Source: Amoebophrya sp. A120 (taxonomy: Eukaryota > Protista > Dinoflagellata). Taken from it: a stretch of DNA of 64,000 nucleotides. The DNA is taken from positions 848,609-912,608 of the forward strand of contig CAJINV010000018.1 in the NCBI GenBank assembly GCA_905178155.1, written 5' to 3'. The notes under the pieces are model-generated. The model did not search any database. It saw nothing but the letters and a program-made list of their open reading frames with translations, and was not told the DNA's origin. Both the position numbers and the translations under genes were made by a program. Position 1 is the first letter of the stretch; each line of letters starts with the position of its first letter. Positions 1-64,000 of this stretch are shown here, piece by piece.

Positions 1-185
1 GCTCTACCTCTAGTACAACTTTCTGGTCGTGCATCAAAGAAAAAAAGTTCGTCACGATCACTCATGCGCATTTTCGCAAGACAAAACTTTCTGTCATGCG
101 TAAAAATGCATCACAGCCACACTTCATAAGGGATTTCTCTAGTGTTTCTGCAATACAGAGGAAAGTTGTGATGCTAAAAAAATTT

Positions 186-2432
186 CTAAATGCAAAGCCT
201 GCAAGTTAATGACTGTGATATATAAACTTTTTTCTCTCCATATCGTGATCCCAACATCACGTTCCTCGCCTCGCGAAAAATCCTCTCTTCCAGCATTTTA
301 TCCCGGCAGTCGAGAATGGCCATGCACCGGATGATCTGCACGCACGCAAGCCAATCCAGCTTCTCAAACTCTTTGATCGCTTTCACTTTGCCCAACACCT
401 GCACCAAAAGCGCGTCCTCGCGCCACCGCCACTCGGTGCAGAAGTACAAAATGTTAGACAGATTCCGCAAGTGCACCTTCGCTAATTTTGCGGACGGTTT
501 GTGGCAGAAGATGGCGTTGAAGCAGGCTGGGTGGGATAACTTCCTCAAAAATTCTATCAGTTCTAAAAACGTCCCCACCCCATAGGTGTCACACAATAAA
601 TTCTGCATGCCAAAAACGTTTCTCATGCGCAGGCCCATGAGAAGTAATTTCCAGTCGTGTTTTGGAATTTGTTATGCTATAATCAGCATGCTAAGCTACC
701 TCTGTGATGCTTCCGAACTAGCTGAACAGGACTACAATACAAGGACGGACTTGTCATGCCAAACAACCAAAGTTGGCTGATTTGTCTAGCAGATTTCCGA
801 TCGTGTTGCTGATGTGGGGACGTTTTTACTCAGGATAAATTCCTCCGCAAAGGGAAAGACCAGCCGTTCCTGGTCGCTGTCTGGCAGTTTCGCCATTCCG
901 TACAGAAAACTTCCGACATCGTGACAGTTCCAAAACAGGGCAGGTGGTTCTCGGGCGGCTACAGGCGTAGTGGCAGGGACAGTTGGGCAGCTGGCAACAA
1001 CATCACCGCTGCTTTGCGACTGCGATTCCGAACAAGAATGTGAGGACAGATCACTATCGCGCTCGCCATTAACAAATCCCGGCGACTTTCCTGGTTCGAG
1101 AAACGAATCAGTGTCCTGACCGAGCACTGCTTCCCGGCCTGTTGTCCTGACCGGCCGTTGTCCTGACGGAGCACTGCTTTCGTCCGACAGACCAGAGCCT
1201 CCGCTTTCGGAAAAATTGTCGCGCTCGACGCAATTATCCGCACATTTGGACGACGAGTTTTTATCAGTATCAACAGCATCAATCTCCGGCACGAATAGCA
1301 TTTTCACAGCGAACTCGAACCCTTCCTTCGCCAGGTCGAGGGGTAAAATCCCCCTGCCGCCGAAGGACGCGATGACGTTTGTGAACTCACGGCAGTGTGC
1401 TGGCTCCTTCAGCTGGTCCCAACGTTTTTGCAGCAATCCCTCCATTTCACTGAAAGGCAGATGCAGCTCCGCGCTGGCCGCCGCGGTGAGGGAGCACACC
1501 AGGTCGGTGGGCCGGGCGTGCGGCGAACGCCAGATTTCGTAGAATGTGTCTTGTAATGAAGAGACTGGCGCTGGGCCTCGGGAAATCAAGTCGCCACTGG
1601 TATTGTGGCTTATTTTCTGAAGACCCTTGCCTTCGTTCATGGTTCTTCTTGTAGAAGGCGAGTCATTTTGATTGTTCTGATGGTTGGCGGGGACAAAGGC
1701 TCCTGCTCCGCCTCGTCGTCGCGCTTCTGCTTTGCTCGCTACCGAGCCTTGTTTCTTTCCACCGCCGCCGCGTACAGCTGCGTCGTGGAGCTTGTCCAGC
1801 AAACATTGCACCTCCGGGTGCGCCGTTTGCTCCGCAAGAAACTCAGACGTGTGTTTTCGTAGTTCTGCGGTAGGAACTACGCCTCGGTGCTGATGGGCAG
1901 GTCTTGAAGATGTCGCTTTCGTTTTGATGTTCGTCGACGAGCTGCGAGAAGCGCACTTCGTTGGTCCGTCTCCCCCCGTTGAAATGGAAATCGACACACG
2001 AGAGTTAGGACAGCCAAACACTTGGCTCCTCGTCCTTGGGCCTTTCGCTGCTGCCGCAGGAGTGGCTATTCCCTCTGGGGGTACAACAACTTCGACAGCC
2101 GCGGAGGAGAAACCCCTCGTTGTTCTAGTAGTGAATCCTGCTTGTTCTCCTGGTGATGAATTTACAACGGTTGAGGAACTCCACGCAAGGTGCCCCCCCT
2201 GCAACAACTGACAGTTACAAGCTGTACTTCTACAACAGCTGACCCGATGCTGAAAAACTCCCCCTCGGACTCCGCTGGTGTTGTATAGCTGCAAAAGCCG
2301 CGCAAGGAAGAGGTCGACATTTTTGTATGCATACTGCTGCAGTGCTGGTGCAACCACTGTTGAGTATGTCCTCGATGGATTCATCATCCCGCACGGACGC
2401 CGGGCCTCTCGGTGAAGCGGCTGCAGGCTCAT
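186..2432 (-). CDS. Uncharacterised protein, possibly organelle-targeted helical-repeat (RAP/HPR/OPR-like); split by introner 555-837; both ends uncertain
   Basis: ORFs 786..2498 and 186..554 join in frame (AEEF|LRKL) after removing the element plus the aattc TSD; Arg/Ser-rich N-terminus; helical segments DVGSFLYGMAKL, LRNLSNILYF, LACVQIIRCMAIL. Confidence 0.55.
555..837. mobile_element. Introner family D
   Basis: TAT..ATA ends; TIR AAAACGTCCCCAC / GTGGGGACGTTTT; TSD aattc/aattc. Confidence 0.9.
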
Positions 2433-4372
2433 GATCTGCGCAACAGCACGAAAGGTCCCTTTTCCAGGGAAAATATTCTGCTGGGTCCGCGGACTCACTT
2501 GCCTCGCTTTAAGTGAGACGTAGTTGTCCTCTTACATACTGATGCAGAACTAGCAGCTGTTTATACATGCTTTTTTTTTGGTAGCGGCGTGCGGATGGAA
2601 TAAGTGCTTAGTCGCAAAGAAGCGTGTACTGTCGAAAACTAAATCTGCCAGTGCCCTACGAATCACGATACAAAAACAACACTTCAAGAAAGTGCTAGTA
2701 CTTGCAAAGATCCTTAGTACCGTCCAAGCCAAACTACGACTACTACTCTTTTTAAGGCACTCGTGGTAACTTCATCTGCATTTCTGACTTCATTCAGATC
2801 TCCACAAAACAGAAAAAAAACAAGATCCTTTTCCGCACTGCGCAAAGAATGCTGCCCTTTTGCATGATAGCTGACACGCGATCCTAGCGGCGTGAGGATC
2901 GACCATCTCTTTTCACGACCACCCGTTCCGCAAATTCTTTCATCACTATACCGACGTGAACCGTAACGAGGAAGAGCAGGAGCTGCAGCTACTAGCCACG
3001 ACAAAGACAAATATTATGAGGTAAGTACATAAAAAAACCGAACGCAAATCCAAATCGCGACAGATGAACCAGCATGATCATTATTGAAGTAATATGAGAA
3101 CAGCAAGACATCTATTGATACTGACGCCTGACGGCTCCTCGTGTGTGCGGTCGTCCTCGTCCTTCCTGCCGAAGCTGTGCAACAGAGGACGCGTTGTCAT
3201 CCACAGGACGACGGACCAGCACCTATGGCCGCATTCAGGAGCGATTATTGATAAGATGGGTAAAAAAGTTGGAAACTGGGGTTCATGGTCTGCATCAAAT
3301 CGTGACTTCATGACAATCATATCCCTTTCTGGATGTTGATTCCCAAACGAAAACTACGTGTGGTCTGGGAACGACCCGAAAGTCGAAATGCGTCCACGTG
3401 ACGTCGACAGTAATCAAAGAATAATATACAGCGCACAACGAGGCGGTGGACGAGGATATATAATTGTCTTATTTGATGTCGAGCAGGCTATGCATAGTGT
3501 TGTTGAGCAGACTATAAAATTTTTCAGGGAGCAGGTGTATGCTATACAGGTGTCTTCAGGGAGACTGTGCCATCGGGCAGGGAGTACGTAAAAGAGTGAA
3601 AGGGAAAGAACGCTCTAGCTTTTGATCTTCTCTATGGCTGGGGATGCTCTGGTGGCTGTTCAACATCGTGGGTAGTCTCTATGAAATTAATAATAGGTGA
3701 AAAGTAGACTGTCGTGATAGTGCACAGCTAGACACAGGGCCGCGCATTGCTTTTGTGTTGTTTTCTTGCCAGTAGAATATATGTGAAGATTTAATACTTA
3801 TTTTGGTTTTTCTAGTTTTATTATTACTTTCTTGAACTGCTACTCGATTGTGCGGTAATCTGCGTGTGTGTTGAAAGAGAAAACTGATAATGTGACAGAA
3901 TAGCGAAACAAAATAAAGGACAAAAAATGTGATATGAAAATGTAGTAAACGCAAATAAATTACAAACGAGGATAGCTACCAGACCACAGACTTGGGCTTG
4001 CTGTGCAATTTTTTAGAACTTAAGTAGTCGTGGAACCATTCCTATTCCATTCACTTAAAAACGTATTTCTGTGGGTGGTCCGGTCCCTGTCGCGGAGGCA
4101 TTCAGAATGTCACAGAGAGTAGATAGCCCAAAAATTGTCGACAGCGACCAGCTGCGCGCGTTGCTGCGGAAAGAAGTTCTGAAGAAAACTGGTAGACGAG
4201 TAAAAGTATTTTTTTCATTCCATGTGAACCGCAATTGTACAGATTGTATACGATTAAGTACCACTTCGGGCTTCTGATCTTTTTACTCATAAAACGTCGA
4301 GTAGATATATTCGATTAAGAGTACCAGAGTTGGAGGGACCAAAAAAAAGAAATGCACTCATACACAAGACAA

Positions 4373-4706
4373 TTACCCAAACATGGTAGCGCACTCGCAC
4401 GAGTCCTTGGACAGGTCGTAGCACCCGCAGCACTCGGGCACGGGTGCTAGCTCTTGCTTACCCTTCTTGATCTTGGCGCTGCAGAAATGGTCACAACATT
4501 TTTCCTTGGTGATCTCGCCCTCCTCCGAGTTGGAGCAATCCTGCGGTTGGGTCTTACCAGTGCACACTTGTTTTGGATCTTCCCAAAAATGCTCCCAAGC
4601 TGAATGCCCTCCGAACCCGCAATTGGTTTCCAACTCCCGCGCGTCGTGCGTTTTGTCGCTTTCTATCATGAAGCAACAAATCCCGATTGGGCACGACGGT
4701 TCCCCC
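4373..4706 (-). CDS. Cys-rich terminal exon of a small unknown protein
   Basis: Many Cys (CC, CCxxxC, CCxC, CxC) in ORF 4373..4846, preceded by a tttcag acceptor; upstream exons not resolved. Confidence 0.4.
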
Positions 4707-5646
4707 TGAAATTGAGTGGTTTTCCTCCTCGCCGGTCTTCCTCCTAGCATCAGATACAACGACAAAACTTCTTTAGTATTACCTTTGGCTTTGATAGGAG
4801 TGGACGATTGCTTCCGGGCTTTTGTTTCACGACTTGAACGAAACAAATACGAATTTCTTGCACGACGTCACGAGTCTCGTTCGACGAGCTGCATGTATAT
4901 CAGTAATATCTTTAATTACTTATCTTGCTCTTTGCGAAGTACGAAACAAATCTACTACTTTGCACGACGAGGACGACCCACTAAATTTTGTATGAACTTG
5001 TTGTCCTCGAAAGATATCCATATTTATGGTAGAAGTTCTCCCAGCTGCTTGCGCGATTCATCTATCAGTAGTGGCTCACGAAGAAAACGACCTTTGGCAC
5101 CTGCAACTTGAACTTCTATATCTTCTTGACAACTTTGTCTTTGACAAAGTATCAAAATTGGAGAAAATTGGCAACATTGTCAACCGGCTAATCTACTTTC
5201 CTCGTGTAGTCGAGCGCGTCTTTGCACTTCGTCGACGAGATACAGCATTCAGAAGCGCCCTGAACGAAGCCACGAGGTTTTGGATCCAAAACGAACAACG
5301 AGGGAAAAAAGTTTTAAGCAACATACCAATCTATCACGATCGGCAATCTGGCCCTTCTCAACCAAAAGAAGGCGGTCACTTATTATCGGAAGCTGTTGCA
5401 CCTGCATCTTGCTTCCAAAAGAATCTTTTGAAGCCCGGAGTTCGATTGAGTAAATTATCGATCCTCTTCGAGGACAGACTTGTTCGAGCACAGCTAAAAG
5501 TAATGCTTGCAGCTGTGAGTTTTATTTGTTTTCCTCTTGCTTTTGCAGCTGCTGAACAAAGACAAACTGTAACTACTACTACTTATAATAAAGAAAAACA
5601 GAGCTGCTTATCTCCTTCACATCAACTTCTATGAACATGAAGATAA

Positions 5647-8417
5647 TTACAACGGATACCCGGCCGGTCGTAAATCTCCCGGGTACCCGATCCACCACTC
5701 GAACCCGTCTGTATTATCTCCAACCATTTGAATCCGGTTATTTCCATCTTCCCGAACGTTGGAGATCCTGAAGTGAAAGTCCACCAGTTGCTTAACATCT
5801 GTCTTGCTGTTCCAAACGGTAATTTTGTCACCCTTCTCGCTGTCGGAATGCTCAATCTCCCAGTCCCGCCAGGACGTGACTCGGTCTTTTCCCAAGTCCC
5901 CGGAGCTGTAGCGCCCCTTCCGGTAGATGACGTTTTCAATCACAAACTCCCGGTAGTGCTGCATGGGCGTGTAGATATGCACTAACGCTGGGCAAAGGTC
6001 GTCGCAATAGAGGCCGGACAGCTTCCAGTTTCCGATCTCCTTGTCCGGTGCGAACGCCCAGTCGCTATTGTAAGAATACGATGCTCCGATGATCGCCGAG
6101 GGAAGCGCTTCTTTATCCCAAGACTTAAACCTCGTGTGCAGAATCGTGATGTCTTTCGCGTTATCAAATGCAAAAATGTCTGGGTTTGGAAGGGTGCGCG
6201 GTTCGCCATGCAGCTTTTCCATGACCCATGAGGTCTGGAATGCAGCACCTAGCATGACAGATTCTGCGCGATCTCTCTCATGCCTATCCTGCATGAGAAA
6301 CTCCCGACCGACTTGGTCAAAACTGGCCGAGTTTTGGTAATCATGCAACACAGATTTTTGCATGCTTCAGATAGAGCATGACAAGTAGCATTCTTCCAGA
6401 CGCAGACCCAGACATTTTTACATTTGATACGCGTACACGTTCTGCAGGTTTTGCGGCGCCCAGCCCATCTGGAACACCGGGTCGTTCGGGCCTTTCCACA
6501 CGGAGATCCGCTCTATCAAAAGGAAAAATCCCCCCTCCCCAAATCGCAAACGAACTTTGTGATGCTGTATTTGAGTACACAAGTCGACTTGTAATGCTAG
6601 AAGGCCAAGAGACGCAGCTGTGGCCTCGTTTGCAGGCACTTTGTCATGCTGTTTCCCACTTCCAGCTGCCCTCTGTCGTGCTGAAGACGCAAGGCTTTCC
6701 CACGCCAACCAGCACTACAGTCCGCATCTTTTCCCTTCTAGCATGACAAAGCTGACTTGTGACCACAAATCTGCATCACAAATTTCTAGTTTGAGTATGG
6801 GGTGGGGGGATTTTTCATTTTGATACGCTCGTACTGAATGTCCGAGTGGTAAGTTTTCAGCCCGTCGTCGTTCGTGTGCACCAGACTGTCCTTGAACACA
6901 CTGCCCGGGTACAGCGTGAGCCCGTCGGTCTGCAAGAACCAGCCGCCGACTTGCTTGTAGTCCGTGGCGAAAATCTTTGGCTCGTTGTACATGTCGTGGG
7001 AATTAAACGGCGGGTCGGTCATGGTCACCCCGTGGAGGATAAAGGTCTGCTGCCCGGGTGAACCGTTCCAGGATTTCCACATGCGCAGGGACGCAGCGTC
7101 CGACTTCACACTCTCGTAGGATCTGTCGGGATTCGCCTGGTACACGTAATCAGACCCGGTCAATACCCCGTAGCCCGTCGCCGCGTAGGTCCCATTCTCC
7201 TCGGCGTATTGCCAGTGAACCGCAGATTTCACGTACGCCCAGTGCGCGAAGTGCACCCAGGCTTGGGATTCCGTCAGCGTCATGTGGTTTTCGCCGCGTT
7301 TTCCAGTTTTCCCTTGTCGGTTTGTGTCCATCCAGTAGACACCCGGGGGGAAATAGAGAACTTTCTTAGCGGATTTGTAGTTGTCCAAACTGATCGGGCC
7401 GGGTTGCATCACGAGAATTTCGTTCTCTTCGTAGACGGAAAAAGGGTCTTTCTCCCGCTCCAGCGGCGGCGAGACGAAAAGAAACAAGACATGTTTCGGC
7501 TCCCGGCCGACAATAGCGCCATCGGCCGCTCGGAAAACGATTTGTGACTCAATATCGTCGAACTCGATGGAGATTTGCCGGATCTTGGGGTTGGCCTTGT
7601 CGAAAGGGATCAAAAGCTCGATAGAATTTTCGTCAAGCGCTTTATCCGTGTTGACGACAATGTCCTCGTTGTTGAAAACCGGTTTGACGTGGCAACTGCT
7701 GAACCACTTTTTCAAATCCACCCCAGACTTTCCACCATCCCTGGCCGTGAGTTTCACCTTGATCGTGTTCTTGTAAACGATCTGCGTATACGCCATGGTC
7801 TGCTGTTTCACCAAAGCATCTATCCCATCGTCATCTTTCCCCGTAGGGATTCGGTCCAAAGGCCAGGGCCGTTGCCAGTCCCGGGGTCGTTGAATTTTCC
7901 CCTTCCCGCCGCGCGGAAGGGTCTCGAACACGAAAGATGGCTGCTCATCGACAGACACTTTCCAGTGTAAGGACTCCCGGACGAAGTCTGCCCGTTTCCA
8001 TCCGTCCCAGCTGTAGTCCGTCCGGCCGTTCGGCGGTTTGGGTTGTACGCAGAAGTCCACGTCGGGGGACAGGCAAAGCGACGTGTCCTCGGGAGCAGTC
8101 GGCGGGCGGACAATAAGTGGCATTTGCCCTCCAGGTTGAGGTTGTTGCAGTTTTTCTTTTTCATCTTCGGGATTCTTGACATTGATGAGGACTGAAGCAG
8201 TTTTACTACCAGGATCCACCTCAGGGCTCTTCTTTTCCTTTCCTCCAGGAGTGGTCGGCGCCCCACCTAATTCTTTCGTCGAAGAAGTTGTACCCGCGAT
8301 TACACCCGCCTCGCCGCTACTCGTATTAACCCAAGTGGACGAAACGGGAAGACCACATACAGGATCAATTAAATGTAAAAAGAAAGAAAAGATAAAGTGT
8401 GTTGCAGGGAACATCAT
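5647..8417 (-). CDS. Secreted glycoside hydrolase family 49 (dextranase/isopullulanase-like), 3 exons
   Basis: Signal-like MMFPATHFIFSFFLHLI; motifs LYFPPGVYWM, YKQVGGWFLQTDG, HTNDDGLKTYHS; splices restore QYE|RISVWKGPNDPVFQMGW and NVYA|KDITILHTRF. Confidence 0.85.
6162..6429. mobile_element. Introner family B
   Basis: TIR TATCAAATGCAAAAATGTCTGGG; TSD cgcgt/cgcgt. Confidence 0.95.
6514..6825. mobile_element. Introner family D variant
   Basis: TIR TATCAAAANGAAAAATCCCCC; TSD cgctc/cgctc. Confidence 0.9.
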
Positions 8418-10366
8418 TTTGTTCTTCAGCTGGAGCAAAAAATCGAAAAAGGCCAAGGATCTAGTACTAGTAGTAGTACACTGATATAATATACGAATTC
8501 AAAAAGAATGCTTAATCCATAGTTTGGAAAATTTATTTTGGAGACCTGGAAACGCAAGTGCGGCGCGCATGCTTCAGCCAGAAGTTTATCTAGGACGAAA
8601 AAAACTCAATAAACCGATCTATATCTTGTTTCTCTTTTGAATAATACCACTTTGAGAGCAAAGTTGTTTTCAATTTTGATCTGACACGTTGAGGATCTAT
8701 TTTTTTAGACCATTTAGATCGTAAATCTTGTTGCAAAACACACACACGAAATTTCGCATGGAAACAGAAACCATTTTAGCCTTTAAGATGGGAATCAGAG
8801 GAAGCCTCACACGAACTCAACCTGAAAAAATCGCACCGACTCGGAGCCCTCATACCGATGAGAATAAGTAGGCAAGAAAAAAGACGCACTGCGTCCCCTG
8901 CCACCTCACCGATTTTTGTCTCGTTGCCCTTCGAAGCACCAACCAGGAAGAGAACAAAGTTTCGGAGTGCTCGCTTGATGAATTGTCAAAGAATTCCGAA
9001 GAGAACAGGATTTCGAATTTTAGATCGAATTCGAATTTTAGATCGTAAAAAACAATACGATCTAGACAAAATGAAAAGTAGAAGCAACGAGATTTTGGGT
9101 CCGAGACCGAGACGAACAATGAGGCAACCAAAGTATAGCATGATAGTACCAATCACGATCGCTAATCTGTATCTGGCGCTGACCCTTCTGCTCGACCAAA
9201 AATAATCGGAAGCCGGTGGTGCACCACGTGCATCGCGACAAGCGCGACTAGTTTTTAGTTTCTTTGCATTTACCTGGGTTCATTTTCGGCTTGTGCGAAA
9301 AAAAGTTCCCGGAAAAAACTTCGTGTAAAACGAAAACGTAGCTGTACGACGGACTGACAAGTATCAAAGAAATCTCCAGCTGCTGCTGTCGCCAACAACA
9401 GAACAAGAATGAAACTTTGATGTGCTGGTCGAAATCAAAAACTTTACTTTTCACGAATAATCTTCAATATCTGGTACGATGTCCTTACTGACGTATTGGT
9501 TTAAAGGTTTCGCGACTGCGTGAGGATCTGTTGCAGGTACAAATCAGGAAGAAGCCGCTCGCCGTGGCGCGACGAGGGATAGTTCCACTTTCGAGATGTT
9601 GTTCCTTCTGGTGCACGGGGTTGAAAAAAAAACCGCCGTCCGTTTTTTTTGCGGATCAGAAAGGCCAGCACTGCGCTTCGAGTGAATACGACTACGGCAA
9701 GAGAACTCTTAGTCTTCAGCTTCACGTTAAATGAAGAGCATGCACGATTTTATTCCTGCGCATCGGATTCTCGCTGTCGCTCGTTTTCCTTTTCTTGTCC
9801 ATCCGACGTTACTGTTGTTGCGGAACGAAGAATTGCTGGTGCTGTTGCCCATTTACGACGGCTCCGCGTGGCCACGAAGACCCCAGACTGTTGGGCGTGC
9901 CGTGGTGTATGCGACGGTAAACGTACTACTTCTAGCCATATTTTTTTTTTTTTACCATCGTTCAACATCAAAAGAAGAAGTTCTCATGGCAACACAAGCA
10001 GGTTGTGTTTGTGAAGGAAGCAGGCCGCATCAGACCATGAATGTTCAATGTTTCTGACTCGGAGCCGTGACAAAAAAGATGCAGATTTATTTGAGATAAA
10101 TTTAGTTTTGCTTCATTTCGCAGCATGACAACAGTTGAGGAATTTGCAACGAGAAAAGTGTGCTCGTTGACCCGCCAGGTCTTGATGGCAATTGTATGCT
10201 AAAGCAGAAAAATTCATCACATTTCATATGGTGGGATGGGCTGCGAGAGCCGCGCCGCCTTGGCCCCCGACGTCCTATGGCTGTGCCGCGTATGGAGTGG
10301 GTCCCTGTGTTGATTTTTTGATACCGATGACGATGCAGCAACGCCTCACAAATACATAGATACTAG

Positions 10367-13300
10367 TCATGGCGCGCGCGCGCTCAAAATCTTCCATGCA
10401 CAACACGTGGCTTCTAAATGAAGTTGAGGAACATCGTAGCGCTTCAGAAGAAACATTTTCTTGAACTTAGTCCCACCTGGTAGCGATCTGCTCCGTGGCT
10501 TGCTTTGCAGAGAGTGCAAAGCGGCAATCGGCCGAGACCGTAGCTGCTCGTAGATGGCTTGGTTCTGCGGGTAATGCGGATTATGGGCGTACACGTCCGG
10601 AAGATTTGCAGCTGCTTGTGGCCCTCCTGCTGTACCAAGTGGCCCCATGTCCAGCCCGCTATGCATTACAAAAGTATCGTACTAGTAGAAATAGCATTAC
10701 AAATCTTTCCAGAGTGAAAAATGCAATTTGTAATGCTGAATAGGCTAAGAAACCAGATTTGTCATGCATGACTGCAATTACTACGCGTACGATGCTTTTG
10801 CACAGGATACCCGCCATGAAACAGCAAATTCGAGTTCGACCCGATCGTATGAAGTGCGAAAATGTCTGGGTCTGCAGGGTGGAACTTGTAATGCTGTCTG
10901 CGCATTCTGAAAATATCTGTGTTGCATGAGCAGCGAGAGGAGTCAGTTCTTGGCACGCGGAGAGGGCATTTCTGATGCGTAATTAGCATCAAGAAGCTCT
11001 CAAAAAATCTGTGATGCTAGCACCAGCATCACAGACCTCACGGGTCATGCAAAATGTGCATGACACGTCCCGGCTCTTCCAGACCCAGACATATTTGCAT
11101 TTGATAGATCGCGCCTGCTGCTTGTTGCGAAGCTCCTGCTGCGAGGGAGCTGTTGTACTGGTAGTGCATTTGCATCATCTTCTGTTGGTGTAATTCTTGC
11201 TCCATCTGCTGCTGTTGCTGGAGTTGCAGCTGCCGCATCGCGGGGTTGTACTGTTGCTGCTGCTCCAAAAATTGTACTGGCGATGTAGAGGAACTTGTCC
11301 CCCCAGCAGCATTATTGCCATTCAAATTATTCCCACCACCAAAGTGATGCTGTGTTGGTGTAGTTGTACTGCCTCTACCGGCGAAATGTTCTTGCAGCAG
11401 ATGCTCCCTCGCCATTGCCGCGCGCCCGCCTGGAGGCACGGATCGGGGCCTCGTTGAGGAGCTGGAGGATGCGCCAGCACCGGAAGATGAATTCATGCGC
11501 AGGGCTTGCGCCCGTCGCCGAATTTGGTTCACCTGGTCCGTCGAGGAAAAATCGAAATTTCCGTGCAGCAAGTTTTCCATGATCTCCTTATGCTCTGGAT
11601 CGCTCTGCAATTGCTGCATCAAGGAGGAAGCTGCTCCACCCGCCCCGAAGTTATTGTCATTGCTCCCCAATCCATCATAACCCCTTCTGCTCATCCGGCC
11701 TCGCGCCGCGTGGTAACTTTCCACGGCCTCCGCGATGTCCACGTGGTCGTCTTCAGCGCCAAATCGAACTGCTTTTTGGATCGATGACGCTGTTTGGGGC
11801 AGTACTGGCACGGGTTCCGAAGAGGAGCCTCCTCCTCCTCCTGTTGGCTCCGTCTCGCTCATGTTGGGCGGACTCGTTTGCGGCACGGCCTGCTGGTGCT
11901 CCCCCGCCTGCTGGATCATCAGCTCGCCCTGGTACGGTACTACCCCGTTCATCAATACCGGCATCATCATCCCGTTGTCAGAATGCGCGCCACTGGCAAG
12001 GTTCTGCAGCGTATTAGCCGGTATGGGCAGCTCGGTGTCGACGTAGTGCGGGGGGTGTTGCTGGTCGTTGTCAACACCATTTGAGTTGGTGTTGTACTGC
12101 TGCATCTGCCGTTGCTGAAATTCGAACTCATCCGTCTGGTGCCGTTGGTGCTGTCCGCCGCTTGCTAGGGGCGTACTCGAGCTGGAACTTGACGGCTGGT
12201 TCCCTGTGTATAACGGGTTGGACGTTGTGGTAAGAACCACATGCGGATGCTGGTGCAGCGCACCACCAGAACCTCCAGCTGCACTGGAACTACTACTCGA
12301 CGTACTGTAAACGACCCAATGCTGGAGCAACCCCAGCATGTGCTCGATCTGGTTTCGCAGCCGCACCTTCGTGATGGCCGGCATGCCCTCGCTCTGCTGG
12401 ATCTCCTGCAGTTTGTCCAACGCGGACTCCCACTTCGTGTGCAGGCTCTGGTCGAAGTGCCGCTGCTTCTCGGACATGCTGACAAGTTCGGACCGCAGCT
12501 GCGCGATCTCCCGCGCCTCGTCTTTGCCGTCTCGGATCCGCAGCTCCTCTTGCAGTGCCTCAATCTTGGAGTGCGCCATATCCAGCTCGTTCTGGTACGC
12601 CATAATGCTGTCGTCGCGTTTATGCAATACAAATTTCCCGTACATGTACAAAATGCATCACAAACTTCGCTAACTTTGAATGCCAAACTTGTCATGCTGA
12701 CTAAGATTGAAGGCAAGTTTTGTCATGCAGAGACAGCATTTGTACGTGTACAGGAAATTTACTGTGGATAGCGCTCGCGGAGGCGCTGGGTGAAAGTCCG
12801 CATGATGTCCCGCTGCTTGAGTAGAAGCGACTTGTATCTGGTCGTTGATCATGGGGAGGGTAATAAATGTGTAGTGACGCTGCATATTCATATTCGTAAT
12901 TTCATCCGTTAAAGTTCGACACAAGTAGTTGCAGAAGTGCTGAAGAAGAAAGAAGTGACAATACAATCGAATACATTTGTTAATGTTAACTCTTCTAACA
13001 GACATTAGACATAGTTCTACCTCTGTATCTGCTTCCGGTCCTCGGTGATGGTGGATTTTTCACCCTCGAGCTGGGCGAGCTTTTGTTCGTATGCACGGTA
13101 AAAGAACAAGTATCGCAATGTTCGCAATGGCACTACTTAACACTAGTTGTAGTTCTAGATGTATGACTTGCATTTACAAATTTCTTCAACCTAAAATGTT
13201 ATGATGGATCAGCATCAGTTACATGCACAACTTTAACTGCAAGTGCAATCACGACGAGTCTACGATTTTTCCTTTGCTTTTGCACTGAATACTTCATAGT

Positions 13301-16300
13301 GCTCCACGATGGAGGCCGTGCCCTCGGTCTGGCGGTCTGAGGTCGAGTTCACGCCGCTGTTGGCCACGCCCGTCTGCCCGTCGACGGAGCTCGCCCCGTC
13401 CCGAAAAAACTGCGGCACTTCGGACAACCGACGCTCCAGCTCTATGGCGCTCTCAAACGTTACATTCTCAACTGTTACATGGATTTGTCATGCAAAATTG
13501 CCATGAGCCACGAGACGATCAAGCTACCTCGCATGACAAATCCCCAAAGGGCTCAGCAGCGCCTAAATCTGTGCCGAATTTGTGATGCGAGAATTGCAAG
13601 CTTGCCCCGTTCACTGTTGCGGTTCTTGCATCACAAATCCGTGTAACAGTTGAGAATGTAACAGTTGAGAATGCCATAAGCTCTCGTCGCTGCTTGCGCT
13701 CCGCGTGCAACGTGTGGGTCAGGGCAAGCTCGCGGTCTGGGTGGATAATGGGGAGATGAGAGTTTGGGGAATTTTCTCGAGACGATGAGGATGCTGTGTC
13801 AACTACGCAGCAACACAAGATAATGGTGCATTTGCTCGACGTGCTCATCTTCGACTACTAGGAAAAGCATAGTACATTGACCGCAATGGCAAACTACAAA
13901 AACCATAGTACCATTCTGCCCCCCAAAGGGTTCCTGGAGCGGTGATCTTCCATTGTTGGACAAGTCGTTCAAATCGATCATGCCGCCACCGCCCCCGGGG
14001 TGGCTCCCGTTCAGACTCGGGAAGTTCGGGTCCCCGCTCCGCCCGGCCCCCGACCCCGGACCGCCGCCGAGGCCCCCTGGGTACAGCAGTCCGCTGCTGG
14101 TTCCGGGTGACCGCCCGATGTTTTTCTTCGTTTTTTCCATGTGCAAGGCCTCGTTCAGGCGACGAATTTCGTCGCGGGCCTGCTTCAGCAAGTGGTTGTC
14201 CTCTTCCGCGCTTCGTATCTTCACAATTTATCACGATGAAAAAAGAGTTTGCATACAGAGTGGAAGAACGCAATTCGCAGTGGTGCGACATTGAGATTAT
14301 TGTCTTCTGCTTCTTCAGAGCACCAACTGTGTGCGGGTTCTAGGAAAAAGAGCATAGTGATAAAGCTGCTCTGGCAGCCATCAACAACTCTATTTCATGC
14401 ACATCATGAAGCATTTTTCTTTTTGCCTGGATAAATTGCTGTGCACATTCACGTTGGCGATGTTCACAATGGACTTCGCGCGGTTCATGAATTTCAGCGT
14501 GGAAAGGGACTCCTGGAAAGCCTCGTAGGCAGGCGAGATCATGCCGACGATGGTGGTGACACAGTTACCGCCGAGGGAATCCTCCAGCAGCCGGGTCAGC
14601 TTGGAGTCCCGGTAGGGGATGTGGCTCCGGGTCGGGTTTTTGTTGCTGTCCGCCAGGGCGTGGATCACGTTGCCGAGGGACAGCAAAGACGTGTTGATCT
14701 TTTTCGACTCCTCCAGCTGCTGGCCCTTCGTATGGCGTTCTCAAGTGTTACATTCTCAACTGTTACATGAATTTGTAATGCAAGAACGGCAAAAATGAAT
14801 GGGGGAAGCTTGCGCCTCTCGCATTACAGATTTGGCAAAGATTTACATGCTATTTAGCCCCTTCGGAGATTTGTCATGCGAAGCAGCTTAATGGTGGCGA
14901 GCTTGGTGGCAAATTTGCATGACGAATCATGTAACAGTTGAGAATGTAACATTTGAGAATCCCATACTTCGCACCGGTCCAGTGCACACGCTCGGACCCC
15001 GCCAGGTCCACCAGGTTTAATTTCGCAATCCGCACCACCTGCTTCTGCTCGCCCGCGTTGAAAGTTGACGTCGCGCTGGTTGCAGCAGCAGCCCCGACAG
15101 CTGCCCCCGCGTCAGCGTGGTCTGCTCCCGTGGCCTGAACTGGATGATCGTGCTGAAGTTGTTCCGCGCCGCCTTCGTTAGTGGGAGATGGATTCCTGGT
15201 GCCACCTTCTCCGCTATTCACAATGGTACTCTGCTCCACAAGAATCATGAACACGGTGTGACTGCGACTGGAGACCTCGTTGGACTTGGTCTGCGCGATC
15301 ATGCGGGCTTTGCCGCCCTTCTCGTATCCAGGAAGAAACAACCAACATCCCCATCCATTTTTTGCATGACAAATAGTGTATTTTATGCATGTTTTGCATC
15401 ACAAATTGGATGGGGATGGGCGTTTTTTCCTGGATCATATCTCGATCAGCGAGTACACTTCCTTCGGCGACCGCACGATCCATTCCGACAGGTTGTCGAC
15501 GAAAACGCCGCGCTTCTTGTCCTCCCGAATGTTCATGCTCGTCACCGGCTCGGTTTCCTGCTGCCCCCAGTTGCGCTCCTGGCTGCGCTCGCGGAGGTTC
15601 GGAATGGCGTGCTGGTTCCTGTTGGAGGTTTTGCTTTTGTCATTGTCGTGGTGATTGGAAAATTAAAATTTCCTATAGTCGTTAGATTCAGATTTGATTG
15701 CCTTCTTCAAGACAACGGGGTTGTAGAGCAGAAAAGTCAAACGGCAACGTCCGGGACATAATTTGAAAAGACTACGAACGAACGTCGTACTTCTGCTGTT
15801 TATCTCGGTCGTTATTTCCCGGCTGCCCTCCGGACACGGCCCCCGCAGCTACCGAATTGGGGGGCTTAAGCAAATCCGATATTTGCTCGTTGTAGATCTG
15901 CAGGTAGCTGGCCCGCACGATGAAGCGGGCCTTGCGGTCTTCGAAATTAGCGATCGAGTCGAATATTGCATCCATCGACCGTGCTATAATCCCCCGCTTC
16001 TCGTCCTTTCGGTCGTAACAGAAGCCCTCCATCGTGTGGGTCTTACCTTTTTTGTCAATCAGATGGCGGACGATCATTCGCGATTCTTTTGTCAGCAACA
16101 TAATTATTTGGAAATAAGAACGCACTTCATTAACCCGAACAACTCGAGCCGCTTGCCAAGACACTTGGTTGTCAACATCATCCAACTAAAGAACCAAACC
16201 CCTAGTCGGTAGAACTAGCTCATACCTGTTCCCGTCTGTCCATAGGCTAAAATGGTTGCGTTGTAGCCCTCGAGGACTGCCTGCGTCGCGTAGTGCCCGG

Positions 16301-16889
16301 TGGATTCGTACACTTTCGCTTGGCCGTCCGCCGGGCCGTGGGCGTGATTGAATGTGAAGACGTGGTTCGCGAATACGAGGAAATTTCCGCTCGTAATGAA
16401 ATCCGCTGACGCCGCCGCTTTGGCCGCCGCACTCTTGGAGTTGTTGTGGTCCTTATCTGAAGCCGAGTTACTCGAGCCGCTACTGCTCCCGTGTTCGTTG
16501 CTCGGCACGAGCTCCTGCAGCGTCACGGACTGGTTGTTGGGGTCTACCTGGCAGATCTGGTGGTATTTACCGCCCTCCTTTTCCCGGTCAATTGGTGGAC
16601 GAACCCGGATGACAACACGGATGTTGTGTTTCTGGTTGTGACTGTTCGTGATCTCTCCTTGTTGCTGTGCTGTGTAATGATCACCGAATGAGCCAGCACC
16701 TCCGTAGCTCTGCAAAAAGCCCCCTGGTGCGGTGGAACCAAGGCTCATCATGCCAGTTGTAGTACCTGAAGTCCTTCCGATGGAGCGGTTTTGAGAACGC
16801 GACCGCTCGCCCGACCGACCCCGCCGCATCGCCGGAAACGACTGGCGCAGGAAAAGCCCGGGGTCCGGATACGTGGCGGCACGGTCCAT
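10367..16889 (-). CDS. Kinesin motor protein with coiled-coil and Q-rich low-complexity tail (multi-exon; 3' end approximate)
   Basis: IRVVIRVRP; GYNATILAYGQTGT|GKTHTM across canonical intron 16047-16225; SYLQIYNEQISDLL; NEVSSRSH; LVDLAGSER; INTSLLSLGNVI; HIPYRDSKLTRLLEDSLGG. Confidence 0.93.
10660..10809. mobile_element. Introner family A
   Basis: TIR TAT-N-CAAAAGTATCGTAC; TSD cccgc/cccgc. Confidence 0.9.
10848..11106. mobile_element. Introner family B
   Basis: AATGTCTGGGTCTG / CAGACCCAGACAT; TSD gatcg/gatcg. Confidence 0.9.
12621..12770. mobile_element. Introner family F
   Basis: TIR AAATTTCCYGTACAYGTACAAA; TSD gcgtt/gcgct; near-identical to 36464-36613. Confidence 0.9.
13443..13678. mobile_element. 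Introner family C
   Basis: TIR TATGGC..CTCAA..GTTACATTCTCAACTGTTACA; TSD agctc/agctc. Confidence 0.95.
14731..14966. mobile_element. Introner family C
   Basis: TSD cttcg/cttcg; removal gives WTGAK|GQQLEESKKIN. Confidence 0.95.
15325..15439. mobile_element. Short introner (D-like)
   Basis: CATCCCCATCCA / TGGATGGGGATG; TSD tctcg/tctcg; removal gives SLIE|KGGKAR. Confidence 0.85.
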
Positions 16890-17355
16890 GACGCAGTTTT
16901 ATTCCGCTGGGTTGCGAGCTTTACGTAGTTCTTGCACCCGTTTCTACAAGGAGCAGGGATGTACTTAGTCGCGCTCCCGAGCAGCTACCGTGTATGCGTC
17001 GATGGTGACGCCCACACGAGGATCTTCTGTGACGCCCTCATTTTCCGTTTCAGCTATTGGGGTTCGGGTTGCCGTTCCCTTCATGTTCTTCATTTGCTTC
17101 TCATATAGATACCTATCATCGTTGCATGCACGACCACGTACTTAGAAACCAATTTTCCATCGGCCTCGTTTTCTGGTCGCCCATGCGTCACTTCATTCTC
17201 TACTCAAAATTGGAGGTCTACTTCGGATGAGCAACAATTGTAGGTACATATTTTCATCTTTGACTCCAGCTCTTTTGCAATCAGTTTTTGCTTCATCTCG
17301 ACCTAAAAGCGCGTTGCACTAGACAAGACAATCCTAAGTTGTTGTATCAAAAATT

Positions 17356-17510
17356 TATGAACTGCAAAAGTATAAGTATCGTACTCGTAGTATTGCAATA
17401 GAAATTACCAAAGCATGCCAAATGGGATTTCTCATGCTGATTTAGCTTGGCGAAGAAATTTGTCTTGCATGACTGCGATTAGTACGAGTACGATACTTTT
17501 GCACAGGATA
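17356..17510. mobile_element. Introner family A, outside any recognised CDS
   Basis: Family A TIRs; TSD aaatt/aaatt. Confidence 0.85.
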
Positions 17511-17935
17511 AAATTCCAATACTGCCAACGATTGAAATCAAACTCGATCTCCTCGATAACATGGCTCTCTCGAAGCGACGAAATCGTCTTGTTGCAGTCA
17601 CCAACATGACTACATACATGTAGCGCGATGAATACATCTAGTGCGATGAAACGGAAAAAAGAATAAACTCCGTATGCGAACAGTGATGAGCAAACGGAAA
17701 CAGGAAGCTTTATGACGAAAAGCTTGTTTTCACCTCGGATCCGTTCATCGTCCCGAAGACGTTTTTTTTACGGCTATGCATTTGCGTCCCATGTTGATTT
17801 GCACGACTAGTAGCACCTGAACCTGGAGCTGTGACAAAGGTTTCTTAGGGTTGACAAGGGTTTCGAGTTGGAGTTGGTCCTCGTGGCAGCTCAAACTCGT
17901 CCCCCTCCTCCTACTCCTGTCCATGTTTGCAACTA

Positions 17936-20900
17936 CTACTGCCCATTTCTCATGGCTACCTCTTCCCTCCAGTGTTGTAGTATGTTGTTTGCCGTCACCG
18001 TGATATTTGGATTCGGCACCCATCCGGTCAGCTTTCGCAATTTCGAGTTGTCCGCCAACAGCGTTTTCTCGTCGGCCGAGCGCATATGAGAGTGCACAAC
18101 TCCCCCTCCCCCCCATTAATATTTACATTGCTTGACTTCCGGGTTCTGGTCCCGCCTACCCCCCGGCGACAGGTGACCTTGACAGGTGACCGCGACAGGT
18201 GACCTGGACAGGTGACCTCGACAGGTGACCTTGACAGGTGACATTGACAGGTGACATTGACAGGCGACCTTGACAGGCGACCTTGACAGGTGAGCTTGAC
18301 AGGTGACCTTGACAGGTGACCTGGACAGGTGGCCGCGACAGGCGAGGCGAGAGGGTAAAGCAAAGGCGAGACCAGCGCCTGAGCGCAAATATTTATATAT
18401 TTTACACGCCAAATGCCGACGGGGGAAAATGAAAAATAAATTAAAAGCGCCAAAAAAAAAACGCAACGCACAAAATGAAAAAAAACACAACCTGCCTCCA
18501 TAAAAAAAGAAGTCTTTGCGTTGCCATGCAAAAATCTTAAAAAGCGGCTTCCTCTGCAATGCACGGCCAGGAGACAGCTGCTTACTTTGCTCTGTGGAAT
18601 CGGAAAGGCGTTGCGCTTCAATGTTAGAGAACTTTTTTGCAGCAGCCACACAGAGATGTCTACTCTGCTTCTATTTTTGTTTTTTCTTGCAAAATGCAGG
18701 GCGCCTAATTCGCCCTTTTTCCACTAGCGCTTCGCGCACTGAGCCAATACGCGCGCGCCTGGTGTGAGGCGAGGGGCGGACGCTGTCCGCCCCGATGCCG
18801 AACACCCTTCCCCCACTAGCGTTTCGCGCACTAAGCCACTACGCGCGCGCCTGGTGTGAGGCGAGGGGCGGACGCTGTCCGCCCCGATGCCGAACACCCT
18901 TCCCCCACTAGCGCCACTAGGGACGAGCACAAGGCCCCAGCGTGGGGACCCTGTCCCCACGCTCGGGTGGGCCTTGTTTGTCATGCAAAACCCTAAACCC
19001 AAGTGCTTCCCTGTGGCACTGTTTGCATGAGAGAAGCCGGAAGCTCAAACAGCAACATACTAGGCGCATTGATTTGCCATGCGCAGGCTCCATGTGATGT
19101 GCTGGTGTTTGTATTGCTGTTCATGCAATACAAATGAGGGGGACGGGGGGTTGTGCACCCTCATACCGCAGCCTGCTCCTGTCGAACTCCAGATTTATCG
19201 GAATCTTGGCTTCTTTTGTCAGCAGTTGCAGCATGTCCTTGATCGTGTACCCAATGCCCGACCCGACGTTATACGCCTCACCGGGTTTCCCTATCCGGCA
19301 CAACTTCAGAAACACCGGGGCGGAATCCGCCACATCCGTGACGTCGCGCGAGGTGGAAAGATCCCCGTGGTAGAGCGTGTAATTTGAATTACTGCTGGAT
19401 GAAGATCTTCCTGTCGCTTCAGGGTGAATAGAAGTTGCGCTGCAGGTTTGGTTGCTGTTCGTTTTCTTAATTTTGCAGGCATGCTCCAAATCCTCGCGCT
19501 CCCGCTCTGCCTGAGACTCCAGCTCGGCAATCTGCTTCGCGAAATTTTGCAGGCTCAGCTGGTCGGTGCCGCCCTCGGCCATCTGGATAAAGATCCGGGC
19601 CACGATCGTCTTCAGATTGTAGGTTGTAGCGCGCGTATGGTGGCGAAACAGTCTTGAGAACAACTAAGCGTTTTTGCACGTTGTATCTTCTATGACGATG
19701 ATCATCAGGAACAAATTTTACATCTTAATGCTTGCACATACAAAGCCACCACGACCCCATAGAAGACAGTCAGTGTCATACAAGAGGGCAGAGAACAATA
19801 CGAGTTGTTCATCACCCCGAATTTTGAGTGCTGAAAAAAAGCAGGACGTCCTCCAAGACTTATTCACTAACATAGTACATCATGGCCAGATTTTCTTGCG
19901 CAACCTTGGAAACCTGAGATGGATTGAATCAGCAATCAACATCTTCAATATCACCAACTTAATTTGCAGTAGCACGTACCGTGCACAACAACAGTACGTC
20001 GGAAGCAATCCTGTAAAGCACCCAAGCACGTTCCTCTTGCAGAAACACAAATCGACAAAAGACAAAAATGCCCTAAATACCCCATATGGCGTGAAGGGTT
20101 TCAGGTGCGCGGTTTCTGGTATAGGCGTTCCCTCCCAATCGATCGCTGCAGCGCCGTATTCCGCGGAGGATCCCGCGACCAGAATTCGCATCTCCTTCGA
20201 CACGTCGCCGCTGTTCTGCAGCACCCGCACGGCTTCCAGCACATTCAGGGTGCCGATGATGTTCACATTCAAAGACAATATCCTGTGCAAAAGTTGTATC
20301 GTATTCGTACTCGTAGTAATCCCATTCATACATTACAAATTTCTTTCTCAAGTTAAATCCGCATTACAAATTCTATATTCTCTTTCTGAGGAAATTTGTA
20401 TTGCAGTTCATACTAGTACGATACTTTTGTAATGCATAGACAAGGAGGCGGACCCAAAGGAGACGCCGTTGATGGCCTGCGCTGCGAAGTGGAACACGTA
20501 GTCGGGCTTCAACTTTTTCGGCTATCCTGTGCAAACGTGTATCGCACTTCTACTGAACAAACTGATTGCAATCTTGCATGACAACCCTACCTTTTTACCT
20601 GAATTGGCATTACAAATTTCAATTTTCTTTCTGATAAAATTTGTAATGCAATTTGTACTAATACGATACTTTGCAATGCATATCAGCAGGTTGGTCACAA
20701 AAAAAGAATCCGTCACGTCCCCGTACTCCAGCTGTATGCGGTGGACGTAGCCCTTCAGGTTCCGCAAGTTGGAACGCCACCGAGCCAGCACAATAACATT
20801 TTTCGCAGACCCAAATTCGCAGTTGTCTACGGCGTGCTTCACCAACTGACTCCCGATCATGCCCGTGCCCCCGGTAATCAAAATTTGCTCCGTGACGCCA

Positions 20901-21082
20901 TCCCGGAGTGGAGTCCGACAGGCGGAAGTCGTGGCAGTTGTAGTACTAGGGGCCGCTGTGGCTTGCTGTGCTGGCGTGGCAAGAACGAGAACGAAGTGGA
21001 TGCAAAGAGCACGTAAAAGAGAGAACGGCCTCGTGGCTGAGGAGAAGTGAAAAAACGGAAAAAACCAGCAGGACGGAGCCAT
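17936..21082 (-). CDS. GDP-mannose 4,6-dehydratase / RMD-family extended SDR with hydrophobic N-terminal extension
   Basis: ILITGGTGMIGSQL, GDVTD, PDYVFHFAAQA, VNIIGTLNVLEA, GSSAEYG, PYG|VSK, GDLSTSRDVTDV, GEAYNVGSG, RLR|SADEKTLLADNSKLRKLTGWVP. Confidence 0.88.
18167..18342 (+). repeat. Tandem repeat, about 13-bp unit GACAGGTGACCTT
   Basis: About 13 copies directly visible. Confidence 0.95.
18721..18911 (+). repeat. 92-bp direct duplication, each copy with hairpin ggggcggac-gct-gtccgcccc
   Basis: Units start at 18721 and 18813 and are near identical. Confidence 0.95.
20279..20438. mobile_element. Introner family A
   Basis: TSD gacaa/gacaa. Confidence 0.92.
20523..20682. mobile_element. Introner family A
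   Basis: TSD tcggc/tcagc; removal gives TNLL|KKLKPDY. Confidence 0.9.
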
Positions 21083-21839
21083 CTTGATCACAGCAACTAC
21101 GTTGACCAAAAGCAAAAGCAATGAATACTACAGCGATAGACAGTCAAAATAGCGTGGCCCAGGCGGTGTGTGTTACTTATGCGGCCGAAAACGGCAAGTG
21201 TCTACTTGGACCGCGCCCCAGGAGACCGCTCTTAGAATGATGATCGCTTCGAGGGCTAAGTAGTCGGGTAGTCGACGAGAGGAGAGACTGAGTCCGCGGC
21301 GCCGGTGCAAGATCATGATCTAGCAAGTCCAAGTCGTCAGATGAATCAATCAAATTGACTGGCAAGTGCAAGTCGCACTTCTGCTTCCGTGTTGTCATTG
21401 CCTGCGTCGATGCAGCGCTGCGATAAGTACTTGTCAAAAGTTTGAAATGAGTCGAGTGGTTTATGAATGAAGATTGAGACAAGTCTCTATAGTGCCTTGC
21501 ATGTATACTATTCTTGTTTCTGTGGTAAATTGTCCAGCGCTTGTTCCCGTGTGAAAGCATTTGCTTTAGCGCTCGCAAGATTTTTGAGAAGTTGTCTGTA
21601 CTAGTTGTACGAGCTACAGATATATCGACCTTTATCGGCTACTCTTGTTCACCGGATTATTTCTCTTCGGTCTGCTTGCTTTCGCAACAGATTGTTCGGT
21701 CCGACGACTTGTTCTAAAGAGCAGAAGTAACCAATGACGGGGCAACAAACTGGTTCCAGCACTATCTTCACAGCTTGTGCAGACAAAACTACCGGTGTAG
21801 TTCGAATTCTTGGCGAAGATCGTACTATCAGAAGACGAA

Positions 21840-24800
21840 CTACAAACTGACCGCAATTGCGGTCACGTCGTCCCCCGATTGGCTCGACTGCAGCATTTTC
21901 GCCTTTTCACAGCTCGTCCGCAGGTGATCCACCCCGTTCGCAAGCAGTGCGGAAACCAAGGCAGAATTGCTATGACAGTGCACAACTCCCCCTCCCCCTC
22001 ATTTGTCATGCAAAATACCAAATCCACCCTTTGCCCTGTGGCACTGCTTGCATGACAGATTCCCGAACAAACCGAAACAGCACTACAAACAGTCGCAAAT
22101 TTGTCATGCAAAAGCTACATCCATGCGAGGACTTGTGTTGCTCCGGATGCCATCCAAATGAGGAGGAGGGGGAATTGTGCACTTTCATAATTGCTGTACT
22201 GGTTCCACAACCCCTTGGTGCCCAGAATCAAGAGCAGATCCTGGCCCGGATTGATTTTGTACGCGTTCACTTCATATCAACTGCAAAAATGTCTGGGTCT
22301 GGAAGAGTCGGGGCTTGTCATGCAGGTTTTCCATGACGCATGAGGTCTGGAATTGTGTACCTAGCATGACAAACTCTTCGAGGTCTCTAGGATGCCTATC
22401 CTGCATGAGGAATTCCCTCCCAACTTGGTCGAAAGTGGACCGGTTTTGGCACTCATGCAACACAGATCTTTGCATGATTCTGATTTAGCATTGCAAGTTC
22501 CACTCTTCCAGACCCAGACATTTTTGCAATCCATACTTCAGCCTGCGTTTTCACCACGGACAGGTCAGCGGGCAGTCCGAGGTGCCTGTCATTTTTTTTA
22601 GAGACCCTGACGCTCTGAGACCCAAACCAGCGAAACACGACGGCAGCGTGGTTTTCTTGTGTTTAGAATGACGAAAAATAAATACTCATAGCATCGTGAT
22701 TTCGATTTCTCTTGTTTTTTGGGGGATCCGCCTCTCCACGGGGATCCGCCCGCTCCCCGGGGATCCGCCTGTTACTCGGGGATCCGCCCGCTCCCCGGGG
22801 ATCCGCCTTCGCCCAGGGGATCCGCCCGTTCCCCGGGGATCCGCCTTCGCCCAGGGGATCCGCCCGTTCCCCGGGGATCCGCCTTCGTTCGCCCAGGGGA
22901 TCCGCCCCTTCCCCGGGGAACCGCCTTCGCTCAGGGGATCCGCCCGCCGGGGATCCGCCTTCGCGCAGGGGATCCGCCCGCTCCCGGGGATCCGCCTTCG
23001 CTCAGGGGATCCGCCCGCTCCCGGGGGTCCGCCCGCACCCCGGGGATCCGCCTTCGCCCAGGGGGTCCCGTCCGCCCGTTCCCCGGGGATCCGCCTTCGC
23101 CCAGGGGGTCCCGTCCGCCCGTTCCCCGGGGATCCGCCTTCGCCCAGGGGATCCGCCTGCTACTCGGGGATCCGCCCGCTCCCCGGGGATCCGCCCGCTC
23201 ACCGGGGATCCGCCTTCGCCCAGGGGATCCGCTTGTTCCTCGGGCATCCGCCCGTTCCCGGGGGATGCGCCCGTTCCCCGGGGGCTCCGCCCGCACCCCG
23301 GGGGATCCGCCTTCGCCCGGGGGGCCCACCGGTTCTCCGGGGGATCCGCCCGCACCCCGGGGATCCGCCTGTTCTGCGGGGGATCCGCCCGCGCCCCGGG
23401 GGGTCCGCCGGTTCTTCGGGGGATCCGCCCTCGCCCCGGAGGGCCGGCCCGCCTCCCGCGGATCCGCGCGCCCTCGGGGGGTCCAGCCTACGAACTTTCT
23501 TTGGGGGGATCCTCCTCAGCTCGGGGGATCCGCCCTCGCCCCGGTGCGTTCGCCCCAGCCTCCGGGGATCTCCCCTTGCCAGGAGGGATCCGATATTCGT
23601 GCTTGCCCCTCGGACTGCGCCGGCGTCGCGGGGTTTCACTCCCTCCCCGACGGACACCCGGCCAGCCCGGGGCGGGTGCGCCCTTGCGCCAGAGGCTCCC
23701 GCCTTAGGGGTCCTTGCCCTTGCCGCGTTGGCGGTGGGCACGGGCACCGGCACCGGCAAACCGGCGCACATTTCTTGTTTCGGCTTGGTTCTTCCAAGTT
23801 GTCAGCGTGTTGCTGGTTGTCAAAGCGGCGCGTTGACAACCAGCAGCAGGATCGAGATGCGACAACCACACAGAAACAGGAGGCGTCCGCACAACCACCC
23901 GAGGCCTTGAGAATCGAGAGAATGCGCGCCGGTTTGCCGCGATGCCCTGCACTCGAGTGCGTTCCAAAATCTTCCAAAATGTGCGCCGGTTTGCCGCGGT
24001 GCCCGAAATCGACGCTGTGCCGGCGGGGAAAGACCGCGAAGGACGGCGCGAATCCGGCCGGAGGATTCCGGAGAGGATTTTGGAATCCTCTCAGGAATCC
24101 TCTTCCGAAATCGAGGCAATACCGCCGGGGGAAGGGCGCGGAAGACGGCTCAACTTGGGCCAGAGGGTTCCCGAGAGGATTTCGGAATCCTCTGCGGAAT
24201 CCTCTGTGGAATCCGCGCCCGGAATCGAGGCAGTGCCGTCGGGGAAAGGGCGCGAGGGACGGGCCAACTTGGGCCAGAGGATTCCTGAGGGTGGGGATTT
24301 TGGAATCCTCTGCAGAATCCTCTGCGGAATCCTCTCGCGAAATCGAGGTAGTGCCGCCGGGGTAAGGGCGCGGAAGACGGCTCAACTTGGGCCACGGGAT
24401 TCCTGAGAGGATTTTGGAATCCACGGCGGAATCCTCTGCGGAATCCTCTGTGGAATCCTCCCCCGAAATCGAGGCACTGCCGCCGGGGAAAGGGCGCGGA
24501 AGACGGCTCAACTTGGGCCAGAGGATTCCTGAGAGGATTTTGGAATCCTCTGTGGAATCCTCTGCGGAATCCTCTGTGGAATCCTCCCCCGAAATCAAGG
24601 CACTGCCGCCGGGGAAAGGGCGCGGAAGACGGCGCAACTTGGGCCAGAGGATTCCTGAGAGGATTTTGGAATCCTCTGAGGAATCCTCTATGGAATCCTC
24701 CCGCGAAATCGAGGCACTGCCGTCGGCGAAAGGGCGCGAGAGACGGCGCAACTTGGGCCAGAGGATTCCTGAGAGGATTTTGGAATCCTCTCAGGAATCC

Positions 24801-27800
24801 TCTGCGGAATCCTCCCCCGAAATCGAGGCACTGCCGTCGGGGAAAGGGCGCGGGGGACGGCTCAACTTGGGCCAGAGGATTCCTGAGAGGATTTTGGAAT
24901 CCTCTGCGGAATCCTCTGCGGGATCCTCTGCGAAAATGTGCGCCGGTTTGCCGGGGCCGCCAGGTTGCTCGCAATCCGCAGCCGACTGTGGCGATCTGGG
25001 CGCACGAGACTGCAACGCAGACGCGGCGCGGTTGTGCAAACAAACAGCAGCGGAGTCCTTGCGCGCGCCGCGTTTTCGGTTGCATTGCAACACACTTTAG
25101 CACGAGCTAAGCCGAAGGTTTCCCGGGAAACCTTAAACGACCTTGCCCGAGCGGAATCCATTGATTTCTGGGTCTCACAGCGTCACTTTCTCTTTTTTTA
25201 AGAATCAAACTCACTTCTATTAACTTTAACTTTTATTAGAATGGTGCCAGTGCCAGTCATCCACCTCGTCACGAGCATAATTTCTGACCTGGTGATAAAA
25301 TTGAAATTCTCATTGCAAAAAACGGCTCTTGATCTTCCGCAATACCGCGTCAGCTGCTGCGGCTGCGATTCGGCTTTTGGGTTGTTTCTCAGCCTCTGTG
25401 CTTCCCCCTTGTGTGTCAATATCGTGTGGTCCTTGGAAAGCGCCACCGCACCAAAGGTACTGCCCTCGCTCTGGCTTTCCTCGCGGCTCGCAAGCACTAC
25501 ACGGGAATCCCCGATAGAACCGACCACGACCCACGATTCTTCTTCTTCGGCCGGAGTTGGACTTTTTGCTGCGCTACTCGGCGTCATCGCAGGTTGGCCT
25601 GGGGAGTGGAAAACCGCACGTGGTCATCAGCAGGAGGTACTTACTTAATAGCAGCATGTTGTGCGTGCCATACTCATCAAATGGTACTAGTGTGAAAAAA
25701 AACATCGACGTCCTATCTAACCACTTACCTTTCAATCGCAGCAGCAGTGCCAGCGCCGCAGACGCACCGTCCCCGAGTTTCAGCAACCCTTCGCCTTCTC
25801 CTCCACCGCTCGCGTTGTTTCTACCACTACTTCCTCTTGACATCGCACCCAGTTATGCAATGCAAAAGCATCGTACTGGTAGTGCAATACAAATTTCCTC
25901 AGCATTAGAAATGGAATTCGTAATGCGAGTTTACCTTGATACCTTGATACCTGAATTTGCAATTAGTACTAGTACGATGCTTTTTCATTGCATACCAGTT
26001 CCCCCTGCACGATTTCGAAGGCTTCCGCCAACACCGCCTGCGGGTTCTGGAAAATCAAAGGGTGGGAAAACATATCCTGTGCAAAAGCATTGTATTCGTA
26101 CTAGTTCTACTATGAAATGCATTACAAATTGAGTTAGCATTACAAATTGAATTTGTAATGCGGATTTGCCGTGAGATGAAAATTTGTAATGCATAAACGC
26201 GATTCGTACGAGTGCGATACTTTTGCAATGCATAAAACACCAGCTCCGCCATCCTTTGCTTGCAGTGGCGGCTGCACGTACTCCCGTTTTCGCCGAACCC
26301 GTCAAACACCGCGTAGAGCGCGATAAAGCCCTCGTTCCGCACGGTGGACAGCCAGTTGTTCGAAGATGCTGTTCCACTGGAGGAGGAGGAAGAGGATGAT
26401 GCGCTTGCTGTGGCCGCACGAGTGTTGGCACTTCCTGTTGCTGCGTGGTCTCCACCTTCCCCGATAGTTGTAGTCGTCACGATCGGACTCCTCTGCATGG
26501 CGAGCAGGAAGTCGTCCTGATTCACGGTTTTGGGGTTGCCACGGAGAGAGACCAGCCGTATGCCCAGCTTCTCCGTCCTCGTCAGAGCCGTGTCCGGGTA
26601 GCAGCTGTAACGCTTCTCCCCCGGAGAGGAGGCTTGCTCCACGCCCTGGATGATATGGCATTCTCAAACGTGACATTCTCAACCGTTACATAAATTTGTC
26701 ATGCAAGACTACCTTAAGCCGCGAGATGATCAAGCTGCTTCGCATGACAAATCTGCAAGAGGGGGCTAAACAGCATCTAAATCTGTGCCAAAGCTGTGAT
26801 GCGAAAGCAGCAACCTTGCCCCTTTGACTGTTGCCATTCTTGCATCACAAATTCATGCAACAGTTGAGAGTGTAACAGCTGAGAACGCCATAGATGACGA
26901 AAACCCAATCGGACTCCTGCTCTGGCTCGGCCGCGGGAAGGTGTATCGAATTTGAAAACGTCCCCACCCCAGAGTTGTCATGCAAGTCTGCATGCTGAAA
27001 ATGTTTGTCATGCGGAGCCCCATGAGAAGCATTTTCCATTCGTGTCTTGGAATTTGTCATGCTCCAATCAGCATGATATACTAGATCTGTGATGCTGCTC
27101 AGATAGCTCAAACAGCACTACACTACAAGTCGAAATTTGTCATGCAAAACAGCCAAACCTTGTGGATTTGTCTAGCCGAGTCCCCATCTTGACTATGGGG
27201 TGGGGACGTTTTTACTCTGGATAAGGTGGTCTACAACTTCTTCGGCACCACTTGGCGCTTGGTCGACAGTGTAATGATCTGCGGGTTGTTGCTTGTTGGC
27301 GAGACGTTCTTCTCGGGTGGTCGTGCCAGCACCGACCACTGCTTGCTCGTCCTGTAGTGCCAGTTCCGCATCCGTCGTTTTCGTCGGTGGCGACGATGGT
27401 TCGTTAGTACCTCCATACTGAAGATCTCCTTGCTGTGAAACTACACTTTGGTGTTCCGCCGGGGACGAGGCAGCGGACGAGCTGCTGATGTTCAACATTT
27501 TTCCGCTTCTCGTCTCCATCTTCAAAAGCCCGCGCAGTTTTTCGTTTTCCACGCGGAAAAATTCCACCTTTTTCACCGACTGCCTCGCCTCGAGCCGCAA
27601 CTTGTCGACCTCGAGCTCCAGGTTCTTGCACTTTTCCGTTAGACAATCGCACTGCTCGGCCTTCCTCTGCAACTCTTGGCGTAGCGTGTCCAGAATCAGG
27701 GTCTGTTCGCCCCCCGTCGGGGCGACGAGTGTAGTACCAGTTGCGCCGGAAGTAGTTGTACTACCGCCGCGGCCGTTCGGGTGAAAGGACGTAGAGGACG

Positions 27801-30443
27801 ATGAAGATGAACCCGTGGTACTCGCGACCCCTCTGCTAGACGTATGGTTTTGGTTCCCTGCTCCGTGCAAGATGTTACTTGCCGAGTTCGACCTCTGACG
27901 GGCTCCGTTTAATACACCTTGTCGGCTTCCCCTCTCTGGACTAGCCCGACCGCGCAAAGGGGTTGTGTTCGCAGACGCTGAGACCGCGTTAGATGTAGTT
28001 GTTCCCCGAACAGGCGTTGCGCGCCGCCGCGTTCTGCTGTTTTCGCGAGTTGCAGTAGAGCCGGGGGCTCCTCCGCCCATGTGGTGATTGCTCGGGACGC
28101 GGCGCGCCGGGGAGGCCGTGGGCTCTCGACGGTCGGACCGACCTGTGTAGAAGTTTCGAGGGAGCAGTTATATTTCAGGTGCAGGAACGGATGACAACTT
28201 CCTACTGCCCTGTGATCACAGGGAAAAAAATAAGAAACGCGAGCGTCGAAGCAGCATATTAACAACTCTACGTATGTCTATTTTTTGATGATCACGTACG
28301 AAGAACGGTAGTTCCTATCAAGAGTACTACCACGTTGCAGGCTTGATTCCCGGCTATTGTACTGCAGAGTTGTCCGATCCTGGCTGCGTAAGCTAGCCCG
28401 TCGCGCCGCGTTCTGTGGCCCTGTGTGGGGTACTACTAGATTGTTAAGAGGCGTGCCCGCAGCAGAGGAGCCGGTCGCTCCGCCCCCGCCGGGTGTCGTC
28501 CCGTTCATATTTTGGCCACCAACAACTCCGCCACCCGGTCCGGCCGGCGGCCGCAGCATCTTCTTGTTCTTCAACGCACTCAGCGCGTTCGCCAATGGCG
28601 CGGACAGATTCTGACTTCCGTTCAAGTCTTGGTCACCCAGAGCTGCTATCAAATGTAAAAAGGTCTGGGTCTGGAAGGTGGTAACTTGTGATGCTGTCTT
28701 TGGATTCCAAAAAAATCTGTCTTGCATGACTAGCAAAAGGAGTCCAGTTTGTGCTACACGGGGAGGGCATTTCTCATGCGGAATAAGCATCAGGAAGCCT
28801 TCTAAAAATCTGGGATGCTAGGGCGTGCATTACAGGCGTCATTGGACATGCAAAATATGCATGACAAACCTGGCAATCTTCCAGACCCAGACATTTTTGC
28901 ATTTTATAGCTGCACCTTCATCTCCGTGATCCGCGTGTTTTAGTGCTTGTGCCAGGACGCTCTTCTTGTTCGGCTGATTCGCATTCGCTCGCTGGTGGTG
29001 GTGTTGACCGCCCCTGCTATAGTTCTTTCTGGCGACCGACGGTCCGCCGCTGGGTTGCCTTTGTGGGTGCAGCTGCGAAGATGTGTTATAAAAATTCTGT
29101 TCGGCGTCTTCGCTATGACGTTCTCAAATGTTACATTCTCAACTGTTACATGATTTGTCATCCAAATTTGCCACCAAGATCGCCACGATTAAGCTGCTTC
29201 GCATGACAAATATCCGAAGGGCTAAACAGCATCTAAATCTGTGCCAAATCTGTAATGCAAAAGGCGCAGTCTTCCTCCTTTCATTTTTGCCGTTCTTGCA
29301 TTTACAAATTTATGTAACAGTTGAGAATGTAACATTTGAGAACGCCATATTCGCTATCAAGATGGTACGAAGTGTATCCCTCTACAACTTCACCGCCCGG
29401 AGTAGACGACAAAGCTTGCGTCGGTCTCGTTGTTCCGGTGGCAGATGAACCACCTCCGATGATTCCCGTGCTGCCGAAGTTCTGCAAAACGGCCCCGCCA
29501 CGCGGTGGATTAGAAGTCGTTGTAACGAGGTTGACGCTGGGCACCAATATGCCCGCGACGAGCTCCTCCTGTCGCTTGGCTCTCTCTTGATTTTTCGCAC
29601 GATGGAAATCCGCGAGCTGGCTGTTGGCCACGGTTGTGTTGGGACCCTGATATGAGTTATTTGCTTTTTAGACGACTTTTGTACCACAAAGGAACAAGAC
29701 CTCGTCCATATTTATATTTTTACACCCCTGACGCACATGAAATTGAAAGAGCTCCTCGTCCTCCTTCATTATAGTTTCATCAATTTCCTCCCATCATCAA
29801 CCGGTCAAGAACAAGATGCGTCTTCACGCTTCTATTCTTGCTGCCAAGTACCTTGCCCGGCCCCTCGCCTCCGTGGAAGCTCGGACCATTTAAAGATGGT
29901 CCTCCACCGGTGTTCACCACACCCTCGCTCGAAATCATTATTCCAGATGAGGCGTTCGTCCTGGGTTGCGGCAAGGTTGCTCGGGTACCCGGCGGCGCTA
30001 TCTTAAACTGGAGAAGATCTGGAAGAGGTCGTGGGATACAGAGAATGAAAAGTAACTTACAGCATCGGCGAATTATGCATACATACTTATAGAAGTGATT
30101 CATCAGATGTACATAAAAGAAAGTCCTGGTAAGACCGTTCAAAAATACTCCGGCTCGCCTGCTGCGGCAGCACTGGCTGCGTGACTTGCATCGAGTAGTT
30201 GGGTTTCGGACCTGCTCCTGTACTAGACGACGAGGAGCTGCTTGCCCCGCTGGCGCCTGACAGCATGACGGACGCCATGGGCGCTTTCAGGGGTGGCGTG
30301 TTGGCGAGCACTGGACGGGGATTCTTCATTTGCTGCAAACCTGTTGCACTCGTTGTGCTCGTCCCGGCGATGGTGTGAGCGCCGTGCTGACCGCCGCCCT
30401 GCTGGGGCCGCGTCATGCGCGGCTGTTTCGGAGACTCCAACAT
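21840..30443 (-). CDS. PP2C (PPM)-family phosphatase-like protein with long low-complexity/coiled-coil N-terminus
   Basis: NQDDF, YAVFDGFGENG, VGSIGDSRVVL, ALSKDHT..GEAQRL, ITR|HLG, LLILGTKGLWN, DDVTAIAVSL*; 5' exons linked by in-frame introner removal; start approximate. Confidence 0.8.
21971..22189. mobile_element. Introner family E
   Basis: TSD attgc/attgc. Confidence 0.92.
22275..22535. mobile_element. Introner family B
   Basis: TSD cttca/cttca. Confidence 0.92.
22721..23591 (+). repeat. GC-rich minisatellite built on GGGGATCCGCC (about 19-20-bp units)
   Basis: Dozens of copies directly visible. Confidence 0.95.
23990..24935 (+). repeat. Tandem repeat of about 120-145-bp units with a variable number of 12-bp GGAATCCTCTGY subunits
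   Basis: Recurring AACTTGGGCCAGAGGATTCCTGAGAGGATTTTGGAATCC. Confidence 0.95.
25854..25994. mobile_element. Introner family A
   Basis: TSD ccagt/ccagt. Confidence 0.9.
26073..26234. mobile_element. Introner family A
   Basis: TSD aaaca/aaaca. Confidence 0.9.
26654..26892. mobile_element. Introner family C
   Basis: TSD gatga/gatga. Confidence 0.92.
26944..27223. mobile_element. Introner family D
   Basis: TSD aggtg/aggtg. Confidence 0.92.
28647..28908. mobile_element. Introner family B
   Basis: TSD gctgc/gctgc. Confidence 0.92.
29114..29349. mobile_element. Introner family C
   Basis: TSD ttcgc/ttcgc. Confidence 0.92.
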
Positions 30444-31348
30444 ATCAGCTTTACACACTCTCGCTCCCTCAATGCAGCGCCTCTAGCAAGACGACTGAGG
30501 CTCGCCGGTGCTTCCGCTTTCGAAAAGGGATAGTTAGACTGATGGCTGTGGACGAAGCGGAACTGGTATTACCTACTTACTTCAATTTGCTGTCCTTCAA
30601 TTCCGCTCACTCACTGATGCTGCCTACTCGCGCATTCCGCGCGCGCGCCTTTACCTTTAGAAGAGTGGCTCTCTTTACAAGACAAAAAGTTCTTGAACAT
30701 CCGCCGAGCCCCGCACCACGAAAGAGCAGCCCGGAAGCAAGGCTTCGACGGGAGAGTAAGCTTGCTCAGCGTTAGTTTCAAAGTACCTACTTACATCGTA
30801 GCAACACTAGCTTCCATAATTTTTCTTTCTGCAAAAATAAGTTCACTAACTTCGCAAAATAAGAGTAGCTCTTCGTATCTTGTTCCACCTGTCGCTGATG
30901 TTGCGGAGCAGGGTCATTCTTTCGCTTTTGTTGAAGAGCGTACTTAGTCGATTCGGCACGGATACTTACACGTCATGGGGGGTGGAAGATAAAAAGAACC
31001 ACGACGACATCAGCGAGAGTCTATTTATTATCCGTTGTCCTCGCCTCTGTTCATTTCTTTCAAGTATGAGAATGGGTATCTTCAAGGTGAAGGTCGTGTA
31101 AAAGATGGCACACCAAAATATTCAGCTTCTTCTAACTCACCTTGGCTTTACTTCGGTTTAGCTTTACAAGTTCTGCACATGATAAAAAACACAGGTGGTC
31201 AAGATGAAGATGAACCAACCCAGAAATAGAAGGAGCGGGTCACATAGATTTGCTTTGTTGAGGTGAGAACTATAGAAAGTAAAGTAGCAGTGTATTCATT
31301 GATGAAAAAGAACCTTTCCTAATTTGCGAGTGAAGGTGAAAAGTTCCG

Positions 31349-33333
31349 TCACAGCCGCGACAACACCTTGGTTGTCGTCGCCCCGCCAGCCGCTCTCTTC
31401 TTGTTGTACTCCATCACACTATTCCGGGCCTGTCGGTATCCTGTGCAAAAGTATCGTACTCGTATTCTTGCAATCACGCATTACGTATTTTAGTGAAGGT
31501 AAATCAGCATTACAAATTTTATTTTTCATGCTGAGGAAATTTGTAATGCATTTTATACGAGTACGATACTTTTGCAATTCATAGTCGGCTCCGCGCGGCC
31601 GTTTCCGTGACGTCCTCGTGGCGGTCGAATTCTAGGGTCGCAGTTATCAAATGCAAAAGTATCGCACTCGTAGTAATTGCAGTCATGCATTACAAATTTC
31701 TTTGCTAAGGTAAATCCGCATGACAAGTTTCATTTCTCATGCTGAGGAAATTTGTAATGCATTTAAATTTATACGAGTACGATGCTTTTGCAATGCATAG
31801 CAGTCAGGCAGACCCGATTCGTGACATCCAGACAGTACACCTCACACACCACGGTATGTTGTTGATCATCTTCCGGGTGTAGTTGTTCTTGCGGTAGTTC
31901 TAGTTTCTTAGATGTCACAACTTCGGGGCCGAGTTTTCTTGGCTGTTCGAGTTCATCCTGCCCGTGGAGAGTACTATCAAGTTCTTGTTCCTGCGGCTCT
32001 TTTCCCCCGACTTCCACCACGTCTCTGCCTGCAAACAGGTCCTCCTCCCGGTTTTCGACCACACTCGCGACCCAGAGGTACCGGAACTTTTCCCCGGAGA
32101 AAAGGGCGTAGTGCTTTTGGACAGAAACGTTGGTCAGCACGTAGTCCAGCCCGCGCGTGTTGTCCATCAGCAAATCAAGGTACCGCATGACGGTCCGGTA
32201 GGCAATTTCCTCCAGACACCCGGTCACGAAGGCCGTGTGCACCTCAAAGCCCCCGTGTTTCTCTTCCAGCGAGGGGTGGTGAATCTCCTCATAGTCCAGG
32301 GAACTAGTAGTTGCCGTCAAAGAACTGCGAGCAGCCGTCGTTTTATTTGCCGACGATGAAGTTCTTGCAGGTGATGAAGAGCCTTCTGGCGCACTTTCTT
32401 CAATACTCGCTGTCGTGGCCGCCTTATTCATCGGCACCCTCTCCGTGAACCGGTCCCTTGTGTCGAGCAGAAAACTCACATCCCAGAAAAGCGAGCAGGA
32501 GTCCCGAATCCAGTTTTTCAGTTGCTTTTGGCCTGCTGCTTGTCTTGTCGAATAAACGGGCACATCATCAACTACTTGCGATGGTTGCAAGTTCTCATTG
32601 GAAGTCGTGGGCGAAAGCACCAAATGAGAAGTACTTGAAGATGTTCTTGCCCCCGCCGGGGTGACAGTTGTTGACTCATCACGCCCCCGTGCGTTGTTCC
32701 TCGCCGCCCCATCCGCCTGCTGTCCTCCTGCCCTCGCGAAGTCCTCGAGGGAGCACTCCTTCACCCAGGATTTGTTGTGGATCAGGATCAGCGACCGGTA
32801 CCGGGAAAGCCACAAGCGCACCCGGGAAATGCCGTCGATCCCCGCGGTGTCGATATCTGGGGGAAACACCTATGCAATGCAAAAGCATCGTACTCGTATA
32901 GATGCATTACAAATTTCCTCAGCATGAGAAATGAAATTTGTAAATTTGCCTTGGAGGCAGGATTTGTAATGCAAGACTTGCATTTTTTATACGAGTACGA
33001 TACTTTTGCACAGGATAACACCGCGTGGTTCGTGATGTGCTTGGCCATCCAATGCGGATAGTCGAGCAAGATTTCCGTCAGCTTGTGCTCGCCGGACGAA
33101 GCAGTGGCAGTGCCACCGCCACCACCATAGTTGCCGGTCGTGTAGGACGCTCTTGGAACTACGGGGGCGGGGAAGTTTGCGTTCGAGGACCGTTGTGCAG
33201 AACCAGCTCCACTATCGGGGACACCAGGTACCACCTGGCCGCTCCGCGTTTTTGCGAAGAATGGAAAAACAACGGCGCCACTCCGCCTCCTCTTACGCGG
33301 GCCGTTATTGTTGTTTCCATTATTTCGAAACAT
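31349..33333 (-). CDS. Uncharacterised protein, 4 exons separated by 3 family A introners
   Basis: Continuous frame after removals: NHAV|FPPDID, CLTA|TLEFD, ARSR|QARNS...VLSRL*. Confidence 0.75.
31437..31583. mobile_element. Introner family A
   Basis: TSD gtcgg/gtcgg. Confidence 0.92.
31645..31799. mobile_element. Introner family A
   Basis: TSD gcagt/gcagt. Confidence 0.92.
32871..33017. mobile_element. Introner family A
   Basis: TSD acacc/acacc. Confidence 0.92.
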
Positions 33334-34389
33334 GATTTAATATTTTAAGTAAATCGAAACCGCGCACCACAGAAAAAGAAATCTGGAAGTGGAGCTGTTC
33401 GTGAATTACTTTTACGCTGACTCACTGGGTCGTGAATAATTTCATGCTAATCGATAAAGATTTTCAATTATTCTTTCATATCATAAGGAAGCTACATATG
33501 TATAAACTGGCTGCGCGCTGTCGTGGGTATTGTATTCTTGGGAGGTACTGTGCATTAATTCATTGCGAGTGGAAATTGACTTCGCCGGGAGGAGGTGTCA
33601 AGAGCTCGCTGTTCCGAATCGCCACAAAAAATCTTTTCACACAGAAGTCACAGTCACTCAAACGCTTTTATTATTCTTACTTCACGCTCACGCATCTTCA
33701 TCATGGCAATCAAAACCGCTCGGCTCGTTCACCAGCCTCTTTGAAGAATTCCACGAAAAAGGTGTTGGTGCGACTCAAATTCCTCTCGGCGTGGGTGAAT
33801 GAGGAGACCTGCGACTACTAACTTAGCCTTAACTTAATCTCCTCTCTCGATGAAGGTATCTCAATGCCGATATTCAATCCAAAACAAGAACAACGCAGCT
33901 TTTCACTGGCTCGTCATCTCTCGCACACGTTTGAACTTCTCACTCTCTCCCCGATGTGGACGTGCTCGAAAACATGTCACGACAACATAAATTGATTCTT
34001 GTGTGCTGGAAGCTACTCCAGCACTGACTGTCCAGCTTTTTACCGAAGAACAGCCAAGCACCACTTCATGTGTCTTCACTGAATCACCCTGACCACGGGC
34101 TATTGTCTTCATCCTGTTCTGAAACTCCTGCGGCGGTGATACAACAGCCGCAAGGGTAGTCTCGCCCAGATTTGCTTTTTCTGTCGTGTGTCGATTGCGT
34201 TCCTGCCCGCGCAAGCGACTGCCGAAGCAGCAACAACCTGCGTCAATCATCGCCGCTTGTGCGATTTTTCGTGCTACTAGCAGCAAAAAAAACCGCAAGC
34301 CACGAAACTTTTATTTGAAGTCGCCTTCGCAATTACACCAGCATCGCTGCCCTCGCAAGGCCAAGAAGGGGGCCTCCGCAGCGCTACTT

Positions 34390-35154
34390 CTATCGTCCCT
34401 TTTCCGTGCCTCCACCCTGCCGTTCGTCCCTCAGGTTTTGATGCAGACGCAGCAGCTTTTCCTCATACAGCCTCTCCGCACGTTCGGCCTCGCTTATCAT
34501 TTCATCAGTAGACGCTCTATCTCCGCCGCAAATGAGTCTTCGACAAGCGTCGAACCCCTCGCGGGAGGTTCTGTCGAGGAAGGGAAAGATCTCCCGCCTC
34601 CAATACACGACGAGCCACGTCTGGTCCAGTTCGTATTCCACAAACACTTTCTGGCGGAACCAGATCCGCCACAGCTTGTATTCGTCGATCAAATCGTCCG
34701 AAAAGTAGTGGAGGAGCAAAGCGGTCACACTATACACCACCGGCCAAAACGGGTTGCGGAACAGGCAATTCAGGTAGTACTCGAAAGCGTCCAGCCCCCG
34801 CAGAGGCAGCTCAGTCTTCACAAACGACGCGCGGTCCTGTTCCCGGGTGCGGTAGTAGTGGCGAGCGTTGCTGTGAACGAGCGAAGTCATGGAAAACCAC
34901 CTGGCAGCAGATGATAGCAACGCGATCCTAGCGGGGAACAAGGAAAAACTAGAAGATCGGATTTTGAAGACATCGTGTTCTTTCGCTAAGATGAACCGCG
35001 CCGTGCTGCAAAGGGCCCCACTTCTGCGCGTTGGCAGTCTTGCCACGGACCAAACACAACAAGGCCTGCAGCATTCCGAGGTGGGAGATCCCGGTCGTGC
35101 AGCCAATGCTCCTTTTGCATTCCCCAGGACGGCGGCGGTGGTCGTCCCCAACAT
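34390..35154 (-). CDS. Uncharacterised protein with one predicted TM segment, possibly mitochondrial
   Basis: 254-aa ORF with coding-like composition, hydrophobic FWPVVYSVTALLLHYF and a charged C-terminal helix. Confidence 0.5.
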   Translation of the reverse strand: MLGTTTAAVLGNAKGALAARPGSPTSECCRPCCVWSVARLPTRRSGALCSTARFILAKEHDVFKIRSSSFSLFPARIALLSSAARWFSMTSLVHSNARHYYRTREQDRASFVKTELPLRGLDAFEYYLNCLFRNPFWPVVYSVTALLLHYFSDDLIDEYKLWRIWFRQKVFVEYELDQTWLVVYWRREIFPFLDRTSREGFDACRRLICGGDRASTDEMISEAERAERLYEEKLLRLHQNLRDERQGGGTEKGR

Positions 35155-36288
35155 TACGGCAGCGCTCTCCTCGGTGTTGGAGTTGGAGTTCTTGGGGGTT
35201 TCATCTTACATTCTGTTCTCCCATTTTTGCCATTGATGTGGAGAAGCCGTACACAAAATATCTCCTTGACTGCAATCAACATGTCGATCAAAAATTCTCT
35301 GGTGACCACGCCACTCGCGTTCTGGTGTCCTTTGCAGGTGGGTGCGGGTCGTGCCTCAAAGCTCCATAACCTCATCAAAACATCTACTCAGCGTGAGGGT
35401 GTATATATAGATTTCTTCTTTTAGACGAGCACGACACGCCTGCAGATGTTGAGCTGCAATTACTACGAAGAACCCACAACTACATCCTCGCTCTATTAAG
35501 AACAAGATGGCACCGCAATAGACTGCATGTGCCCCCTACTACAAGCCGGCGGCCAGCACACGTCATCATCTCCTGTGCTTTTTCTTTTTGATAGCTGCGA
35601 TATTTTCTTCTTATTTTGTCAACACACACTTCCTACTTTGGGAAGCAGAGATGTGGGTTTCTCATTTACATAATTCGTGGTAACATGTCCCGTAGTGATG
35701 GTCGTTCCGAATGAATGTCCCATGATGAAGAAATGAGAACGCCGTGGTACTTGGTACTTAGACCTCCCGGCTGCTTCATCCTCCGGCGGACGCGACACAG
35801 TCCGTGACGCCCGCCATCAGGACCGGTCGCGGGTAATCGGGATGAAAAATCTTGTGTAACCAGGGTTAGTTGGTTACGGTTCGTACTACTTCTACTGCCA
35901 GCCACGATGTTGGGATGTGAAAGATTGAATGACGACTACCTGTACCTACTCAGTGTCGTCGTCTTCGATTAGGATTATTCGAAAAAAATACGGGGGGGGT
36001 ATGGAACGCCAACGCGGCAGGCACAGTAGTCGGTGAGACCACGATGCGCGGAGCAGAGAATGAATTCATATCTGCTTCACCTCTTCACCAGGACTAGAAG
36101 TAGCCGTATCGCGGAGCGGACGCGCAAACTGAACAAAATGGCCGCGTGTCGTGCAGTTAGTAGAAAAAATTAATAATTGTCGCCGTGGGGAACAAATATG
36201 ATGAATAAAATCGGGAGCAGCAGCTCTTCGTTCACATCAGAATAACAGCACGCCCTGACCCTGTGGTCGCGGTCTTTATAATTGGCCC

Positions 36289-39200
36289 TCAACTTTTCAA
36301 AAACCCGGCTACGCAATCGGCGACGTCTTTGTTTTTACACGCGGCGGTGAGCTGCATGAGTATTCTGCCCTGGTTGTCTTTCCCGATCAGGGCGCGGCAC
36401 ACTACCGAAAACCCGCCCGCAAAGGTCCCCGACAGCCAGAGTTCATGCGCCGTTCTCGAGGGGTATGCAATACAAATTTCCTGTACATGTACAAAATGCG
36501 TGACAAATTTTACCAAGTTGGAGCATGCCACTTGTCATGCTGAATAGGATTGGAAGAAAAGTTTGTCATGCAGATACCACATTTGTACGTGTACGGGAAA
36601 TTTACTGTGGATAAGGGGTCTACGGTGTCGGTTTTTTCACAGGCCTCCATACCCATCGTATTGATAACACCTTCCACGGCCTTTTCGATCGAGTTGTACT
36701 CCAGTTGCAGCTTCACCATCTGCAGAGAATTTCCATTTTCCTTTAATTTCTTTGTAGTGATCGTTCCCGTGCAAGCTGCCCAAGCACACGTCAACGCAAG
36801 ATGGAGATTCTGAGTAGCATCATCAATACACGCAAGAAGACAATGCGAAGTATGATTCATACTTCACATTCAGTGACTCTGAACATACGAAAACCAATCA
36901 AAGCAAGTACCGCGCTTCCCTGTGCCTTCAACTGCTCGAAAAGCGGTTTCACCTGGCCCGGCGGAAGCAGGGCGGGGCTGACGTAGTTTCCCGGTAATAT
37001 CTCCGCGTTCTCGAGCTGCGTTTCGTCGGGAAACCCGATGTCGTCTCCATCTTCGAGTTGGTTGTAGCACAGCTTGCGCTATCAAATGCAAAAGTGTCTG
37101 GGTCTGGTTCTGGAAGATTGCGAGATTTGTCATGCTTGTCTGGCATGACCAAAAAATTTGTGATGCGTGTCCAAGCAGAGACACTTTTGCCTGTCATGCA
37201 AAAACGAAGTTTGTCATACGAAAAACGCAACACAAAAAAGCGCAGATATGTCTCATGCTTGGCTGCGCATTGCAGAGCATTCACTATTCCCAAGGCAGCA
37301 CTACAAGTTTCCAGACCCAGACATTTTTGCAGTTGATATGCACGGCAGCGACGCCGCCACGATGCCCTCGATTTTTTTCTCCAACACGAGGTATGATGAT
37401 TTGTTTTCGTTAAACTGGATCACTTCGCTCGCTTTCACCGACCCGACCAGGGAAAATTTGTCCGCGTCCTTGGGCAAAATGGTCGCCTGCACCTCGGCGT
37501 CCGCCAAGCCGACGCCCTCCAAAGTGTTGGTGATGTAAAACTCCAGCACGATGTGTATGGAACTCTCAGACGTTACATTCTAAACTGTTACATGATTTGT
37601 CATGCAAATTTACCACCAAGATCGCCGCGATTAAGGTGCTTCGCATGGCAAATCTACGAAGGGCTAAACAGCATCTGAATATGTGCCAAATCTGTAATGC
37701 AAAAGGCGCCATCTTCCCCCTTTCACTTTTGCCGTTCTTGCATGACAAATTTATGTAAAAGCTGAGAATGTAACATTTGAGAACGCCATAATGTGCCGCT
37801 GGAAGATGTGCTTGATCAGCTGAACGGAATACTCCGCCTCCAGTTCGGTCACCGGCGTGGGCTTCGTGCACGAAAGAAGATTACCTGGTAGAAGTAGTTG
37901 TAGAAGTACATCTACTAGTACTACTTTATAGTACACGACAAGAATGCTCAAGATCTTCACGGCTTCAGCTTTTTCACACTTGCTAACAAGTTGTACATCA
38001 AGAGCAGCATCATCATTCTATAGCTGTGGGTAAACAATGAGATGAAACCCTAAATCCTAAAACCCCGAAATCTTCTAGAAGCGTCTGTCGTTCTTGGAGA
38101 CAGAAATTCATTTTTGCAAAAGATCACCACTTGACTACTAGTAAGTGGAAATACGAAAAAAACATATCAGACGGACGAACGGACATAGAAAATAATCGCC
38201 CTCACCTATAGCCCCCGCAGCGTTCCCGCCGAAGAGCGGAGCGATTTTGCTGAGTACCTCGGTCGGCGTTGTGGTTGGCTTCGAGACCGCCGCGGCGACG
38301 TCGCTGACCCCCGTCGTCTATCAAATGCAAAATTGTCTGGGTCTGGAAGAATGCGCGATTTGTCATGCTGCTTTTCCATGACCCATGAGGTCTGGAATGC
38401 AGGACCTAGCATGACAGATTCTGCGAGACCTTTCTCATGCCTGTCCTGCGTGAGAAACTCCCTCCCGACTTGGTCAAAACTGGGCGACTTTTGGTAATCA
38501 TGCAACACAGATTTTTGCATGCTGCAGATTTAGCATGACAAGTTGCAATCTTCCAGACCCAGACATTTTTACAATTCATATCGTCTCGCCCGGCGCGCCG
38601 CCCGCCAGTTGCGCGTGGTGCCCGGCCAGGCCCTGCTCCTTCTGCTCTTCCAGCCTCTTCTTCTCGAGAAACTGCGCATAGGCCTCGGGCGTGGGTAGGT
38701 TCGACACGTCGATTGGCTTATTGCGGAGGTCCGGCACCGACATCTGTTTTTCGCAGAGGTCAAACAGGGCGTCAACCGAGAAGTCTTTCAGGGGCTCCAC
38801 GACGACGGTGAGGTAGTCGCCGTCCTGCGGATTCTGCTGCAGCAGCGAGGACTTGTAGAGATTGATACGGTATCAAATGTAAAAATGTCTGGGTCTGGAA
38901 GAATGCGCGATTTGTCATGCAGCTTTTCCATGACCCATGAGGTCTGGAATGCAGGACGTAGCATGACATTGGTGGTCTACGGGCAGGACGTCCCGGTGGC
39001 ACGAAAGCCGATAGTACAAGTTACTATAAACATGTAAAAAAATATAATATAAAACGAGAAAAAACCTTGAGCCAAAATGGCTACCAGGACGTAGCATGAC
39101 AGATTCTGTGCGATCTCTCTCATGCCTATCCTGCATGAGAAACTCCCTCCCGACTTGGTCAAAACTGGACGACTTTTGGCAGCCATGCAACACAGATTTT

Positions 39201-42200
39201 TGTATGCTTCAGATTTAGCATGACAAGTTGCATTCTTCCTGACCCAGACATTTTTACATTTGATATACGGTCCCGCACTTCGTCGTCGTTGTCGTTTTTG
39301 CCGCACCTGTTCGTGTTCGTTTTCGGTTTTTATTGTCTATCGATTTGCCATGCAGAAAGCCCCCTAAATCGGTAACTTTGCCATGCAAGGTAGATAAAAG
39401 AGGAATGAAAAACTACATAGCGCGGCGAGCAATTTCATGAAATGCAAGTTCTCTTGGTAAGCGAAAAACTCCAAATTGAATTGTACTCCAACAGCGTGGC
39501 AATATCTGATCGGAGGGACGGCACTTTTAACCCAACCTTCGTCAATGCGTCGGCGGCGGCCGCTCGGAGGTATGGCAACGAAGAATAAAAGCTCTATCAC
39601 AACTATCGATGCCTTTCACCCAAGAATAGGTCGGTCTCGGTACTGCACACATGCAACGGCATTGCATTATTAGCATTTCTGCAAAATACGACAATGCGCG
39701 GCAGTCATGTTTTTCTTCAGGTGAATGATTAAACCACGCACGTTCTTTTTCAACATTACGCGCGGAAGAAGCGTGCAGTATTGGATGTGGCGTAACATGT
39801 GCATTTTTAGACACGATAGTGATAGGAAAAAGCACTTTTTCGTCTTCGTAGCACCAGGGCGTTTTCTAGAATCAACCGGTTGTACATGAACCGCACGAAT
39901 TTTCCGGGCGACTGCTGCAAGGGCACGTTTTCGCCGAGAAACGCCAGGATGCGCATGCACAGATCCGGGTACTCGCAGTCCTCGATGAACTCGCAGAGGT
40001 GAAGCAAACCCTCTTTTTGCGCGACGGCGGACATTTTGGGGTACTGGATCAGGGAGACCATGGCTTCCACCAGGTCCTTTTTGAAATCCAGCGACCCTTC
40101 CTCGCGCAGGTTGGTCGACAGAAAGTGCATGATTATCATTTGCAAAAACGTCCCCACACCAGAGCCAAGATGGGAAATCTGCTAGACAAATCAGCCAGCT
40201 TTAGTCGTTTGGCATGACAAGTTTGTCCCCGTAGTGTAATCCTGTTTAGGTAGTTCAGCAGCATCACAGATCTAGTCGATCATGCTGATTATAGCATCAC
40301 AAATCCCAAAACACGACTAGAGAATGCCTCTCATGGCGCTCCGCATGACAAACTTTTTTGGCATGCAGATTTGCATGACAACTCTGGGGTGGGGACGTTT
40401 TTACCCAGAATAATGATGACCTTGTACTTAGTCGGGTACTGGAGCCCCAGGGACTTCACCGCCCGCACCACCTCGATCTTGAACACGTCCGTGATATCGG
40501 ACATGAAACTGGTTATTTGCTTCACTAACCGCTCCACGTTGGACTCATTCCCGGTCTTCAGAAGGGACGTCAAGGCCAGGGTGGCAGTACCTAGAATTCG
40601 TTTCGGTCATGTTCGTGCTCCTGCCATGCAGTGGTTCTACTTGTAGTTTTTATTCATATTTTGATCTTCCTTGTCTGTCACTAGACCACAATAATCAAGC
40701 ATCATGATGACAACGAAGAGTCATTGTCATTCTTGTTGCTCACAACTACGCAAAACCGGTGCAGCTATGTATCTTCTATACTTCTGTTTGGGTCCGACAG
40801 CAGGGGCTCCATGTCCTGGTTGCACCTGGTCACCAGTTCTGGTCTATCCTGTGCAAAAGTATCGTACTCGTAGTAATTGCATTTGCAAATATGCATAATT
40901 ACAAATCTCCATCCTAAGGCAAAACAGCATTACAAATCCCACTTTTCCTCTTGCCAAAATTTGTGATGCAGTCTATACTAGTACGATGCTTTTGCAATGC
41001 ATATGGTCTGTGTTGCGCCAGTTGGTTCAACGTGCGCGCGGCGGCAAACCGCATCACAGGCTTCGCCGACGTCAGCCCGATTTGGAGAATCTTTGGGATG
41101 TAGTGATACATTACGTCCGTTGTTTCATAGCGGTGGATGCTCGAGGAAGGTCACAACGAGGAGGTCGTGACTTTTCACATTATCTTCTACTTGTGCCAAC
41201 ATGCGGATCATGCGTCTTGATTTCATTACACCCATCGACAACGAGGCTCGCGCCAGAAGAAATGCAGAATTCTTTTTTATCTTTTTTCTTTCCTTGCGCA
41301 TCGAGAAGCCAGCGTTTGCAAGGTCAAGGAGGGAGTTTAGGGTGGTCGTAGTGTGGTGTCATTGTCAAGTGCTACAACAGCAAAACCTAAACCAACCGTT
41401 GTGGTACAAAAAGAATAAACTATACATCCACAGCCCGTGCGAAATCCACGCCGAAGAGGTGATTTATGTGCGGGTCCTGCTTCGATTCCGATATTATCAG
41501 GTTTACAAACGCCCGCGCCGCCTCGTGCGTGACCATTTCTGCCTTCTGTTTCGCCTTGAGGCAACTGTCGATGTAGGCAATTAGCGGCTTTTCGATGCCC
41601 GGGTCGCGGTCTGGAGCCATCAGCGCGTTGGCGGCGTATCTGAAGTTGGTGGAGAAAAAAATTGTGATAACGATGGACAAAAGTTTATCGGTTTTGTTGT
41701 GCCTTGCCTGTTTAAGCAAGAAAGACGAGCTGCGTGTGCGTACTTACTACAAACGAAACAGACTTAGTATAAAAATCCTTGTCGAGGAAAAATAAAGGAA
41801 AGTCAAACACAAACGCGCAATATTTTTAGGTGCAATGTCGCAAGTCACGGAAAAATGCAAGTTTTTCATGCGAGATACGAAATAAGTGATAAGAAGCGTA
41901 TTTTGAACAAAGAATGAACCTGATGAGCAGGCACTCCGCCATGGGGTTCTTCAGTTGATTTTTCGCCAAATTGGTGATCACCTTGTGCAGTCCGAGGCGA
42001 TCGTTTTTCTTGATTTCGTACAGCAGGGCCAAGGCGTGGTACTGTACCATGGAGCTCCCCGAGGACAGCACCGTTTCCTGGATTTCGTTCACCCACCGTT
42101 TGATGTATGCATTGCAAATACGTCTGCGTCTGGAACAGTGCAACTTGTCATGCTGAATCTGAAGCATGCAAAAATCTGTGTTGCATGATTATCAAAAGTC

Positions 42201-42926
42201 GTCCTGTTTTGACCAAGTCGGGAGAAAGTTTCTCATGCAGGATAGGCATGACAGGGATCGCGCAGAATCTGTCATGCTAGGTCCTGCATTCCAAACCCCA
42301 TGGGTCATGGAAAAGCTGCATGACAAAAAATCGCGCATTCTTCCAGACTCAGACATACTTGCAATGCATATGATGACTTCCGGCACCATTTTGGTCAGGG
42401 AGATCCCGCACACCAAGCTGGAGGAGGCCACGAAGGGATTTTTGTCCACGATCGCGGTTTTGAGGTAGCGGTCCGCGATCTGGTTCGCGATCTGCACGTC
42501 CAGAATCTTGGACAACACCCGGATCGCGTTCGCGCGGTTGCAATCCGTCTTACTGTTCACATCCTTAATCAGGGATGAAGTGACGATGAACGCCTCCGTC
42601 TCCGCGGGCTCCAGATTCTTTATCACCAGGTACGTCAAACGCCGCAGTTTTGGGCTCGAGCTCTGGAACAGCTTGGTGACCCCGAAAAACAGGTCGGTCA
42701 TGTTGTCGCCGGAAAACCGCTGTCCCTGGAACAGCATGTAAAGAATCTTCGTGATTAGCCGGCAACATTTGTCGGTGTCGATCGGGGTCGCGTGGAAGGC
42801 CCGGGCTTCGAGCAAGAGGGTGGATTTGTCGCCTTGCCAGGGATTTACAAAGTCGCGGTTGTCTTCGTATTTCAAGTTGTCCCGCAAGGCAGACTTCAAC
42901 TTGTCAGAGATGGAATTCGCCAACAT
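36289..42926 (-). CDS. COPG: Coatomer subunit gamma (gamma-COP)
   Basis: DKSTLLLEARAF, LFFGVTKLFQS, VTSSLIKD, RANAIRVL, KRWVNEIQE, VQYHALALLYEIKKNDRL, LLKTGNESNVERLVKQITSFMSDI, LCEFIEDCEY, YNRLILENA, DDEVRDR, IKHIF. Confidence 0.95.
36464..36613. mobile_element. Introner family F
   Basis: TSD agggg/agggg. Confidence 0.92.
37080..37338. mobile_element. Introner family B
   Basis: TSD tgcgc/tgcac. Confidence 0.9.
37556..37790. mobile_element. Introner family C
   Basis: TSD atgtg/atgtg. Confidence 0.92.
38319..38580. mobile_element. Introner family B
   Basis: TSD tcgtc/tcgtc. Confidence 0.92.
38871..39265. mobile_element. Introner family B carrying a nested 116-bp insert
   Basis: TSD tacgg/tacgg; otherwise close to 38319-38580. 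Confidence 0.92.
38969..39084 (-). other. Spliced-leader-capped retro-insert with 17-bp TSD
   Basis: Starts GTAGCCATTTTGGCTCAAG (39084-39066); flanked by caggacgtagcatgaca at 38952-38968 and 39085-39101. Confidence 0.85.
39571..39850. mobile_element. Old, decayed introner
   Basis: TAT..GTA ends and weak TIR; removing it plus 5 nt restores ENALV|RAAAADAL. Confidence 0.65.
40134..40412. mobile_element. Introner family D
   Basis: TSD atgat/atgat. Confidence 0.92.
40845..41003. mobile_element. Introner family A
   Basis: TSD tggtc/tggtc. Confidence 0.92.
42106..42370. mobile_element. Introner family B, in opposite orientation to the 6162 and 38319 copies
   Basis: TSD tgatg/tgatg; removal gives PEVI|KRWVNE. 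Confidence 0.92.
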
Positions 42927-44738
42927 CTTCTTCGCTCAGGTTCCACTTGTGGGGCTGGTTCGTGGTACGTAGGGTAGTTTTGATTTTGATATGTATCCGT
43001 ATATTTAAGGTGATATTACCCAGCGAAGTACAATTCCTTCTGGCGTTCTTCGGCTTCCCAAGAAAAAACCGCGTAAGTGGCTTGAAGTTCTCGCAGGACC
43101 TGGTTGTAGTTTTTGATGTACACGTCAGGTGAGTTCTTTTCGCAGCCACGTAGTTCTCGGTTTTTCTTCTGTCACGTCCGTCTGTCGTATGTCCTCGTGG
43201 TCGACGTTCTTTTCTGTCCTCGAGGTTACGGCCGTCCTCTTTGCGGTTGCTGCCTGCACCAGGGCAAACCAGTGGAAGAACGTCTTGTCCCGACTTCTAG
43301 AGGTTCGTTGCTTCAGCCTGCCAGTCAGCACCTGGTAGAAGCTCCTGTCCTTGTTCTACTACAACTCCGGGTGCTGCGCCGTGTAGTTTGCAAGACTACC
43401 GCGGCGCATCAAGCAGGAACGAGTGTAGCGACCACACTTGCAGTTGCGGTTGCCCAAGCCATAGCATCGTTTTTCTAGGCAGGAGGTTCTTTCAAATCGC
43501 TTTTTCTAAACGTCGATGGCGGGACTGTTTTTCATATTTTGGGTTTGGCTTTGGAAAACAAGTGCTACACAAAATTTCCTTTCAACTCGAAATAACCGCA
43601 CTATGTTTTGTAGGGGCTAAATGAAAAACCTGATTGTCGACGCTTCACACTAGAGGCAAAGCACCAGGACTAATCCAAAATAAGGCGGAAAGCATGTTGC
43701 TTTCCTTCTACACAAAACTTCACGCCACCATACTTTCGACCGCTGTTAGAGACTGAGCAAAAGTAAAAGATGTGAAATAGGTTCTAAAAAGTGAGAAAAT
43801 TTTTAGTAGACGGACCATGTTGTCCTTGTCGAGCTGTTTTTCGAATTCGTTTTCGCTACTTATGACACCCCGGCCGAGTTGTGCAGTTGTACTAGAATTG
43901 ATCGCATTTTTTTGTCTATTAACAAGGAGCGAAGGATGCTAGAAGTGAAAGATCTTGTCTGCTTGCACCTACTCCTGCGTATTAGTCTTGTGCAGCTTCT
44001 GTTTGCAAGTGCAACTATGCAAGTACTGCACATGCATTCATAGTGCTGGACCGCGATAATAAAAGGTAGAGTACTACAAGGGTACCGCAGAAGAACCTTG
44101 TGAACACTCACTTTGACTCCGCCTGATGCTGTTCCGCGCCAGTGGGAACAACTCTACGAGTATTTGAAAGCACGACGCCTCCATAACTCAACTTAAATAT
44201 GATTCATCATCTACTGCACTGACATTGTTCGGTGAGACACATCACATCCTGTTCCTGGCGCATTTTCGTTATAATTGGTCGAAACAAGAAAAGTTCGCAG
44301 CTCCTCGCCCCTGGGGGAAGCGAAGAGCCGAGGTCTCGAGGTACCAGCAGCGGGGAAGTATTTACCTCTGTTGAAAGGATAGTATTTCTCGTCGCCAAAT
44401 GATCTCCACATCTGCTTTCTCTTTATTTCAACAGGTGGGTCGCGGCACGCGTCGCAAAATTATAACCTCGAAGAGGTGGTAGGTACTACCGGCGAACGAA
44501 ATGAAAATCTTCGCATGTTTTGAGACTAGGACTACCTACGTCGGTAATAAAATTTCCGCATCTTCTACTTACTCTGCTCGATTGACCTCCAATGCATTCT
44601 CGTACAAGTTCTTGTGTAGTTTTCGTCATCGTTATGACCATGGACCTCGACCTAGTATAACTTCTCTACCGAATATCATAATAATTCAACTACCTGTTGT
44701 CAACATTATGGCTACGACCTCCCAGCAGTGGAGGACGT

Positions 44739-47700
44739 TTACTTATCCTTCGGCAGCTCCAAGATCTTCCCGATCCCCACCGTTTTTCCCTCGTCCCGTA
44801 AGGTGAAGCGACCCATCTTCTCGCAGCCCTTAAAGCTGTCCAGAGCGGCTTTCTGGTCCAAGGTGATAATGCAGGTCAGAATGTCGTTCACCTTTGCGCG
44901 CTATGCACTGTAAACAAATCGATCTGGTGCTCATGGCTCAGGAAGAACAATGCAAACTTCCACTTCGTTGACAACTACATGACAACTCAGAATGACACAA
45001 AAATCTGTTTTGCATCAGCAGCAAAAGATGACGTGGTTGCCTACAGTACACAACTTTGTCTAGTAGGAAACAACATGCGCGGAAGGAGAAAAAAGCACGT
45101 CCAACTATGTAAGGAATGCTACTTCTTCTGCTTGCCTTTATTGGCACAGCACGATCTTCATCGGAGGTTTTGCGTAGAATTTGCCTATGATTTTTCAAAA
45201 TGTGCATGACATCAAGTGAAATCTGGCAACCCTTCATCTTCCAGAACCTCCAGTCGATATTGTACAACTATTTGCCGTCGATACGAACTTCGGGTTCGGG
45301 GTTTGCTTTTTCTTGTTCGACACAATCTGCACGGTTTCCACCAGTTTCGTGATTTCGCAATCTTCAATCGCAGTGTGGAAGTGGATCACGCAGCGGTACC
45401 TGTAAATTTGAAAATGACCCGCTTGAGTCCCTTTCGCGTTGCAAGTGCAACCACTAATAAGGAAAAACATCAACTTTGTACGACGCGGCAAAATCTTGTA
45501 CGACATCTAACCACTTCTGCTGATGCATAATTACAGCAATTTCAAATGATGTAAAAATTGCACTTCTACTTAGTGGACATGGAAAATGACTATCGTAACT
45601 ACCCCGCGGTCAAGATGGGTCGCTCTTCCACCAACTCGATGATTTTGAACTGTGCCTTGAACTTTATCACGGCCCTGGCCGGTTCCTTGACGGGACAGAG
45701 CACGAACCCTTTTCGCATGTCCTCCTCGGACACCCCGCCGGTAATCTTCACCGTGACAGACTCCCCCACTACCGCGTGGCTCACTTCCTCCTCCCCAATG
45801 AAGACGGACACCGCCGTGCAGGTTTTCCCCGTGGGTTGGATCAGGCACTTCATGCCCGGCAGAACTTTCCCCTGTTCAATTTTGCCGATCGCCATCAAGG
45901 ATCCCATGTCCCGGTACCCATCCAACATGGGCATGCGCAGCGGGTCGGTGGTTTTTGCGTGAGCGGCGATGTTGAGCTCGTCGATGGTGTCGAAAAAGGT
46001 TTTCCCCGTGTACCAAGCCGGAGTCCCCTTGCGTTCCTTCAGGTTGTCGCCATTCAGTCCGGAGATAGGAAGGTAAATCACCTATATGGATTGTTCCGGA
46101 CGTCGTGAGAGAGTGGAAACAATATACAACATTTGGAAGGTGGAAAAATCGCAGGGGCACAAAGCCGTGACACGACGAGGACAATGCAAAAGATAAAGAA
46201 GTTGCACATCTGAAGTAGTTATGCCACTGCAATTCTATATTCCACAGCAGAATGAATGAAAGCCACTACAGTAGCTCTACTTGCGCGATCGTGTCTACTT
46301 AATACGTACAAGCACAAAGTGGCACAACATTCCTGTGCCTTTCTTACGTTATTCATGCAGATGCGACGCCGACGTCGCTGATGAAATACTTACGTGCATA
46401 ATTATCTCGATCGACTTTTACTCAAATACAGCAGGCAAGCCTAGAATTTACACGTCTACCTCAACCCCAGCACTCAATTCTAGTTTTAAAATTTTATAAT
46501 GAAAAGTATCGATAGTACCTGGTCCTCCTTGAAGCCGCAGGTGCTCTTTAAGAAAGGTTTCATCTTGCCGCAAATCTCGTCGTAGCGTTCCTGCTCCCAG
46601 CCCACACTGTGGTCGTCCATTTTATTTACCGCGATAATCAATTTATCCACCCCCAGGGTCTTTGCGAGCACCGCGTGTTCGCTGGTCTGCCCGCCCTTCT
46701 CAAACCCCGTCTCGAATTCACCTGGTCGTGGAGCAATAATTGCATTCATCTATCGTCCTGCTTCCTCTTACATTCCTTCTACACAAACAAGACAAAAACT
46801 CGAACGTCAACTTAAAGAAACTTTCGTAACTCTCGTGAAGAAGTAAGTAAGTACTTACTATACCTTTTCTTGCGCTGATGATCAAAACCCCGATGTCAGC
46901 CTGACTGGCGCCCGAAATCATGTTTGGTACATAAGACTTGTGACCTGGTGCGTCCAGGATGGTGAAACGTTTGTTCGTGGTGCAGAACTGCGCGCGCCCC
47001 ACTTCCACCGTCTTCCCCTTGGCTTTCTCCTCCTCACTGGTATCCATAATGTAGGCCAGAAACCAACTGTCGCGGTTTTTGTCCTTCGCCTCACGCTGGT
47101 ACCTGTGGTCAGGATGGGTGGAAAACTGTACTTTGCAAGTTTTTTGAAAAACAGAAATGCAAATTGTCATGCTACATATAGGAATAGGTGGAAAGCAAGG
47201 AAAGTATTACACCTGTCACGATGCATATGAATCAAATCGCAACCTAGTACTTTTCAATCGTTCGTTCGTCCACGTAGCCCGTCAAGTAGAGGATGTTCCC
47301 GCACGTTGTGCTCTTTCCCGCGTCGACGTGGCCGATAAAGACCATGTTCATGTGCGGTCGGGGATCCGGGTCCTTGACGGCCCCCGCCGGCTTGGCGACT
47401 ACTGCCTCCTCCGTTTCTGCTGAGGCTGCGTCGTCCGACTCCGCGGGCGAACTGAGGACTTCCTTCTTCGGTGCCGCAGGGCTGGGACTGCCCGTCTTCA
47501 GCGGCTTGGTTTGTGGTTCTGCGGCTGTTGATGCAGCTGCTGGAGGCGACGTGGCAGCGGGTGCTGGTGCTGGGGCCTCCTTTTCTACTTCTACCGGCGC
47601 CGCGCTCTTATTTTCCTTGGGAGAATTCGAAGGAGAAGTTGTGCTCTCCGCCTTGGCCGCGGGGCTTGGGCTCTGTTTAGTGGTCTGCGCTTCCTTGGCT

Positions 47701-49367
47701 GTCGGGGTCGGCTCCACGTCGGATACGTCATCGTCCCAATTGTCCTCGTCTTCCTTTACCTTCGGCTCCTCCGTATTTGGTGCGGTATCACGGCAATAAA
47801 ATTATCCATCTTCTGGTTGTTCAACAAGAAGAGCCAAAGACAACAAGTTTGATGCTGTCCGCCACAGAGACGTCAGGATCCGAGTCCAGAAGTCTGGTCG
47901 CGATACAGAATCACTTATCATAGCACCTTTTGAAACTCCTGCACCATAGATATCATGTTTGTCACCGTGACGGACACAGATAGTAGTAGTGCATGCAATA
48001 CAATAAATTTGTTGCCTTCTTGTTGATACAACTAGCTACATGATGTATTCGCTTGCATACGTCTCCTGTTTCGCCTTTGCTGCGGGCTTTTCCGCCGGAG
48101 GTGCAGCCGGCTCCTCTTTTGGCACGACGATGGGGACTGAGAAGTGGGGATTTGGGGCGCAAGAATAAAATTTATTTTGCATACGGAGGTGCAACCAGGA
48201 GGGCCCTTCCTGAATGAATCAAGGAGGTATAGGTATTTCTTGTGCTTTATTTTTCCACCAGGATATTGAGTCCTGTTCGTCAGCTTAAAACAAGTTCTGA
48301 ACAAACTGCTATTAAACATCATCGCTCCTACCTGGCTTTGCTGCTGGTTGTGCAGCTTTCTTCGCGGCTGCGGCAGCCTTGGCTGCCTCTGCTTTTGCCT
48401 TCTTCTGGGCATTGTACTCCTCTAGTGTCATTTCCTTTATGGCTTGGCTCAGATGTTACAATCTCAAGCGTTACAATAGAATTTGGAAATCTGTGATGCA
48501 AGAAGTGCATGATCTAGCCAAGTCTCATAGGACTGCGCATGACAAGTTCCGGAGTCCCAGTCCGCCCTACAATCTGGCGAAATTTGGTATTGCAGAAAGT
48601 GGAATGCTGTGCGAGTCTGTCATGCTCATCATGCAACACAAATTCCAGACTCTATTGTAACGCCTGAGATTGTAACGTTTGAGCAGGTCATATCCTTTGG
48701 CTCGGCTTTCTTCTTCGGCTGATCACCATCTGCATAGGTAGTTCGATTATGATTTTCCATGACTTTCACTGGCTATCAACATGTAACATTGATTCTCATG
48801 AACGTGTTTGGTAGGCCTTCATGACACAGACAGCGCATGAGAACGTCATCCTCAACAATATGGCTGAGAATCTACGAGCGGATCGCAACAGAATGTTCAT
48901 AATGAAAGCAGTCAAGAAACTTTTCTACTTTTTGGGCTTTTGCCGTGTTTCCCGTTGCCCTTTGATGCCTTCCCGCCGTTCTGGTAGCCGCCCTGGTTGT
49001 TATCCCACTGCTGACCACCCTGTTGCCACTGCTGATTTGGATCCCACTGCTGCCCGCCCCACTGTTGCTGTCCTCCCCACTGCTGGCCTTGGTCCCACTG
49101 TGGCTGGCCACCTGGGAATCAACAAATTCGTGCAAAGTAGTTAAAGTATAAATATCATGGTGATCGTTTTGACTGTGAAAGGGACAAAAACATGCACACG
49201 AGAAGCTAAGTAGTAAGGGCTTCTTTCTAACATCCAGATTTAGAAGTTCTTATACCCCATTGCTGTTGCTGCCATTGTTGCTGTGGGTTGTAAAATTGCT
49301 GTCCATACTGCTGTTGCGGGTATCCGTAGGCCGGTTGGCCGTACCCCTGTTGAAATCCGTTGTTCAT
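44739..49367 (-). CDS. SUP35: Eukaryotic peptide chain release factor GTP-binding subunit eRF3 (Sup35/GSPT)
   Basis: [119 protein letters not shown]. Confidence 0.95.
44902..45283. mobile_element. Decayed B-like introner
   Basis: TAT..ATA ends and residual motifs; flanks cgcgc/cgaac; removal gives PKF|AKVND. Confidence 0.65.
48438..48692. mobile_element. Introner family C variant
   Basis: GTTACAATCTCARGCGTTACAATAG TIR; TSD tcctt/tcctt. Confidence 0.9.
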
Positions 49368-49677
49368 GGTCGTGTGTTGCGCGTGTAGTCACGTTCAAGT
49401 TTGCTCCGTGGTGAACTTTCGGGTCGTGCAGGGAAACATGAGTCGCGTTGTCGAGGTATGTTATGAATACATGTGTTGTATACGGATAGGTGCCACAGAT
49501 GAAACTAAGAGACACTGACAAACAACGGTGCGATGTATTTTTTAAAATTCAGATTTCTTGGTAGTGATTTGGACCAACTTTTTATCGGCCAAGAAAATCG
49601 AAAAAAAATCCGGTGGCGCGGCGAAACTGTAGAGGCCAGAGCCAACCAACGTAAGGGGGGCGATTCCCGATTCCCGA

Positions 49678-50330
49678 ATTTTGCATTGCTCAAAATCGAT
49701 TTTGCACTCCCGCAGACGCGGACTGCACAAAATCGATTTTGCATTGCACGAAACCGAATCCCGCAAAATCGATTTTGCATTGCACAAAATTGATTTTGTA
49801 TTGCACAGCATCGATTTTGCGTTGCACAAAACCGAATCCCGATTTTGCAGTGCACAAAATCGATTTTGCATTGCACAAAACCGAAAGCAGCAAAATCGAT
49901 CTTGCAGATCTTGCATTGCACAGAAACGATTTTGCATTGCACAAGATCGATTTTGCATTGCACAAAACCGAATCCCGATTTTGCATTGCACAAAATGGAT
50001 GTTGCATTCCCGCAGACGCGGATTGCACAAAATCGATTTTGCATTGCACAAAACCGAAACCCGCAAAATCGATTTTGCATTGCACAAAATCGATCTTGCA
50101 TTGCACAAAATCGATTTTGCACTGCACAAAATCGATTTTGCATTGCACAAAACCGAATCCCGATTCTGCATTGCACAAAACCGAATCCCGCAAAATCGAT
50201 TTTGCATTGCACAAAATCGATTTTGCATGGCACACAACGCAGATTGCACAAAATCGAATCCGCAGACGCGGATTGCACAAAACCCCTCCTCCAGACGCGC
50301 AATCCCGCAGATTGCACAAAATCGATTTTC
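49678..50330 (+). repeat. Tandem array, about 21-bp unit AAAATCGATTTTGCATTGCAC
   Basis: Many copies directly visible; the AAAATCGATTTT core is a palindrome. Confidence 0.95.
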
Positions 50331-50907
50331 CATTCCCCCAGAACGCAGCGCCGACCACAAGGCCGGTTTTGAGCTGACCACAGGTGGTTCGATGTTGTGG
50401 GTCGCGCAAGGGCTGTTGAAGGCCACACAATCGCCCGACCACACAAAATCGATTTCGCAGCTTCCCAGGTCCGACAGAATCGAGCGGCCGCGTGGCTCAA
50501 TATCGAGGCGGTGCGCCACGCAATCCGCCGGGCCGACGGACTAGGGGGGAGAGCTTCCAGCTATGCGCTTTAGCGGATCTCCCACAAAATCGATTTTGTG
50601 CGTCCGCCCTTTCTTCGCGGATGCAGCCTCCCACGCCAAGGCCTTACCAACCCCCGCCCCAGCCCGCGCCCTATGAGGTACGGGCAACGGGCCCTACCGG
50701 CCACAAAATCGATTCTGCAGCCCCTCAACCCTATGGACAACGTCGGCACCTTGCCGGACATTAGATCTTCCGGAGAGATCTGGACTTCCGGAAAGATCTC
50801 GGGAGATCGCTGCGGTCCGGATTTTCCGACTTCCGGAAAATAGAGCTTCCGAGAAAATAGCAGAAAATCGATCTTGTGCCTCCATTACTATTCAATAGTA
50901 GCGGGAT

Positions 50908-51328
50908 CGGACTAAACCTGGCCCATACCATCGGCGGAGGCAGTTGCTTACTATCCAGTTGGTAATCTGCTGCCAAAAATCCAAAAAAAATCCGAAGGCA
51001 GTCGCGCTCGAGGTGTCGCACGCAAAAATCTGAGCTGTTTTGTGTTGCGTCCCGAGCAAAATAATAATTACTATTGAATAGTAACCAACTGCCTCCGCCG
51101 ATGGTATGGACCAGGTTTGGTCCGTCTCCGTTACTATTGAATAGTAACTCGCGCGCACTTTTGGCGCATTTTTGGCGCACACTCGGGCGCACTTTTGGCA
51201 CACAGAAAATGGACTTTGAAGCGCCTCCGAATCTCTTGAAAGTGCAAGCGTTCGGATTTTTGGCAGCAGATTACCAACTGGATAGTAAGCAACTGCCTCC
51301 GCCGATGGTATGGGCCAGGTTTGGTCCG
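50908..51328. repeat. 75-bp inverted repeat (50908-50982 vs 51254-51328)
   Basis: Arms are reverse complements with about 1 mismatch; partial third copy near 51086-51125. Confidence 0.9.
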
Positions 51329-53871
51329 TTCTCCTTAGCAATGAAGCAGAAAATCGATTTTCCGACTCGATTTTCGATTTCGAGGACTTGCTGATGTCCC
51401 GATCTCGATTTTCGATTTCGGAAAATTCCGGACTTTTCGCAAACTCCGGACTTTTTGAAATTTCCGGAATTTCCGGAACCCGGAAAGTCGATTTTTCGGC
51501 AGTCCCGGAAAGTCCAAGCAACGCGTGGACTTCCGGAACACTTGCTCCTCTGGATTTTCAGGAAGTTGGAAAATCGATTTTGACAAACAGCCAGACAGCC
51601 ACCTGCCTTAGCCACATAGAAGGCCCGCGCCACCTCTTTTGCCCGCACCACCACTGCCGCGGACATCGCACAAGGAGCGGGCCAACAAAATTGATTTTGC
51701 GCGCCTCGGGTGATTGAACCCGCAGACGATTCTGCGAGCCTGAAGCAACTAAAGTCCCCGGCTCTGGGCCCCATCAAGCGCCCAGCGGCTGTCGAGGACT
51801 GAGCCGCGGCACCCACCGAGGGCTGTCTGTTCACAAAATCGATTTTGCGACCCCCGCGCCAGCCGAGAGCCCGTTCCTGGCGCCTCTACGGAGCTCAGAA
51901 CACGCAGACGGGGCCCATGCCGCTCCCGCGGCTTTTCAGAACTTGGGCCCGGATGTAAGAAAGTCACAAGCTCGGGCGTTTTTCATTGGTTTCTACGCTG
52001 GGCCAACGCGATGAATGTGCGGAACTTCATCTGGGCGCAAGTTCTGGAGTTCGCGATCATCCCTAAGCCTGTAGCGTGCGAGCGAAACATCGATCCAAGG
52101 CGGGCAGAGGCCCGTCCTCTGCGACTTCGCCCCACGCAATCAATTTTGCAGCTTTTGCCGGAATTTCCGGCTTTTGTGTTGGTAAAATCGATTTTGCGAA
52201 CACGCGCGGATTGTGTGGCCCCGCCCGAGGATAGGGCATCTTCGAAAAGCGTGCCCGAAGGGTGCGCACAAAATCGAATCTGTCCGCGGGTACTCACAAA
52301 ATCGATTTTGTGAGCACCACCCGCCGGGCGGAACATGACAACCCGGCGCCCCCAACCCGGCTGCGGGAATCTTTCTGGCAGCCCGGACGCTCCAGGGTGG
52401 GGCCTAACGCCTCAGGACACCGGCAAAAACTGCCGCGAGACCGAGTTGGCGCATTCTCGAGCTTCGAGAACGCGGGCAACCGACTTCGCTTCGCGCTACT
52501 TTGCTTCGCTTGTGGACGTTAGCAGCCGCGGCACAAAGTCGATTTTTTGCGGCGTGCCTGGATTTTTTGCGGATTTTTTTCCGATTTTCTTAACATTTTT
52601 GAAGTCGGTCCAAATCAGTACTAAGATTTCTGAAGTGAAACGAAACATGAGGACATTATGTGGCACAGTTCACTACAACTAGAACTACTAGTATGGTCAG
52701 TCCATAAAATACAGATGAGTTATGCTCTTTCTTCGATCTTCAGTAGCATTTTTTCAGCAGGAAGCTTCGAGTCGCTTCATCATAGTGGAGCTTTCATTTT
52801 CGGCTTATCTCCGTTCGGACAAGATCCTTCGGTTGCTTTTTCTTGCTACGTAGATCCTTTAAAGGAGAAAGCTCATCAAAAACAAAAACGGATCTTTACT
52901 TTCGTATAAAAAACAGATCATCGCAGTGCGTTGTAATATTAATATTCAGGCTGTTACAAAGGCCCTGCGAGGCTAGCCGCAACAACTCAGAAAGACACTT
53001 CAGATCAACTCGTATGTGTCGTTCCACAGAGTATTTGAATTCACCACGTGTTTTTGAAATAGTCAACGTGAAGCACGATTTTGATCTCTTCGTCTTGCAA
53101 CAAAATTGCAACGTATCTTTTGGATGCTGAGTCTCTACGAACACAACATGCACAGGGGCAGACTCGCACTCCCTCATGACCACGAGCACTGGGTACGACA
53201 CCTCTACAGTGTCCCAAGGAAGTTTCTTTCTTGCCGGATGGTCCTGCGAAACACTAAGACGCCCGAAACGCAACAAACTTTGAACCATTATGATTTCCTC
53301 TTCATTTTGGCAACTTATAATGCCCGTTTCATCTCTATGGCCCTCACGTGTGTCACGATCTGACTCGACGTCACCCGATCCAAAGACCACCTCAACTGCT
53401 GTGTGAATTTACTTTGAAACTGTGTCAACCTCGCCTTGTATCGAATAAAAATAAACTGTGAAAATCTTTGCCTTGACAAATCACTATACCTATACCTGCT
53501 GCTGTATCGAATAAAAATAAACTGTAAAAACGCTGAACCTCCGTACTAATCCTAAAAAACGCAAGATCGCTGAGGTAGTGGTCTTCGAGGGTGAACGGAT
53601 CCTGTGAAGAGTACGCGGTGCAAAGAAATACAGCAACATCGCAAACCACCAAAAGCTGTCATTCAAAAAACATTTGTAGATTCCTGTACTAGGGATTGCT
53701 CTAGCTTGTCAGCGTTTCTTGCTCTTAGTGCTGTGGTCTAAGAAAGTACGTACAGTAAATATATTTGTCTTCCTCCCACCAAACTGAAAATTCCTTTACC
53801 GATATAATTCTACATACTGAACTAATTCTGCTGTCCTTGTTGCTGCACCACCATCAACGCGGACCGCCCTC

Positions 53872-56800
53872 CTACACCTTCATGCCCTGCAGGAACGACT
53901 TTGCCTCGCCGAGGGCTTCGATTTCACCAGTCATGTGCTCCTGTCGGATGTCGATATCAACTGCAAAAATGTCTGGGTGTGGGTCTGGAAGATTGCCAGG
54001 TTTGTAATGCATATCTTGCATGGCCCATGATGCCTGTGATGCATGATTTAGCATCACAGATTTTCGAAGCGCTTCCTGATGCCTATTCCGCATGAGAGAC
54101 GCCCTCTTGGCATATTTAAGAATCGGACTCCTCTTGCTGGTCATGCAACACATATTTTTTTGGAATGCGAAGACAGCATGACAAACCTTCCATTCTCCCC
54201 GACCCAGACATGTCTGCATTTGATAGTCGAAGTTATCGAACAAAAACTTGCAGTCGTCCTTCCACTGCTTCAGCTGCAAGTCCTCATTGTACTTCTCGTC
54301 CATTGTGAACTTCTTTTTTTCCGTTTTCGCCTGCAGGTCCTCTTCCGCTGCGGCCTTCTCCTCGCGAAGCTGCGACAAAAACGCTTTCTTATCCTTAATG
54401 GATTCTTATGGATGGGAAAAAAACTGCGGTCTGATAGTTCATCTTTCTTTTGTGTGCGTCCTGTGGTCGGTGTTTTTCTTAAAGTTAAAATCGACCGGCT
54501 TCCAAGCGATATGGATATTTTCATTTGCCTTGCCGAAGAGACCACAGATGCAAAATCCCTCGTGGTTCTCGCGCAGAGATGAGTATACTAAGCGTAAGCA
54601 TCACTGCCGTGTTTTCAACATAAAAAACTAAAACACTGCGACACAGTTATGTCGCCCTGCTCAAGATTGTAAGTACGCACGAAATCTTATGAGCACATAC
54701 AAATAGTCCACACCCGGCTGCAAATGACATATTTAAAAACCAGCATCAGACACACATGTTTTTTTCCCCCTCGATAGCTCATTTGCATCCTTTACGGCCT
54801 TTTCGTATTCCGCCTGACTGGCCTTCTCGTTCTGGATGCGAACCTCCGCGGACTTCTCCGTGTCTGCGATGATGGTGGCAATCATGGTCATGACCTTGTT
54901 GCCCCCCGCGGACTTGGCGTAGGTCTTGAATTTGGGCTGGTCGGCCCTGGCCTGCAGCAACAGCTTCGCACCGTACACCTTTGCGAGCACTTCCTCCGCC
55001 TTCTTCAACACCTTGATGGAAGCTTTCTCGTCCGCGAGCGCAGGCTATGAGAGTGCACAACTCCCCTTCCAACACCAACTCATACATTTGTATAGCACGA
55101 GCTGCAACTACCGCAGCAATGCTATGCCACGAATGTAGGTTTTGCATGACAAGTCCGGACATGGGTTGCAGTGCTATTTCTTGGGCGTCCAAAACTTGTC
55201 ATGCGCAGAGTGCTTTCAAAAGCACGAGGTGGGTTCGGTATTTCGCATGACAAATGAGGGGGAGAGGAAGTTGCGTACTCTCATATGGCCTGGTAGTCCG
55301 CGTTCTCCTGGGCCCGGATCTCGGAGAGCTCCTTCAGTTCCGTCTATCCCACGAAAAAAGTGTTACAGTTACACATTTGTAGTCAATTCAGCAACACAAA
55401 TTTCTCGTCTGCATGTAGTGCAGAAATCGTAGGGGAAAACACCTATGAAACGGGGCTCCTATGCATATCCGGCACGACAAAGGTTGCCTGTCTTGCTTGT
55501 TTCGCAACACAATGTGTAACTGTAACACTTTTTTTTGCAATACCTTCTCCTCCTTCTCCAGCGCTTCGGTGGTCTCGTCCATGGCCTGCTCAAGCCCCTG
55601 GATTTTGATCTCGAGCCGCTCCTTCGCGGCGTTCAGGTTGTCGATATGCATTGCAAATATGTCAGGATCTGGAAACTTGTGACGCAAGGCACGGAATAGT
55701 GAGCACATCGTAATGCGCTACCAAGCATGACAAGTTTTTCCGAAGTACTACGTTGCGTATCCCGCATGAGAAACTTCGTTTTTGCATAGCAGGCAAGAGA
55801 AACCCTTTGCGATGATTGGCAACACAAAGTCCAGAGTCATGCCAGACCAGCATGACAAACACAGATCTCGCATTTTCCCCGACCCAGACGTCTTTGAATT
55901 TGATAGTCGATATCCGTCTGCAATTTTGTGACCAGCGTGGTCCGGTCGTTGATCTCGGTGGTGCAGGTATCTTTTTGTTATCCACAGGAGAAAGTTTCCA
56001 GTGCGCAACGCTGTACAAATGCAGTTTCTGCATGAAGTGTTTCTCTCTGAACCATATACCTACCCGCCATTCGGCATGACAAGTGGCCTGCCTTCATGTA
56101 TGTTGTCGAAATTTGAAGTGCATTTTGTACGTCGTGTACGGGAAGAAAGTAAATTCGCATCGCATATTTGCTTCACGTCGTCTGCCATTTGCTTCTTAAT
56201 ATCCGCTACCAGGGCGTCGATGGCGGAGATGACCGGTGCAAACGCGTCGGCCTTCACCTTTTGCGCCAGGATCAGCAGTGCCTTGTTGGCGTATCGCTGT
56301 CCCTATCAAATGCAAAAATGTCTGGGTCTGGAAAAATCCAAGATTTGTCATGCATATTTATCATGACCCATGATGCCGGTAATGCATGCCCTAGCATCAC
56401 AGGTTTTTTGAGGGATTCTTGATGCCCATTCCGCATGACAAATGCCCTCTCCGCGTAGCAAAAATTAGATTCCTTTTGCTGCTCATGCAACACAAATTTT
56501 TTAGACATCGAAACGCAGCATCACGAGGTGCATTCTTCCAGACCCACACACTTTTACATTTGATAGCCCGGCCCGGCGGAGGATCTTCTGTGCCTCCGAG
56601 ATGCGCTGTTCCCGCTGTGGGATTCTCAATTGTTACATTCTCAACTGTTACAGGAATTTGTCATGCAGAAGCACCATCATCATCCTCACGATCAAGCTGC
56701 TCCGCATGACAAATTTGGCAAGGCCTAAACCGCGCCTAAATCTGTGCGGAATTTGTATGCTACAGGTGCAACCTTCCCCCTTGTACTTTTCCAATTCTTG

Positions 56801-59491
56801 CATCACAAGCTCATGTAACAGTTGAGAATGTAACAGTTGAGAACGCCATACCCGCTCCTCCAGGGCCGAGGACGACGCGGCTCCCTGCAGCTGCAGAAAC
56901 CCGAGGGCAATGCACTGCAAAAGCATCCTACTAGTAGTATAAACGCATTACAAATTTCACCAGCATGAGACATAAAATTTGTAATGCTGATTTACCCCAA
57001 GAAAAAGATTTGTAACGCATGACTGCAATACGAGTACGATACTTTTGCACAGGATAAGGGCGCGCCCGAACAGCGCGTGAGCCTCGTCCGAGTTCAGGAA
57101 TTCCAGCGCCTTGCCCACCGCGGCGATTTCCTCCGCGCGGGCCTTGGTTCGCTCCTCAAACTCCGCGTCCGCAAGGGTGCACGTCTCCGTTGCCTCGGCC
57201 AGCGTGGTGGTGTCGGCCTCGATATAACAATGCACAACTCCCCCTCCCCCTCATTTGTATATTAGCATGAACGTCAATACACGCATCAGCAAGAATGCCG
57301 GTTTTGCATGACAAATTTTCACTGGAGCAGAGCGCTATTTGGGCTGCCAGAACTTGTCATGCAAACAGTGCCAAGAGGCAAACGATGGATTGGGTATTTT
57401 GCACGACAAATGAGGGGGAGGACGTCGAGTTGTGCACTGTCATACTCGAGGCCCGCCTCGCACAATGCCTTCTTCGCCGTGTTCTCTGCGAGCATTTTCA
57501 TGGCGTCGGCCAACTTTTCCTTCTCCTTCTTCAACGTGGCTTGGTCCTGTCATATATATGTGGATTTCGGGTTTGATGCACATTTTTTGGTCTAGAATCA
57601 AAATCGATAGCCGCAGTGTAACTACAAGCATTGTAAATTAGCTGCAGTTCTTCAGGGTGAAACAAGTAGCTGAAACTGCAGTAAAAATGCAGATGAAGTA
57701 AAAACACATCTATTTACCTTTGCGATCATCTCTTCTTTCATCTTCTTCTGGGCCGCAAAATTCTCGAGCGCTGCTGCTTCAGTTGAGTATGGCGGGGAAA
57801 GATGAAAACCGTGTGGTGTTGTCCTGACTATGGTCGCGTCGCAGCTGGATACGCCTACAACAGAAATTTTTGACGATGAAAATGTCAGCATTTGCAGTTT
57901 GCATCATCATGCCTGGATGGGGTGCTATCAGCGGACACGTCATCGTCGATGCAAAAACAATCCCCAACCTACGTCGAGGACAACTACACCGAGTTTACTA
58001 TTCTCTCCCCTTCCATATTTCCCGCGACTCTTTCAAATCTGCGGTGAAGGTGTCGAGCATGTTCTCGAGAATTCCAAAAATTTCACCGCTCTGGGAGGAA
58101 TACGCCGAGAAAGTTGGCTGCTGCAGAAAGTCCTGTACCGACTCGTTCTGCGACTCGGACAGCTCGTTTGAATTATGCAATGCAAAAATATAAATATCGG
58201 GCAAGCGTAGTCCACATTGATTTTGCTTCACACGCTTGTGGTGATCTACCAAAATCACATGGGAATATCAAAAGCGGTTTTCATGAAAACTTGTCATGCT
58301 GTGACGCAATGCTTGGTACTACGAGGCACGATAGTTTTGCTCAACATCTTCATACTTATGCCTCAGCTGCAGCAACCTGACGGATTTGGACAGGGTTTTT
58401 TTCACTGTCATCAAGACACCGGTGGCGGAGTCTTCCTGCAGAAAGCTGTTGTGCTTTTTCAAAACAGTGAGTGCGGACTTCAGTGCGCCAATGGCCTGGA
58501 TCATCTCCTTCTCTTCGGCCGAAAAGGACGCGAGTTCCTTCGCCCGCATCTCCGTGGCCTCCTCCAGCGCTGCGGAATTTCCCTCGATGGCTTTCTCTAG
58601 GGCTTTGATTTCCGCGCCGGCTTCGGCCTGTCGCCCCGTAGCGGACTCGATGTTGGCGGTGGACTGTGAGATGCAGGCTTTGTTCGCCTCGATGCTGGCT
58701 TTGGTGTCTTATGGCGTTCTCAACTGTAGTTACATTTTCAACTGCTACATGGATTTGTGATGCAAGAATGGGAAAAGTGAAAGGGTGGAGATTGCACCTG
58801 TAGCATTACAAATTCCGCACAGATTTAGGCGCTGTTGAGCCCTAGGCAAGTTTGTCATGCGAAGCAGCTTGATCGCTTGGATGATGATGGTGCTTTTGCG
58901 TGACAAATTCCTGTAACAGTTGAGAATGTAACGTTTGAGAACCCCATATGTCTTTCTTCGTGGTTTTGCACCAGCAGTTCATCTTCTTGTACGTGGCTTG
59001 GTCTTCTTCGCCCTCCGTAGGTGTATGCATTGCAAAATAAGTATCGCACTCGTAGGAATTATTGCAATGACGCATGAAAAAGTTTTCTTTTTCGAGTAAA
59101 ATCAGCATGACAAACTCTTGTCGTGCTGAGCTAATTTGTAATGCAATAACTGCTAGTACGATACTTTTGCGATTCATAAACGAGCTGCGTCTGCATGTCC
59201 TTCAACAACTTGATCACTTTCGACACGGGCTATGCATTGCAAAAGTATCATCGCAGTGGTAGTTGTAAATGCCATATCGCATGACAAGTCTCCTTCCTTC
59301 AACTCAATCGGCATTACAACATCTTCTAAAGAAAATATTTTTTGACAAAATTTGTGATGCGACAGCTGCTACTTCTATACAACTTTCGCAATGCGTACAG
59401 GCCTTTCCTTCTTCAAAAACGTAGCAGCGGTGGTGGACAAAAAGGATGCGAGGAGAACGTGGGCCGTTCTCCTCATCCTGCAGTTCCGCAT
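53872..59491 (-). CDS. Secreted long coiled-coil protein of a dinoflagellate-type family, carrying 14 introners
   Basis: Signal-like RTAHVLLASFLSTTAAT; ERPVSKVIKLLKDMQTQLVTEGEEDQATYKKMNCWC; SQSGEIFGILENMLDTFTADL; FEERTKARAEEIAAVGKALEFL; CKFLFDNFDIRQEHM..EIEALGEAKSFLQGM*. Confidence 0.85.
53955..54225. mobile_element. Introner family B
   Basis: TSD gtcga/gtcga. Confidence 0.92.
54407..54776. mobile_element. Old introner, distinct family
   Basis: TIR TATSGAKGGGAAAAAAAC..GTCTGAT; TSD decayed; removal gives DANE|SIKDK. Confidence 0.7.
55046..55285. mobile_element. Introner family E
   Basis: TIR TATGAGAGTRCRCAACT; TSD decayed; frame restored on removal. Confidence 0.85.
55345..55542. mobile_element. 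Introner family G
   Basis: TIR AAAAAAGTGTTACAGTTACACATT; TSD ccgtc/ccttc. Confidence 0.85.
55645..55905. mobile_element. Introner family B
   Basis: TSD gtcga/gtcga. Confidence 0.9.
55979..56166. mobile_element. Introner, F-like and diverged
   Basis: TSD tttgt/tttgc; removal gives VKQ|KDTCTTE. Confidence 0.75.
56304..56565. mobile_element. Introner family B
   Basis: Family B TIRs; flanks gtccc/gcccg. Confidence 0.88.
56616..56850. mobile_element. Introner family C (left end TGT)
   Basis: TSD cccgc/cccgc. Confidence 0.9.
56909..57056. mobile_element. Introner family A (left end AAT)
   Basis: TSD agggc/agggc. Confidence 0.9.
57223..57444. mobile_element. Introner family E
   Basis: TSD ctcga/ctcga. 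Confidence 0.9.
58174..58354. mobile_element. Decayed introner
   Basis: TAT..ATA ends; removing it plus 5 nt gives RHK|NELSES. Confidence 0.6.
58710..58948. mobile_element. Introner family C
   Basis: TSD tgtct/tgtct. Confidence 0.92.
59024..59178. mobile_element. Introner family A
   Basis: Family A TIRs; TSD decayed; removal gives QLV|TEGEED. Confidence 0.85.
59231..59397. mobile_element. Introner family A, diverged
   Basis: TAT..GTA ends; TSD cgggc/caggc. Confidence 0.8.
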
Positions 59492-60396
59492 CTTTAGGCC
59501 TGCTACCGGAGTGTTATCGATCCTAGACACGGCACTACAACTTCCAATGGAAATTTTTTTGGACTGTGTTTTTTCGAGACGCAAAAGGCGCAATATGATA
59601 TATCGTAATGATGATGATGTTGGCAGTGTGCCCTTTAGCGGACTGCTGCGTGCTACTCCCTCCTCCAGCCCGAGAGCAGCTGAACCCCGAGAGCAGCTGA
59701 ACGCCGATCGTAATTCTAATTTGAAAATAAAGCAGCACCGAAATATGCTTGAAACGACAACGGCGTTTTCGGGTGGCTCCACTACAGCCGATTTGGGAAG
59801 CTATGAAAAACACGTAGTGGATCCTCATCGACCTGAGACTGCAGCGCCAACGCTACCAAAAAAGTAAAATTCATGAAAAAAGGAAGCACCTGGCGTTTGG
59901 CTTGACCGACCGAGGGAGGTAACAACACGACGAGAGGCACAAGGTCCTCGCAATCCGTAAGCAGAACACGAAATACCACAACAAATCGAAATCTTTGTCA
60001 GGCGCTCCATGCAGAACAACTCATTTTCATGATATGATTTGAGCGGAAAAAAAGTTCTTCTTCATCGACTTCATCGAACAGCTCGGAAAGTTTTTAGAAG
60101 AAGTGGCGATATGGGAAGTAAATGGAGGTAAAGCCAGACGTCAGTGCCTTCCCTCCACCACTGCTCATCGTGATCAGAAACCAAAGGTCGCCTGACTCTC
60201 CCTGAGAACTTACGATCCAGGTGCGCTCCTGTTTCTGGATGAGGAAAAGTTGGGCGACGATGCAAAAGCTGCCGAATTGCTACCGAAAAGGCCCGCAACA
60301 TGCGAGCTCGGGCTGCTTACCCCTGCACTGGGTTTCGCGTTGTCCGTCGCTTTGTTTGTTTTTTTGCATTCCACTTCGTGATTTCCGACGAAGCCA

Positions 60397-60883
60397 TCAG
60401 GCGCCGAGCTCCACGTAGTGAACCACCGACGACGAGCCCGGGCAGCTCCAAGCTCCGCTGCCGCCTGACGCAATAGGGTACCCGGGGCACTCGTTTTTCG
60501 ACAGCTTGTCAACACAAAAACCGTGGGCCTTTTCTTCACAGCTGCCCGCTCGAGTCATACTAAACTCCTTCCACTCACTACCGCACAGGCAATTGACCTT
60601 TTGGCCGGCAGAAGCAACAGCGCCTCCGACAGCAGCAGCAGCAGCTACAGTAGCGAGGCCCAGTGGTTTTTCCTTTTCCAGCAGCCCGCCCGCGGCGCCA
60701 TCACTCCCGATCACGACCTGCTGGGCATCATCCTCGGGCTTTTTCGCCTCTCCATTCGCGGAAGCAGCCGCCTCGTCGGAAAACTCGGTCTCACTGGGGG
60801 GGGGGCACTATCCCTCGCACTGAGGACGACGCGAGAAGCACGGCCGAAATCAACAGCTTTTTTAAAATTTCGAACGCCATCAT
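60397..60883 (-). CDS. Small secreted Cys-containing protein, frameshifted at a 10-nt G/C homopolymer
   Basis: Signal-like MMAFEILKKLLISAVLLASSSVRG; with 9 rather than 10 C the frame reads VPPPSETEF... into the 6-Cys ORF ending at 60397. Confidence 0.55.
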
Positions 60884-61534
60884 TTCAATTTCTCGGATCG
60901 ATTCGTCTTTTGTTGAACCGACTTGGACGGCCGGCTGGCCGTTTCGCAAAAGAGAAGCTACGTCCTCTTGTCGTTGTCCTCGGAACGGAATCAGCAGCAA
61001 AAAATAACGACAGCCTATTCTGGGAGTACTAGTCAAAACGATAAAGAACGCTACTTCGTACGAAAACCTAGCAGACCCGGAAGAACAAGATCCAACGAGA
61101 AAATGCTGTGTGTCTGTCAAGAATAAGACGCATTCGCCTTTCGCTTTCCTCCTAGTTTTCGATGGATTGGTATATTTCTTTTCTGCTTTTTTACCATCCC
61201 AAGATAGACCCGCCTGCGGGCAGCTTGTCTTTTTTCAAAACCCGGGTCATTTTCCGGCAGATAAATCCTCACCTTCCTTTTCTTCTTCTTGGAAACAAAG
61301 AGTTGCAAACGAGCTTCTTGGCTAGGAGCAGCTCTGCAAAATGAAAATCTGCTCCCGTGGAAAGAGCATGCAGAAGTAACCCACCTTTTCTGAGAAACCA
61401 AAAGCTAGAAACTGAAACTGTGAATACGCAAAGCTTCCTTCCCCTGTGTCACGACGACTGCTTGAAAAAAAACCTGCCTTATAATTCCTTCAAACAGATA
61501 TATGTTGACCTCCTACTTCTCGTCCCTGTCGCGG

Positions 61535-64000
61535 TCACCGAAACAGCTCTGGCACCGGCGCGGACACGTACTTGCTGGGCATGTGCGGCTGCAAGTGATC
61601 GTATCCGGGAACGTAGGGCGTGATCACACCAAACGCCCCATGAACGCACGCGTGATTTTTCATCCCGGTCGTTGCGCTCCCCATTCCGTACCCCATTCCC
61701 GCTTCCCGTCGGCTGTACCAGAGATAGTCAAGGTGTCGCTTGGCCTCCTCCTTTTTCTCGTATTTGGTCAGTTTCGCGCTGCTCTCGATTTCGTAGATCT
61801 TGTAGAGACCGTTTTTGTCGTCGCAATTGTCCCGTAGATACTTTGACCGCAGGCAGCTGACGTGGTTGCAGTTGAAGTACGTGGCCGACTCGCCGTGCAG
61901 CGCCCGCCGCTGCAGCATTTCCTCGTACAGGAGCGGCTCTGTCGCCTGGATACTGCCGCCTGATTCGTCTTTCGGCTCGTTCCATATCTCCATGTTGTAC
62001 AGGGTGAGAAAGTAGAGCCCAAAGTGCACCAAGACAAGCAGGAACTTCACCTCCTGCAGATCCAGGTAGCCGACCCGGTCCCCAAAAATCGCCGCCACGT
62101 AGAGGATATGAACTGAAAAAGTATTGCATCGCATTCGTATAAATGCATTACAAATTTCCTCAGCATGAGAAATACACTTTGTAATGCGAATTTACCTTAA
62201 GAAAAAGATTTGTAATGCACGATTGCAATACGAGTACTATACTTTTGCACAGGATAGAGAATCTGGAAGAGGCAGAATCCCCAAAGCAGGAAGGCGATTT
62301 TGCACGAAGAATTGCTGGTGATCGAAGTCTATGAACTGCAAAAGGAGTACCTACTATCGTACTAGTTGAAATTGCAATACATCTTGCTCAGCATTACACA
62401 TGGAATTTGTCGTGCTGATTCAGCTCACGAGAAAAATTCCTCATGCATAACTGCAATATTAGTACGAATGCGATACTTTTACAGTTGATAGAGTCTTTGC
62501 GTACAGCCGGTTCGTGGCCAACAGGCAGAGGTAGTAGTGGAGAACCAGGACAAGCACCAGAAAGACCGACAAAAAACACACGTAATCCACGTCAAGTTGG
62601 TATCCTGTGCGAAAGATGCACGGTGATAGTTCTACTGACCTAGCGCTAGCGCATTGCAGCTGCACAAATTTTTTTTATCCTTATGCACAAAAAAATATCT
62701 CCGAACAATTTTTGCACAGGATAGACGGAGCCAGATGACGAAGGCAAACACCGTGACCAGGAGCGTGACGTACTTGGACGGGTAGTCGAACCGGGCGGGC
62801 ATGATGAGCCTCTCCGCCGACATTTTGCTGAAGCTACGGCTGTATCAAATGTAAAAATGTCTGCATCTGGAAACTTGTGATGCTGGGTGGCGTCTCATGA
62901 TGAGGCCACAAATGCTGGCGCAGCATGACAAGTTTCTGAGCTCCCGGATGTTGCCTATTCTGCATGACAAACTGCGTTTCTGCATGACGGAAAAACGGAG
63001 CTCTTGGGTAACGTGCATTACAGACTTAAGAGTCATGCCAGACAAGCATGACAAACATGCATTCTTCTAGACCCAGACACTTTTGCATTTGATAGGCTGC
63101 GGATCACGTGTTTGGCGATGTAGTTGGGTAGGAGAATGTCAAACAGCAGGTCGAAGAGCAGGACGGAAACCGAAATATCCTGTGCAAAAGCATCGCAATC
63201 GTAGCAATTGCAATTCTGCATTTACAAATCTCCATCCCAAGGCAAAACGGCATGACAAAGTCCATTTGTAGTCATGCTGAGGTTCTTTATAAATGCAATT
63301 ACTACTAGTACGATGCTTTTGCAGTTCATACGAGAACGGAAACAGCAGCTCCCACACTTCCATCGCTAGCAGTGCGTCCACCTGCTGACTCTCCGTCCGC
63401 GGGGTGCCGGCGGAGTTGGTGGCGACGACACTGTAGCCATCGTTTTCGTAGGCCGCACTCTGGGTTTCGTAAACCATGTCTTCGATCTTTCCCTGGCTCG
63501 CGATCCACATGCAGAGGAAATCGAACATGAGCATGGCAATCACGGCAAAATAGGTGACGACGAAAAAGACCAGGTTTCGCGTTTCTCCGGACGTGAATCC
63601 GACGGAGTCGATATCCTGAGTAAAAACATCCCCACCCCAGAGTTCTTATCATGCAGATTTGCAATTGCAGGAAGATTTGTAATGCGCACCCCCATGAGAG
63701 GCATTTCCAATCGTGTTTTGGAATTTATGATGCCGTAAACAGAATAGGTAGATGGGTTTGTGATGCGGTTGAACTTGCTAGACTGCACTACAATGCAGAA
63801 AGGAACTTGTCATGCGCGACTCCCAAAGCTTCTGGATTTGTGTCGCGAGATCCCCGTCTTGGCTCTGGTGTGGGGACGTTTTTCCTCTCAATAATCGAAG
63901 ATGTTCCCGCCCACCCGGATCAGCTGCATGGCCCCCACGGCGGGCACGAGCCCGGCGATCCAGTCGGTTAGCATGGGCATCTCGATCCCGGGGGTGCGTG
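61535..64000 (-). CDS. Polytopic membrane protein (TMC/OSCA/anoctamin-like C-terminal half); 5' part lies outside the window
   Basis: At least 6 hydrophobic segments in a continuous frame after removing 6 introners; FDYPSKYVTLLVTVFAFVIW motif; family assignment is tentative. Confidence 0.65.
62107..62256. mobile_element. Introner family A
   Basis: TSD gagga/gagaa. Confidence 0.88.
62330..62490. mobile_element. Introner family A
   Basis: TSD aagtc/gagtc. Confidence 0.88.
62601..62723. mobile_element. Introner, short A-like
   Basis: TATCCTGTGC / GCACAGGATA; flanks gttgg/gacgg. Confidence 0.8.
62843..63094. mobile_element. Introner family B
   Basis: TSD ggctg/ggctg. Confidence 0.9.
63176..63330. 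mobile_element. Introner family A
   Basis: TSD cgaaa/cgaga. Confidence 0.88.
63612..63893. mobile_element. Introner family D
   Basis: TSD gtcga/atcga. Confidence 0.9.

Follow-up and report, generated by a model that had tools for sequence, protein, structure and literature searches.

The 64,000-nucleotide stretch of Amoebophrya sp. A120 DNA analysed here (the window) raises the question of how genes are read across dozens of short transposons lying in their exons, and which signals direct the removal of these elements. Because the window belongs to A120, the elements are those that Farhat et al. described in 2021 as introner elements (PMC7789003), a link that a sequence-only reading of the same DNA had drawn correctly. 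In the portions of that article consulted, the A120 inverted repeats start with TAT, followed by seven looser bases and a run of A, and are bordered by direct repeats of 3-5 nt; removal is supported by RNA-seq, canonical and non-canonical introns occur within one gene, the splice sites are called variable, and the mechanism is left open.

Transposons in the exons of the window

In total, 59 TAT..ATA elements with 5-bp target-site duplications (TSDs) were identified between positions 555 and 63893 (58 catalogued copies plus 39571-39850), slightly above the initial estimate of about 55, and 58 of them are hosted by minus-strand genes, the exception being 17356-17510. Using a terminal inverted repeat (TIR) score of >=8 and an exact flanking repeat as search settings, TAT..ATA yielded 34 matches at a repeat length of 5 and none at lengths of 4 and 6-10; among the 63 other start trinucleotides used as a control, 61 yielded 0-3 matches, AAA yielded 5 and TTT (TTT..AAA) yielded 19. 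The number of TAT..ATA elements with 5-bp repeats exceeds chance. In a larger set, for which the ends were set without using the motif, 299 of 328 elements read TAT..ATA, and these include 246 exact 5-bp duplications and no exact duplication of 4 bp or of 6 bp or more. Both the 5-bp duplication and the lack of a target preference are shown.

The TAT..ATA ends and the 5-bp TSD hold as a rule but not absolutely. Four of the 59 elements carry one terminal change, namely 5' TAC (39571-39850 and 59231-59397), 3' ACA (56616-56850) and 3' ATT (56909-57056), and all four are still removed or annotated as removed. Among 58 elements, the TSD is exact in 36, has one mismatch in 11 and is decayed in 11. 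One window copy starts with TGT. The inverted repeat profile of the 58 elements consists of a TAT start, seven looser bases and an A run (at each of positions 11-14, A is present in 40-50 of the 58). The elements, described earlier as palindromic, are hairpins with inverted-repeat ends rather than clean palindromes, arm pairing being lowest at positions 4-7, which are often mismatched. They fall into 6 clusters (18, 9, 7, 4, 4 and 3 copies) and 13 singletons, two of the clusters resembling a single 260-nt family; at least six families had been proposed. Each cluster contains both element orientations, and the interiors, spanning 115-1081 nt, are unrelated, so that the ends alone are common to all. 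These are short non-coding transposons inserted in exons in either orientation. Their positions, together with those of the ordinary introns that served as a control, are as follows.

555-837, minus strand: element in a 685-aa ORF without a name, exact TSD
6162-6429 and 6514-6825, minus strand: two elements in the GH49 gene
10660-10809, 10848-11106, 12621-12770, 13090-13291, 13443-13678, 14229-14433, 14731-14966 and 15325-15439, minus strand: eight elements in the kinesin gene
17356-17510, no strand assigned: element beyond the coding spans (UTR or intergenic), exact TSD
18085-19165, 19636-19874, 20279-20438 and 20523-20682, minus strand: four elements in the epimerase/SDR gene (Pfam NAD-dependent epimerase/GDP-Man dehydratase)
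21971-22189, 22275-22535, 25854-25994, 26073-26234, 26654-26892, 26944-27223, 28647-28908 and 29114-29349, minus strand: eight elements in the PP2C-bearing span
31437-31583, 31645-31799 and 32871-33017, minus strand: three elements in a 507-aa ORF without a name
36464-36613, 37080-37338, 37556-37790, 38319-38580, 38871-39265, 39571-39850, 40134-40412, 40845-41003 and 42106-42370, minus strand: nine elements in COPG
48438-48692, minus strand: upstream element in the eRF3-like gene, exact TSD
57223-57444, minus strand: element in the same gene as the introns of 55341-57057, outside the RNA-supported count
16047-16225, 36720-36910, 37885-38205, 39307-39486, 40591-40781, 41091-41425, 41640-41919, 45400-45602, 49112-49255 and 57547-57717, minus strand: ordinary GT-AG introns

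Gene names were taken from Pfam, and the span of the PP2C gene, drawn by hand, possibly covers more than one gene. Pfam supports the placement of elements in kinesin, COPG, eRF3, GH49, SDR and PP2C genes. The element at 18085-19165 is enlarged by inner repeats. In COPG, an exon is 100% identical to an A120 protein, and the annotated A120 protein P0001 maps exactly over its whole length; every gap consists of an element plus 5 nt, and six GT-AG introns are interspersed among the nine elements. The junctions TGAK/GQQ, NVYA/KDI and PEVI/KRW, previously obtained by translation, were reproduced. The GT-AG control set comprises the 10 of 14 hand-picked spans that read GT..AG exactly, including 16047-16225 and 49112-49255, which proved to be real introns as had been proposed; the remaining four spans were off by a few bases and were excluded. 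It had also been claimed that most element boundaries cannot be slid to GT..AG, and only one of 58 elements (32871-33017) can be.

A fixed cut register

The element plus 5 nt was removed at all 19 joints listed from RNA-like contigs, a list that draws in part on 15 of the 795 rows of one joint table, and at two inferred joints, and DNA-like contigs retain the elements; this evidence consists of contigs from one sample, in which the RNA nature of runs X3-X6 is a tool's guess, backed by the coverage pattern. The claim of removal at the RNA level without GT-AG and with exact restoration of the exon is supported by these joints, which occur in RNA-like and not in DNA-like contigs. Mapping of the raw-read runs X9 and X10, which bear the same species label, was confined to a short repeat near 59624-59659. 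The introns with joints are listed below.

44898-45284 (element 44902-45283), minus strand: decayed intron in the eRF3-like gene (GTP_EFTU), joint inferred from contig piece lengths
53951-54226 (element 53955-54225), minus strand: intron with RNA joint, register range 0-5
54403-54777 (element 54407-54776), minus strand: intron with decayed TSD, joint fixes the register exactly, ends CT..AA
55042-55286 (element 55046-55285), minus strand: intron, joint fixes the register exactly, ends AT..CT
55341-57057 (elements 55345-55542, 55645-55905, 55979-56166, 56304-56565, 56616-56850 and 56909-57056), minus strand: six introns with RNA joints
57784-58018 (element 57788-58017), minus strand: decayed intron, joint inferred from a loose-end consensus in 4 runs
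58170-58355 (element 58174-58354), minus strand: decayed intron, joint fixes the register exactly, ends GT..TC, arm pairing weak
58706-59398 (elements 58710-58948, 59024-59178 and 59231-59397), minus strand: three introns with RNA joints
62103-63894 (elements 62107-62256, 62330-62490, 62601-62723, 62843-63094, 63176-63330 and 63612-63893), minus strand: six introns of a 436-aa ORF, each with an RNA joint

Because the duplications have decayed at some of these sites, one register is fixed (exactly so by the joints at 54407, 55046 and 58174). The intron is N-UAU...AUA-NNNN and thus exceeds the inverted repeat by 1 nt on the 5' side and by 4 nt on the 3' side; this single register satisfies all 21 joints, the next best satisfying 16 and 14. 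None of the 21 joints can be slid to GT-AG or GC-AG. Since all window genes lie on the minus strand, element orientation served as the test of what the register follows. Two copies of one family in the same orientation (59024 and 59231) permit a register of at most 1 and a copy in the opposite orientation (62107), the single copy on which the mirror test rests, excludes the mirror value of 4, so that the cut register follows the transcript and not the orientation of the element. Removal at one fixed asymmetric register (1 + 4), without G+1 or AG, is thus shown. Because 1 + 4 equals the length of the duplication, the target sequence is recovered exactly wherever an element inserts, and both orientations of the inverted repeat present the same signals.

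The window elements share with the published A120 introners the genome, the inverted repeat pattern, border repeats, repeated families and removal without GT-AG. They differ from the published description, as far as its consulted portions go, in a duplication of 5 bp only, a fixed register and a strand-asymmetric constraint on U+2 and A-7. The elements and the system are already known; the fixed register was not found in print. Within the literature covered, register or branch point was treated only by Farhat et al. 2021 and by reviews restating it; subscription journals, theses, bioRxiv supplements and figures (Farhat Fig. 3 and S19-S25), which may show part of it, lay outside this scope. The fixed register moves about two thirds of A120 introns from 'no signal' to one rule, corrects annotation and names U+2, A+3 and A-7 as testable bases. 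The asymmetric register was missed by the sequence-only reading.

Base identity and pairing at the element ends

End mutations were counted in 343 strand-assigned elements beyond the window, after two misregistered rows of 25 had been dropped; for loci L001-L128, the register was assumed from the window and the strand was taken from a codon model (52 of 53 correct on the window). These loci share no unique sequence with the window, and therefore no empty sites were found. The numbers of changes were 0 at +2, 1 at +3, 9 at +4, 6 at -5, 7 at -6 and 0 at -7. U+2 and A-7 thus never changed and their pairing partners did (0:6 and 0:9); A-7 is intact in 343 of 343 elements and in 58 of 58 in the window. 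The asymmetry has p=0.004 for the pair +4/-7, p=0.03 for +2/-5 and p=0.07 for +3/-6, and with the four window cases included the counts are 11:0, 0:7 and 1:8, respectively. Each of the three terminal pairs tolerates mismatch on one fixed side only, and the mutations track transcript direction. Because the pairs lean opposite ways and a strand bias between A-runs and T-runs is absent (30 vs 28), simple mutation bias does not explain the pattern, which suggests that base identity, rather than pairing, is conserved at the element ends. Two of three +3 changes follow a G at +1, creating a GT start, and the third (L039) has no G there.

The two terminal positions are free. No bias was detected at +1 (C16 G15 T14 A13 in 58 elements, and likewise in the 343), no enrichment of a 3' terminal AG (28 of 343 against a background of 6.2%, p=0.14) and none at the first base of the next exon (p=0.29). 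Arm positions 4-22 are alike in the 5' and 3' roles among the 343 elements, which gives no indication that a U tract is under selection. Of the 10 GT-AG introns of the window, 8 carry A at +3 and 4 start with GTAT.

Pairing of the ends is predicted, with a pair probability >0.5 in 22-44 of 57 elements depending on the position, and whole-element minimum free energy favours the transcript strand (37:20, p=0.04, composition uncontrolled). Among the window elements, G-U tended weakly to exceed A-C on the transcript strand (78:56, p=0.07), a trend that was not repeated in 232 further elements (59:99, 122:159 and 192:197), and selected RNA pairing gains no support from this test. Three of the five RNA-supported decayed introns (44902, 55979 and 58174) have arms that pair no better than shuffles, and the old intron at 54407 has kept a strong terminal stem (z -4.2) though its TSD has decayed. 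A second, structure-directed splicing pathway, as originally proposed, is not established by these data, given the one-sided mismatches, the lack of a G-U preference in the larger sample and the decayed introns without significant pairing. The data point to base identity at U+2, A+3 and A-7, which a relaxed spliceosome would explain no less well than a separate structure-reading machine.

Candidate mechanisms and related systems

The reading we favour, at about an even chance of being right, is that a relaxed spliceosome that reads U+2/A+3, with a branch A at -7, removes the elements at the register N-UAU...AUA-NNNN. U+2/A+3 would be a stripped 5' splice site and A-7 a candidate branch point; two-step branching chemistry would follow, with the 3' cut probably positioned by its distance of six bases downstream of the branch A. 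The hairpin may draw the ends together in place of U1 and AG recognition. The spliceosome normally requires G+1 and a terminal AG, and a branch A just 7 nt from the 3' end is short. Unlike U2 spliceosomal introns, the elements lack a GT/GC 5' end, keeping only U at +2 and A at +3, and also lack a 3' AG. Counting against the relaxed spliceosome are the absence of G+1 and AG enrichment and the short branch distance, together with the presence of A-7 in only 4 of 10 GT-AG introns and the fact that a base-reading nuclease would give the same asymmetry; nor did a lariat, a branch point or a splicing factor come to light in this contig-based analysis. A broader formulation, to which we give somewhat less than even probability, is that the A120 nuclear splicing code has shrunk to a 5' N-U-A and a branch A located six bases upstream of the 3' cut, both terminal nucleotides being free, and that the 1 + 4 offsets equal the 5-bp stagger of the transposase, so that thousands of transposons leave seamlessly from any site and in either orientation. 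In strain A25, where the inverted repeat starts with TTA and introns read TT-NN, the U+2/A+3 signal would be shared and the inverted-repeat offset would differ. In the part of Table S4 consulted (PMC7789003), the nine top A120 non-canonical motifs all have T at +2 and the nine A25 motifs are all TT-NN. If A-7 is the branch point, neither G+1 nor a terminal AG is indispensable to a spliceosome; otherwise, the register nonetheless specifies what some nuclease and ligase act on, and either mechanism explains how target-blind transposons are tolerated in essential exons.

The main alternative, unlikely but serious, is a separate non-spliceosomal machine of the kind suggested for the non-canonical introns of euglenids and diplonemids: an endonuclease would recognise the TIR hairpin at its base and cleave 1 nt upstream and 4 nt downstream of it, and the exons would then be sealed by a ligase. 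Such a machine would account for the lack of G+1 or AG bias, the registered pairs predicted in most elements and the stem retained at 54407, and U1 snRNA was not detected in A120 according to the sections of Farhat et al. consulted (PMC7789003). Euglenid nonconventional introns, as far as the cited texts were available (PMC12501133, PMC11282704), are likewise marked by paired ends, a likely MITE origin, coexisting GT-AG introns and cuts at fixed distances from the paired motif with a longer 3' spacer. They read N3-CDG...CHG-N5-6 (in Euglena the 5' spacer is fixed at 3 nt and the 3' spacer measures 5-6 nt), have a purine opening the next exon and no A at -7, and yield circular products; the elements here read N-UAU...AUA-N4 with no exon-base bias. 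That introns of such similar geometry exit as circles and not as lariats would, by analogy, speak against the spliceosome. On the other hand, base-paired ends at a fixed offset are weak in three of the five RNA-supported decayed introns, which are removed all the same, terminal pairs break on one fixed side only, the G-U trend was not repeated, and the conserved bases are those expected of a 5' splice site and a branch point.

A duplicated, specialised spliceosome, or a new snRNA pairing with both element ends, acting beside the ordinary spliceosome, is improbable. It would suit the two sharply distinct intron classes within the same genes (at the register, GT..AG is found in 9 of 343 elements). 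Brr2, Snu114, Prp43 and SF1 are listed in two or three A120 copies in Table S6 (PMC7789003, seen in part), but Plasmodium or Toxoplasma also has two entries for some such factors there. The tunicate Fritillaria borealis, in the accessible parts of the reports (PMC13326754, PMC11282704), also has transposon introns with TIRs and TSDs, which are spliced by a U2 spliceosome that has adapted to them, with U2AF duplicated and U1 kept. This precedent also favours the relaxed spliceosome, as it shows that a spliceosome can adapt to such introns. Its introns have preferred ends, e.g. AG-AC and AG-AT, whereas the terminal positions here are free at both ends.

Three further explanations are very improbable. 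A hairpin with a direct repeat, the structure of these elements, is a known substrate for template-switch artefacts of reverse transcriptase, and the joints were seen in cDNA-derived contigs only; however, three joints have no repeat to switch on yet keep the same register, COPG matches its homologues residue for residue only with the removals, and the element-retaining contigs of X4 are shallow (depth 3 vs 161). Excision from DNA, somatic or programmed, would fit the transposon ends and the exact restoration of the target site, the run kinds are unrecorded or guessed, and rare excision would escape a comparison of contigs, which drop rare variants. Nevertheless, none of the 9 joints listed is supported by the DNA-like run X1, which is flat at 40-47x on unique contigs and has contigs that extend across elements (57386-58767, 58923-59637 and 62227-62895). 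Intergenic DNA has almost no X3 coverage, a poly-T end is present in X6, and the 1 + 4 asymmetry tracks transcript direction. Self-splicing ribozymes would recall the group III introns of euglenid plastids, in which, according to the portion of PMC3534033 consulted, conservation is likewise limited to U at +2 and a branch A not far from the 3' end, but this is an analogy only: those introns are organellar, with 5'-NUNNG (G at +5) and an A followed by 7 nt inside a domain VI hairpin, whereas the elements here lie in nuclear genes, have G at +5 in 110 of 343 cases, place A-7 in a long-range stem with no local hairpin of the domain VI type seen, and share nothing but their ends.

Canonical introners of Micromonas, Aureococcus and Polarella are also non-autonomous transposons that form introns on insertion, but they carry or co-opt GT/GC..AG sites, whereas the A120 elements need no target sequence (PMC12130899, PMC11282704, both in part). 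The elements may be mobilised by an integrase-type DDE transposase encoded elsewhere. IS3EU/GingerRoot elements, which have an integrase-type DDE enzyme, share TA..TA termini, occasionally TG..CA, although their TSD is usually 6 bp according to the part of PMC10045372 consulted, and here it is 5 bp. According to the consulted part of PMC12130899, one introner family of A120 has TIRs and carries Copia/Gypsy-like ORFs.

Element catalogue and host genes

The window scan identified 34 TAT..ATA pairs with terminal inverted repeats that were flanked by an exact 5-bp repeat, whereas no TAT..ATA pair was flanked by exact repeats of 4 or 6–10 bp. Among the 63 other start trinucleotides, 61 gave 0–3 matches, AAA gave 5, and TTT gave 19. 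With looser scan settings, joints seen in RNA contigs, and an annotated protein, the list grew to 59 elements; family HMMs turned up just one further weak fragment in the window. The 58 elements that were clustered fall into 6 clusters plus 13 singletons, and both orientations occur. Long minus-strand reading frames appear once each element plus 5 nt is deleted, opening genes for GH49, kinesin, an epimerase, COPG, an eRF3-like GTPase, and PP2C. On re-checking, the three junctions translated in the sequence-only reading were reproduced, and its ordinary GT-AG introns (16047–16225 and 49112–49255) were confirmed. Intron phases 0, 1, and 2 in the longest frame numbered 28, 12, and 19, and in-frame read-through is possible for only 4 of the 59 elements. 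The hand-drawn gene spans (41.9 kb) contain 58 of the 59 elements and the remaining 22.1 kb contains one, an excess that suggests either targeting to exons or loss elsewhere in a catalogue partly biased to coding sites.

Other features of the elements and genes are as follows.
1–243: probable further element ending at 243 and truncated by the window start, with similar sequence in metagenome loci L018, L033, and L124.
5647–8417: GH49 (dextranase-type) gene, in which the only introns found are two elements.
18085–19165: element of a 220-nt family grown to 1081 nt through tandem 10–11-mers and a duplicated segment, its flanks remaining consistent with element plus 5 nt.
22700–25000: two GC-rich tandem arrays (units of ~20 and ~120 nt, with internal palindromes) between exons of the PP2C-like gene.
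38871–39265: element ~130 nt beyond its family length, with an insert at 38951–39095 bounded by a ~17-bp direct repeat, resembling a nested insertion of a different type.

Because the GH49 family is mostly fungal and bacterial, this gene may be a horizontal gain.

One exon of COPG matches a protein of Amoebophrya sp. A120 at 100% identity. That protein aligns to the window with no gap residue, the alignment crossing nine elements and six GT-AG introns; at most of these junctions, the residues on either side are conserved in homologues. Farhat et al. 2021 (PMC7789003) describe A120 introners with inverted repeats beginning TAT and direct repeats of 3–5 nt, and leave the mechanism open. The elements themselves are therefore already known. 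Neither the fixed register nor the asymmetric base constraint was found in searches of openly readable paper text, including passages of two reviews and of the 2025 papers on Amoebophrya and introners.

RNA joints and cut register

Public sequencing runs were compared over 44001–64000 and 57900–64000. Run X1 shows a flat depth of 40–47x on unique contigs, which continue through the elements, and gives no support for the 9 joints shown. In runs X3–X6, which represent one sample and whose RNA nature was guessed by software, exons are covered, coverage is near zero between genes, and elements are skipped. The element plus 5 nt is removed at all 19 joints listed from X3–X6 contigs (15 of 795 rows for 44001–64000), and the 10 joints of 57900–64000 are identical across the four runs. 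Two further joints were deduced: a loose end indicated one, and piece lengths the other. Raw reads of runs X9 and X10 did not map to the examined region.

A perfect duplication allows the cut to slide, whereas decayed duplications pin its position. A cut that retains exactly one plus-strand base of the left copy fits 21 of 21 joints (none kept, 16; two kept, 14), and three joints permit no other register, which on the transcript reads N-UAU...AUA-NNNN. Opposite-orientation copies of one family (elements starting at 59024 and 59231 versus 62107) agree on this register; the asymmetry therefore follows transcription. The 1 + 4 offsets add up to the duplication length of 5, so removal restores the exon at any target sequence. 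None of the 21 joints can be slid to GT-AG or GC-AG, and the earlier statement that most elements cannot be slid to GT..AG was borne out, as only 1 of 58 can reach GT-AG. According to Farhat et al. 2021 (PMC7789003), sites vary relative to the hairpin, but the nine top A120 motifs of their Table S4 all have T at +2, in line with the prediction of the register rule.

Two further stretches were noted in the same region.
49650–52600: repeated block, seemingly untranscribed (X1 depth 250–490, X3 near zero), with a heavily repeated 12-base motif and, at 50889–51345, long inverted repeats beginning TAT, yet with inverted rather than direct flanks.
59607–59690: short stretch immediately upstream of a gene with high coverage and shared by many RNA contigs from other loci, which run off at 59608–59612 and 59671; we read it as a repeat that transcript ends or promoters have in common.

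End mutations in a larger sample

Scanning metagenome contigs with one element end yielded at least 128 loci (472 kb), and the 80 loci listed share one assembly prefix. Family models gave 385 full-length matches, 50 of them without a usable target duplication or terminal repeat, and 328 unique elements were retained. With ends set without using that motif, TAT..ATA was present in 299 of the 328; 246 had exact 5-bp duplications and none had duplications of 4 or of 6 or more bp, and target-site composition was flat. A family-free scan gave 398 elements, 343 of which were assigned a strand by a codon model that was correct on 52 of 53 window elements. These 343 showed no excess of G+1 or AG, their flank bases matching the coding background.

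Among the 343, 25 carried one change in TAT or ATA (three more deviants had no strand), and two misregistered cases were dropped. The remaining 23 changes were distributed as 0, 1, and 9 at +2, +3, and +4 and as 6, 7, and 0 at −5, −6, and −7. In every terminal pair, therefore, one base stays fixed and the other is free to vary (p = 0.004, 0.03, and 0.07; 0.001, 0.016, and 0.04 when the window's four cases are included). The overlapping family-model set agrees (0, 2, and 10; 6, 3, and 0), with one case lacking a strand and seven multi-change rows excluded. A constraint at the DNA level should affect both sides alike, and the two significant pairs are skewed towards opposite kinds of mutation, so the plain reading is that selection acts on the RNA bases U+2, A+3, and A−7. 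Two elements in which A+3 was lost (L001:2455–2779 and L064:2654–2824) each carry G at +1 and so begin with GT, a number too small to weigh.

Mechanism of removal and role of the hairpin

GUA begins 8 of the 10 local GT-AG introns, and U+2/A+3 are the part of that start left in the elements; an invariant A near an intron's 3′ end has the appearance of a branch point. These features favour removal by a relaxed spliceosome, the element ends being bridged by the hairpin, a reading to which we give about an even chance; removal is known from contig joints, with no intermediate observed. Group III introns retain a similar minimum.

Removal by a nuclease and ligase is retained as a less probable, tentative explanation. 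The freedom of +1 and the terminal positions counts against a relaxed spliceosome, the branch-to-cut distance is short for one, and Euglena offers a precedent, with offset cuts and circular products. DNA-level excision is unlikely: in the DNA-versus-RNA comparison that the sequence-only reading had proposed, X1 contigs keep the elements and the RNA-guessed X3–X6 contigs omit them. Artefactual joints are unlikely too: three joints lack a repeat for template switching yet share the register, and COPG matches its homologues only with the elements removed. The removal mechanism of these known elements now has single-base predictions. The TA..TA ends of IS3EU/GingerRoot are similar to those of the A120 elements, but the A120 duplication is 5 bp rather than 6.

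Several results count against splicing directed by structure alone. In the window, G-U pairs slightly outnumbered A-C pairs (78:56, p = 0.07), but no such excess recurred in another 232 elements (59:99, 122:159, and 192:197 over 12, 20, and 30 bases). Among five RNA-supported decayed introns, one had a strong stem, one was marginal, and three paired no better than shuffles. Most young elements fold with their ends in register, and the hairpin may thus aid removal without setting the cut.

What the first reader, a model, noticed from the sequence alone, without database searches (positions are those of the whole stretch)
555..63893. One internal motif, TGTNATGC/GCATNACA, is shared by otherwise unrelated introner families
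Seen: families with different TIRs all carry several copies in both orientations, such as ttgtcatgc, gcatgaca, tgtgatgc, gcatcaca, ttgtaatgc and gcattaca (e.g. in 13443-13678, 26944-27223, 31645-31799, 21971-22189). By eye the motif is much rarer in exons. Inference: it is a common protein-binding site (transposase or a dedicated splicing factor) or forms nested hairpins, and may be the actual intron-definition code.
Basis: partly seen in the sequence, partly recalled or inferred. Interest (0 to 1): 0.8.

Follow-up and report, generated by a model that had tools for sequence, protein, structure and literature searches.

The report
Shared docking code inside jumping introns
Small jumping DNA elements that are cut out of this organism's messenger RNAs nearly all carry the same short, regularly spaced internal word, which is likely a docking site for the still unknown protein that copies them around the genome rather than the signal that gets them spliced out.

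Summary
141 of 144 exact TGTNATGC/GCATNACA sites lie in 60 TAT...ATA elements with 5-bp target duplications (22% of the window), about 165-fold over the rest. These match the published Amoebophrya A120-type introners. The fuller motif is RRATTTGTVATGC. All 12 multi-copy clusters carry it (window plus 249 elements from another assembly). It is far better conserved than its neighbours, sits 32-55 bp from each end, and recurs 30-33 bp apart in 8 of 12 clusters. The 'intron-definition code' reading is not supported: sites are strand-neutral (93:90); a family whose strong sites all point one way is spliced in both orientations; seven non-canonical introns have no site; facing sites show no covariation; protection is strongest on lineages that left daughter copies. 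Best reading (inferred): a double-stranded-DNA binding site for the mobilising transposase or its cofactor, like subterminal motifs of MITEs. No such protein was found. Against it, the motif decays only about half as fast as its neighbours in older copies. The elements are known; I found no description of the motif.

The parts
31..242 (.). older element (cluster 10 type, left TAT changed), 3 exact sites
555..837 (+). family D element, 3 exact sites (strand field = orientation against the family reference)
6162..6429 (+). family A element, 2 exact sites
6514..6825 (+). family G element, 5 exact sites (44F 76F 128F 227R 259R)
10660..10809 (+). family B element, 4 exact sites, one inside the left TIR
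10848..11106 (-). family A element, 4 exact sites
12621..12770 (+). B-related (F) element in kinesin gene, 3 exact sites
13090..13291 (.). old B-like TAT..ATA intron in kinesin gene, no motif site; 8 stops if kept
13443..13678 (+). family C element, 4 exact sites (43F 88R 138F 185R)
14229..14433 (.). old TAT..ATA intron in kinesin gene, no motif site; 6 stops if kept
14731..14966 (-). family C element splitting the kinesin motor domain, 3 exact sites
15325..15439 (+). family H element, 2 sites in the same sense, 32 bp apart
17356..17510 (+). family B element outside any long frame, 0 exact and 4 degenerate sites
18085..19165 (+). family E element with about 860 bp inserted, 1 exact site
20279..20438 (-). 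family B element, 2 exact sites
20523..20682 (-). family B element, 3 exact sites
21971..22189 (+). family E element, 3 exact sites
22275..22535 (+). family A element, 2 exact sites
25854..25994 (+). family B element, 0 exact and 3 degenerate sites
26073..26234 (+). family B element, 4 exact sites
26654..26892 (+). family C element, 4 exact sites; absent from the RNA contig
26944..27223 (+). family D element, 5 sites all TGTNATGC on +; absent from the RNA contig
28647..28908 (-). family A element, 3 exact sites
29114..29349 (+). family C element, 2 exact sites
31437..31583 (-). family B element, 2 exact sites; absent from the RNA contig
31645..31799 (-). family B element, 3 exact sites; absent from the RNA contig
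32871..33017 (+). family B element, 2 exact sites; RNA contig skips 152 nt = element plus 5
36464..36613 (+). B-related (F) element in gamma-COP-like gene, 2 exact sites
37080..37338 (-). family A element in gamma-COP-like gene, 3 exact sites
37556..37790 (+). family C element in gamma-COP-like gene, 3 exact sites
38319..38580 (+). family A element in gamma-COP-like gene, 3 exact sites
38871..39265 (+). family A element with a 133-bp insert, 4 exact sites
39570..39854 (.). non-canonical intron (GT..AC on the RNA) with decayed arms and no motif site; removal supported by RNA contig length
40134..40412 (-). family D element, 5 sites all GCATNACA on +; removal supported by RNA contig length
40845..41003 (-). 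family B element, 2 exact sites
42106..42370 (-). family A element, 4 exact sites
44902..45283 (.). old TAT..ATA intron in eRF3-like gene, 1 site
47774..48059 (.). old TAT..ATA intron in eRF3-like gene, no site
48438..48692 (+). C-related element (cluster 11), 3 exact sites
53955..54225 (+). family A element, 4 exact sites
54407..54776 (.). old TAT..ATA intron, arms 13 of 16 complementary, no site
55046..55285 (-). family E element, 3 exact sites
55345..55542 (.). older TAT..ATA intron, 0 exact sites and 1 matrix site
55645..55905 (+). family A element, 2 exact sites
55979..56166 (.). old B-like TAT..ATA intron, 1 site
56304..56565 (+). family A element, 3 exact sites
56616..56850 (+). family C element (left end TGT), 3 exact sites
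56909..57056 (+). family B element (left end AAT), 2 exact sites
57223..57444 (-). family E element, 2 exact sites
57788..58017 (.). old TAT..ATA intron, no site
58174..58354 (.). old B-like TAT..ATA intron, 1 site
58710..58948 (-). family C element, 3 exact sites
59024..59178 (-). family B element, 2 exact sites
59231..59397 (-). divergent B element, 3 exact sites
62107..62256 (+). family B element, 3 exact sites
62330..62490 (+). family B element, 1 exact site
62601..62723 (.). singleton TAT..ATA element with good arms and no site; keeping it shifts the frame
62843..63094 (+). family A element, 5 exact sites
63176..63330 (-). family B element, 1 exact site
63612..63893 (+). family D element, 3 exact sites

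Best explanation
The motif (RRATTTGTVATGC) is a conserved, regularly spaced internal repeat of small TAT...ATA transposon-like introns, and is likely a double-stranded-DNA binding site for the one transposase or cofactor that would mobilise all these families. Shown: enrichment, conservation, position, spacing, strand neutrality, and exact removal of element plus one 5-bp duplication from RNA contigs. Inferred: several protein units would bind 3-5 helical turns inside each end and about 3 turns apart, on one face of the helix, and help pair the two short and poorly conserved TAT ends for an integrase-like enzyme that makes the 5-bp duplication. Copies that lose the sites would stop spreading but still be spliced, likely through the TAT..ATA ends and their pairing.
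For: Ends and duplication size are shared by all families, as expected for one mobiliser. The motif is in 12 of 12 multi-copy clusters. Pairwise identity is 0.88-0.96 at motif cores against 0.56-0.76 at other interior positions in 5 of 5 families, with sites defined from third sequences. On family trees the core/other change ratio is 0.00-0.12 on internal branches and 0.27-0.44 on terminal branches in 5 of 5 clusters; pooled 206:40 against 1118:705, Fisher p 7e-13. That is the pattern expected if selection acts on copies that leave daughters. All 12 cluster representatives have a site 32-55 bp from both ends. Same-sense spacing of 30-33 bp occurs in 8 of 12 clusters; on average 6.1 of 12 random members against 1.1 under random placement. 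Same-sense distances follow a 10.25-10.5-bp phase (mean cosine 0.41 vs -0.05; 0.16 with p 0.008 once 30-33 is left out). Transcript-strand counts are 93 to 90. Site density falls with decay of the duplication (rho 0.64, n 58), while 21 of 22 ends stay TAT/ATA in the 11 copies with 2-3 of 5 matches. Precedent: PMC1636448 (abstract), cooperative transposase binding to subterminal motifs of a MITE. An A120 family with integrase-like frames is listed with '5-bp TSD, TA/TA Termini' (PMC12130899 passages and one supplement row).
Against: No binding protein or autonomous element was found: the 5 distinct long TIR-bounded candidates (457-1,031 bp) in the 148 loci have no stop-free stretch over 151 aa. 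PMC7789003 (section 16) reports no transposase in A120 and argues against general transposase mobilisation. Among 338 full-length copies, core mismatch rises with duplication decay at about half the slope of other positions (0.024 vs 0.046); fully neutral decay would give similar slopes, though older master lineages inflate the second figure. A terminal-over-internal excess also arises under host purifying selection, and the TIR positions show a weaker excess too. Family D is asymmetric (all strong sites one way), which is unusual for end-binding sites. The elements are short, so sites near ends are partly expected. Spacings could be inherited from one ancestor. The likeness of motif and TIR seen in families A and B weakens when families are weighted equally.
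Confidence: 0.57

Rival explanations
1. A host DNA-binding or chromatin protein, not the transposase, reads the phased sites. Elements that bind it would spread or be tolerated better, for example through packaging, escape from silencing, or co-transcriptional marking of the intron.
For: All DNA-level signs (strand neutrality, 10.5-bp phase, conservation) fit any DNA binder. No transposase is reported in A120. The slower-than-neighbour decay in older copies fits a residual host benefit.
Against: The motif is nearly absent from host sequence (3 sites in 49.9 kb), including canonical introns and gene flanks, which a general host factor would be expected to use. Protection is strongest on internal branches.
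Confidence: 0.17
2. The motif is an RNA splicing signal (intron-definition code or enhancer) that makes up for the missing U1 snRNA.
For: It is confined to non-canonical introns (26 of 31 TAT..ATA introns against 2 of 15 canonical ones have a matrix site, before two boundary fixes). U1 was not detected in A25 or A120. Terminal-branch ratios stay below 1 and decay is slow.
Against: No strand bias (93:90, taking all host genes as minus-strand). Family D 26944 shows the RNA only GCAUNACA and 40134 only UGUNAUGC, yet both are removed. Seven non-canonical introns have no site: 39570 (RNA length), and 13090, 14229, 47774, 54407, 57788, 62601 (reading frame only). Distance to the splice junction differs between families.
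Confidence: 0.12
3. Facing copies pair as nested hairpins in RNA or single-stranded DNA, and the structure is what is selected.
For: 73 of 183 sites are predicted to pair with another site; families A, C and G place facing sites symmetrically.
Against: The variable base does not covary: the mirror pair of family A is complementary in 0.28 of copies against 0.45 expected, and 0 of 2 same-branch changes are concordant; no facing pair in 5 clusters has more than one concordant joint change. Structure alone does not explain one fixed sequence across families. D (0 of 20) and H (0 of 2) sites do not pair with each other.
Confidence: 0.07
4. The motif is a passive relic of a common ancestor with no present function.
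For: Families share ends, some site layouts (F then R 45-48 bp on; R then F 34-35 bp on) and weak residual similarity in 8 of 28 pairs.
Against: Cores change about 9 times more slowly than neighbours on internal branches within each family, while the sequence between sites has diverged to near background across families.
Confidence: 0.07

Closest known systems
Introner elements of Amoebophrya sp. A120 (Farhat et al. 2021, PMC7789003; seen: abstract, passages, section 16, term search of its one supplement held as text)
   Same: Non-canonical introns of about 240 nt with inverted repeats starting TAT, seven freer bases, then a run of A, and short direct repeats at the junction.
   Different: The passages I saw describe only terminal repeats. 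No internal motif appears in them, and a search of the main text for TGT/GCAT and of the supplement for the 8-mers gave 0; figures are not held. That the window is A120 is inferred from the end signature, not shown.
A120 introner family 38, integrase/Ginger-like TIR element (Gozashti et al. 2025, PMC12130899; seen: passages and supplement rows)
   Same: 5-bp duplication and TA/TA termini; it is the best lead for the mobiliser.
   Different: About 810 bp with frames resembling Copia/Gypsy sequences; none occurs in this window or the 148 loci. Whether it carries the motif could not be checked.
Subterminal transposase-binding repeats of DNA transposons and MITEs, e.g. Emigrant/Lemi1 (PMC1636448, abstract); hAT, CACTA and Sleeping Beauty inner repeats (recalled, no call)
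   Same: A short motif repeated in both orientations inside the ends of non-coding elements and kept better than the rest.
   Different: Here one motif spans at least 12 clusters with different TIR interiors, fills elements of only 110-320 bp, is helically phased, and the elements double as introns. Binding is untested and no transposase is known.
Non-conventional intron code of Euglena (PMC12501133, abstract)
   Same: A genome where most introns ignore GT-AG and rely on paired ends.
   Different: The Euglena code is a paired signature at a fixed distance from the junctions and is proven by mutation. The analogue here would be the TAT..ATA ends, not the internal motif.

Membership tests
A120-type introner | Inverted repeats beginning TAT, then about 7 freer bases and at least AAA | tested here: met
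   End matrix of 44 elements, TAT[C/G]...AAAA (TAT was also my search key); description
A120-type introner | Short direct repeat at the exon junction | tested here: met
   5-bp duplication perfect in 36 of 58, 4 of 5 in 10
A120-type introner | Removed from mRNA without GT-AG | tested here: met
   RNA contig gaps of 45, 56, 0 and 2,085 nt equal the exon sums for 13 elements; runs X1 and X3 are one sample and are contigs, not reads
A120-type introner | Genome is Amoebophrya A120 | not testable with these tools
   No genome is held for the window; run names are coded
Non-autonomous TIR transposon (MITE) with subterminal binding sites | TIRs, constant duplication length, no coding capacity, many copies | tested here: met
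   summed contig depth over elements in DNA-like run X5 far above unique sequence
Non-autonomous TIR transposon (MITE) with subterminal binding sites | Repeated conserved motif near both ends | tested here: met
Non-autonomous TIR transposon (MITE) with subterminal binding sites | A cognate autonomous element with the same ends | tested here: inconclusive
   None in the window or 405 kb of loci; only a small part of the genome was seen
Non-autonomous TIR transposon (MITE) with subterminal binding sites | Transposase binds the motif | not testable with these tools
   Needs a pull-down or gel shift
Ginger-like / integrase-type element (A120 fam38) | 5-bp duplication with TA..TA termini | tested here: met
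Ginger-like / integrase-type element (A120 fam38) | Integrase-like reading frame | tested here: inconclusive
   Short elements have none; no long partner found. The paper itself says fam38 lacks classical Ginger termini
RNA splicing code | Read on the transcript strand only | tested here: not met
   93 vs 90; family D removed in both orientations
RNA splicing code | Present in every intron of the class | tested here: not met
   7 non-canonical introns without a site; only one has RNA support
RNA splicing code | Kept after insertion as firmly as the splice ends | tested here: inconclusive
   Lost in old copies while TAT/ATA stay, but decay is about half the neighbour rate
Conserved RNA or ssDNA hairpin | Compensatory change between paired sites | tested here: not met

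The most novel reading that the evidence does not exclude
Because this lineage reportedly has neither a recognisable transposase nor U1 snRNA, one host-encoded protein reads the helically phased motif on DNA and does both jobs: it mobilises tens of thousands of elements and marks them co-transcriptionally for splicing. That would be an orientation-independent, DNA-encoded intron code, with old motif-free introns kept going by their paired ends alone.
Probability: 0.12. Interest if true: 0.88.

Novelty: new variant of a known kind. Interest (0 to 1): 0.55.

Why it matters
How these introners move and how they are spliced are both open: the describing paper found no transposase in A120, no U1 snRNA and no family-specific repeat motif. 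A single phased motif across at least 12 clusters suggests that the many 'families' are one cross-mobilised system. It supplies a bait for catching the unknown mobiliser and a filter for finding the autonomous element. It also separates a likely mobility signal (internal) from a likely splicing signal (ends), which can be tested by mutation.

Tried and rejected
No whole genome is held, so genome-wide counts were not possible. The run search listed no holder on record as RNA; the raw-read run X8 laid only 2 partial reads and says nothing. The joint table was filled by the DNA-like run, so only its pieces table was usable; direct RNA joints for the motif-free kinesin introns remain unseen. A loose TIR scan gave 578 overlapping candidates and was replaced by a TAT..ATA scan, an end matrix and hand-built gene models; the catalogue is probably still missing old copies. 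A motif-pair scan of viral contigs gave 34 hits, none inside a TAT..ATA element; rejected as chance or coding repeats. The search for an autonomous element found none. The idea that the motif is a copy of the TIR holds for families A and B but is weak across families; kept only as a lead. Likeness to the RBFOX word UGCAUG and to the apicomplexan AP2 word TGCATGCA is recalled, not tested; two of the three common variants break both. Earlier findings: nothing on this motif; one loose analogue. Not in print as far as I saw: searches; none of the 20 listed papers (of 103) held 'introner'. Figures, files 13-14 of the PMC12130899 supplement, rows 22-58 of its A120 table other than fam38, and subscription papers were not seen.
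Full report
What the window is. The sequence is eukaryotic and gene-dense. The five genes I modelled lie on the minus strand; exons of three match Adaptin_N, Kinesin and GTP_EFTU_D2 in Pfam, and the names gamma-COP and eRF3 are my reading of the translations. Exons are interrupted by 110-400-bp elements that begin TAT, end ATA, have inverted arms and sit in a 5-bp duplication. Removing element plus 5 bases restores unbroken frames. This fits the published introners of Amoebophrya A120, whose inverted repeats start TAT, run seven freer bases and end in As (PMC7789003 passages). The organism is inferred, not shown.

The observation. There are 144 exact sites. With 60 elements catalogued, 141 are inside and 3 outside, 10.0 against 0.06 per kb. 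Shuffles of the first 53 elements give 4 where 136 are seen. Fifteen canonical introns hold one exact site in 3,308 bp. The matrix form is RRATTTGTVATGC. A scan of metagenome contigs with the family A end gave 148 loci, all from contigs with the prefix JACKZZ01. No hit to the window is longer than an element or two, so they are other loci. They yielded 249 further elements, 246 with at least one exact site. The set is biased to family A by the pattern used. Together with 57 window elements they form 17 clusters, and all 12 with more than one member carry the motif. After masking the motif, 20 of 28 window family pairs score below z 3 and 8 at or above it. 'Unrelated' is therefore fair for the interiors but not for the ends.

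It is under selection. Motif cores are 0.88-0.96 identical between copies against 0.56-0.76 for other interior bases, in five families. On trees of five clusters the core changes at 0.00-0.12 of the neighbour rate on internal branches and 0.27-0.44 on terminal branches (pooled p 7e-13). Core columns were chosen from the same sequences and loose columns align less well, so the ratios are approximate.

It looks like a DNA signal. On the transcript strand the two senses are 93 to 90 (taking all genes as minus-strand). Families A to E each occur in both orientations. Every cluster representative has a site 32-55 bp from each end; same-sense first sites cluster at 32-33 and 40-44. Same-sense neighbours lie 30-33 bp apart in 8 of 12 clusters. 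Same-sense distances fit a period of 10.25-10.5 bp, more weakly once the 30-33 class is removed. Pairs within one element are not independent and layouts may be inherited, so the phase is suggestive only.

It is not needed for splicing. RNA-type contigs from one sample skip the elements exactly: record gaps of 45 and 56 nt equal the small exons between elements, one join skips 152 nt (147 plus 5), and a 2,085-nt gap equals the exon sum of my gamma-COP model. That covers 13 elements. Among them are family D 26944 and 40134, whose strong sites present opposite words to the RNA. It also covers 39570-39854, a GT..AC intron with no site; I set its edges knowing the remaining length, so its removal (285 nt, 9 stops if kept) is firm and its exact edges are not. 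Six more TAT..ATA introns have no site and rest on reading frame alone. One of them, 13090, matches the family B profile, so there the motif was likely lost rather than never present. Site density falls as the duplication decays (rho 0.64, n 58) while TAT/ATA ends persist; ends were part of how I found these copies, which favours that result. Against a clean split: in 338 full-length copies core mismatch rises from 0.088 to 0.151 between 0 and 2 duplication mismatches, other positions from 0.198 to 0.293, a slope ratio near one half. TIR positions barely rise, but copies with lost ends were excluded by the search.

Hairpins. 73 of 183 sites are predicted to pair with another site, none in D or H. 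The variable base shows no compensatory change; the mirror pair of family A is complementary less often than chance.

Mechanism. Shown: a conserved, phased, strand-neutral repeat just inside the ends of elements that share termini and duplication length. Inferred: it is the binding site that lets one enzyme mobilise many families whose terminal repeats agree only loosely. A MITE whose transposase binds subterminal motifs cooperatively is the precedent (PMC1636448 abstract). An integrase-like A120 family with 5-bp duplication and TA termini is the candidate source. I found no autonomous element in what I could read, and the describing paper reports no transposase in A120, so a host DNA binder remains the main rival. 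The avoidance of T at the variable position would prevent an internal TATG, a copy of the terminus (TATG is the rarest NATG inside elements); this is a guess.

Verdict. Real and well above chance. The element class is known; the internal motif is not described in what I could search. It works like a subterminal transposon motif; membership awaits a binder. The splicing-code reading is unlikely. New variant of a known kind, interest 0.55.

Noticed in passing
window 18085-19165: Family E element holding about 860 bp of foreign sequence: an array of 10-bp repeats, an A-rich stretch and an 89-bp direct repeat; both ends and a 4-of-5 duplication are intact.
   Followed up: partly
window 38871-39265: Family A element with a 133-bp insert flanked by a 17-bp duplication that includes one motif copy; still removed from the RNA by the length sum.
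   Followed up: partly
window 39307-39486 and 57547-57717: Two GT-AG introns with traces of introners: the first has two degenerate sites 33 bp apart, the second arms 10 of 16 complementary. Possibly introners that became canonical introns.
   Followed up: partly
window 22720-24950: GC-rich tandem arrays (about 19-bp units with GGGGATCCGCC, then about 120-bp units with GGAATCCTCT repeats) between gene blocks; no motif sites.
   Followed up: no
window 49690-52310: Array of 21-bp units (AAAATCGATTTTGCATTGCAC) and long inverted repeats at 50889-51330 upstream of the eRF3-like gene. The unit resembles the family B terminal sequence.
   Followed up: no
window 56616 and 56909: Elements whose left end reads TGT or AAT instead of TAT, with perfect duplications, in an open reading frame: one terminal mismatch seems tolerated.
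   Followed up: partly
L062:2994-4024: A 1,031-bp element with family A ends and 11 exact sites, apparently other elements nested inside it.
   Followed up: no
L001-L148: Perfect 5-bp duplications show almost no base preference (each base 0.19-0.30 per position), so insertion seems to need no target sequence.
   Followed up: yes

Follow-up and report, generated by a model that had tools for sequence, protein, structure and literature searches.

Introner elements of Amoebophrya sp. A120 were described by Farhat et al. (2021; PMC7789003) as non-GT-AG introns of ~240 nt with an inverted repeat that starts with TAT, continues with seven looser bases and a run of A, and forms a hairpin between 5-bp direct repeats. 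In the text of that study, U2, U4, U5 and U6 and 83 of 89 proteins are listed as found in A120, with no U1 snRNA and no cognate transposase. The intron borders are called unknown or variable there, and were left undefined because the target-site duplication (TSD) hides them. The study leaves open the way in which tens of thousands of introns are removed in A120 without fixed terminal dinucleotides or a detected U1. Its main and supplementary text, as far as searched, does not address element orientation: "orientation" refers there to genes or occurs in the references, and "strand" does not occur. In other organisms, introners of Polarella glacialis (ILE classes 2, 3, 6, 7, 8 and 10) and Aureococcus anophagefferens are described in a preprint (bioRxiv 10.1101/2020.10.14.339549) as spliced in either orientation.

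We analyzed a 64-kb stretch of DNA (the window) whose host genome is A120: one exon is 100% identical to A120 protein P0001, and P0103 also matched. The elements in the window are TAT…ATA introners with 5-nt TSDs, members of the group described in PMC7789003, and form six multicopy families. A first scan for terminal inverted repeats (TIRs) gave 64 candidates, where chance alone would yield ~35 at the loosest cut; the list of 49 elements was then curated with self-BLAST and, beyond the three annotated genes, probably lacks old elements that occur only once. Perfect 5-nt TSDs were found in 34 of 50 elements, compared with 0.17 expected when flanks were paired across elements, so the elements are not chance matches. 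Direct repeats within the 3- to 5-nt range sought mark their boundaries. In the position profile they start with TAT, followed by ~7 looser bases and a run of A, which TCTCAA replaces in family C. The 5′ end and the reverse-complemented 3′ end share the same base profile over the first 24 nt, and the element ends pair in 47 and 46 of 48 predicted folds on the two strands. Short, noncoding, and with TIRs and TSDs of fixed length, the elements have the features of MITEs, i.e., nonautonomous TIR DNA transposons. No transposase family was recognized among the 162 window open reading frames (ORFs) scanned, and Rfam gave 0 matches in the window.

The initial annotation had proposed that one introner family is spliceable in both orientations, with family B copies at 6162 and 38319 lying one way and the copy at 42106 the other. 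The first two copies are 88% identical in one orientation; the third matches them at 83% and 87% identity as the reverse complement and at 54 to 57% in the forward direction. Since each copy is only 57 to 60% identical to its own reverse complement, orientation in family B is well defined. The window encodes the marker peptide MQKSVLHDYQ three times only: on the minus strand at 6363 and 38520 and on the plus strand at 42166. All three copies interrupt minus-strand exons, as proposed, in a GH49 dextranase gene (6162) and the coatomer gamma gene, which is the single host of both 38319 and 42106. Among the 75 longest ORFs per strand (312 ORFs in all), Pfam matches were found for 16 on the minus strand and for 0 on the plus strand. 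Family A is likewise flipped, the copy at 20279 being 74% identical to that at 10660 as the reverse complement and 58% identical forward. The TATCCTGTGC end suggested as its orientation marker is good but imperfect, with exceptions at 26073, where it is at the left end of an element whose core belongs to the other class, and at 62601, which has it at both ends. We tallied orientation in the window: families A, B, C, D and F each have copies in both orientations within the minus-strand gene block, with counts of 8:4 for B (P = 0.39) and, in two tallies, of 9:9 and 8:8 for A; no bias is seen in this small sample.

We next consider removal from transcripts. Transcript contigs came from two runs guessed to be RNA, RNA evidence covers 25600 to 43200, and junctions were taken from contig-piece coordinates. 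Neither of the oppositely oriented copies at 38319 and 42106 is represented in the annotated protein, and the same transcript contigs lack both. Contig arithmetic explains 14 elements in the two presumed-RNA runs (three of class A−, one A+, two B+, two B−, two C+, one D+, one D−, one E and one old element); the 56-nt exon between the elements at 31437 and 31645 equals the contig gap exactly in two runs. An RNA gap at 28647 and 29114 fits six different intron sets and was left out of the count. Of 12 lengths tried on the 25 elements covered by three annotated A120 proteins, removal of the element plus 5 nt was the only fit for 24; the 25th had an end mis-set by one base. Removal takes the element and one 5-nt duplication, restoring the preinsertion message exactly. 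An ORF-length test for co-removed flanking bases, which resolves length modulo 3 only and discriminates poorly from the plus strand (47 versus 46 of 54), was not used as evidence. In the case of 38319 and 42106, transcript contigs thus bear out the proposed splicing in both directions; for 6162, 10660 and 20279, reading frame and homology suggest it.

Skips of this kind can arise when reverse transcriptase switches template over hairpins between direct repeats; template-switch skips are orientation-blind and lose one repeat copy. They are also noncanonical (PMC2923612). However, every one of the three minus frames is interrupted by a stop in 46 of 54 elements, nine elements lie in coatomer gamma, a conserved single gene with a colinear A25 orthologue, and removal is in frame even where the TSD copies differ at 3 or 4 of 5 bases. 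We consider such an artifact highly improbable. We give equally little credence to excision from DNA before transcription, as with ciliate internal eliminated sequences (IESs), although a minor excised fraction may exist. IES excision likewise involves inverted ends that contain TA and restores the target site exactly, a likeness in favor of DNA excision, but contigs of a DNA-type run extend from unique flanking sequence into the elements at a depth of 43 to 49, and the register described below is polar to the transcript. We conclude that the observation of two-way introners holds.

Table 1. Introners and host genes in the window (offsets are defined in the text)
Feature	Class or orientation	Positions	Strand	Basis and remarks
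Family B introner	forward	6162..6429		TSD CGCGT; GH49 dextranase gene; removal with one TSD leaves 34 residues between two anchors, 34 apart in PDB 1ogm
Family B introner	reverse	10848..11106		sequence comparison
Family B introner	forward	22275..22535		sequence comparison
Family B introner	reverse	28647..28908		RNA gap compatible with removal, fit not unique, uncounted
Family B-related introner	reverse (weaker call, 8/11 pairs agree)	37080..37338		imperfect TSD; offset -3..0
Family B introner	forward	38319..38580		perfect TSD; coatomer gamma; absent from transcript contigs and P0001
Family B introner	forward	38871..39265		117-nt internal insertion; transcript contigs, coatomer protein
Family B introner	reverse	42106..42370		perfect TSD; coatomer gamma; transcript contigs, P0001; A25 orthologue runs gap-free across site
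Family B introner	forward	53955..54225		absent from P0103
Family B-related introner	forward	55645..55905		annotated-protein comparison
Family B introner	forward	56304..56565		imperfect TSD, synonymous, uninformative
Family B-related introner	forward	62843..63094		absent from P0101
Family A introner	+	10660..10809		sequence comparison
Family A introner	-	20279..20438		GDP-mannose dehydratase-like gene; sequence comparison
Family A introner	-	31437..31583		transcript contigs
Family A introner	-	31645..31799		transcript contigs
Family A introner	+	32871..33017		contiguous contig pieces; gone from same contig as 31437 and 31645; the one copy readable as GT-AG
Family A introner	-	40845..41003		coatomer gamma; transcript contigs, protein
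Family A introner	-	59024..59178		TSD differs at 4/5; offset -1..0
Family A introner	+	62330..62490		offset <= -1; same Ser in A25 orthologue
Family A-like short element		62601..62723		offset -2..+2
Family C introner	+	26654..26892		transcript contigs, sequence comparison
Family C introners	+	13443, 29114, 37556, 56616		
Family C introners	-	14731, 58710		
Family D introner	+	26944..27223		transcript contigs
Family D introners	same class as 26944	555, 63612		
Family D introner	opposite	40134..40412		coatomer gamma
Family F introner	-	55046..55285		offset -3..-1; same Ala in both A25 homologues
Old single-copy element, TAC…ATA in transcript sense		39571..39850		TSD differs at 3/5; offset -1..0 (RNA contig piece stops at 39851)
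Old TAT…ATA element		54407..54776		offset -4..-1; same Ser in both A25 homologues
Old TAT…ATA element		55345..55542		offset -2..0
Old TAT…ATA element		57788..58017		offset -2..0
Old TAT…ATA element		58174..58354		offset -1..0
Diverged element, kinesin gene		13090..13291		P0106 homology
GH49 dextranase-like gene		5650..8498	-	host of 6162 and 6514; Pfam, PDB comparison
Coatomer gamma gene, 936 aa		36292..42926	-	9 TAT…ATA-type introns in both orientations and 6 GT-AG introns
Coiled-coil protein gene P0103 (PF27870)		53875..59491	-	host of 14 elements
Membrane protein gene P0101, 3′ part		61538..64000	-	host of 6 elements

GT-AG borders are possible in 1 of 49 copies, GC-AG borders in 2 and AT-AC borders in 3. 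The TSD positions have no fixed base, leaving the TSD without a signal. Where the two TSD copies have diverged, the junction is bracketed. We define offset -1 as an intron that starts 1 nt before TAT and ends 4 nt after ATA in transcript sense. This offset fits all 10 informative copies, compared with 7 for offset 0, 7 for offset -2 and 2 for the mirrored offset of -4; no other register suits all ten, an agreement with a probability of ~0.005 under uniform offsets after six-fold correction. Nine of the ten intervals come from public annotation built from BLAT-aligned transcripts, which ties them to RNA and leaves room for aligner error. Other imperfect TSDs were synonymous or uninformative (12621, 56304, 59231, 62107, 63176 and 63612) or lie outside the annotated genes used (18085, 19636 and 20523); a PDB search for 19636 gave no homologue.

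If the junction instead floated within the TSD, mostly at -1 or 0, two-way removal would still be real, and the agreement of ten copies would be due in part to luck or annotation noise. The kinesin gene copy at 13090, which is outside the ten, being without annotation or RNA coverage, is the sole discordant case: conservation with P0106 favors offset 0 (Glu) over -1 (Gln). Offset 0 is also allowed by 7 of the 10 intervals, and the legend to Fig. 3 in PMC7789003 has splice sites variable relative to the hairpin. Nevertheless, three copies exclude offset 0, in accord with the A25 homologues, three exclude -2 or lower, and 8 of 10 exclude the mirrored register. We regard a floating junction as improbable. 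The junction appears to lie at -1 before TAT and +4 after ATA, fixed relative to the transcript and not to the element. From the ten diverged TSDs, we infer that the intron would read N-TAT…ATA-NNNN in transcript sense.

The -1 register puts U at intron position +2. With this register, 14 of 54 elements start with GT and 1 of 54 ends with AG, and the 3′ dinucleotides are heterogeneous (15 kinds). U at +2 and A at +3 occur in 54 of 54, an invariance that is partly circular since elements were chosen by TAT/ATA; +5 is G in 28 of 54. C or G precedes ATA in 53 of 54 elements, so there is no constant branch consensus. Hisat2 placement within a TSD may lean towards donor-like ends. The junctions in Table S4 of PMC7789003 are Hisat2-derived; all nine of the commonest A120 noncanonical motifs listed there have T at +2 and none starts with TA, and all nine listed A25 motifs start with TT.

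On balance, we favor a rewired spliceosome as the agent of introner removal; it would read the mirror-image ends, probably at a fixed register of -1/+4. Removal in two directions is likely to follow from the mirror-image ends, which look alike from both directions. The 5′ end, N-U-A-U-(G/C), would match the donor GUAUGU at positions +2 to +5, position +1 being relaxed. The terminal stem would join both ends and may replace U1 snRNA, and the 3′ cut would be measured from the end of the stem, possibly from a branch at the A that opens ATA, 6 nt before the 3′ end. Since TAT and ATA are the same on either strand, insertion at any 5-nt site would create a ready-made intron. The initial annotation had assigned recognition to the terminal stem or symmetric motifs, either of which may be what is read; this agrees with the symmetric ends and removal in both orientations. 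The polarity of spliceosomal signals, which it noted, makes no paradox of two-way removal, since TIRs give the same signal either way and two-way introners are reported in Polarella and Aureococcus; it overlooked that the reaction stays polar to the transcript. A stable terminal stem would need unwinding for a spliceosome, which counts against one.

A nonspliceosomal endonuclease and ligase, as proposed for euglenids, could instead cut the terminal RNA stem to leave a 1-nt 5′ and a 4-nt 3′ overhang. Consistent with this, the ends are paired in 47 of 48 predicted folds, the first and last two intron bases carry no sequence demand, U1 snRNA was not found in A120 (PMC7789003), and euglenid TIR introns with offset stems are described as leaving as nonlariat circles (PMC11282704). 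Fold energy is slightly lower on the transcript strand in 32 of 48 elements (P = 0.04), and one count gave a weak transcript-strand excess of G.U over A.C in stems (57:36, P = 0.04); a second count did not bear this excess out (21:16; interior, 114:132, Fisher P = 0.29). Moreover, removal at this register persists in old elements that have only 9 to 11 of 20 terminal pairs and keep their TA…A ends; a donor-like readout is suggested by T at +2 in both strains, whose TIRs differ; and the same gene has six spliced GT-AG introns. We think such an enzyme less likely than the rewired spliceosome. A broader proposal, which we advance tentatively, is a third splice-site mode without U1, GT or AG, in which the TAT/ATA stem is a ruler setting cuts at -1/+4 and would make any copy a perfect intron either way; the machine could be a stem-recognizing spliceosome or a separate cut-and-ligate enzyme.

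Diverged TSDs solve the border problem, and the test scales genome-wide with public data. A single transcript-polar register, if true, would reduce "highly variable splice sites" to one rule, N-UAU…AUA-NNNN, from which lariat mapping could take exact predictions. It would also explain how transposons fill ~17% of the genome at little cost, since neither orientation nor target sequence would limit the elements. Two-way behavior by itself is less surprising, because it has been reported for other introners.

For orientation or register of Amoebophrya introners, no prior report was found in the openly accessible text searched. To the text of PMC7789003, where the border is unknown or variable, the present analysis adds two-way use and the -1/+4 register. 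As far as the sources describe them, other systems share some of these features. Yarrowia, Trichomonas and Giardia have short, fixed branch-to-acceptor distances (PMC2483917), and their 3′ site, too, is placed by a short ruler that starts at a motif upstream, with no adjoining polypyrimidine tract; they keep ACTAAC and a terminal AG, whereas A120 has neither and its branch is hypothetical. MITE-derived introns of Fritillaria borealis also have TIRs and TSDs and lack GT-AG, and are removed by a modified U2 spliceosome (PMC11282704, PMC13326754), but they show an AG-AC/AG-AT preference and an exonic TAC context, preferences not seen in the A120 elements, and U1 is present. Euglenid nonconventional introns (PMC11282704) resemble A120 introners in the TIR stem joining their ends, TSD-like repeats, noncanonical borders and an unequal setback of the stem. 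However, their stem runs from +4 to -6, with pyrimidine|purine junctions and excision as circles, whereas that of A120 runs from +2 to -5 with no junction base preference; CAG at +4 to +6, CTG at -8 to -6 and Y|R junctions were not found in A120, whose ends are TAT/ATA. In Polarella and Aureococcus, as in A120, introns derived from DNA transposons with TSDs are made either way; theirs have G(T/C/A)-AG ends, a TSD of fitting sequence and an orientation bias, in contrast to one GT-AG copy among 49, any TSD and no bias in the small A120 sample. Two-way behavior was already reported in other introners, and what is new here is the diverged TSDs that bracket the junction at -1/+4.

A self-BLAST and a terminal-repeat scan yielded a curated list of 49 elements with TAT…ATA bounds; one old element from the coatomer gamma gene and four from annotated proteins were added later, giving 54 elements that together cover 12.7 kb (all element counts refer to the window). 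A perfect 5-nt target-site duplication (TSD) was present in 34 of 50 elements (0.17 expected by chance). By sequence, the elements match the published A120 introners, for which section 11 and the Fig. S19 legend of PMC7789003 describe inverted repeats beginning TAT and 5-bp direct repeats. In families A, B, D, and E, unrelated cores carry the same terminal decamers, and a single copy has different decamers at its two ends, which hints at end shuffling among families with one common transposase. One family F element, within a GDP-mannose dehydratase-like gene, has grown to 1081 nt (18085-19165) through a tandem array of 13-nt units (18142-18384) and the duplication of a GC-rich unit.

Orientation classes were assigned by comparing element cores after stripping 25 nt from each end. 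This comparison bore out the initial annotation, which had placed family B copies 6162 and 38319 (named by window start) in one orientation and 42106 in the other, with a marker peptide following the flip, and had described an inverted family A pair. Copies 38319 and 42106 share one host gene. Tabulated per family in the window, both classes occurred in A (9:9), B (8:4), C (5:2), D (4:1), and F (2:2), and E was 2:0; dropping low-margin calls changed A to 8:8, D to 3:1, and F to 1:2. Pfam matches were found for 16 of 75 minus-strand ORFs versus 0 of 75 plus-strand ORFs, in agreement with the co-oriented gene blocks published for the A120 genome. Exon 42372-42926 (-) matches a 936-aa Amoebophrya sp. 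A120 protein at 100% identity and the orthologue in strain A25 at 90%; sequence comparison likewise matched a second window gene to an A120 protein.

Two contig runs, which we guess to be RNA, contained spliced records. Gaps between the listed contig pieces in the coatomer gene were 684, 121, and 718 nt, and the total of 2085 nt was the same in both runs. The 684- and 718-nt gaps were reproduced exactly when every element was taken out together with a single TSD copy, along with fitted GT-AG introns; the 121-nt gap needs a 285-nt intron, and the annotated protein implies this same length. None of the nine elements is represented in that protein, and the A25 orthologue is gap-free across the junctions; a template-switch artefact is very improbable. 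Three family A copies were missing from a single contig, two of class - (31437 and 31645) and one of class + (32871), with the predicted 56-nt gap and a contiguous junction. In all, presumed-RNA contigs account for 14 elements, among them copies of either class in families A, B, and D, confirming that elements are removed in either orientation, as had been proposed. In a DNA-type run, elements were joined to their flanks, and we give excision from DNA hardly any weight. Among 12 lengths, element plus 5 nt alone fitted 24 of 25 elements in three annotated proteins (the remaining one had a mis-set end), and 46 of 54 elements carry stops in all minus frames. Copy 38871 (family B, 395 nt), enlarged by a 117-nt A-rich insertion (38969-39085) flanked by a direct repeat of ~17 nt, was still removed exactly, so the element interior is dispensable. 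By homology only, two anchors that are 34 apart in 1ogm are separated by 34 residues once 6162 and 6514 are removed; 1ogm is the best PDB match (E=2e-54) of the host, a GH49 dextranase/isopullulanase-like gene at 5650-8498 (-) in this dinoflagellate parasite.

Sliding the junction through the TSD allowed GT-AG in 1 of 49 copies, and no TSD position had a fixed base. Element 5′ ends and reverse-complemented 3′ ends share one common profile, and the ends pair in predicted folds in 47 of 48 and 46 of 48 cases on the two strands. A first count showed G.U pairs in excess on the transcript strand (57:36; p=0.04); a second count did not bear this out. Recognition through the stem or symmetric motifs, the earlier proposal, is partly supported: end symmetry and pairing agree with it, but the junction appears to follow the transcript and not to mirror with the element (see below). 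With ends that pair, the chief alternative to a modified spliceosome, rather unlikely in our view, is an enzyme that cuts the stem, as in the euglenid type of intron. A GT-AG intron at 57551-57716, with near-duplicated 5-nt flanks, TAA…ATG ends, and GT at offset -1, is possibly an old element turned canonical. A 193-nt intron at 55975-56167 (annotated protein P0103) allows GT-AG at no slide position and lacks a clear terminal repeat; it may be read as GC-AG.

The junction cannot be placed within a perfect TSD, whereas a diverged TSD brackets it. Ten diverged-TSD copies were informative; six other imperfect TSDs in the window were not.

Intron start in ten informative copies, counted from the T of TAT in transcript sense
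Element start	Offset	Remark
37080	-3 to 0	
39571	-1 to 0	from presumed-RNA piece ending at 39851; annotation gives -3 to 0
55046	-3 to -1	
59024	-1 to 0	
62330	up to -1	
62601	from -2	
58174	-1 to 0	
57788	-2 to 0	
55345	-2 to 0	
54407	-4 to -1	

Offset -1 alone fitted all ten; 0 and -2 fitted seven each, and the mirror-image -4 fitted two. The probability of such agreement under uniform offsets is ~0.005, or 0.01 using the annotation alone, which is not independent of RNA because it was built from BLAT-aligned transcripts. The three copies excluding offset 0 are concordant with A25 homologues; 13090 is discordant, with homologue P0106 favoring 0. A floating junction with no fixed register is improbable, and the intron in transcript sense would be N-TAT…ATA-NNNN. 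In Table S4 of PMC7789003, the nine commonest A120 non-canonical motifs all have T at +2 and none starts TA, and nine A25 motifs all start TT; this pattern may be partly due to aligner bias.

Under the -1 register the intron starts N-U-A-U-(G/C). That start aligns with +2 to +5 of GTATGT, a donor given in PMC2483917; A at +3 also occurs in 5 of 7 GT-AG introns listed in the window. The 3′ cut falls 6 nt past the initial A of ATA; this is inside the range of 5 to 7 nt that, as derived from the same paper, follows the branch A of Yarrowia and Trichomonas introns. For A120, PMC7789003 text lists U2, U4, U5, U6, and most spliceosomal proteins as found and U1 snRNA as not found. Given the donor-like start, the short branch-like distance, and U2/U4/U5/U6 without U1, we therefore lean toward removal by a modified spliceosome over stem cutting, with the floating junction, template switching, and DNA excision less likely still. 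The terminal stem would juxtapose the two intron ends, and symmetric terminal motifs would supply donor and ruler. In spliceosomal introns generally, donor positions +4 to +6 are read by U6.

Other repeats were also present. A 3.1-kb intergenic block (49548-52634) bounded by a 65-nt inverted repeat holds staggered inverted repeats (50889-51284) and a 21-nt satellite in which the TTTTGCATTGCA motif of family A/B ends recurs; its 12 ORFs gave no Pfam family above the cut-off, and no TSD was seen. A PP2C-like gene apparently contains, in its introns, a GC-rich satellite of 19/20 nt and an array of 114-126-nt repeats (22678-23590 and 24002-25001).

The A120 elements themselves are already published (PMC7789003); the running text of the openly accessible papers searched held no statement on orientation or a fixed register in Amoebophrya. 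The survey pipeline of PMC9860276 permits copies in opposite orientation. bioRxiv 10.1101/2020.10.14.339549 reports two-way intron creation in several Polarella classes and in Aureococcus; as described there, those introners differ in that their ends are G(T/C/A)-AG and the TSD is constrained.

Follow-up and report, generated by a model that had tools for sequence, protein, structure and literature searches.

Transposon-derived introns in a 64,000-nucleotide stretch of Amoebophrya sp. A120 DNA (the window) leave the message at a fixed register and are likely removed by a divergent spliceosome, a combined reading to which we give a probability of roughly 0.55. The register itself we hold with considerable confidence: the upstream cut falls one base before a 5′ TAT and the downstream cut four bases after a 3′ ATA. 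This N·TAT…ATA·NNNN code sets borders that the study describing these introns left unknown or variable; its legends call the splice sites variable and the border unknown (Fig. 3) and give distances of 1-5 nt (Fig. S23) (Farhat 2021, PMC7789003). A search of literature text, with figures and most subscription journals outside its scope, found no stated fixed Amoebophrya register. Relative to the consulted text of PMC7789003, the fixed 1+4 code, the dispensability of the direct repeat and long stem, and splicing in both orientations are new, and the 1+4 rule may be implicit in published figures (Farhat Fig. 3, S19, S21, and S23).

Proteins encoded in the window are identical to Amoebophrya sp. 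A120 models, and the exon adjoining the element at 20523 matches a protein named Amoebophrya sp. A120 at 100% identity over the query and one from A25 at 69%. The minus-strand genes are broken up by elements with a 5′ TAT and a 3′ ATA, and we catalogued 58 of these with 5-nt direct repeats, a minimum number from a list that is biased to recognisable ends and under-counts old copies. A looser scan for end pairs returned mostly noise, from which the elements at 32, 13090, 15325, and 48438 were kept and the other candidates dropped. Strand was resolved for 54 of the 58, with 17356, 21971, 22275, and 48438 read as minus by assumption. Judged by their anatomy, these elements are the known introners of A120 as far as the published description reaches (Farhat 2021, PMC7789003). 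That account reports about 30,000 repeated introns of about 240 nt, with inverted repeats that start with TAT and are followed by an A run and 3-5 nt direct repeats over the borders; it reports no cognate transposase in A120, and a later study assigned the introners to several transposon classes (Gozashti 2025; sources consulted also include PMC12130899 and PMC12787238).

Four properties support this identification. First, the position matrix of the inverted repeat begins with TAT and reaches an A run after ~7 variable bases, and positions 1, 2, and 3 pair in 56, 57, and 56 of 58 elements. Second, direct repeats lie over the borders, perfect in 37/58 elements and matching at 4/5 positions in another 11/58 (21/58 are imperfect in all), with decay to chance level in the oldest; random pairs match perfectly in 0.16% of cases, a comparison to be read with the fact that many elements were first found by requiring the repeat. 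Third, the elements form families in a self-BLAST of the window, and thousands of contigs from run X5 pile on them, with no family match listed in that self-BLAST for 39571, 44902, 54407, or 58174. Finally, the elements are removed from mRNA with ends other than GT-AG, as seen in 16 displayed joints and in 11 more cases from piece ends or lengths.

Several further features of the window were recorded. T is scarce at the central position of the downstream repeat copy (5/58 elements), and TCGA-type palindromes recur among the repeats; together these hint at a target preference. One introner, 18085-19165, spans 1081 nt, contains internal 13-nt and 92-nt tandem repeats, and has ends related to those of 21971, 55046, and 57223; another, 38871-39265, is 395 nt long, with perfect 20-bp inverted ends and, inside, a duplicated or nested segment. 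Tandem arrays occupy 22722-24935 and 49667-50334: GC-rich ones of 19 nt and 114/126 nt, and a 21-nt array whose unit resembles an introner end (TGCATTGCACAAAA). The stretch 50885-51334 has nested perfect inverted repeats but was rejected as an introner, its flanking 5-mers being inverted and not direct. Rfam gave no match at gathering score anywhere in the window. Between genes, 59609-59700 on the plus strand contains C-box-like and D-box-like motifs plus a 17-nt duplication; C and D boxes are hallmarks of snoRNAs. A 35-nt core of this region is matched by several contigs and by the otherwise non-matching raw-read runs X7 and X8, which within the RNA-compared stretches matched only 59624-59659. 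These matches suggest a conserved small RNA, and Rfam found no meaningful match at 59450-59900.

Evidence for the register came from contigs of runs X1, X2, and X4, which derive from one sample and were taken to be RNA by guess (X1 carries a poly(T) loose end at 44198), compared with the window over 51600-64000 and 38600-45560. Such contigs show the majority form and drop minor registers, and our counts come from the joints displayed and from piece ends or lengths; X5 was added at 38600-45560, where 12/15 displayed joints were chimeric links between paralogous elements. We express the register as k, meaning how many bases of the upstream repeat copy stay in the message, so that the 4+1 register means k=4. 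Three joints, all on minus-strand introns, have zero sliding letters and give k=4 exactly. The intron at 54403-54777 (element 54407-54776, C+TAT…ATA+AGAA, repeats TGAGC/AGAAT) is removed by a joint from 54402 to 54778; the intron at 55042-55286 (A+TAT…ATA+GCCT, repeats GGCCA/GCCTG) by a joint from 55041 to 55287; and the intron at 58170-58355 (G+TAT…ATA+ATTC, repeats ATAAG/ATTCA), whose inner inverted repeat has decayed and whose terminal stem is not predicted, by a joint from 58169 to 58356. The preliminary description had inferred that the intron is N+TAT…ATA+NNNN and that taking the fifth base from the downstream copy at 54407 gives serine; both inferences proved correct, with cDNA of the unslidable 54407 joint reading Ser.

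The remaining joints slide by one or more letters and bound k from one or both sides. The minus-strand introns at 56300-56566 (element 56304-56565, repeats CGGGC/GGGAC, joint 56298 to 56566) and 59020-59179 (element 59024-59178, repeats TCGTT/CACCT, joint 59018 to 59179) each have one sliding letter and allow k=4-5. For the intron at 59227-59398 (minus; element 59231-59397, which starts TAC, repeats GCCTG/GCCCG), the 46-letter side of the neighbouring joint requires k of at least 4, and for that at 63608-63894 (minus; element 63612-63893, repeats TCGAT/TCGAC), an RNA contig piece that ends at 63607 requires k of at most 4. Broader ranges came from minus-strand introns at 55341-55543 (element 55345-55542, repeats GAAGG/GACGG, joint 55339 to 55543, k=3-5), 57784-58018 (element 57788-58017, repeats GGAAA/CTCAA, joint 57782 to 58018, k=3-5), and 55975-56167 (element 55979-56166, repeats GCAAA/ACAAA, joint 55973 to 56167, k=1-5). 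Altogether, 14/14 RNA-bridged elements with register information fit k=4; nine of these junctions are displayed joints, and those of 39571, 59231, 62107, 63176, and 63612 were derived from piece ends or from the lengths of joint sides. Seven junctions (54407, 55046, 58174, 56304, 59024, 39571, and 59231) require k≥4, four (54407, 55046, 58174, and 63612) require k≤4, and none of the 14 conflicts. With k uniform and independent, the chance that all 14 fit k=4 is 2.2e-6 and that all fit any common k is 1.3e-5. At the 5% setting, no other-letter rows appeared in the RNA contigs at informative junctions. The check proposed earlier, reading cDNA junctions at mismatched repeats, is in these contigs consistent with a single register.

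The preliminary description had argued for the register from five repeat pairs and from the residues that the upstream copy supplies. All five pairs are present, on minus-strand genes. Besides 54407 and 59024, they flank the elements at 20523-20682 (GCTGA/GCCGA, in a GDP-mannose dehydratase-like gene, with intron borders at 20519-20683 inferred from k=4), 39571-39850 (GGTGC/CCTCC, intron 39567-39851, with a 5′ end reading TAC and not TAT), and 44902-45283 (GTTCG/GCGCG, intron 44898-45284). The repeats match at chance level in 59024 (1/5), 54407 (2/5), and 39571 (2/5), where we infer their status as target-site duplications from their spacing and, in the case of 59024, also from the family it belongs to. 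Retention of the upstream copy was borne out, but the residues by themselves give only k≥2 in the COPG-like gene and k≥3 in the dehydratase-like and eRF3-like genes, and RNA was therefore needed to reach k=4. The names COPG and eRF3 were that description's own; Pfam gives an Adaptin_N domain for the gene with 39571 and an EF-Tu/eEF1A-family domain for that with 44902. At 39571, an RNA contig picks up again at 39851, and the 121 nt that remain for two small exons set k=4-5 by piece-end arithmetic. At 44902, a joint from 44896 to 45284 with two sliding letters gives k=3-5 and is found in X1, X2, and X4 and is absent from X5. The 20523 register rests on protein models: A120 model P0001, which is a product of the same genome project and cannot be separated from that project's RNA data, has Leu and so requires k≥3, and relatives P0002 and P0003 have Phe or Leu at that column. 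Protein evidence also bounds two elements near the end of the window, giving k≤4 for 62330-62490 (intron 62326-62491, minus, repeats GACTC/GACTT), where P0004 and relative P0005 have Ser and k=5 would give Pro, and k≥3 for 62601.

Two observations concern the host genes. A single coiled-coil-like gene at 53235-59400 (minus) has one GT-AG intron along with at least 15 introners, and one 2.7-kb contig shows every one of them removed. At 10370-21127, dehydratase-like and kinesin-like genes adjoin and form one fused model in relative P0002, an arrangement that indicates conserved gene order.

Decay of the direct repeats gives little independent purchase on the register. Mismatches are spread evenly over the five repeat positions (7, 9, 7, 8, and 7 of 58), as expected when every position is represented once in the exon and once in the intron, and per-position mismatch rates among the 58 elements, previously suggested as a test, are uninformative unless polarised. 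When the discarded base was swapped into the message, 18/38 changes were silent, against 22-25% expected from one gene's codons (p 0.0005-0.0025), and the other 20/38 changed a residue or introduced a stop. A good share of the repeat mismatches thus probably arose at silent exonic sites. Of the asymmetric decay claimed previously, asymmetric constraint stands, but given the flat mismatch rates and silent swaps, the intronic copy is not the only one that decays.

What is retained is the pair of terminal triplets. At 14 displayed introner joints of the gene at 53-59 kb, found without requiring TAT, bases of TAT/ATA had changed in 2/84 cases and repeat positions were mismatched in 20/70. Across 16 imperfect RNA-bridged elements, there were 2/96 changes in TAT/ATA and 32 repeat mismatches (p 1.4e-5, by a cautious count). 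TAT and ATA are therefore kept while the repeat and inner stem decay. The proposal that cuts are measured from the stem was too strong. The terminal three pairs had a predicted pairing below 0.2 in 11/27 RNA-bridged elements, two of which are among the three exact junctions. In 6/27, 54407 and 58174 among them, no pairing was predicted for either the end or positions 8-15. These figures come from a prediction that allows only exact register at 37 °C with no protein and so underestimates pairing. At the intron spanning 56905-57057 (minus), which has a perfect repeat and a mutated 3′ end (ATT for ATA), the first pair is U·U, yet the joint skips 153 nt, exactly the element plus 5; had the count started at the first Watson-Crick pair, 2 more bases would have been left behind. 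Because a long stable stem is not needed, the cuts track the TAT/ATA motifs rather than the stem.

Several features of these ends are consistent with a divergent spliceosome. The 1+4 register places TAT(G/C) at +2 to +5, and T+2 and A+3, the U and purine expected at these positions of a U2-type donor, occur in 58/58 elements, partly by ascertainment. GT-AG introns of the same genes begin GTA in 5/6 cases, matching the T+2/A+3 of the introners. In Farhat Table S4, T stands at +2 in each of the nine most frequent non-canonical borders of either strain (NT-NN in A120 and TT-NN in A25), although these borders may be biased by how aligners place slidable joints (PMC7789003). The same source reports 83/89 spliceosome proteins and U2, U4, U5, and U6 in A120, with U1 not detected. 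Fritillaria, as described in the sources consulted, offers a precedent. We propose that N-T-A-T-(G/C) acts as a degenerate donor in which U+2 and A+3 are kept and G+1 is released. In a young introner, the inverted repeat would bring the two ends together; in an old one, short TAT/ATA pairing held by protein might do so. Distance from ATA, rather than an AG, would fix the acceptor. Because 1+4 equals the 5-base duplication, removal of the element and one repeat copy would restore the message after a fresh insertion.

Other features count against a spliceosome. At k=4, the bases at +1 (C16, G15, A14, and T13 among 58 elements) and at −4 to −1 are free, AG ends occur in 2/58, and GT-AG in 0/58; the U2 pattern GT(GC)/AG is absent, with GY-AG in 0/58 at k=4 and at most 2 at any register. 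A is present at −7 in 58/58 elements, but its surrounding context is mixed and does not support a branch-point consensus around it, and no common branch consensus was found near the 3′ end of the 58 elements. The Euglena analogue, reported in the consulted sources to yield circles without lariats, is thought to use other machinery.

The same register might instead be the work of an endonuclease and ligase outside the spliceosome, or of Euglena-like machinery, that would recognise the symmetric TAT/ATA end pair and make staggered 1/4 cuts. We regard this as possible but doubtful. Splicing of related elements in either orientation, as with 56616 and 58710 (87% alike, on opposite strands), also fits a symmetric non-spliceosomal signal, as do the free boundary bases, the undetected U1 snRNA (PMC7789003), and the published Euglena introns, in which a complementary triplet is set off by spacers fixed at 3 and 5 nt and which are excised as circles. 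An excess of G·U over A·C pairs in the stem, read on the sense strand (60 to 38, p 0.033), also points this way, but family members do not contribute independent pairs, and a mutation bias linked to transcription would produce the same excess. Against such an enzyme, T+2/A+3 is the canonical donor in both strains, which a new activity would not need, and the stem is lost in old copies. Were this reading right, A120 would have a second splicing system, orientation-blind and distinct from the standard spliceosome, that needs no GT, AG, or branch consensus, reads only the transposon TAT/ATA ends, and places its cuts at distances of 1 and 4 bases beyond them. With offsets adding up to the length of the duplication, any insertion would then do no harm, and Euglena (3+5) would have come to this rule independently; we advance this tentatively.

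It is improbable that 4+1 is merely a majority register, with some introns or molecules using 5+0 or 3+2 behind perfect repeats. Contigs can hide minor forms, exact junctions number only three, Farhat describes sites as variable and 1-5 nt from the repeat (PMC7789003), and Euglena tolerates +1 on the acceptor side (PMC12501133). One candidate counter-example is the introner of the kinesin-like gene at 13086-13292 (minus, repeats TGAAG/CGAAC), for which k=4 gives Gln and k=5 gives Glu, the residue present in relative P0002 by sequence comparison; an exonic change is a possible explanation, and a homologue search with the kinesin exon found no match. Weighing more heavily, k=4 fits every informative junction, other-letter rows are absent there at the 5% setting, and the spread in Farhat would be expected of an aligner faced with slidable joints.

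At the sites compared, element removal is RNA processing. Run X5, which is DNA-like, is unbroken over 39236-40162 and 42298-45560, has no joint at 38864 or 44896, and contains contigs that span 39571 (in record 10) and 44902 intact; X1 includes a low-depth unspliced contig; and reading frames open only after element removal and then match relatives without the insert. Excision from DNA in the manner of ciliate internal eliminated sequences, with RNA copying edited DNA, would suit the transposon-like ends and duplications, but the intact elements in X5 and the window and the unspliced X1 contig make it very improbable. Hairpins with direct repeats are the classic setting for reverse-transcriptase template switching or microhomology joining, and most of the repeats are perfect (37/58), but the zero shared letters at 54407, 55046, and 58174 refute such artefacts at those joints, some bridged elements have no predicted hairpin, and frames open only upon removal, so this explanation can be set aside because, as argued previously, the direct repeat is dispensable. 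A tRNA-type bulge-helix-bulge, whose geometry needs complementary flanks, is rejected since introner flanks are direct.

The closest working analogue of the 1+4 code, in the sources consulted, is that of Euglena nonconventional introns, where complementary triplets lie at fixed, unequal distances from the two cuts and the code 5′-N3CDG…CH′GN5-6|R was tested by knock-in (Nomura et al. 2025, PMC12501133). Excised introns of euglenids are reported to be circular, and a MITE origin has been proposed (PMC12501133, PMC11282704). In both systems, direct repeats make most introns slidable, and the Euglena code was found from non-slidable ones. The two nevertheless differ: the window elements read N1-TAT…ATA-N4 and do not follow the Euglena code, with spacers of 1 and 4 instead of 3 and 5-6 and motifs TAT/ATA instead of CAG/CTG; a purine is preferred in the next exon in Euglena but not in A120 (27/58 purines); and the lineages are unrelated. 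Fritillaria borealis likewise has transposon-derived introns with inverted repeats and duplications that are removed despite ends other than GT-AG (PMC11282704, PMC13326754), but it prefers AG-AC and AG-AT borders, keeps U1, and has divergent U2AF paralogues (Henriet 2019, as reviewed in PMC11282704; Soo et al. 2026, PMC13326754), whereas the border bases of A120 introners are free and U1 is undetected. From the A120 code one can predict where any lariat or circle should begin and end, and the code singles out U+2/A+3 as what is still read in the donor. The sum 1+4=5 explains seamless insertion, in which a new copy is likely removed without damage to the gene, and A120 and Euglena together suggest a general route of intron invasion, by splice offsets that add up to the duplication length.

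What the first reader, a model, noticed from the sequence alone, without database searches (positions are those of the whole stretch)
38952..39101. Spliced-leader-capped 116-nt RNA copy inserted into an introner with a 17-bp TSD
Seen: relative to its sister copy (38319-38580), this element has an extra 116 bp flanked by a perfect 17-bp duplication (caggacgtagcatgaca). On the minus strand the insert begins GTAGCCATTTTGGCTCAAG, continues GTTTTTTCTCG, and ends ...GTAGACCACCAA with no poly(A). It also contains gcaggacgt, which matches the target site. Known: this is the 3' 19 nt of the 22-nt dinoflagellate spliced leader, and TSDs of this length typify target-primed reverse transcription. Inference: this is a retrocopy of a short trans-spliced RNA, an SL-RNA variant (the leader is followed by GT), or an SL-headed SINE-like element.
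Basis: partly seen in the sequence, partly recalled or inferred. Interest (0 to 1): 0.85.

Follow-up and report, generated by a model that had tools for sequence, protein, structure and literature searches.

The report
Leader-capped RNA copy inside jumping intron
A 116-base piece that starts with the dinoflagellate spliced leader sits between two identical 17-base repeats inside a mobile intron of a parasitic dinoflagellate; it is most likely an RNA copied back into DNA by a LINE-type enzyme and probably copied several more times afterwards, a compact example of a known process that hints at which enzyme does it.

Summary
Observation confirmed. A 116-nt insert (38969-39084, minus strand) begins with 19 of the 22 spliced-leader bases, has no poly(A) and lies between exact 17-bp repeats. 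The site is empty in 8 of 8 sister introners in the window and lacks this insert in 22 of 22 readable copies from a related assembly. The host is an Amoebophrya A120-type inverted-repeat introner in gamma-COP, skipped in a transcript-like contig. Best reading: a tailless, LINE-type retrocopy of a leader-capped RNA. New here: contig depth implies about 4-8 genomic copies of the tail-side junction, so either the loaded introner was re-copied (favoured) or an element hits this site repeatedly. The body is U-rich, then GC-rich; its source locus was not found. An SL-RNA variant is unlikely. A second introner copy in the related assembly carries an unrelated 130-nt insert with a 15-bp duplication. 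Leader-tagged retrocopies are known in dinoflagellates, and this scan earlier noted duplication-flanked ones on other DNA. The long duplication argues for non-LTR machinery, against a published preference for Ty1/copia.

The parts
38969..39084 (-). 116-nt insert: leader-headed, tailless RNA copy (inferred retrocopy)
   Evidence: absent from 8 of 8 window sisters and 22 of 22 readable related copies
39066..39084 (-). 3' 19 nt of the 22-nt dinoflagellate spliced leader, flush with the junction
   Evidence: leader sequence as printed in PMC6616646
39012..39065 (-). U-rich segment (32 T of 54; about 18% GC), starts GT; among the most T-rich 0.07% of 54-nt windows on this strand
38969..39011 (-). 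GC-rich 3' segment (about 65% GC); covered at about 7.5 times single-copy depth in run X1
   Evidence: change point p<0.0005; depth 220.4 against 25.8-35.1
38983..38991 (+). 9 nt identical to the target site (38951-38959); unexplained
   Evidence: p 0.004-0.007 post hoc
38952..38968 (.). 17-bp target-site duplication, copy at the 3' end of the RNA-sense insert
39085..39101 (.). 17-bp target-site duplication, copy at the leader end
38871..39265 (.). Host introner B: 262-bp inverted-repeat element plus 133 bp; terminal 20 nt perfectly inverted; 5-bp direct repeat at 38866-38870 and 39266-39270
   Evidence: 3.4% from family majority; termini fit the A120 motif in PMC7789003 section 11
38581..38864 (-). 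gamma-COP exon downstream of introner B
   Evidence: X3 contig 9; open frame through the junction
39265..39305 (-). small gamma-COP exon upstream of introner B
   Evidence: 40 unlaid letters of X3 contig 9 and depth in that bin; frame fits
38319..38580 (.). Sister introner A with the empty site
   Evidence: skipped in X3 contig 9
42192..42935 (-). 5' coding part of the host gene, coatomer gamma subunit
   Evidence: Adaptin_N 3e-30; gamma-COP 3tjz_B 1.8e-37

Best explanation
The 116-nt insert begins with the spliced leader, lacks poly(A) and lies between 17-bp repeats inside a spliced mobile intron; it is likely a leader-capped RNA copied into DNA by a LINE-type (non-LTR) reverse transcriptase, and the loaded intron was probably copied again a few times. 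Shown: leader at the junction, exact duplication, empty sites, host introner skipped in a transcript-like contig, several copies of the tail-side junction by depth. Inferred: (1) an endonuclease nicked the introner 17 bp apart on the two strands; (2) the enzyme started on an RNA end or internal point without poly(A) and stopped 3 nt short of the capped 5' end; (3) the insert fell in the interior, the terminal stem is predicted intact, so splicing went on and selection ignored it; (4) a transposase working on the inverted repeats later spread the loaded introner. The piece is most likely a neutral passenger.
For: Anatomy and empty sites (0 of 8 and 0 of 22 copies carry it). It meets three of the four screening marks of tailless retropseudogenes in PMC5322556 (5' end within 5 nt, 8-35-nt duplication, no tail). 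X3 contig 9 matches three exon blocks (476 nt, 0 differences) and skips 38865-39264; predicted terminal stem is the same with and without the insert. X1 has one contig of depth 109.4 with a single different letter at 38970, laid across the junction, and 220.4 in all at 38970 and 38981, against 25.8-35.1 for single-copy contigs: about 4 and 7.5 copies; X7 has 117.8 there while its unique flanks have none. The G at 38958 is in both repeats and in 0 of 22 other aligned copies, so the duplication came from this lineage of the introner. A second copy of the family (L023) has an unrelated 130-nt insert with a 15-bp duplication. PMC7789003 reports non-LTR retrotransposons and identical introner pairs in Amoebophrya.
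Against: The source RNA was not found, so 3' truncation and trans-splicing are unproven. No reverse transcriptase among 62 ORFs scanned in the window. No listed contig spans the insert; depth falls to 3.9 (X1) and 11.8 (X7) at 39018-39068 (the tool warns that a filter makes such holes). The bin totals fit equally well a multi-copy stretch ending near 39011, exactly where base composition changes, which favours rival 1. Introner B is no younger than typical copies (3.4% from majority; range 1.5-15.3%). X1 may be the sample the window was assembled from and X7 is the same sample; whether the strain behind X3 carries the insert is not shown. The 9-nt target match is not in a register that could prime the observed 3' end.
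Confidence: 0.5

Rival explanations
1. A small retroelement family inserts repeatedly at this introner site. Either the whole 116 nt is a leader-headed SINE-like element, or the GC-rich last ~43 nt is the 3' end of a non-LTR element and this copy is a template-switch chimera (leader-capped RNA 5' part plus element 3' end), like U6/L1 chimeras.
For: Several copies of one junction with a one-letter variant; sharp U-rich/GC-rich break at about 39011 matching one reading of the depth (42.7 positions); 9-nt target likeness near the 3' end; both duplication-flanked inserts seen (window and L023) lie within 3 nt of the edge of the same 7-nt introner motif, which 12 of 524 strand-positions do (motif chosen after the fact, n=2). 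Chimeras of this form are described for L1, L2 and RTE (PMC4476161).
Against: 0 of 22 readable related copies have any such element at this site; no A-tail or short tandem repeat at the 3' end; no Pol III box A/B match (loose recalled patterns); L023 insert is unrelated in sequence (p 0.77-0.93); one event plus re-copying needs fewer assumptions.
Confidence: 0.25
2. The insert is a retropseudogene of the SL RNA itself or of a read-through variant: leader exon plus intron starting GT.
For: GT follows the leader; only 5% of AG dinucleotides in the window are followed by GT (374 of 7404). No poly(A), as for SL RNA. Amoebophrya SL introns are reported as divergent (PMC3101222); longer SL genes are claimed for Fugacium (PMC6616646).
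Against: Donor is GTT, not the GTA conserved across Dinozoa (PMC9399869) nor GTACA of the dinoflagellate probe; a six-U run follows at once; length about double the 50-60 nt norm; no Rfam match at gathering score or any meaningful one at E<=10; folding z -1.3; PMC7789003 reports a single complete leader gene per genome, whose sequence is in a figure I could not see.
Confidence: 0.1
3. Repair of a staggered break captured a cDNA fragment, with local templating giving the 9-nt target match; no LINE endonuclease involved.
For: No tail; 9-nt target match that includes the copy-specific G; a local inverted duplication at the same site in L005 shows the site is prone to templated rearrangement.
Against: An exact 17-bp duplication with a clean leader end, and a second 15-bp case in the family, fit a dedicated nicking enzyme better (general knowledge, recalled).
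Confidence: 0.1
4. Assembly artefact or cDNA chimera.
For: No listed contig spans the insert; low depth in its middle.
Against: The tail-side junction is laid in two runs that cover introns or repeats like DNA (X1, X7) and not in the exon-only run X3; a chimera would not make a 17-bp duplication carrying a private letter twice.
Confidence: 0.05

Closest known systems
DinoSL-tagged retrogenes / recycled processed cDNAs of dinoflagellates (Slamovits and Keeling 2008 as cited; PMC5585692; PMC6050394)
   Same: Leader sequence fixed in genomic DNA as the mark of a reverse-transcribed, trans-spliced RNA.
   Different: No coding sequence (only ATG opens 18 codons), no poly(A), exact duplication still present, inside a spliced introner; those papers (passages read) define retrogenes by relic leaders upstream of ORFs and PMC6050394 favours Ty1/copia as the machinery.
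Tailless retropseudogenes of therian mammals (PMC5322556; 3'-truncated snRNA copies, PMC4476161)
   Same: Nearly complete 5' end, no A-tail, duplication of 8-35 nt.
   Different: Source RNA and 3' complementarity unknown here; target is not L1's TT/AAAA; enzyme unidentified.
snRNA/LINE template-switch chimeras (U6/L1; PMC4476161)
   Same: Possible two-part build: cellular RNA 5' end plus a repeated 3' end in one duplication.
   Different: 3' part not shown to belong to any LINE; twin-priming layout does not fit because the leader 5' end, not a truncated 3' end, abuts the repeat.
Amoebophrya A120 introner elements (PMC7789003; PMC12130899)
   Same: Host element: TAT-N7-AAA inverted termini, short direct repeat, about 260 nt, spliced without GT-AG.
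   Different: Carries retro-derived cargo; cargo-bearing copies are not described in the passages read.
Dinozoan SL RNA genes (PMC3101222; PMC9399869; PMC6616646)
   Same: Leader followed by GT.
   Different: Lacks the first 3 nt, lacks GTA, T-run at the donor instead of 30-40 nt further on, too long, flanked by a duplication.

Membership tests
Leader-tagged retrocopy (TPRT type) | Spliced leader at the 5' junction | tested here: met
   19 of 22 nt flush with the repeat
Leader-tagged retrocopy (TPRT type) | Long target-site duplication and empty ancestral site | tested here: met
   17 bp exact; empty in 8 of 8 window sisters; insert absent from 22 of 22 readable related copies
Leader-tagged retrocopy (TPRT type) | 3' poly(A) or tandem-repeat tail | tested here: not met
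   hence filed as the tailless variant
Leader-tagged retrocopy (TPRT type) | Parent locus with AG acceptor and no leader | not testable with these tools
   no genome held; no match elsewhere in window or in 24 loci
Tailless retropseudogene (criteria of PMC5322556) | 5' end within 5 nt of complete; TSD 8-35 nt; at least 30 nt; no tail | tested here: met
   3 nt missing, 17 bp, 116 nt
Tailless retropseudogene (criteria of PMC5322556) | 3' truncation of at least 10 nt and pairing of RNA with the nicked target | not testable with these tools
   source RNA unknown
SL RNA gene or pseudogene | Leader followed by donor GT(A) | tested here: inconclusive
   GT present, GTA absent
SL RNA gene or pseudogene | 50-68 nt unit ending in a T-tract | tested here: not met
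   T-runs at insert positions 21, 31, 43; body runs to 116
SL RNA gene or pseudogene | Intron homologous to the organism's SL-RNA gene | not testable with these tools
   sequence is in Fig. S6 of PMC7789003, only the legend was readable; Zhang 2009 not held
SINE | Multiple dispersed copies, each with its own TSD | tested here: inconclusive
   about 4-8 copies by depth, but sharing one junction
SINE | Pol III internal promoter or LINE-derived 3' tail | tested here: inconclusive
   no box A/B match with loose recalled patterns; no resident LINE available to compare
Amoebophrya A120-type introner (host) | TAT-N7-AAA inverted termini and 3-5-nt direct repeat | tested here: met
Amoebophrya A120-type introner (host) | Removed from the transcript; repeated family | tested here: met
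   X3 contig 9, RNA status a guess by the tool; 9 copies in window, 23 loci in a related assembly

The most novel reading that the evidence does not exclude
Amoebophrya has a short retroelement headed by the spliced leader (or a non-LTR element whose 3' end captures leader-capped RNAs) that targets one motif inside its inverted-repeat introners, using self-removing mobile introns as a safe landing site and being carried further by their transposase.
Probability: 0.2. Interest if true: 0.72.

Novelty: new variant of a known kind. Interest (0 to 1): 0.45.

Why it matters
PMC6050394 (section 7) says it is unknown which retroelement makes dinoflagellate retrocopies and favours LTR Ty1/copia. An exact 17-bp duplication around a leader-headed copy, and a 15-bp one in a relative, point to non-LTR target-primed insertion (LTR integrases leave about 4-6 bp; recalled), and give a simple genome-wide test in a compact genome. 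It also shows that Amoebophrya introners tolerate, and may spread, foreign cargo, which bears on how these non-canonical introns are recognised (ends, not interior). The piece itself is probably functionless.

Tried and rejected
Rfam: 0 matches at gathering score in the window, two chance matches at E 1.5 and 9.5 around the insert, none for the L023 insert. Folding not unusual (z -1.32). No other leader piece of 10 nt or more in the window; one 11-nt piece in 64,168 bases of related loci. No RT among 62 of 73 long ORFs scanned (11 ORFs, all in two tandem-repeat regions, left out). Runs X17-X19 carry the same species label, but X17 gave no reads on the exons, so it says nothing on expression; no RNA holder was listed. 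The L011 insertion was first noted as LINE-like; it matches the end of an unnamed A120 protein (72 of 79 residues) with no Pfam family at threshold and only sub-0.9 Atlas leads, so that label is withdrawn. Likeness between the window insert and the L011 or L023 inserts is chance (p 0.20-0.93). Twin priming rejected on layout. Read on the plus strand the insert is a GC-rich body plus an A-rich run, so a leader-capped antisense transcript of a repeat is possible but would not explain the shared junction. Contigs behind the loci are not held for a family search. Paper searches: (dinoflagellate, SL RNA, retrotranspos, target site duplication) 0 papers; (Amoebophrya, retrogene, DinoSL) 0; searches listed nothing describing such an insert; the library lacks most subscription papers.

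Full report
Observation. The 17-mer at 38952-38968 recurs once, at 39085-39101, and cannot be extended; the 116 nt between read on the minus strand as leader, U-rich stretch, GC-rich stretch, with no poly(A). The 19-nt leader piece is the only match in the window with up to three mismatches (chance 0.01) and equals the 3' end of DinoSL as printed in PMC6616646 and PMC5585692. All 8 sister copies aligned lack the 133 extra bases. The 9-nt match between insert and target is real, p 0.004-0.007 by shuffling, chosen after the fact.

Setting. No genome is held. The host element has TAT-N7-AAA inverted termini and a 5-bp direct repeat, the pattern given for Amoebophrya A120 introners in PMC7789003 section 11; the organism is therefore inferred to be of that type. 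The gene is gamma-COP on the minus strand, so the insert is in the sense of the pre-mRNA. In run X3 (RNA is the tool's guess) one 4336-nt contig matches three exon blocks without a difference and skips introner A and introner B with its insert; the joined exons give an open frame. The predicted terminal stem of the intron is the same with and without the insert. Whether the strain behind X3 carries the insert is not shown.

Empty sites elsewhere. A scan of metagenome contigs with an introner motif returned 24 loci; 23 are the same family from one assembly, one (L008) is a chance match, one (L001) ends before the site; 0 of the 22 readable copies carry the insert. In an alignment of 22 other copies (18 uninterrupted related copies, 4 from the window) the column at 38958 is C 20, T 1, A 1; B has G in both repeats, so the duplication was made from B's own lineage. 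L023 holds an unrelated 130-nt insert between exact 15-bp repeats at another site of the same family: long-duplication insertions into these introners are not unique.

Copy number. In X1, which covers introns and exons evenly, single-copy contigs have depth 25.8-35.1. At 38970 and 38981 the summed depth is 220.4, and one contig of depth 109.4 differs by one letter at 38970, 31 letters from its end. A difference listed inside an alignment at the second base of the insert means the contig is laid into the introner side as well (inference from the table). That gives about 4 copies of the variant and up to about 7.5 in all (overlapping contigs can inflate the total). X7, same sample, shows 117.8 there and nothing on unique flanks. 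Depth at 39018-39068 is only 3.9 and 11.8, but the tool warns that a filter leaves holes, and even the window's own copy is missing there, so the hole does not tell whether the whole insert or only its GC-rich end is repeated. X1 may be the source of the assembly and is not independent.

What the RNA was. After the leader come 54 nt with 32 U, among the top 0.07% of windows on that strand, then 43 nt of about 65% GC; the break near 39011 is sharp (0 of 2000 shuffles). The only ATG opens 18 codons. Rfam and folding show nothing. GT follows the leader, which 5% of AG sites do, but the GTA conserved in Dinozoa is absent and the length is about double the norm (PMC9399869 and PMC3101222 passages); Amoebophrya SL introns are reported as divergent, and the A120 gene is in a supplementary figure I could not see, so this rival is lowered, not excluded. 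The parent locus was not found.

Mechanism. Most likely a non-LTR reverse transcriptase nicked the introner, copied a leader-capped RNA from a non-polyadenylated end or internal point, stopped 3 nt short of the cap, and left a 17-bp duplication: a tailless retrocopy in the sense of PMC5322556 (passages) and PMC4476161 section 8. Because introner removal seems to rest on its ends, the cargo was tolerated, and the loaded introner was then probably re-copied (0.5 for the whole account; about 0.85 for an RNA-derived, target-primed origin shared with rivals 1 and 2). The main rival (0.25) is an element that hits this site repeatedly, as a leader-headed SINE or as a template-switch chimera; the composition break, one reading of the depth (42.7 positions), the 9-nt target likeness and the closeness of both observed insertions to one 7-nt motif (12 of 524 positions, n=2) favour it, while 0 of 22 related copies with an element at this site is against it. 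No RT lies in the window (62 ORFs); PMC7789003 and PMC12130899 report non-LTR elements in Amoebophrya.

Comparison and novelty. Leader-tagged retrocopies are well known in dinoflagellates (PMC5585692 passages; PMC6050394; Slamovits and Keeling 2008 seen only as a citation). This scan's earlier notes list duplication-flanked leader retrocopies in other genomes (unchecked AI notes, not support). I found no paper on such an insert in Amoebophrya or inside an introner, in a library that lacks most subscription journals. What is different here is the tailless, non-coding form, the introner host and the repeated junction. It bears on the open question stated in PMC6050394 section 7, which favours Ty1/copia; a 17-bp duplication fits non-LTR insertion rather than an LTR integrase (4-6 bp, recalled).

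Papers seen: PMC7789003 passages, sections 5, 10, 11, 31 and supplement legends; PMC6616646 parts 1-2 of 3; PMC4476161 passages and section 8; PMC6050394 passages and section 7; PMC3101222, PMC9399869, PMC5585692, PMC12130899, PMC3942190, PMC5322556 passages only; Zhang 2009 not held.

Verdict. Real feature; new variant of a known kind; interest 0.45.

Noticed in passing
L023:1349-1508: 130-nt insert between exact 15-bp repeats in the same introner family, at another site; no leader, no Rfam match, unrelated to the window insert.
   Followed up: partly
L011:827-1267: 441-nt insertion replacing about 6 bp of the introner; 3' part of a Cys/His-rich ORF (72 of 79 residues identical to unnamed Amoebophrya A120 protein P0001) ending in GAT repeats; no duplication seen; nature unresolved.
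   Followed up: partly
L005:1520-1590: Local inverted duplication (hairpin) at the same introner position as the window insert.
   Followed up: no
window 6789-8498 (-): ORF with glycosyl hydrolase family 49 N-terminal and dextranase solenoid domains, an unusual family for a dinoflagellate.
   Followed up: no
window 18140-18385, 22680-23580, 24000-25000, 49680-50350: Tandem arrays with 13-, 19/20-, 114- and 21-nt periods.
   Followed up: no
window 53437-53525 and 51068-51148: 23-nt and 18-nt exact direct repeats 66 and 63 nt apart; short local duplications, not examined.
   Followed up: no
window 14877-16898, 19124-21127, 45602-47801 (all -): Kinesin, GDP-mannose dehydratase-like and translation-GTPase genes, co-oriented with gamma-COP; more than 20 TAT-type inverted-repeat introners of several families in the window.
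   Followed up: no
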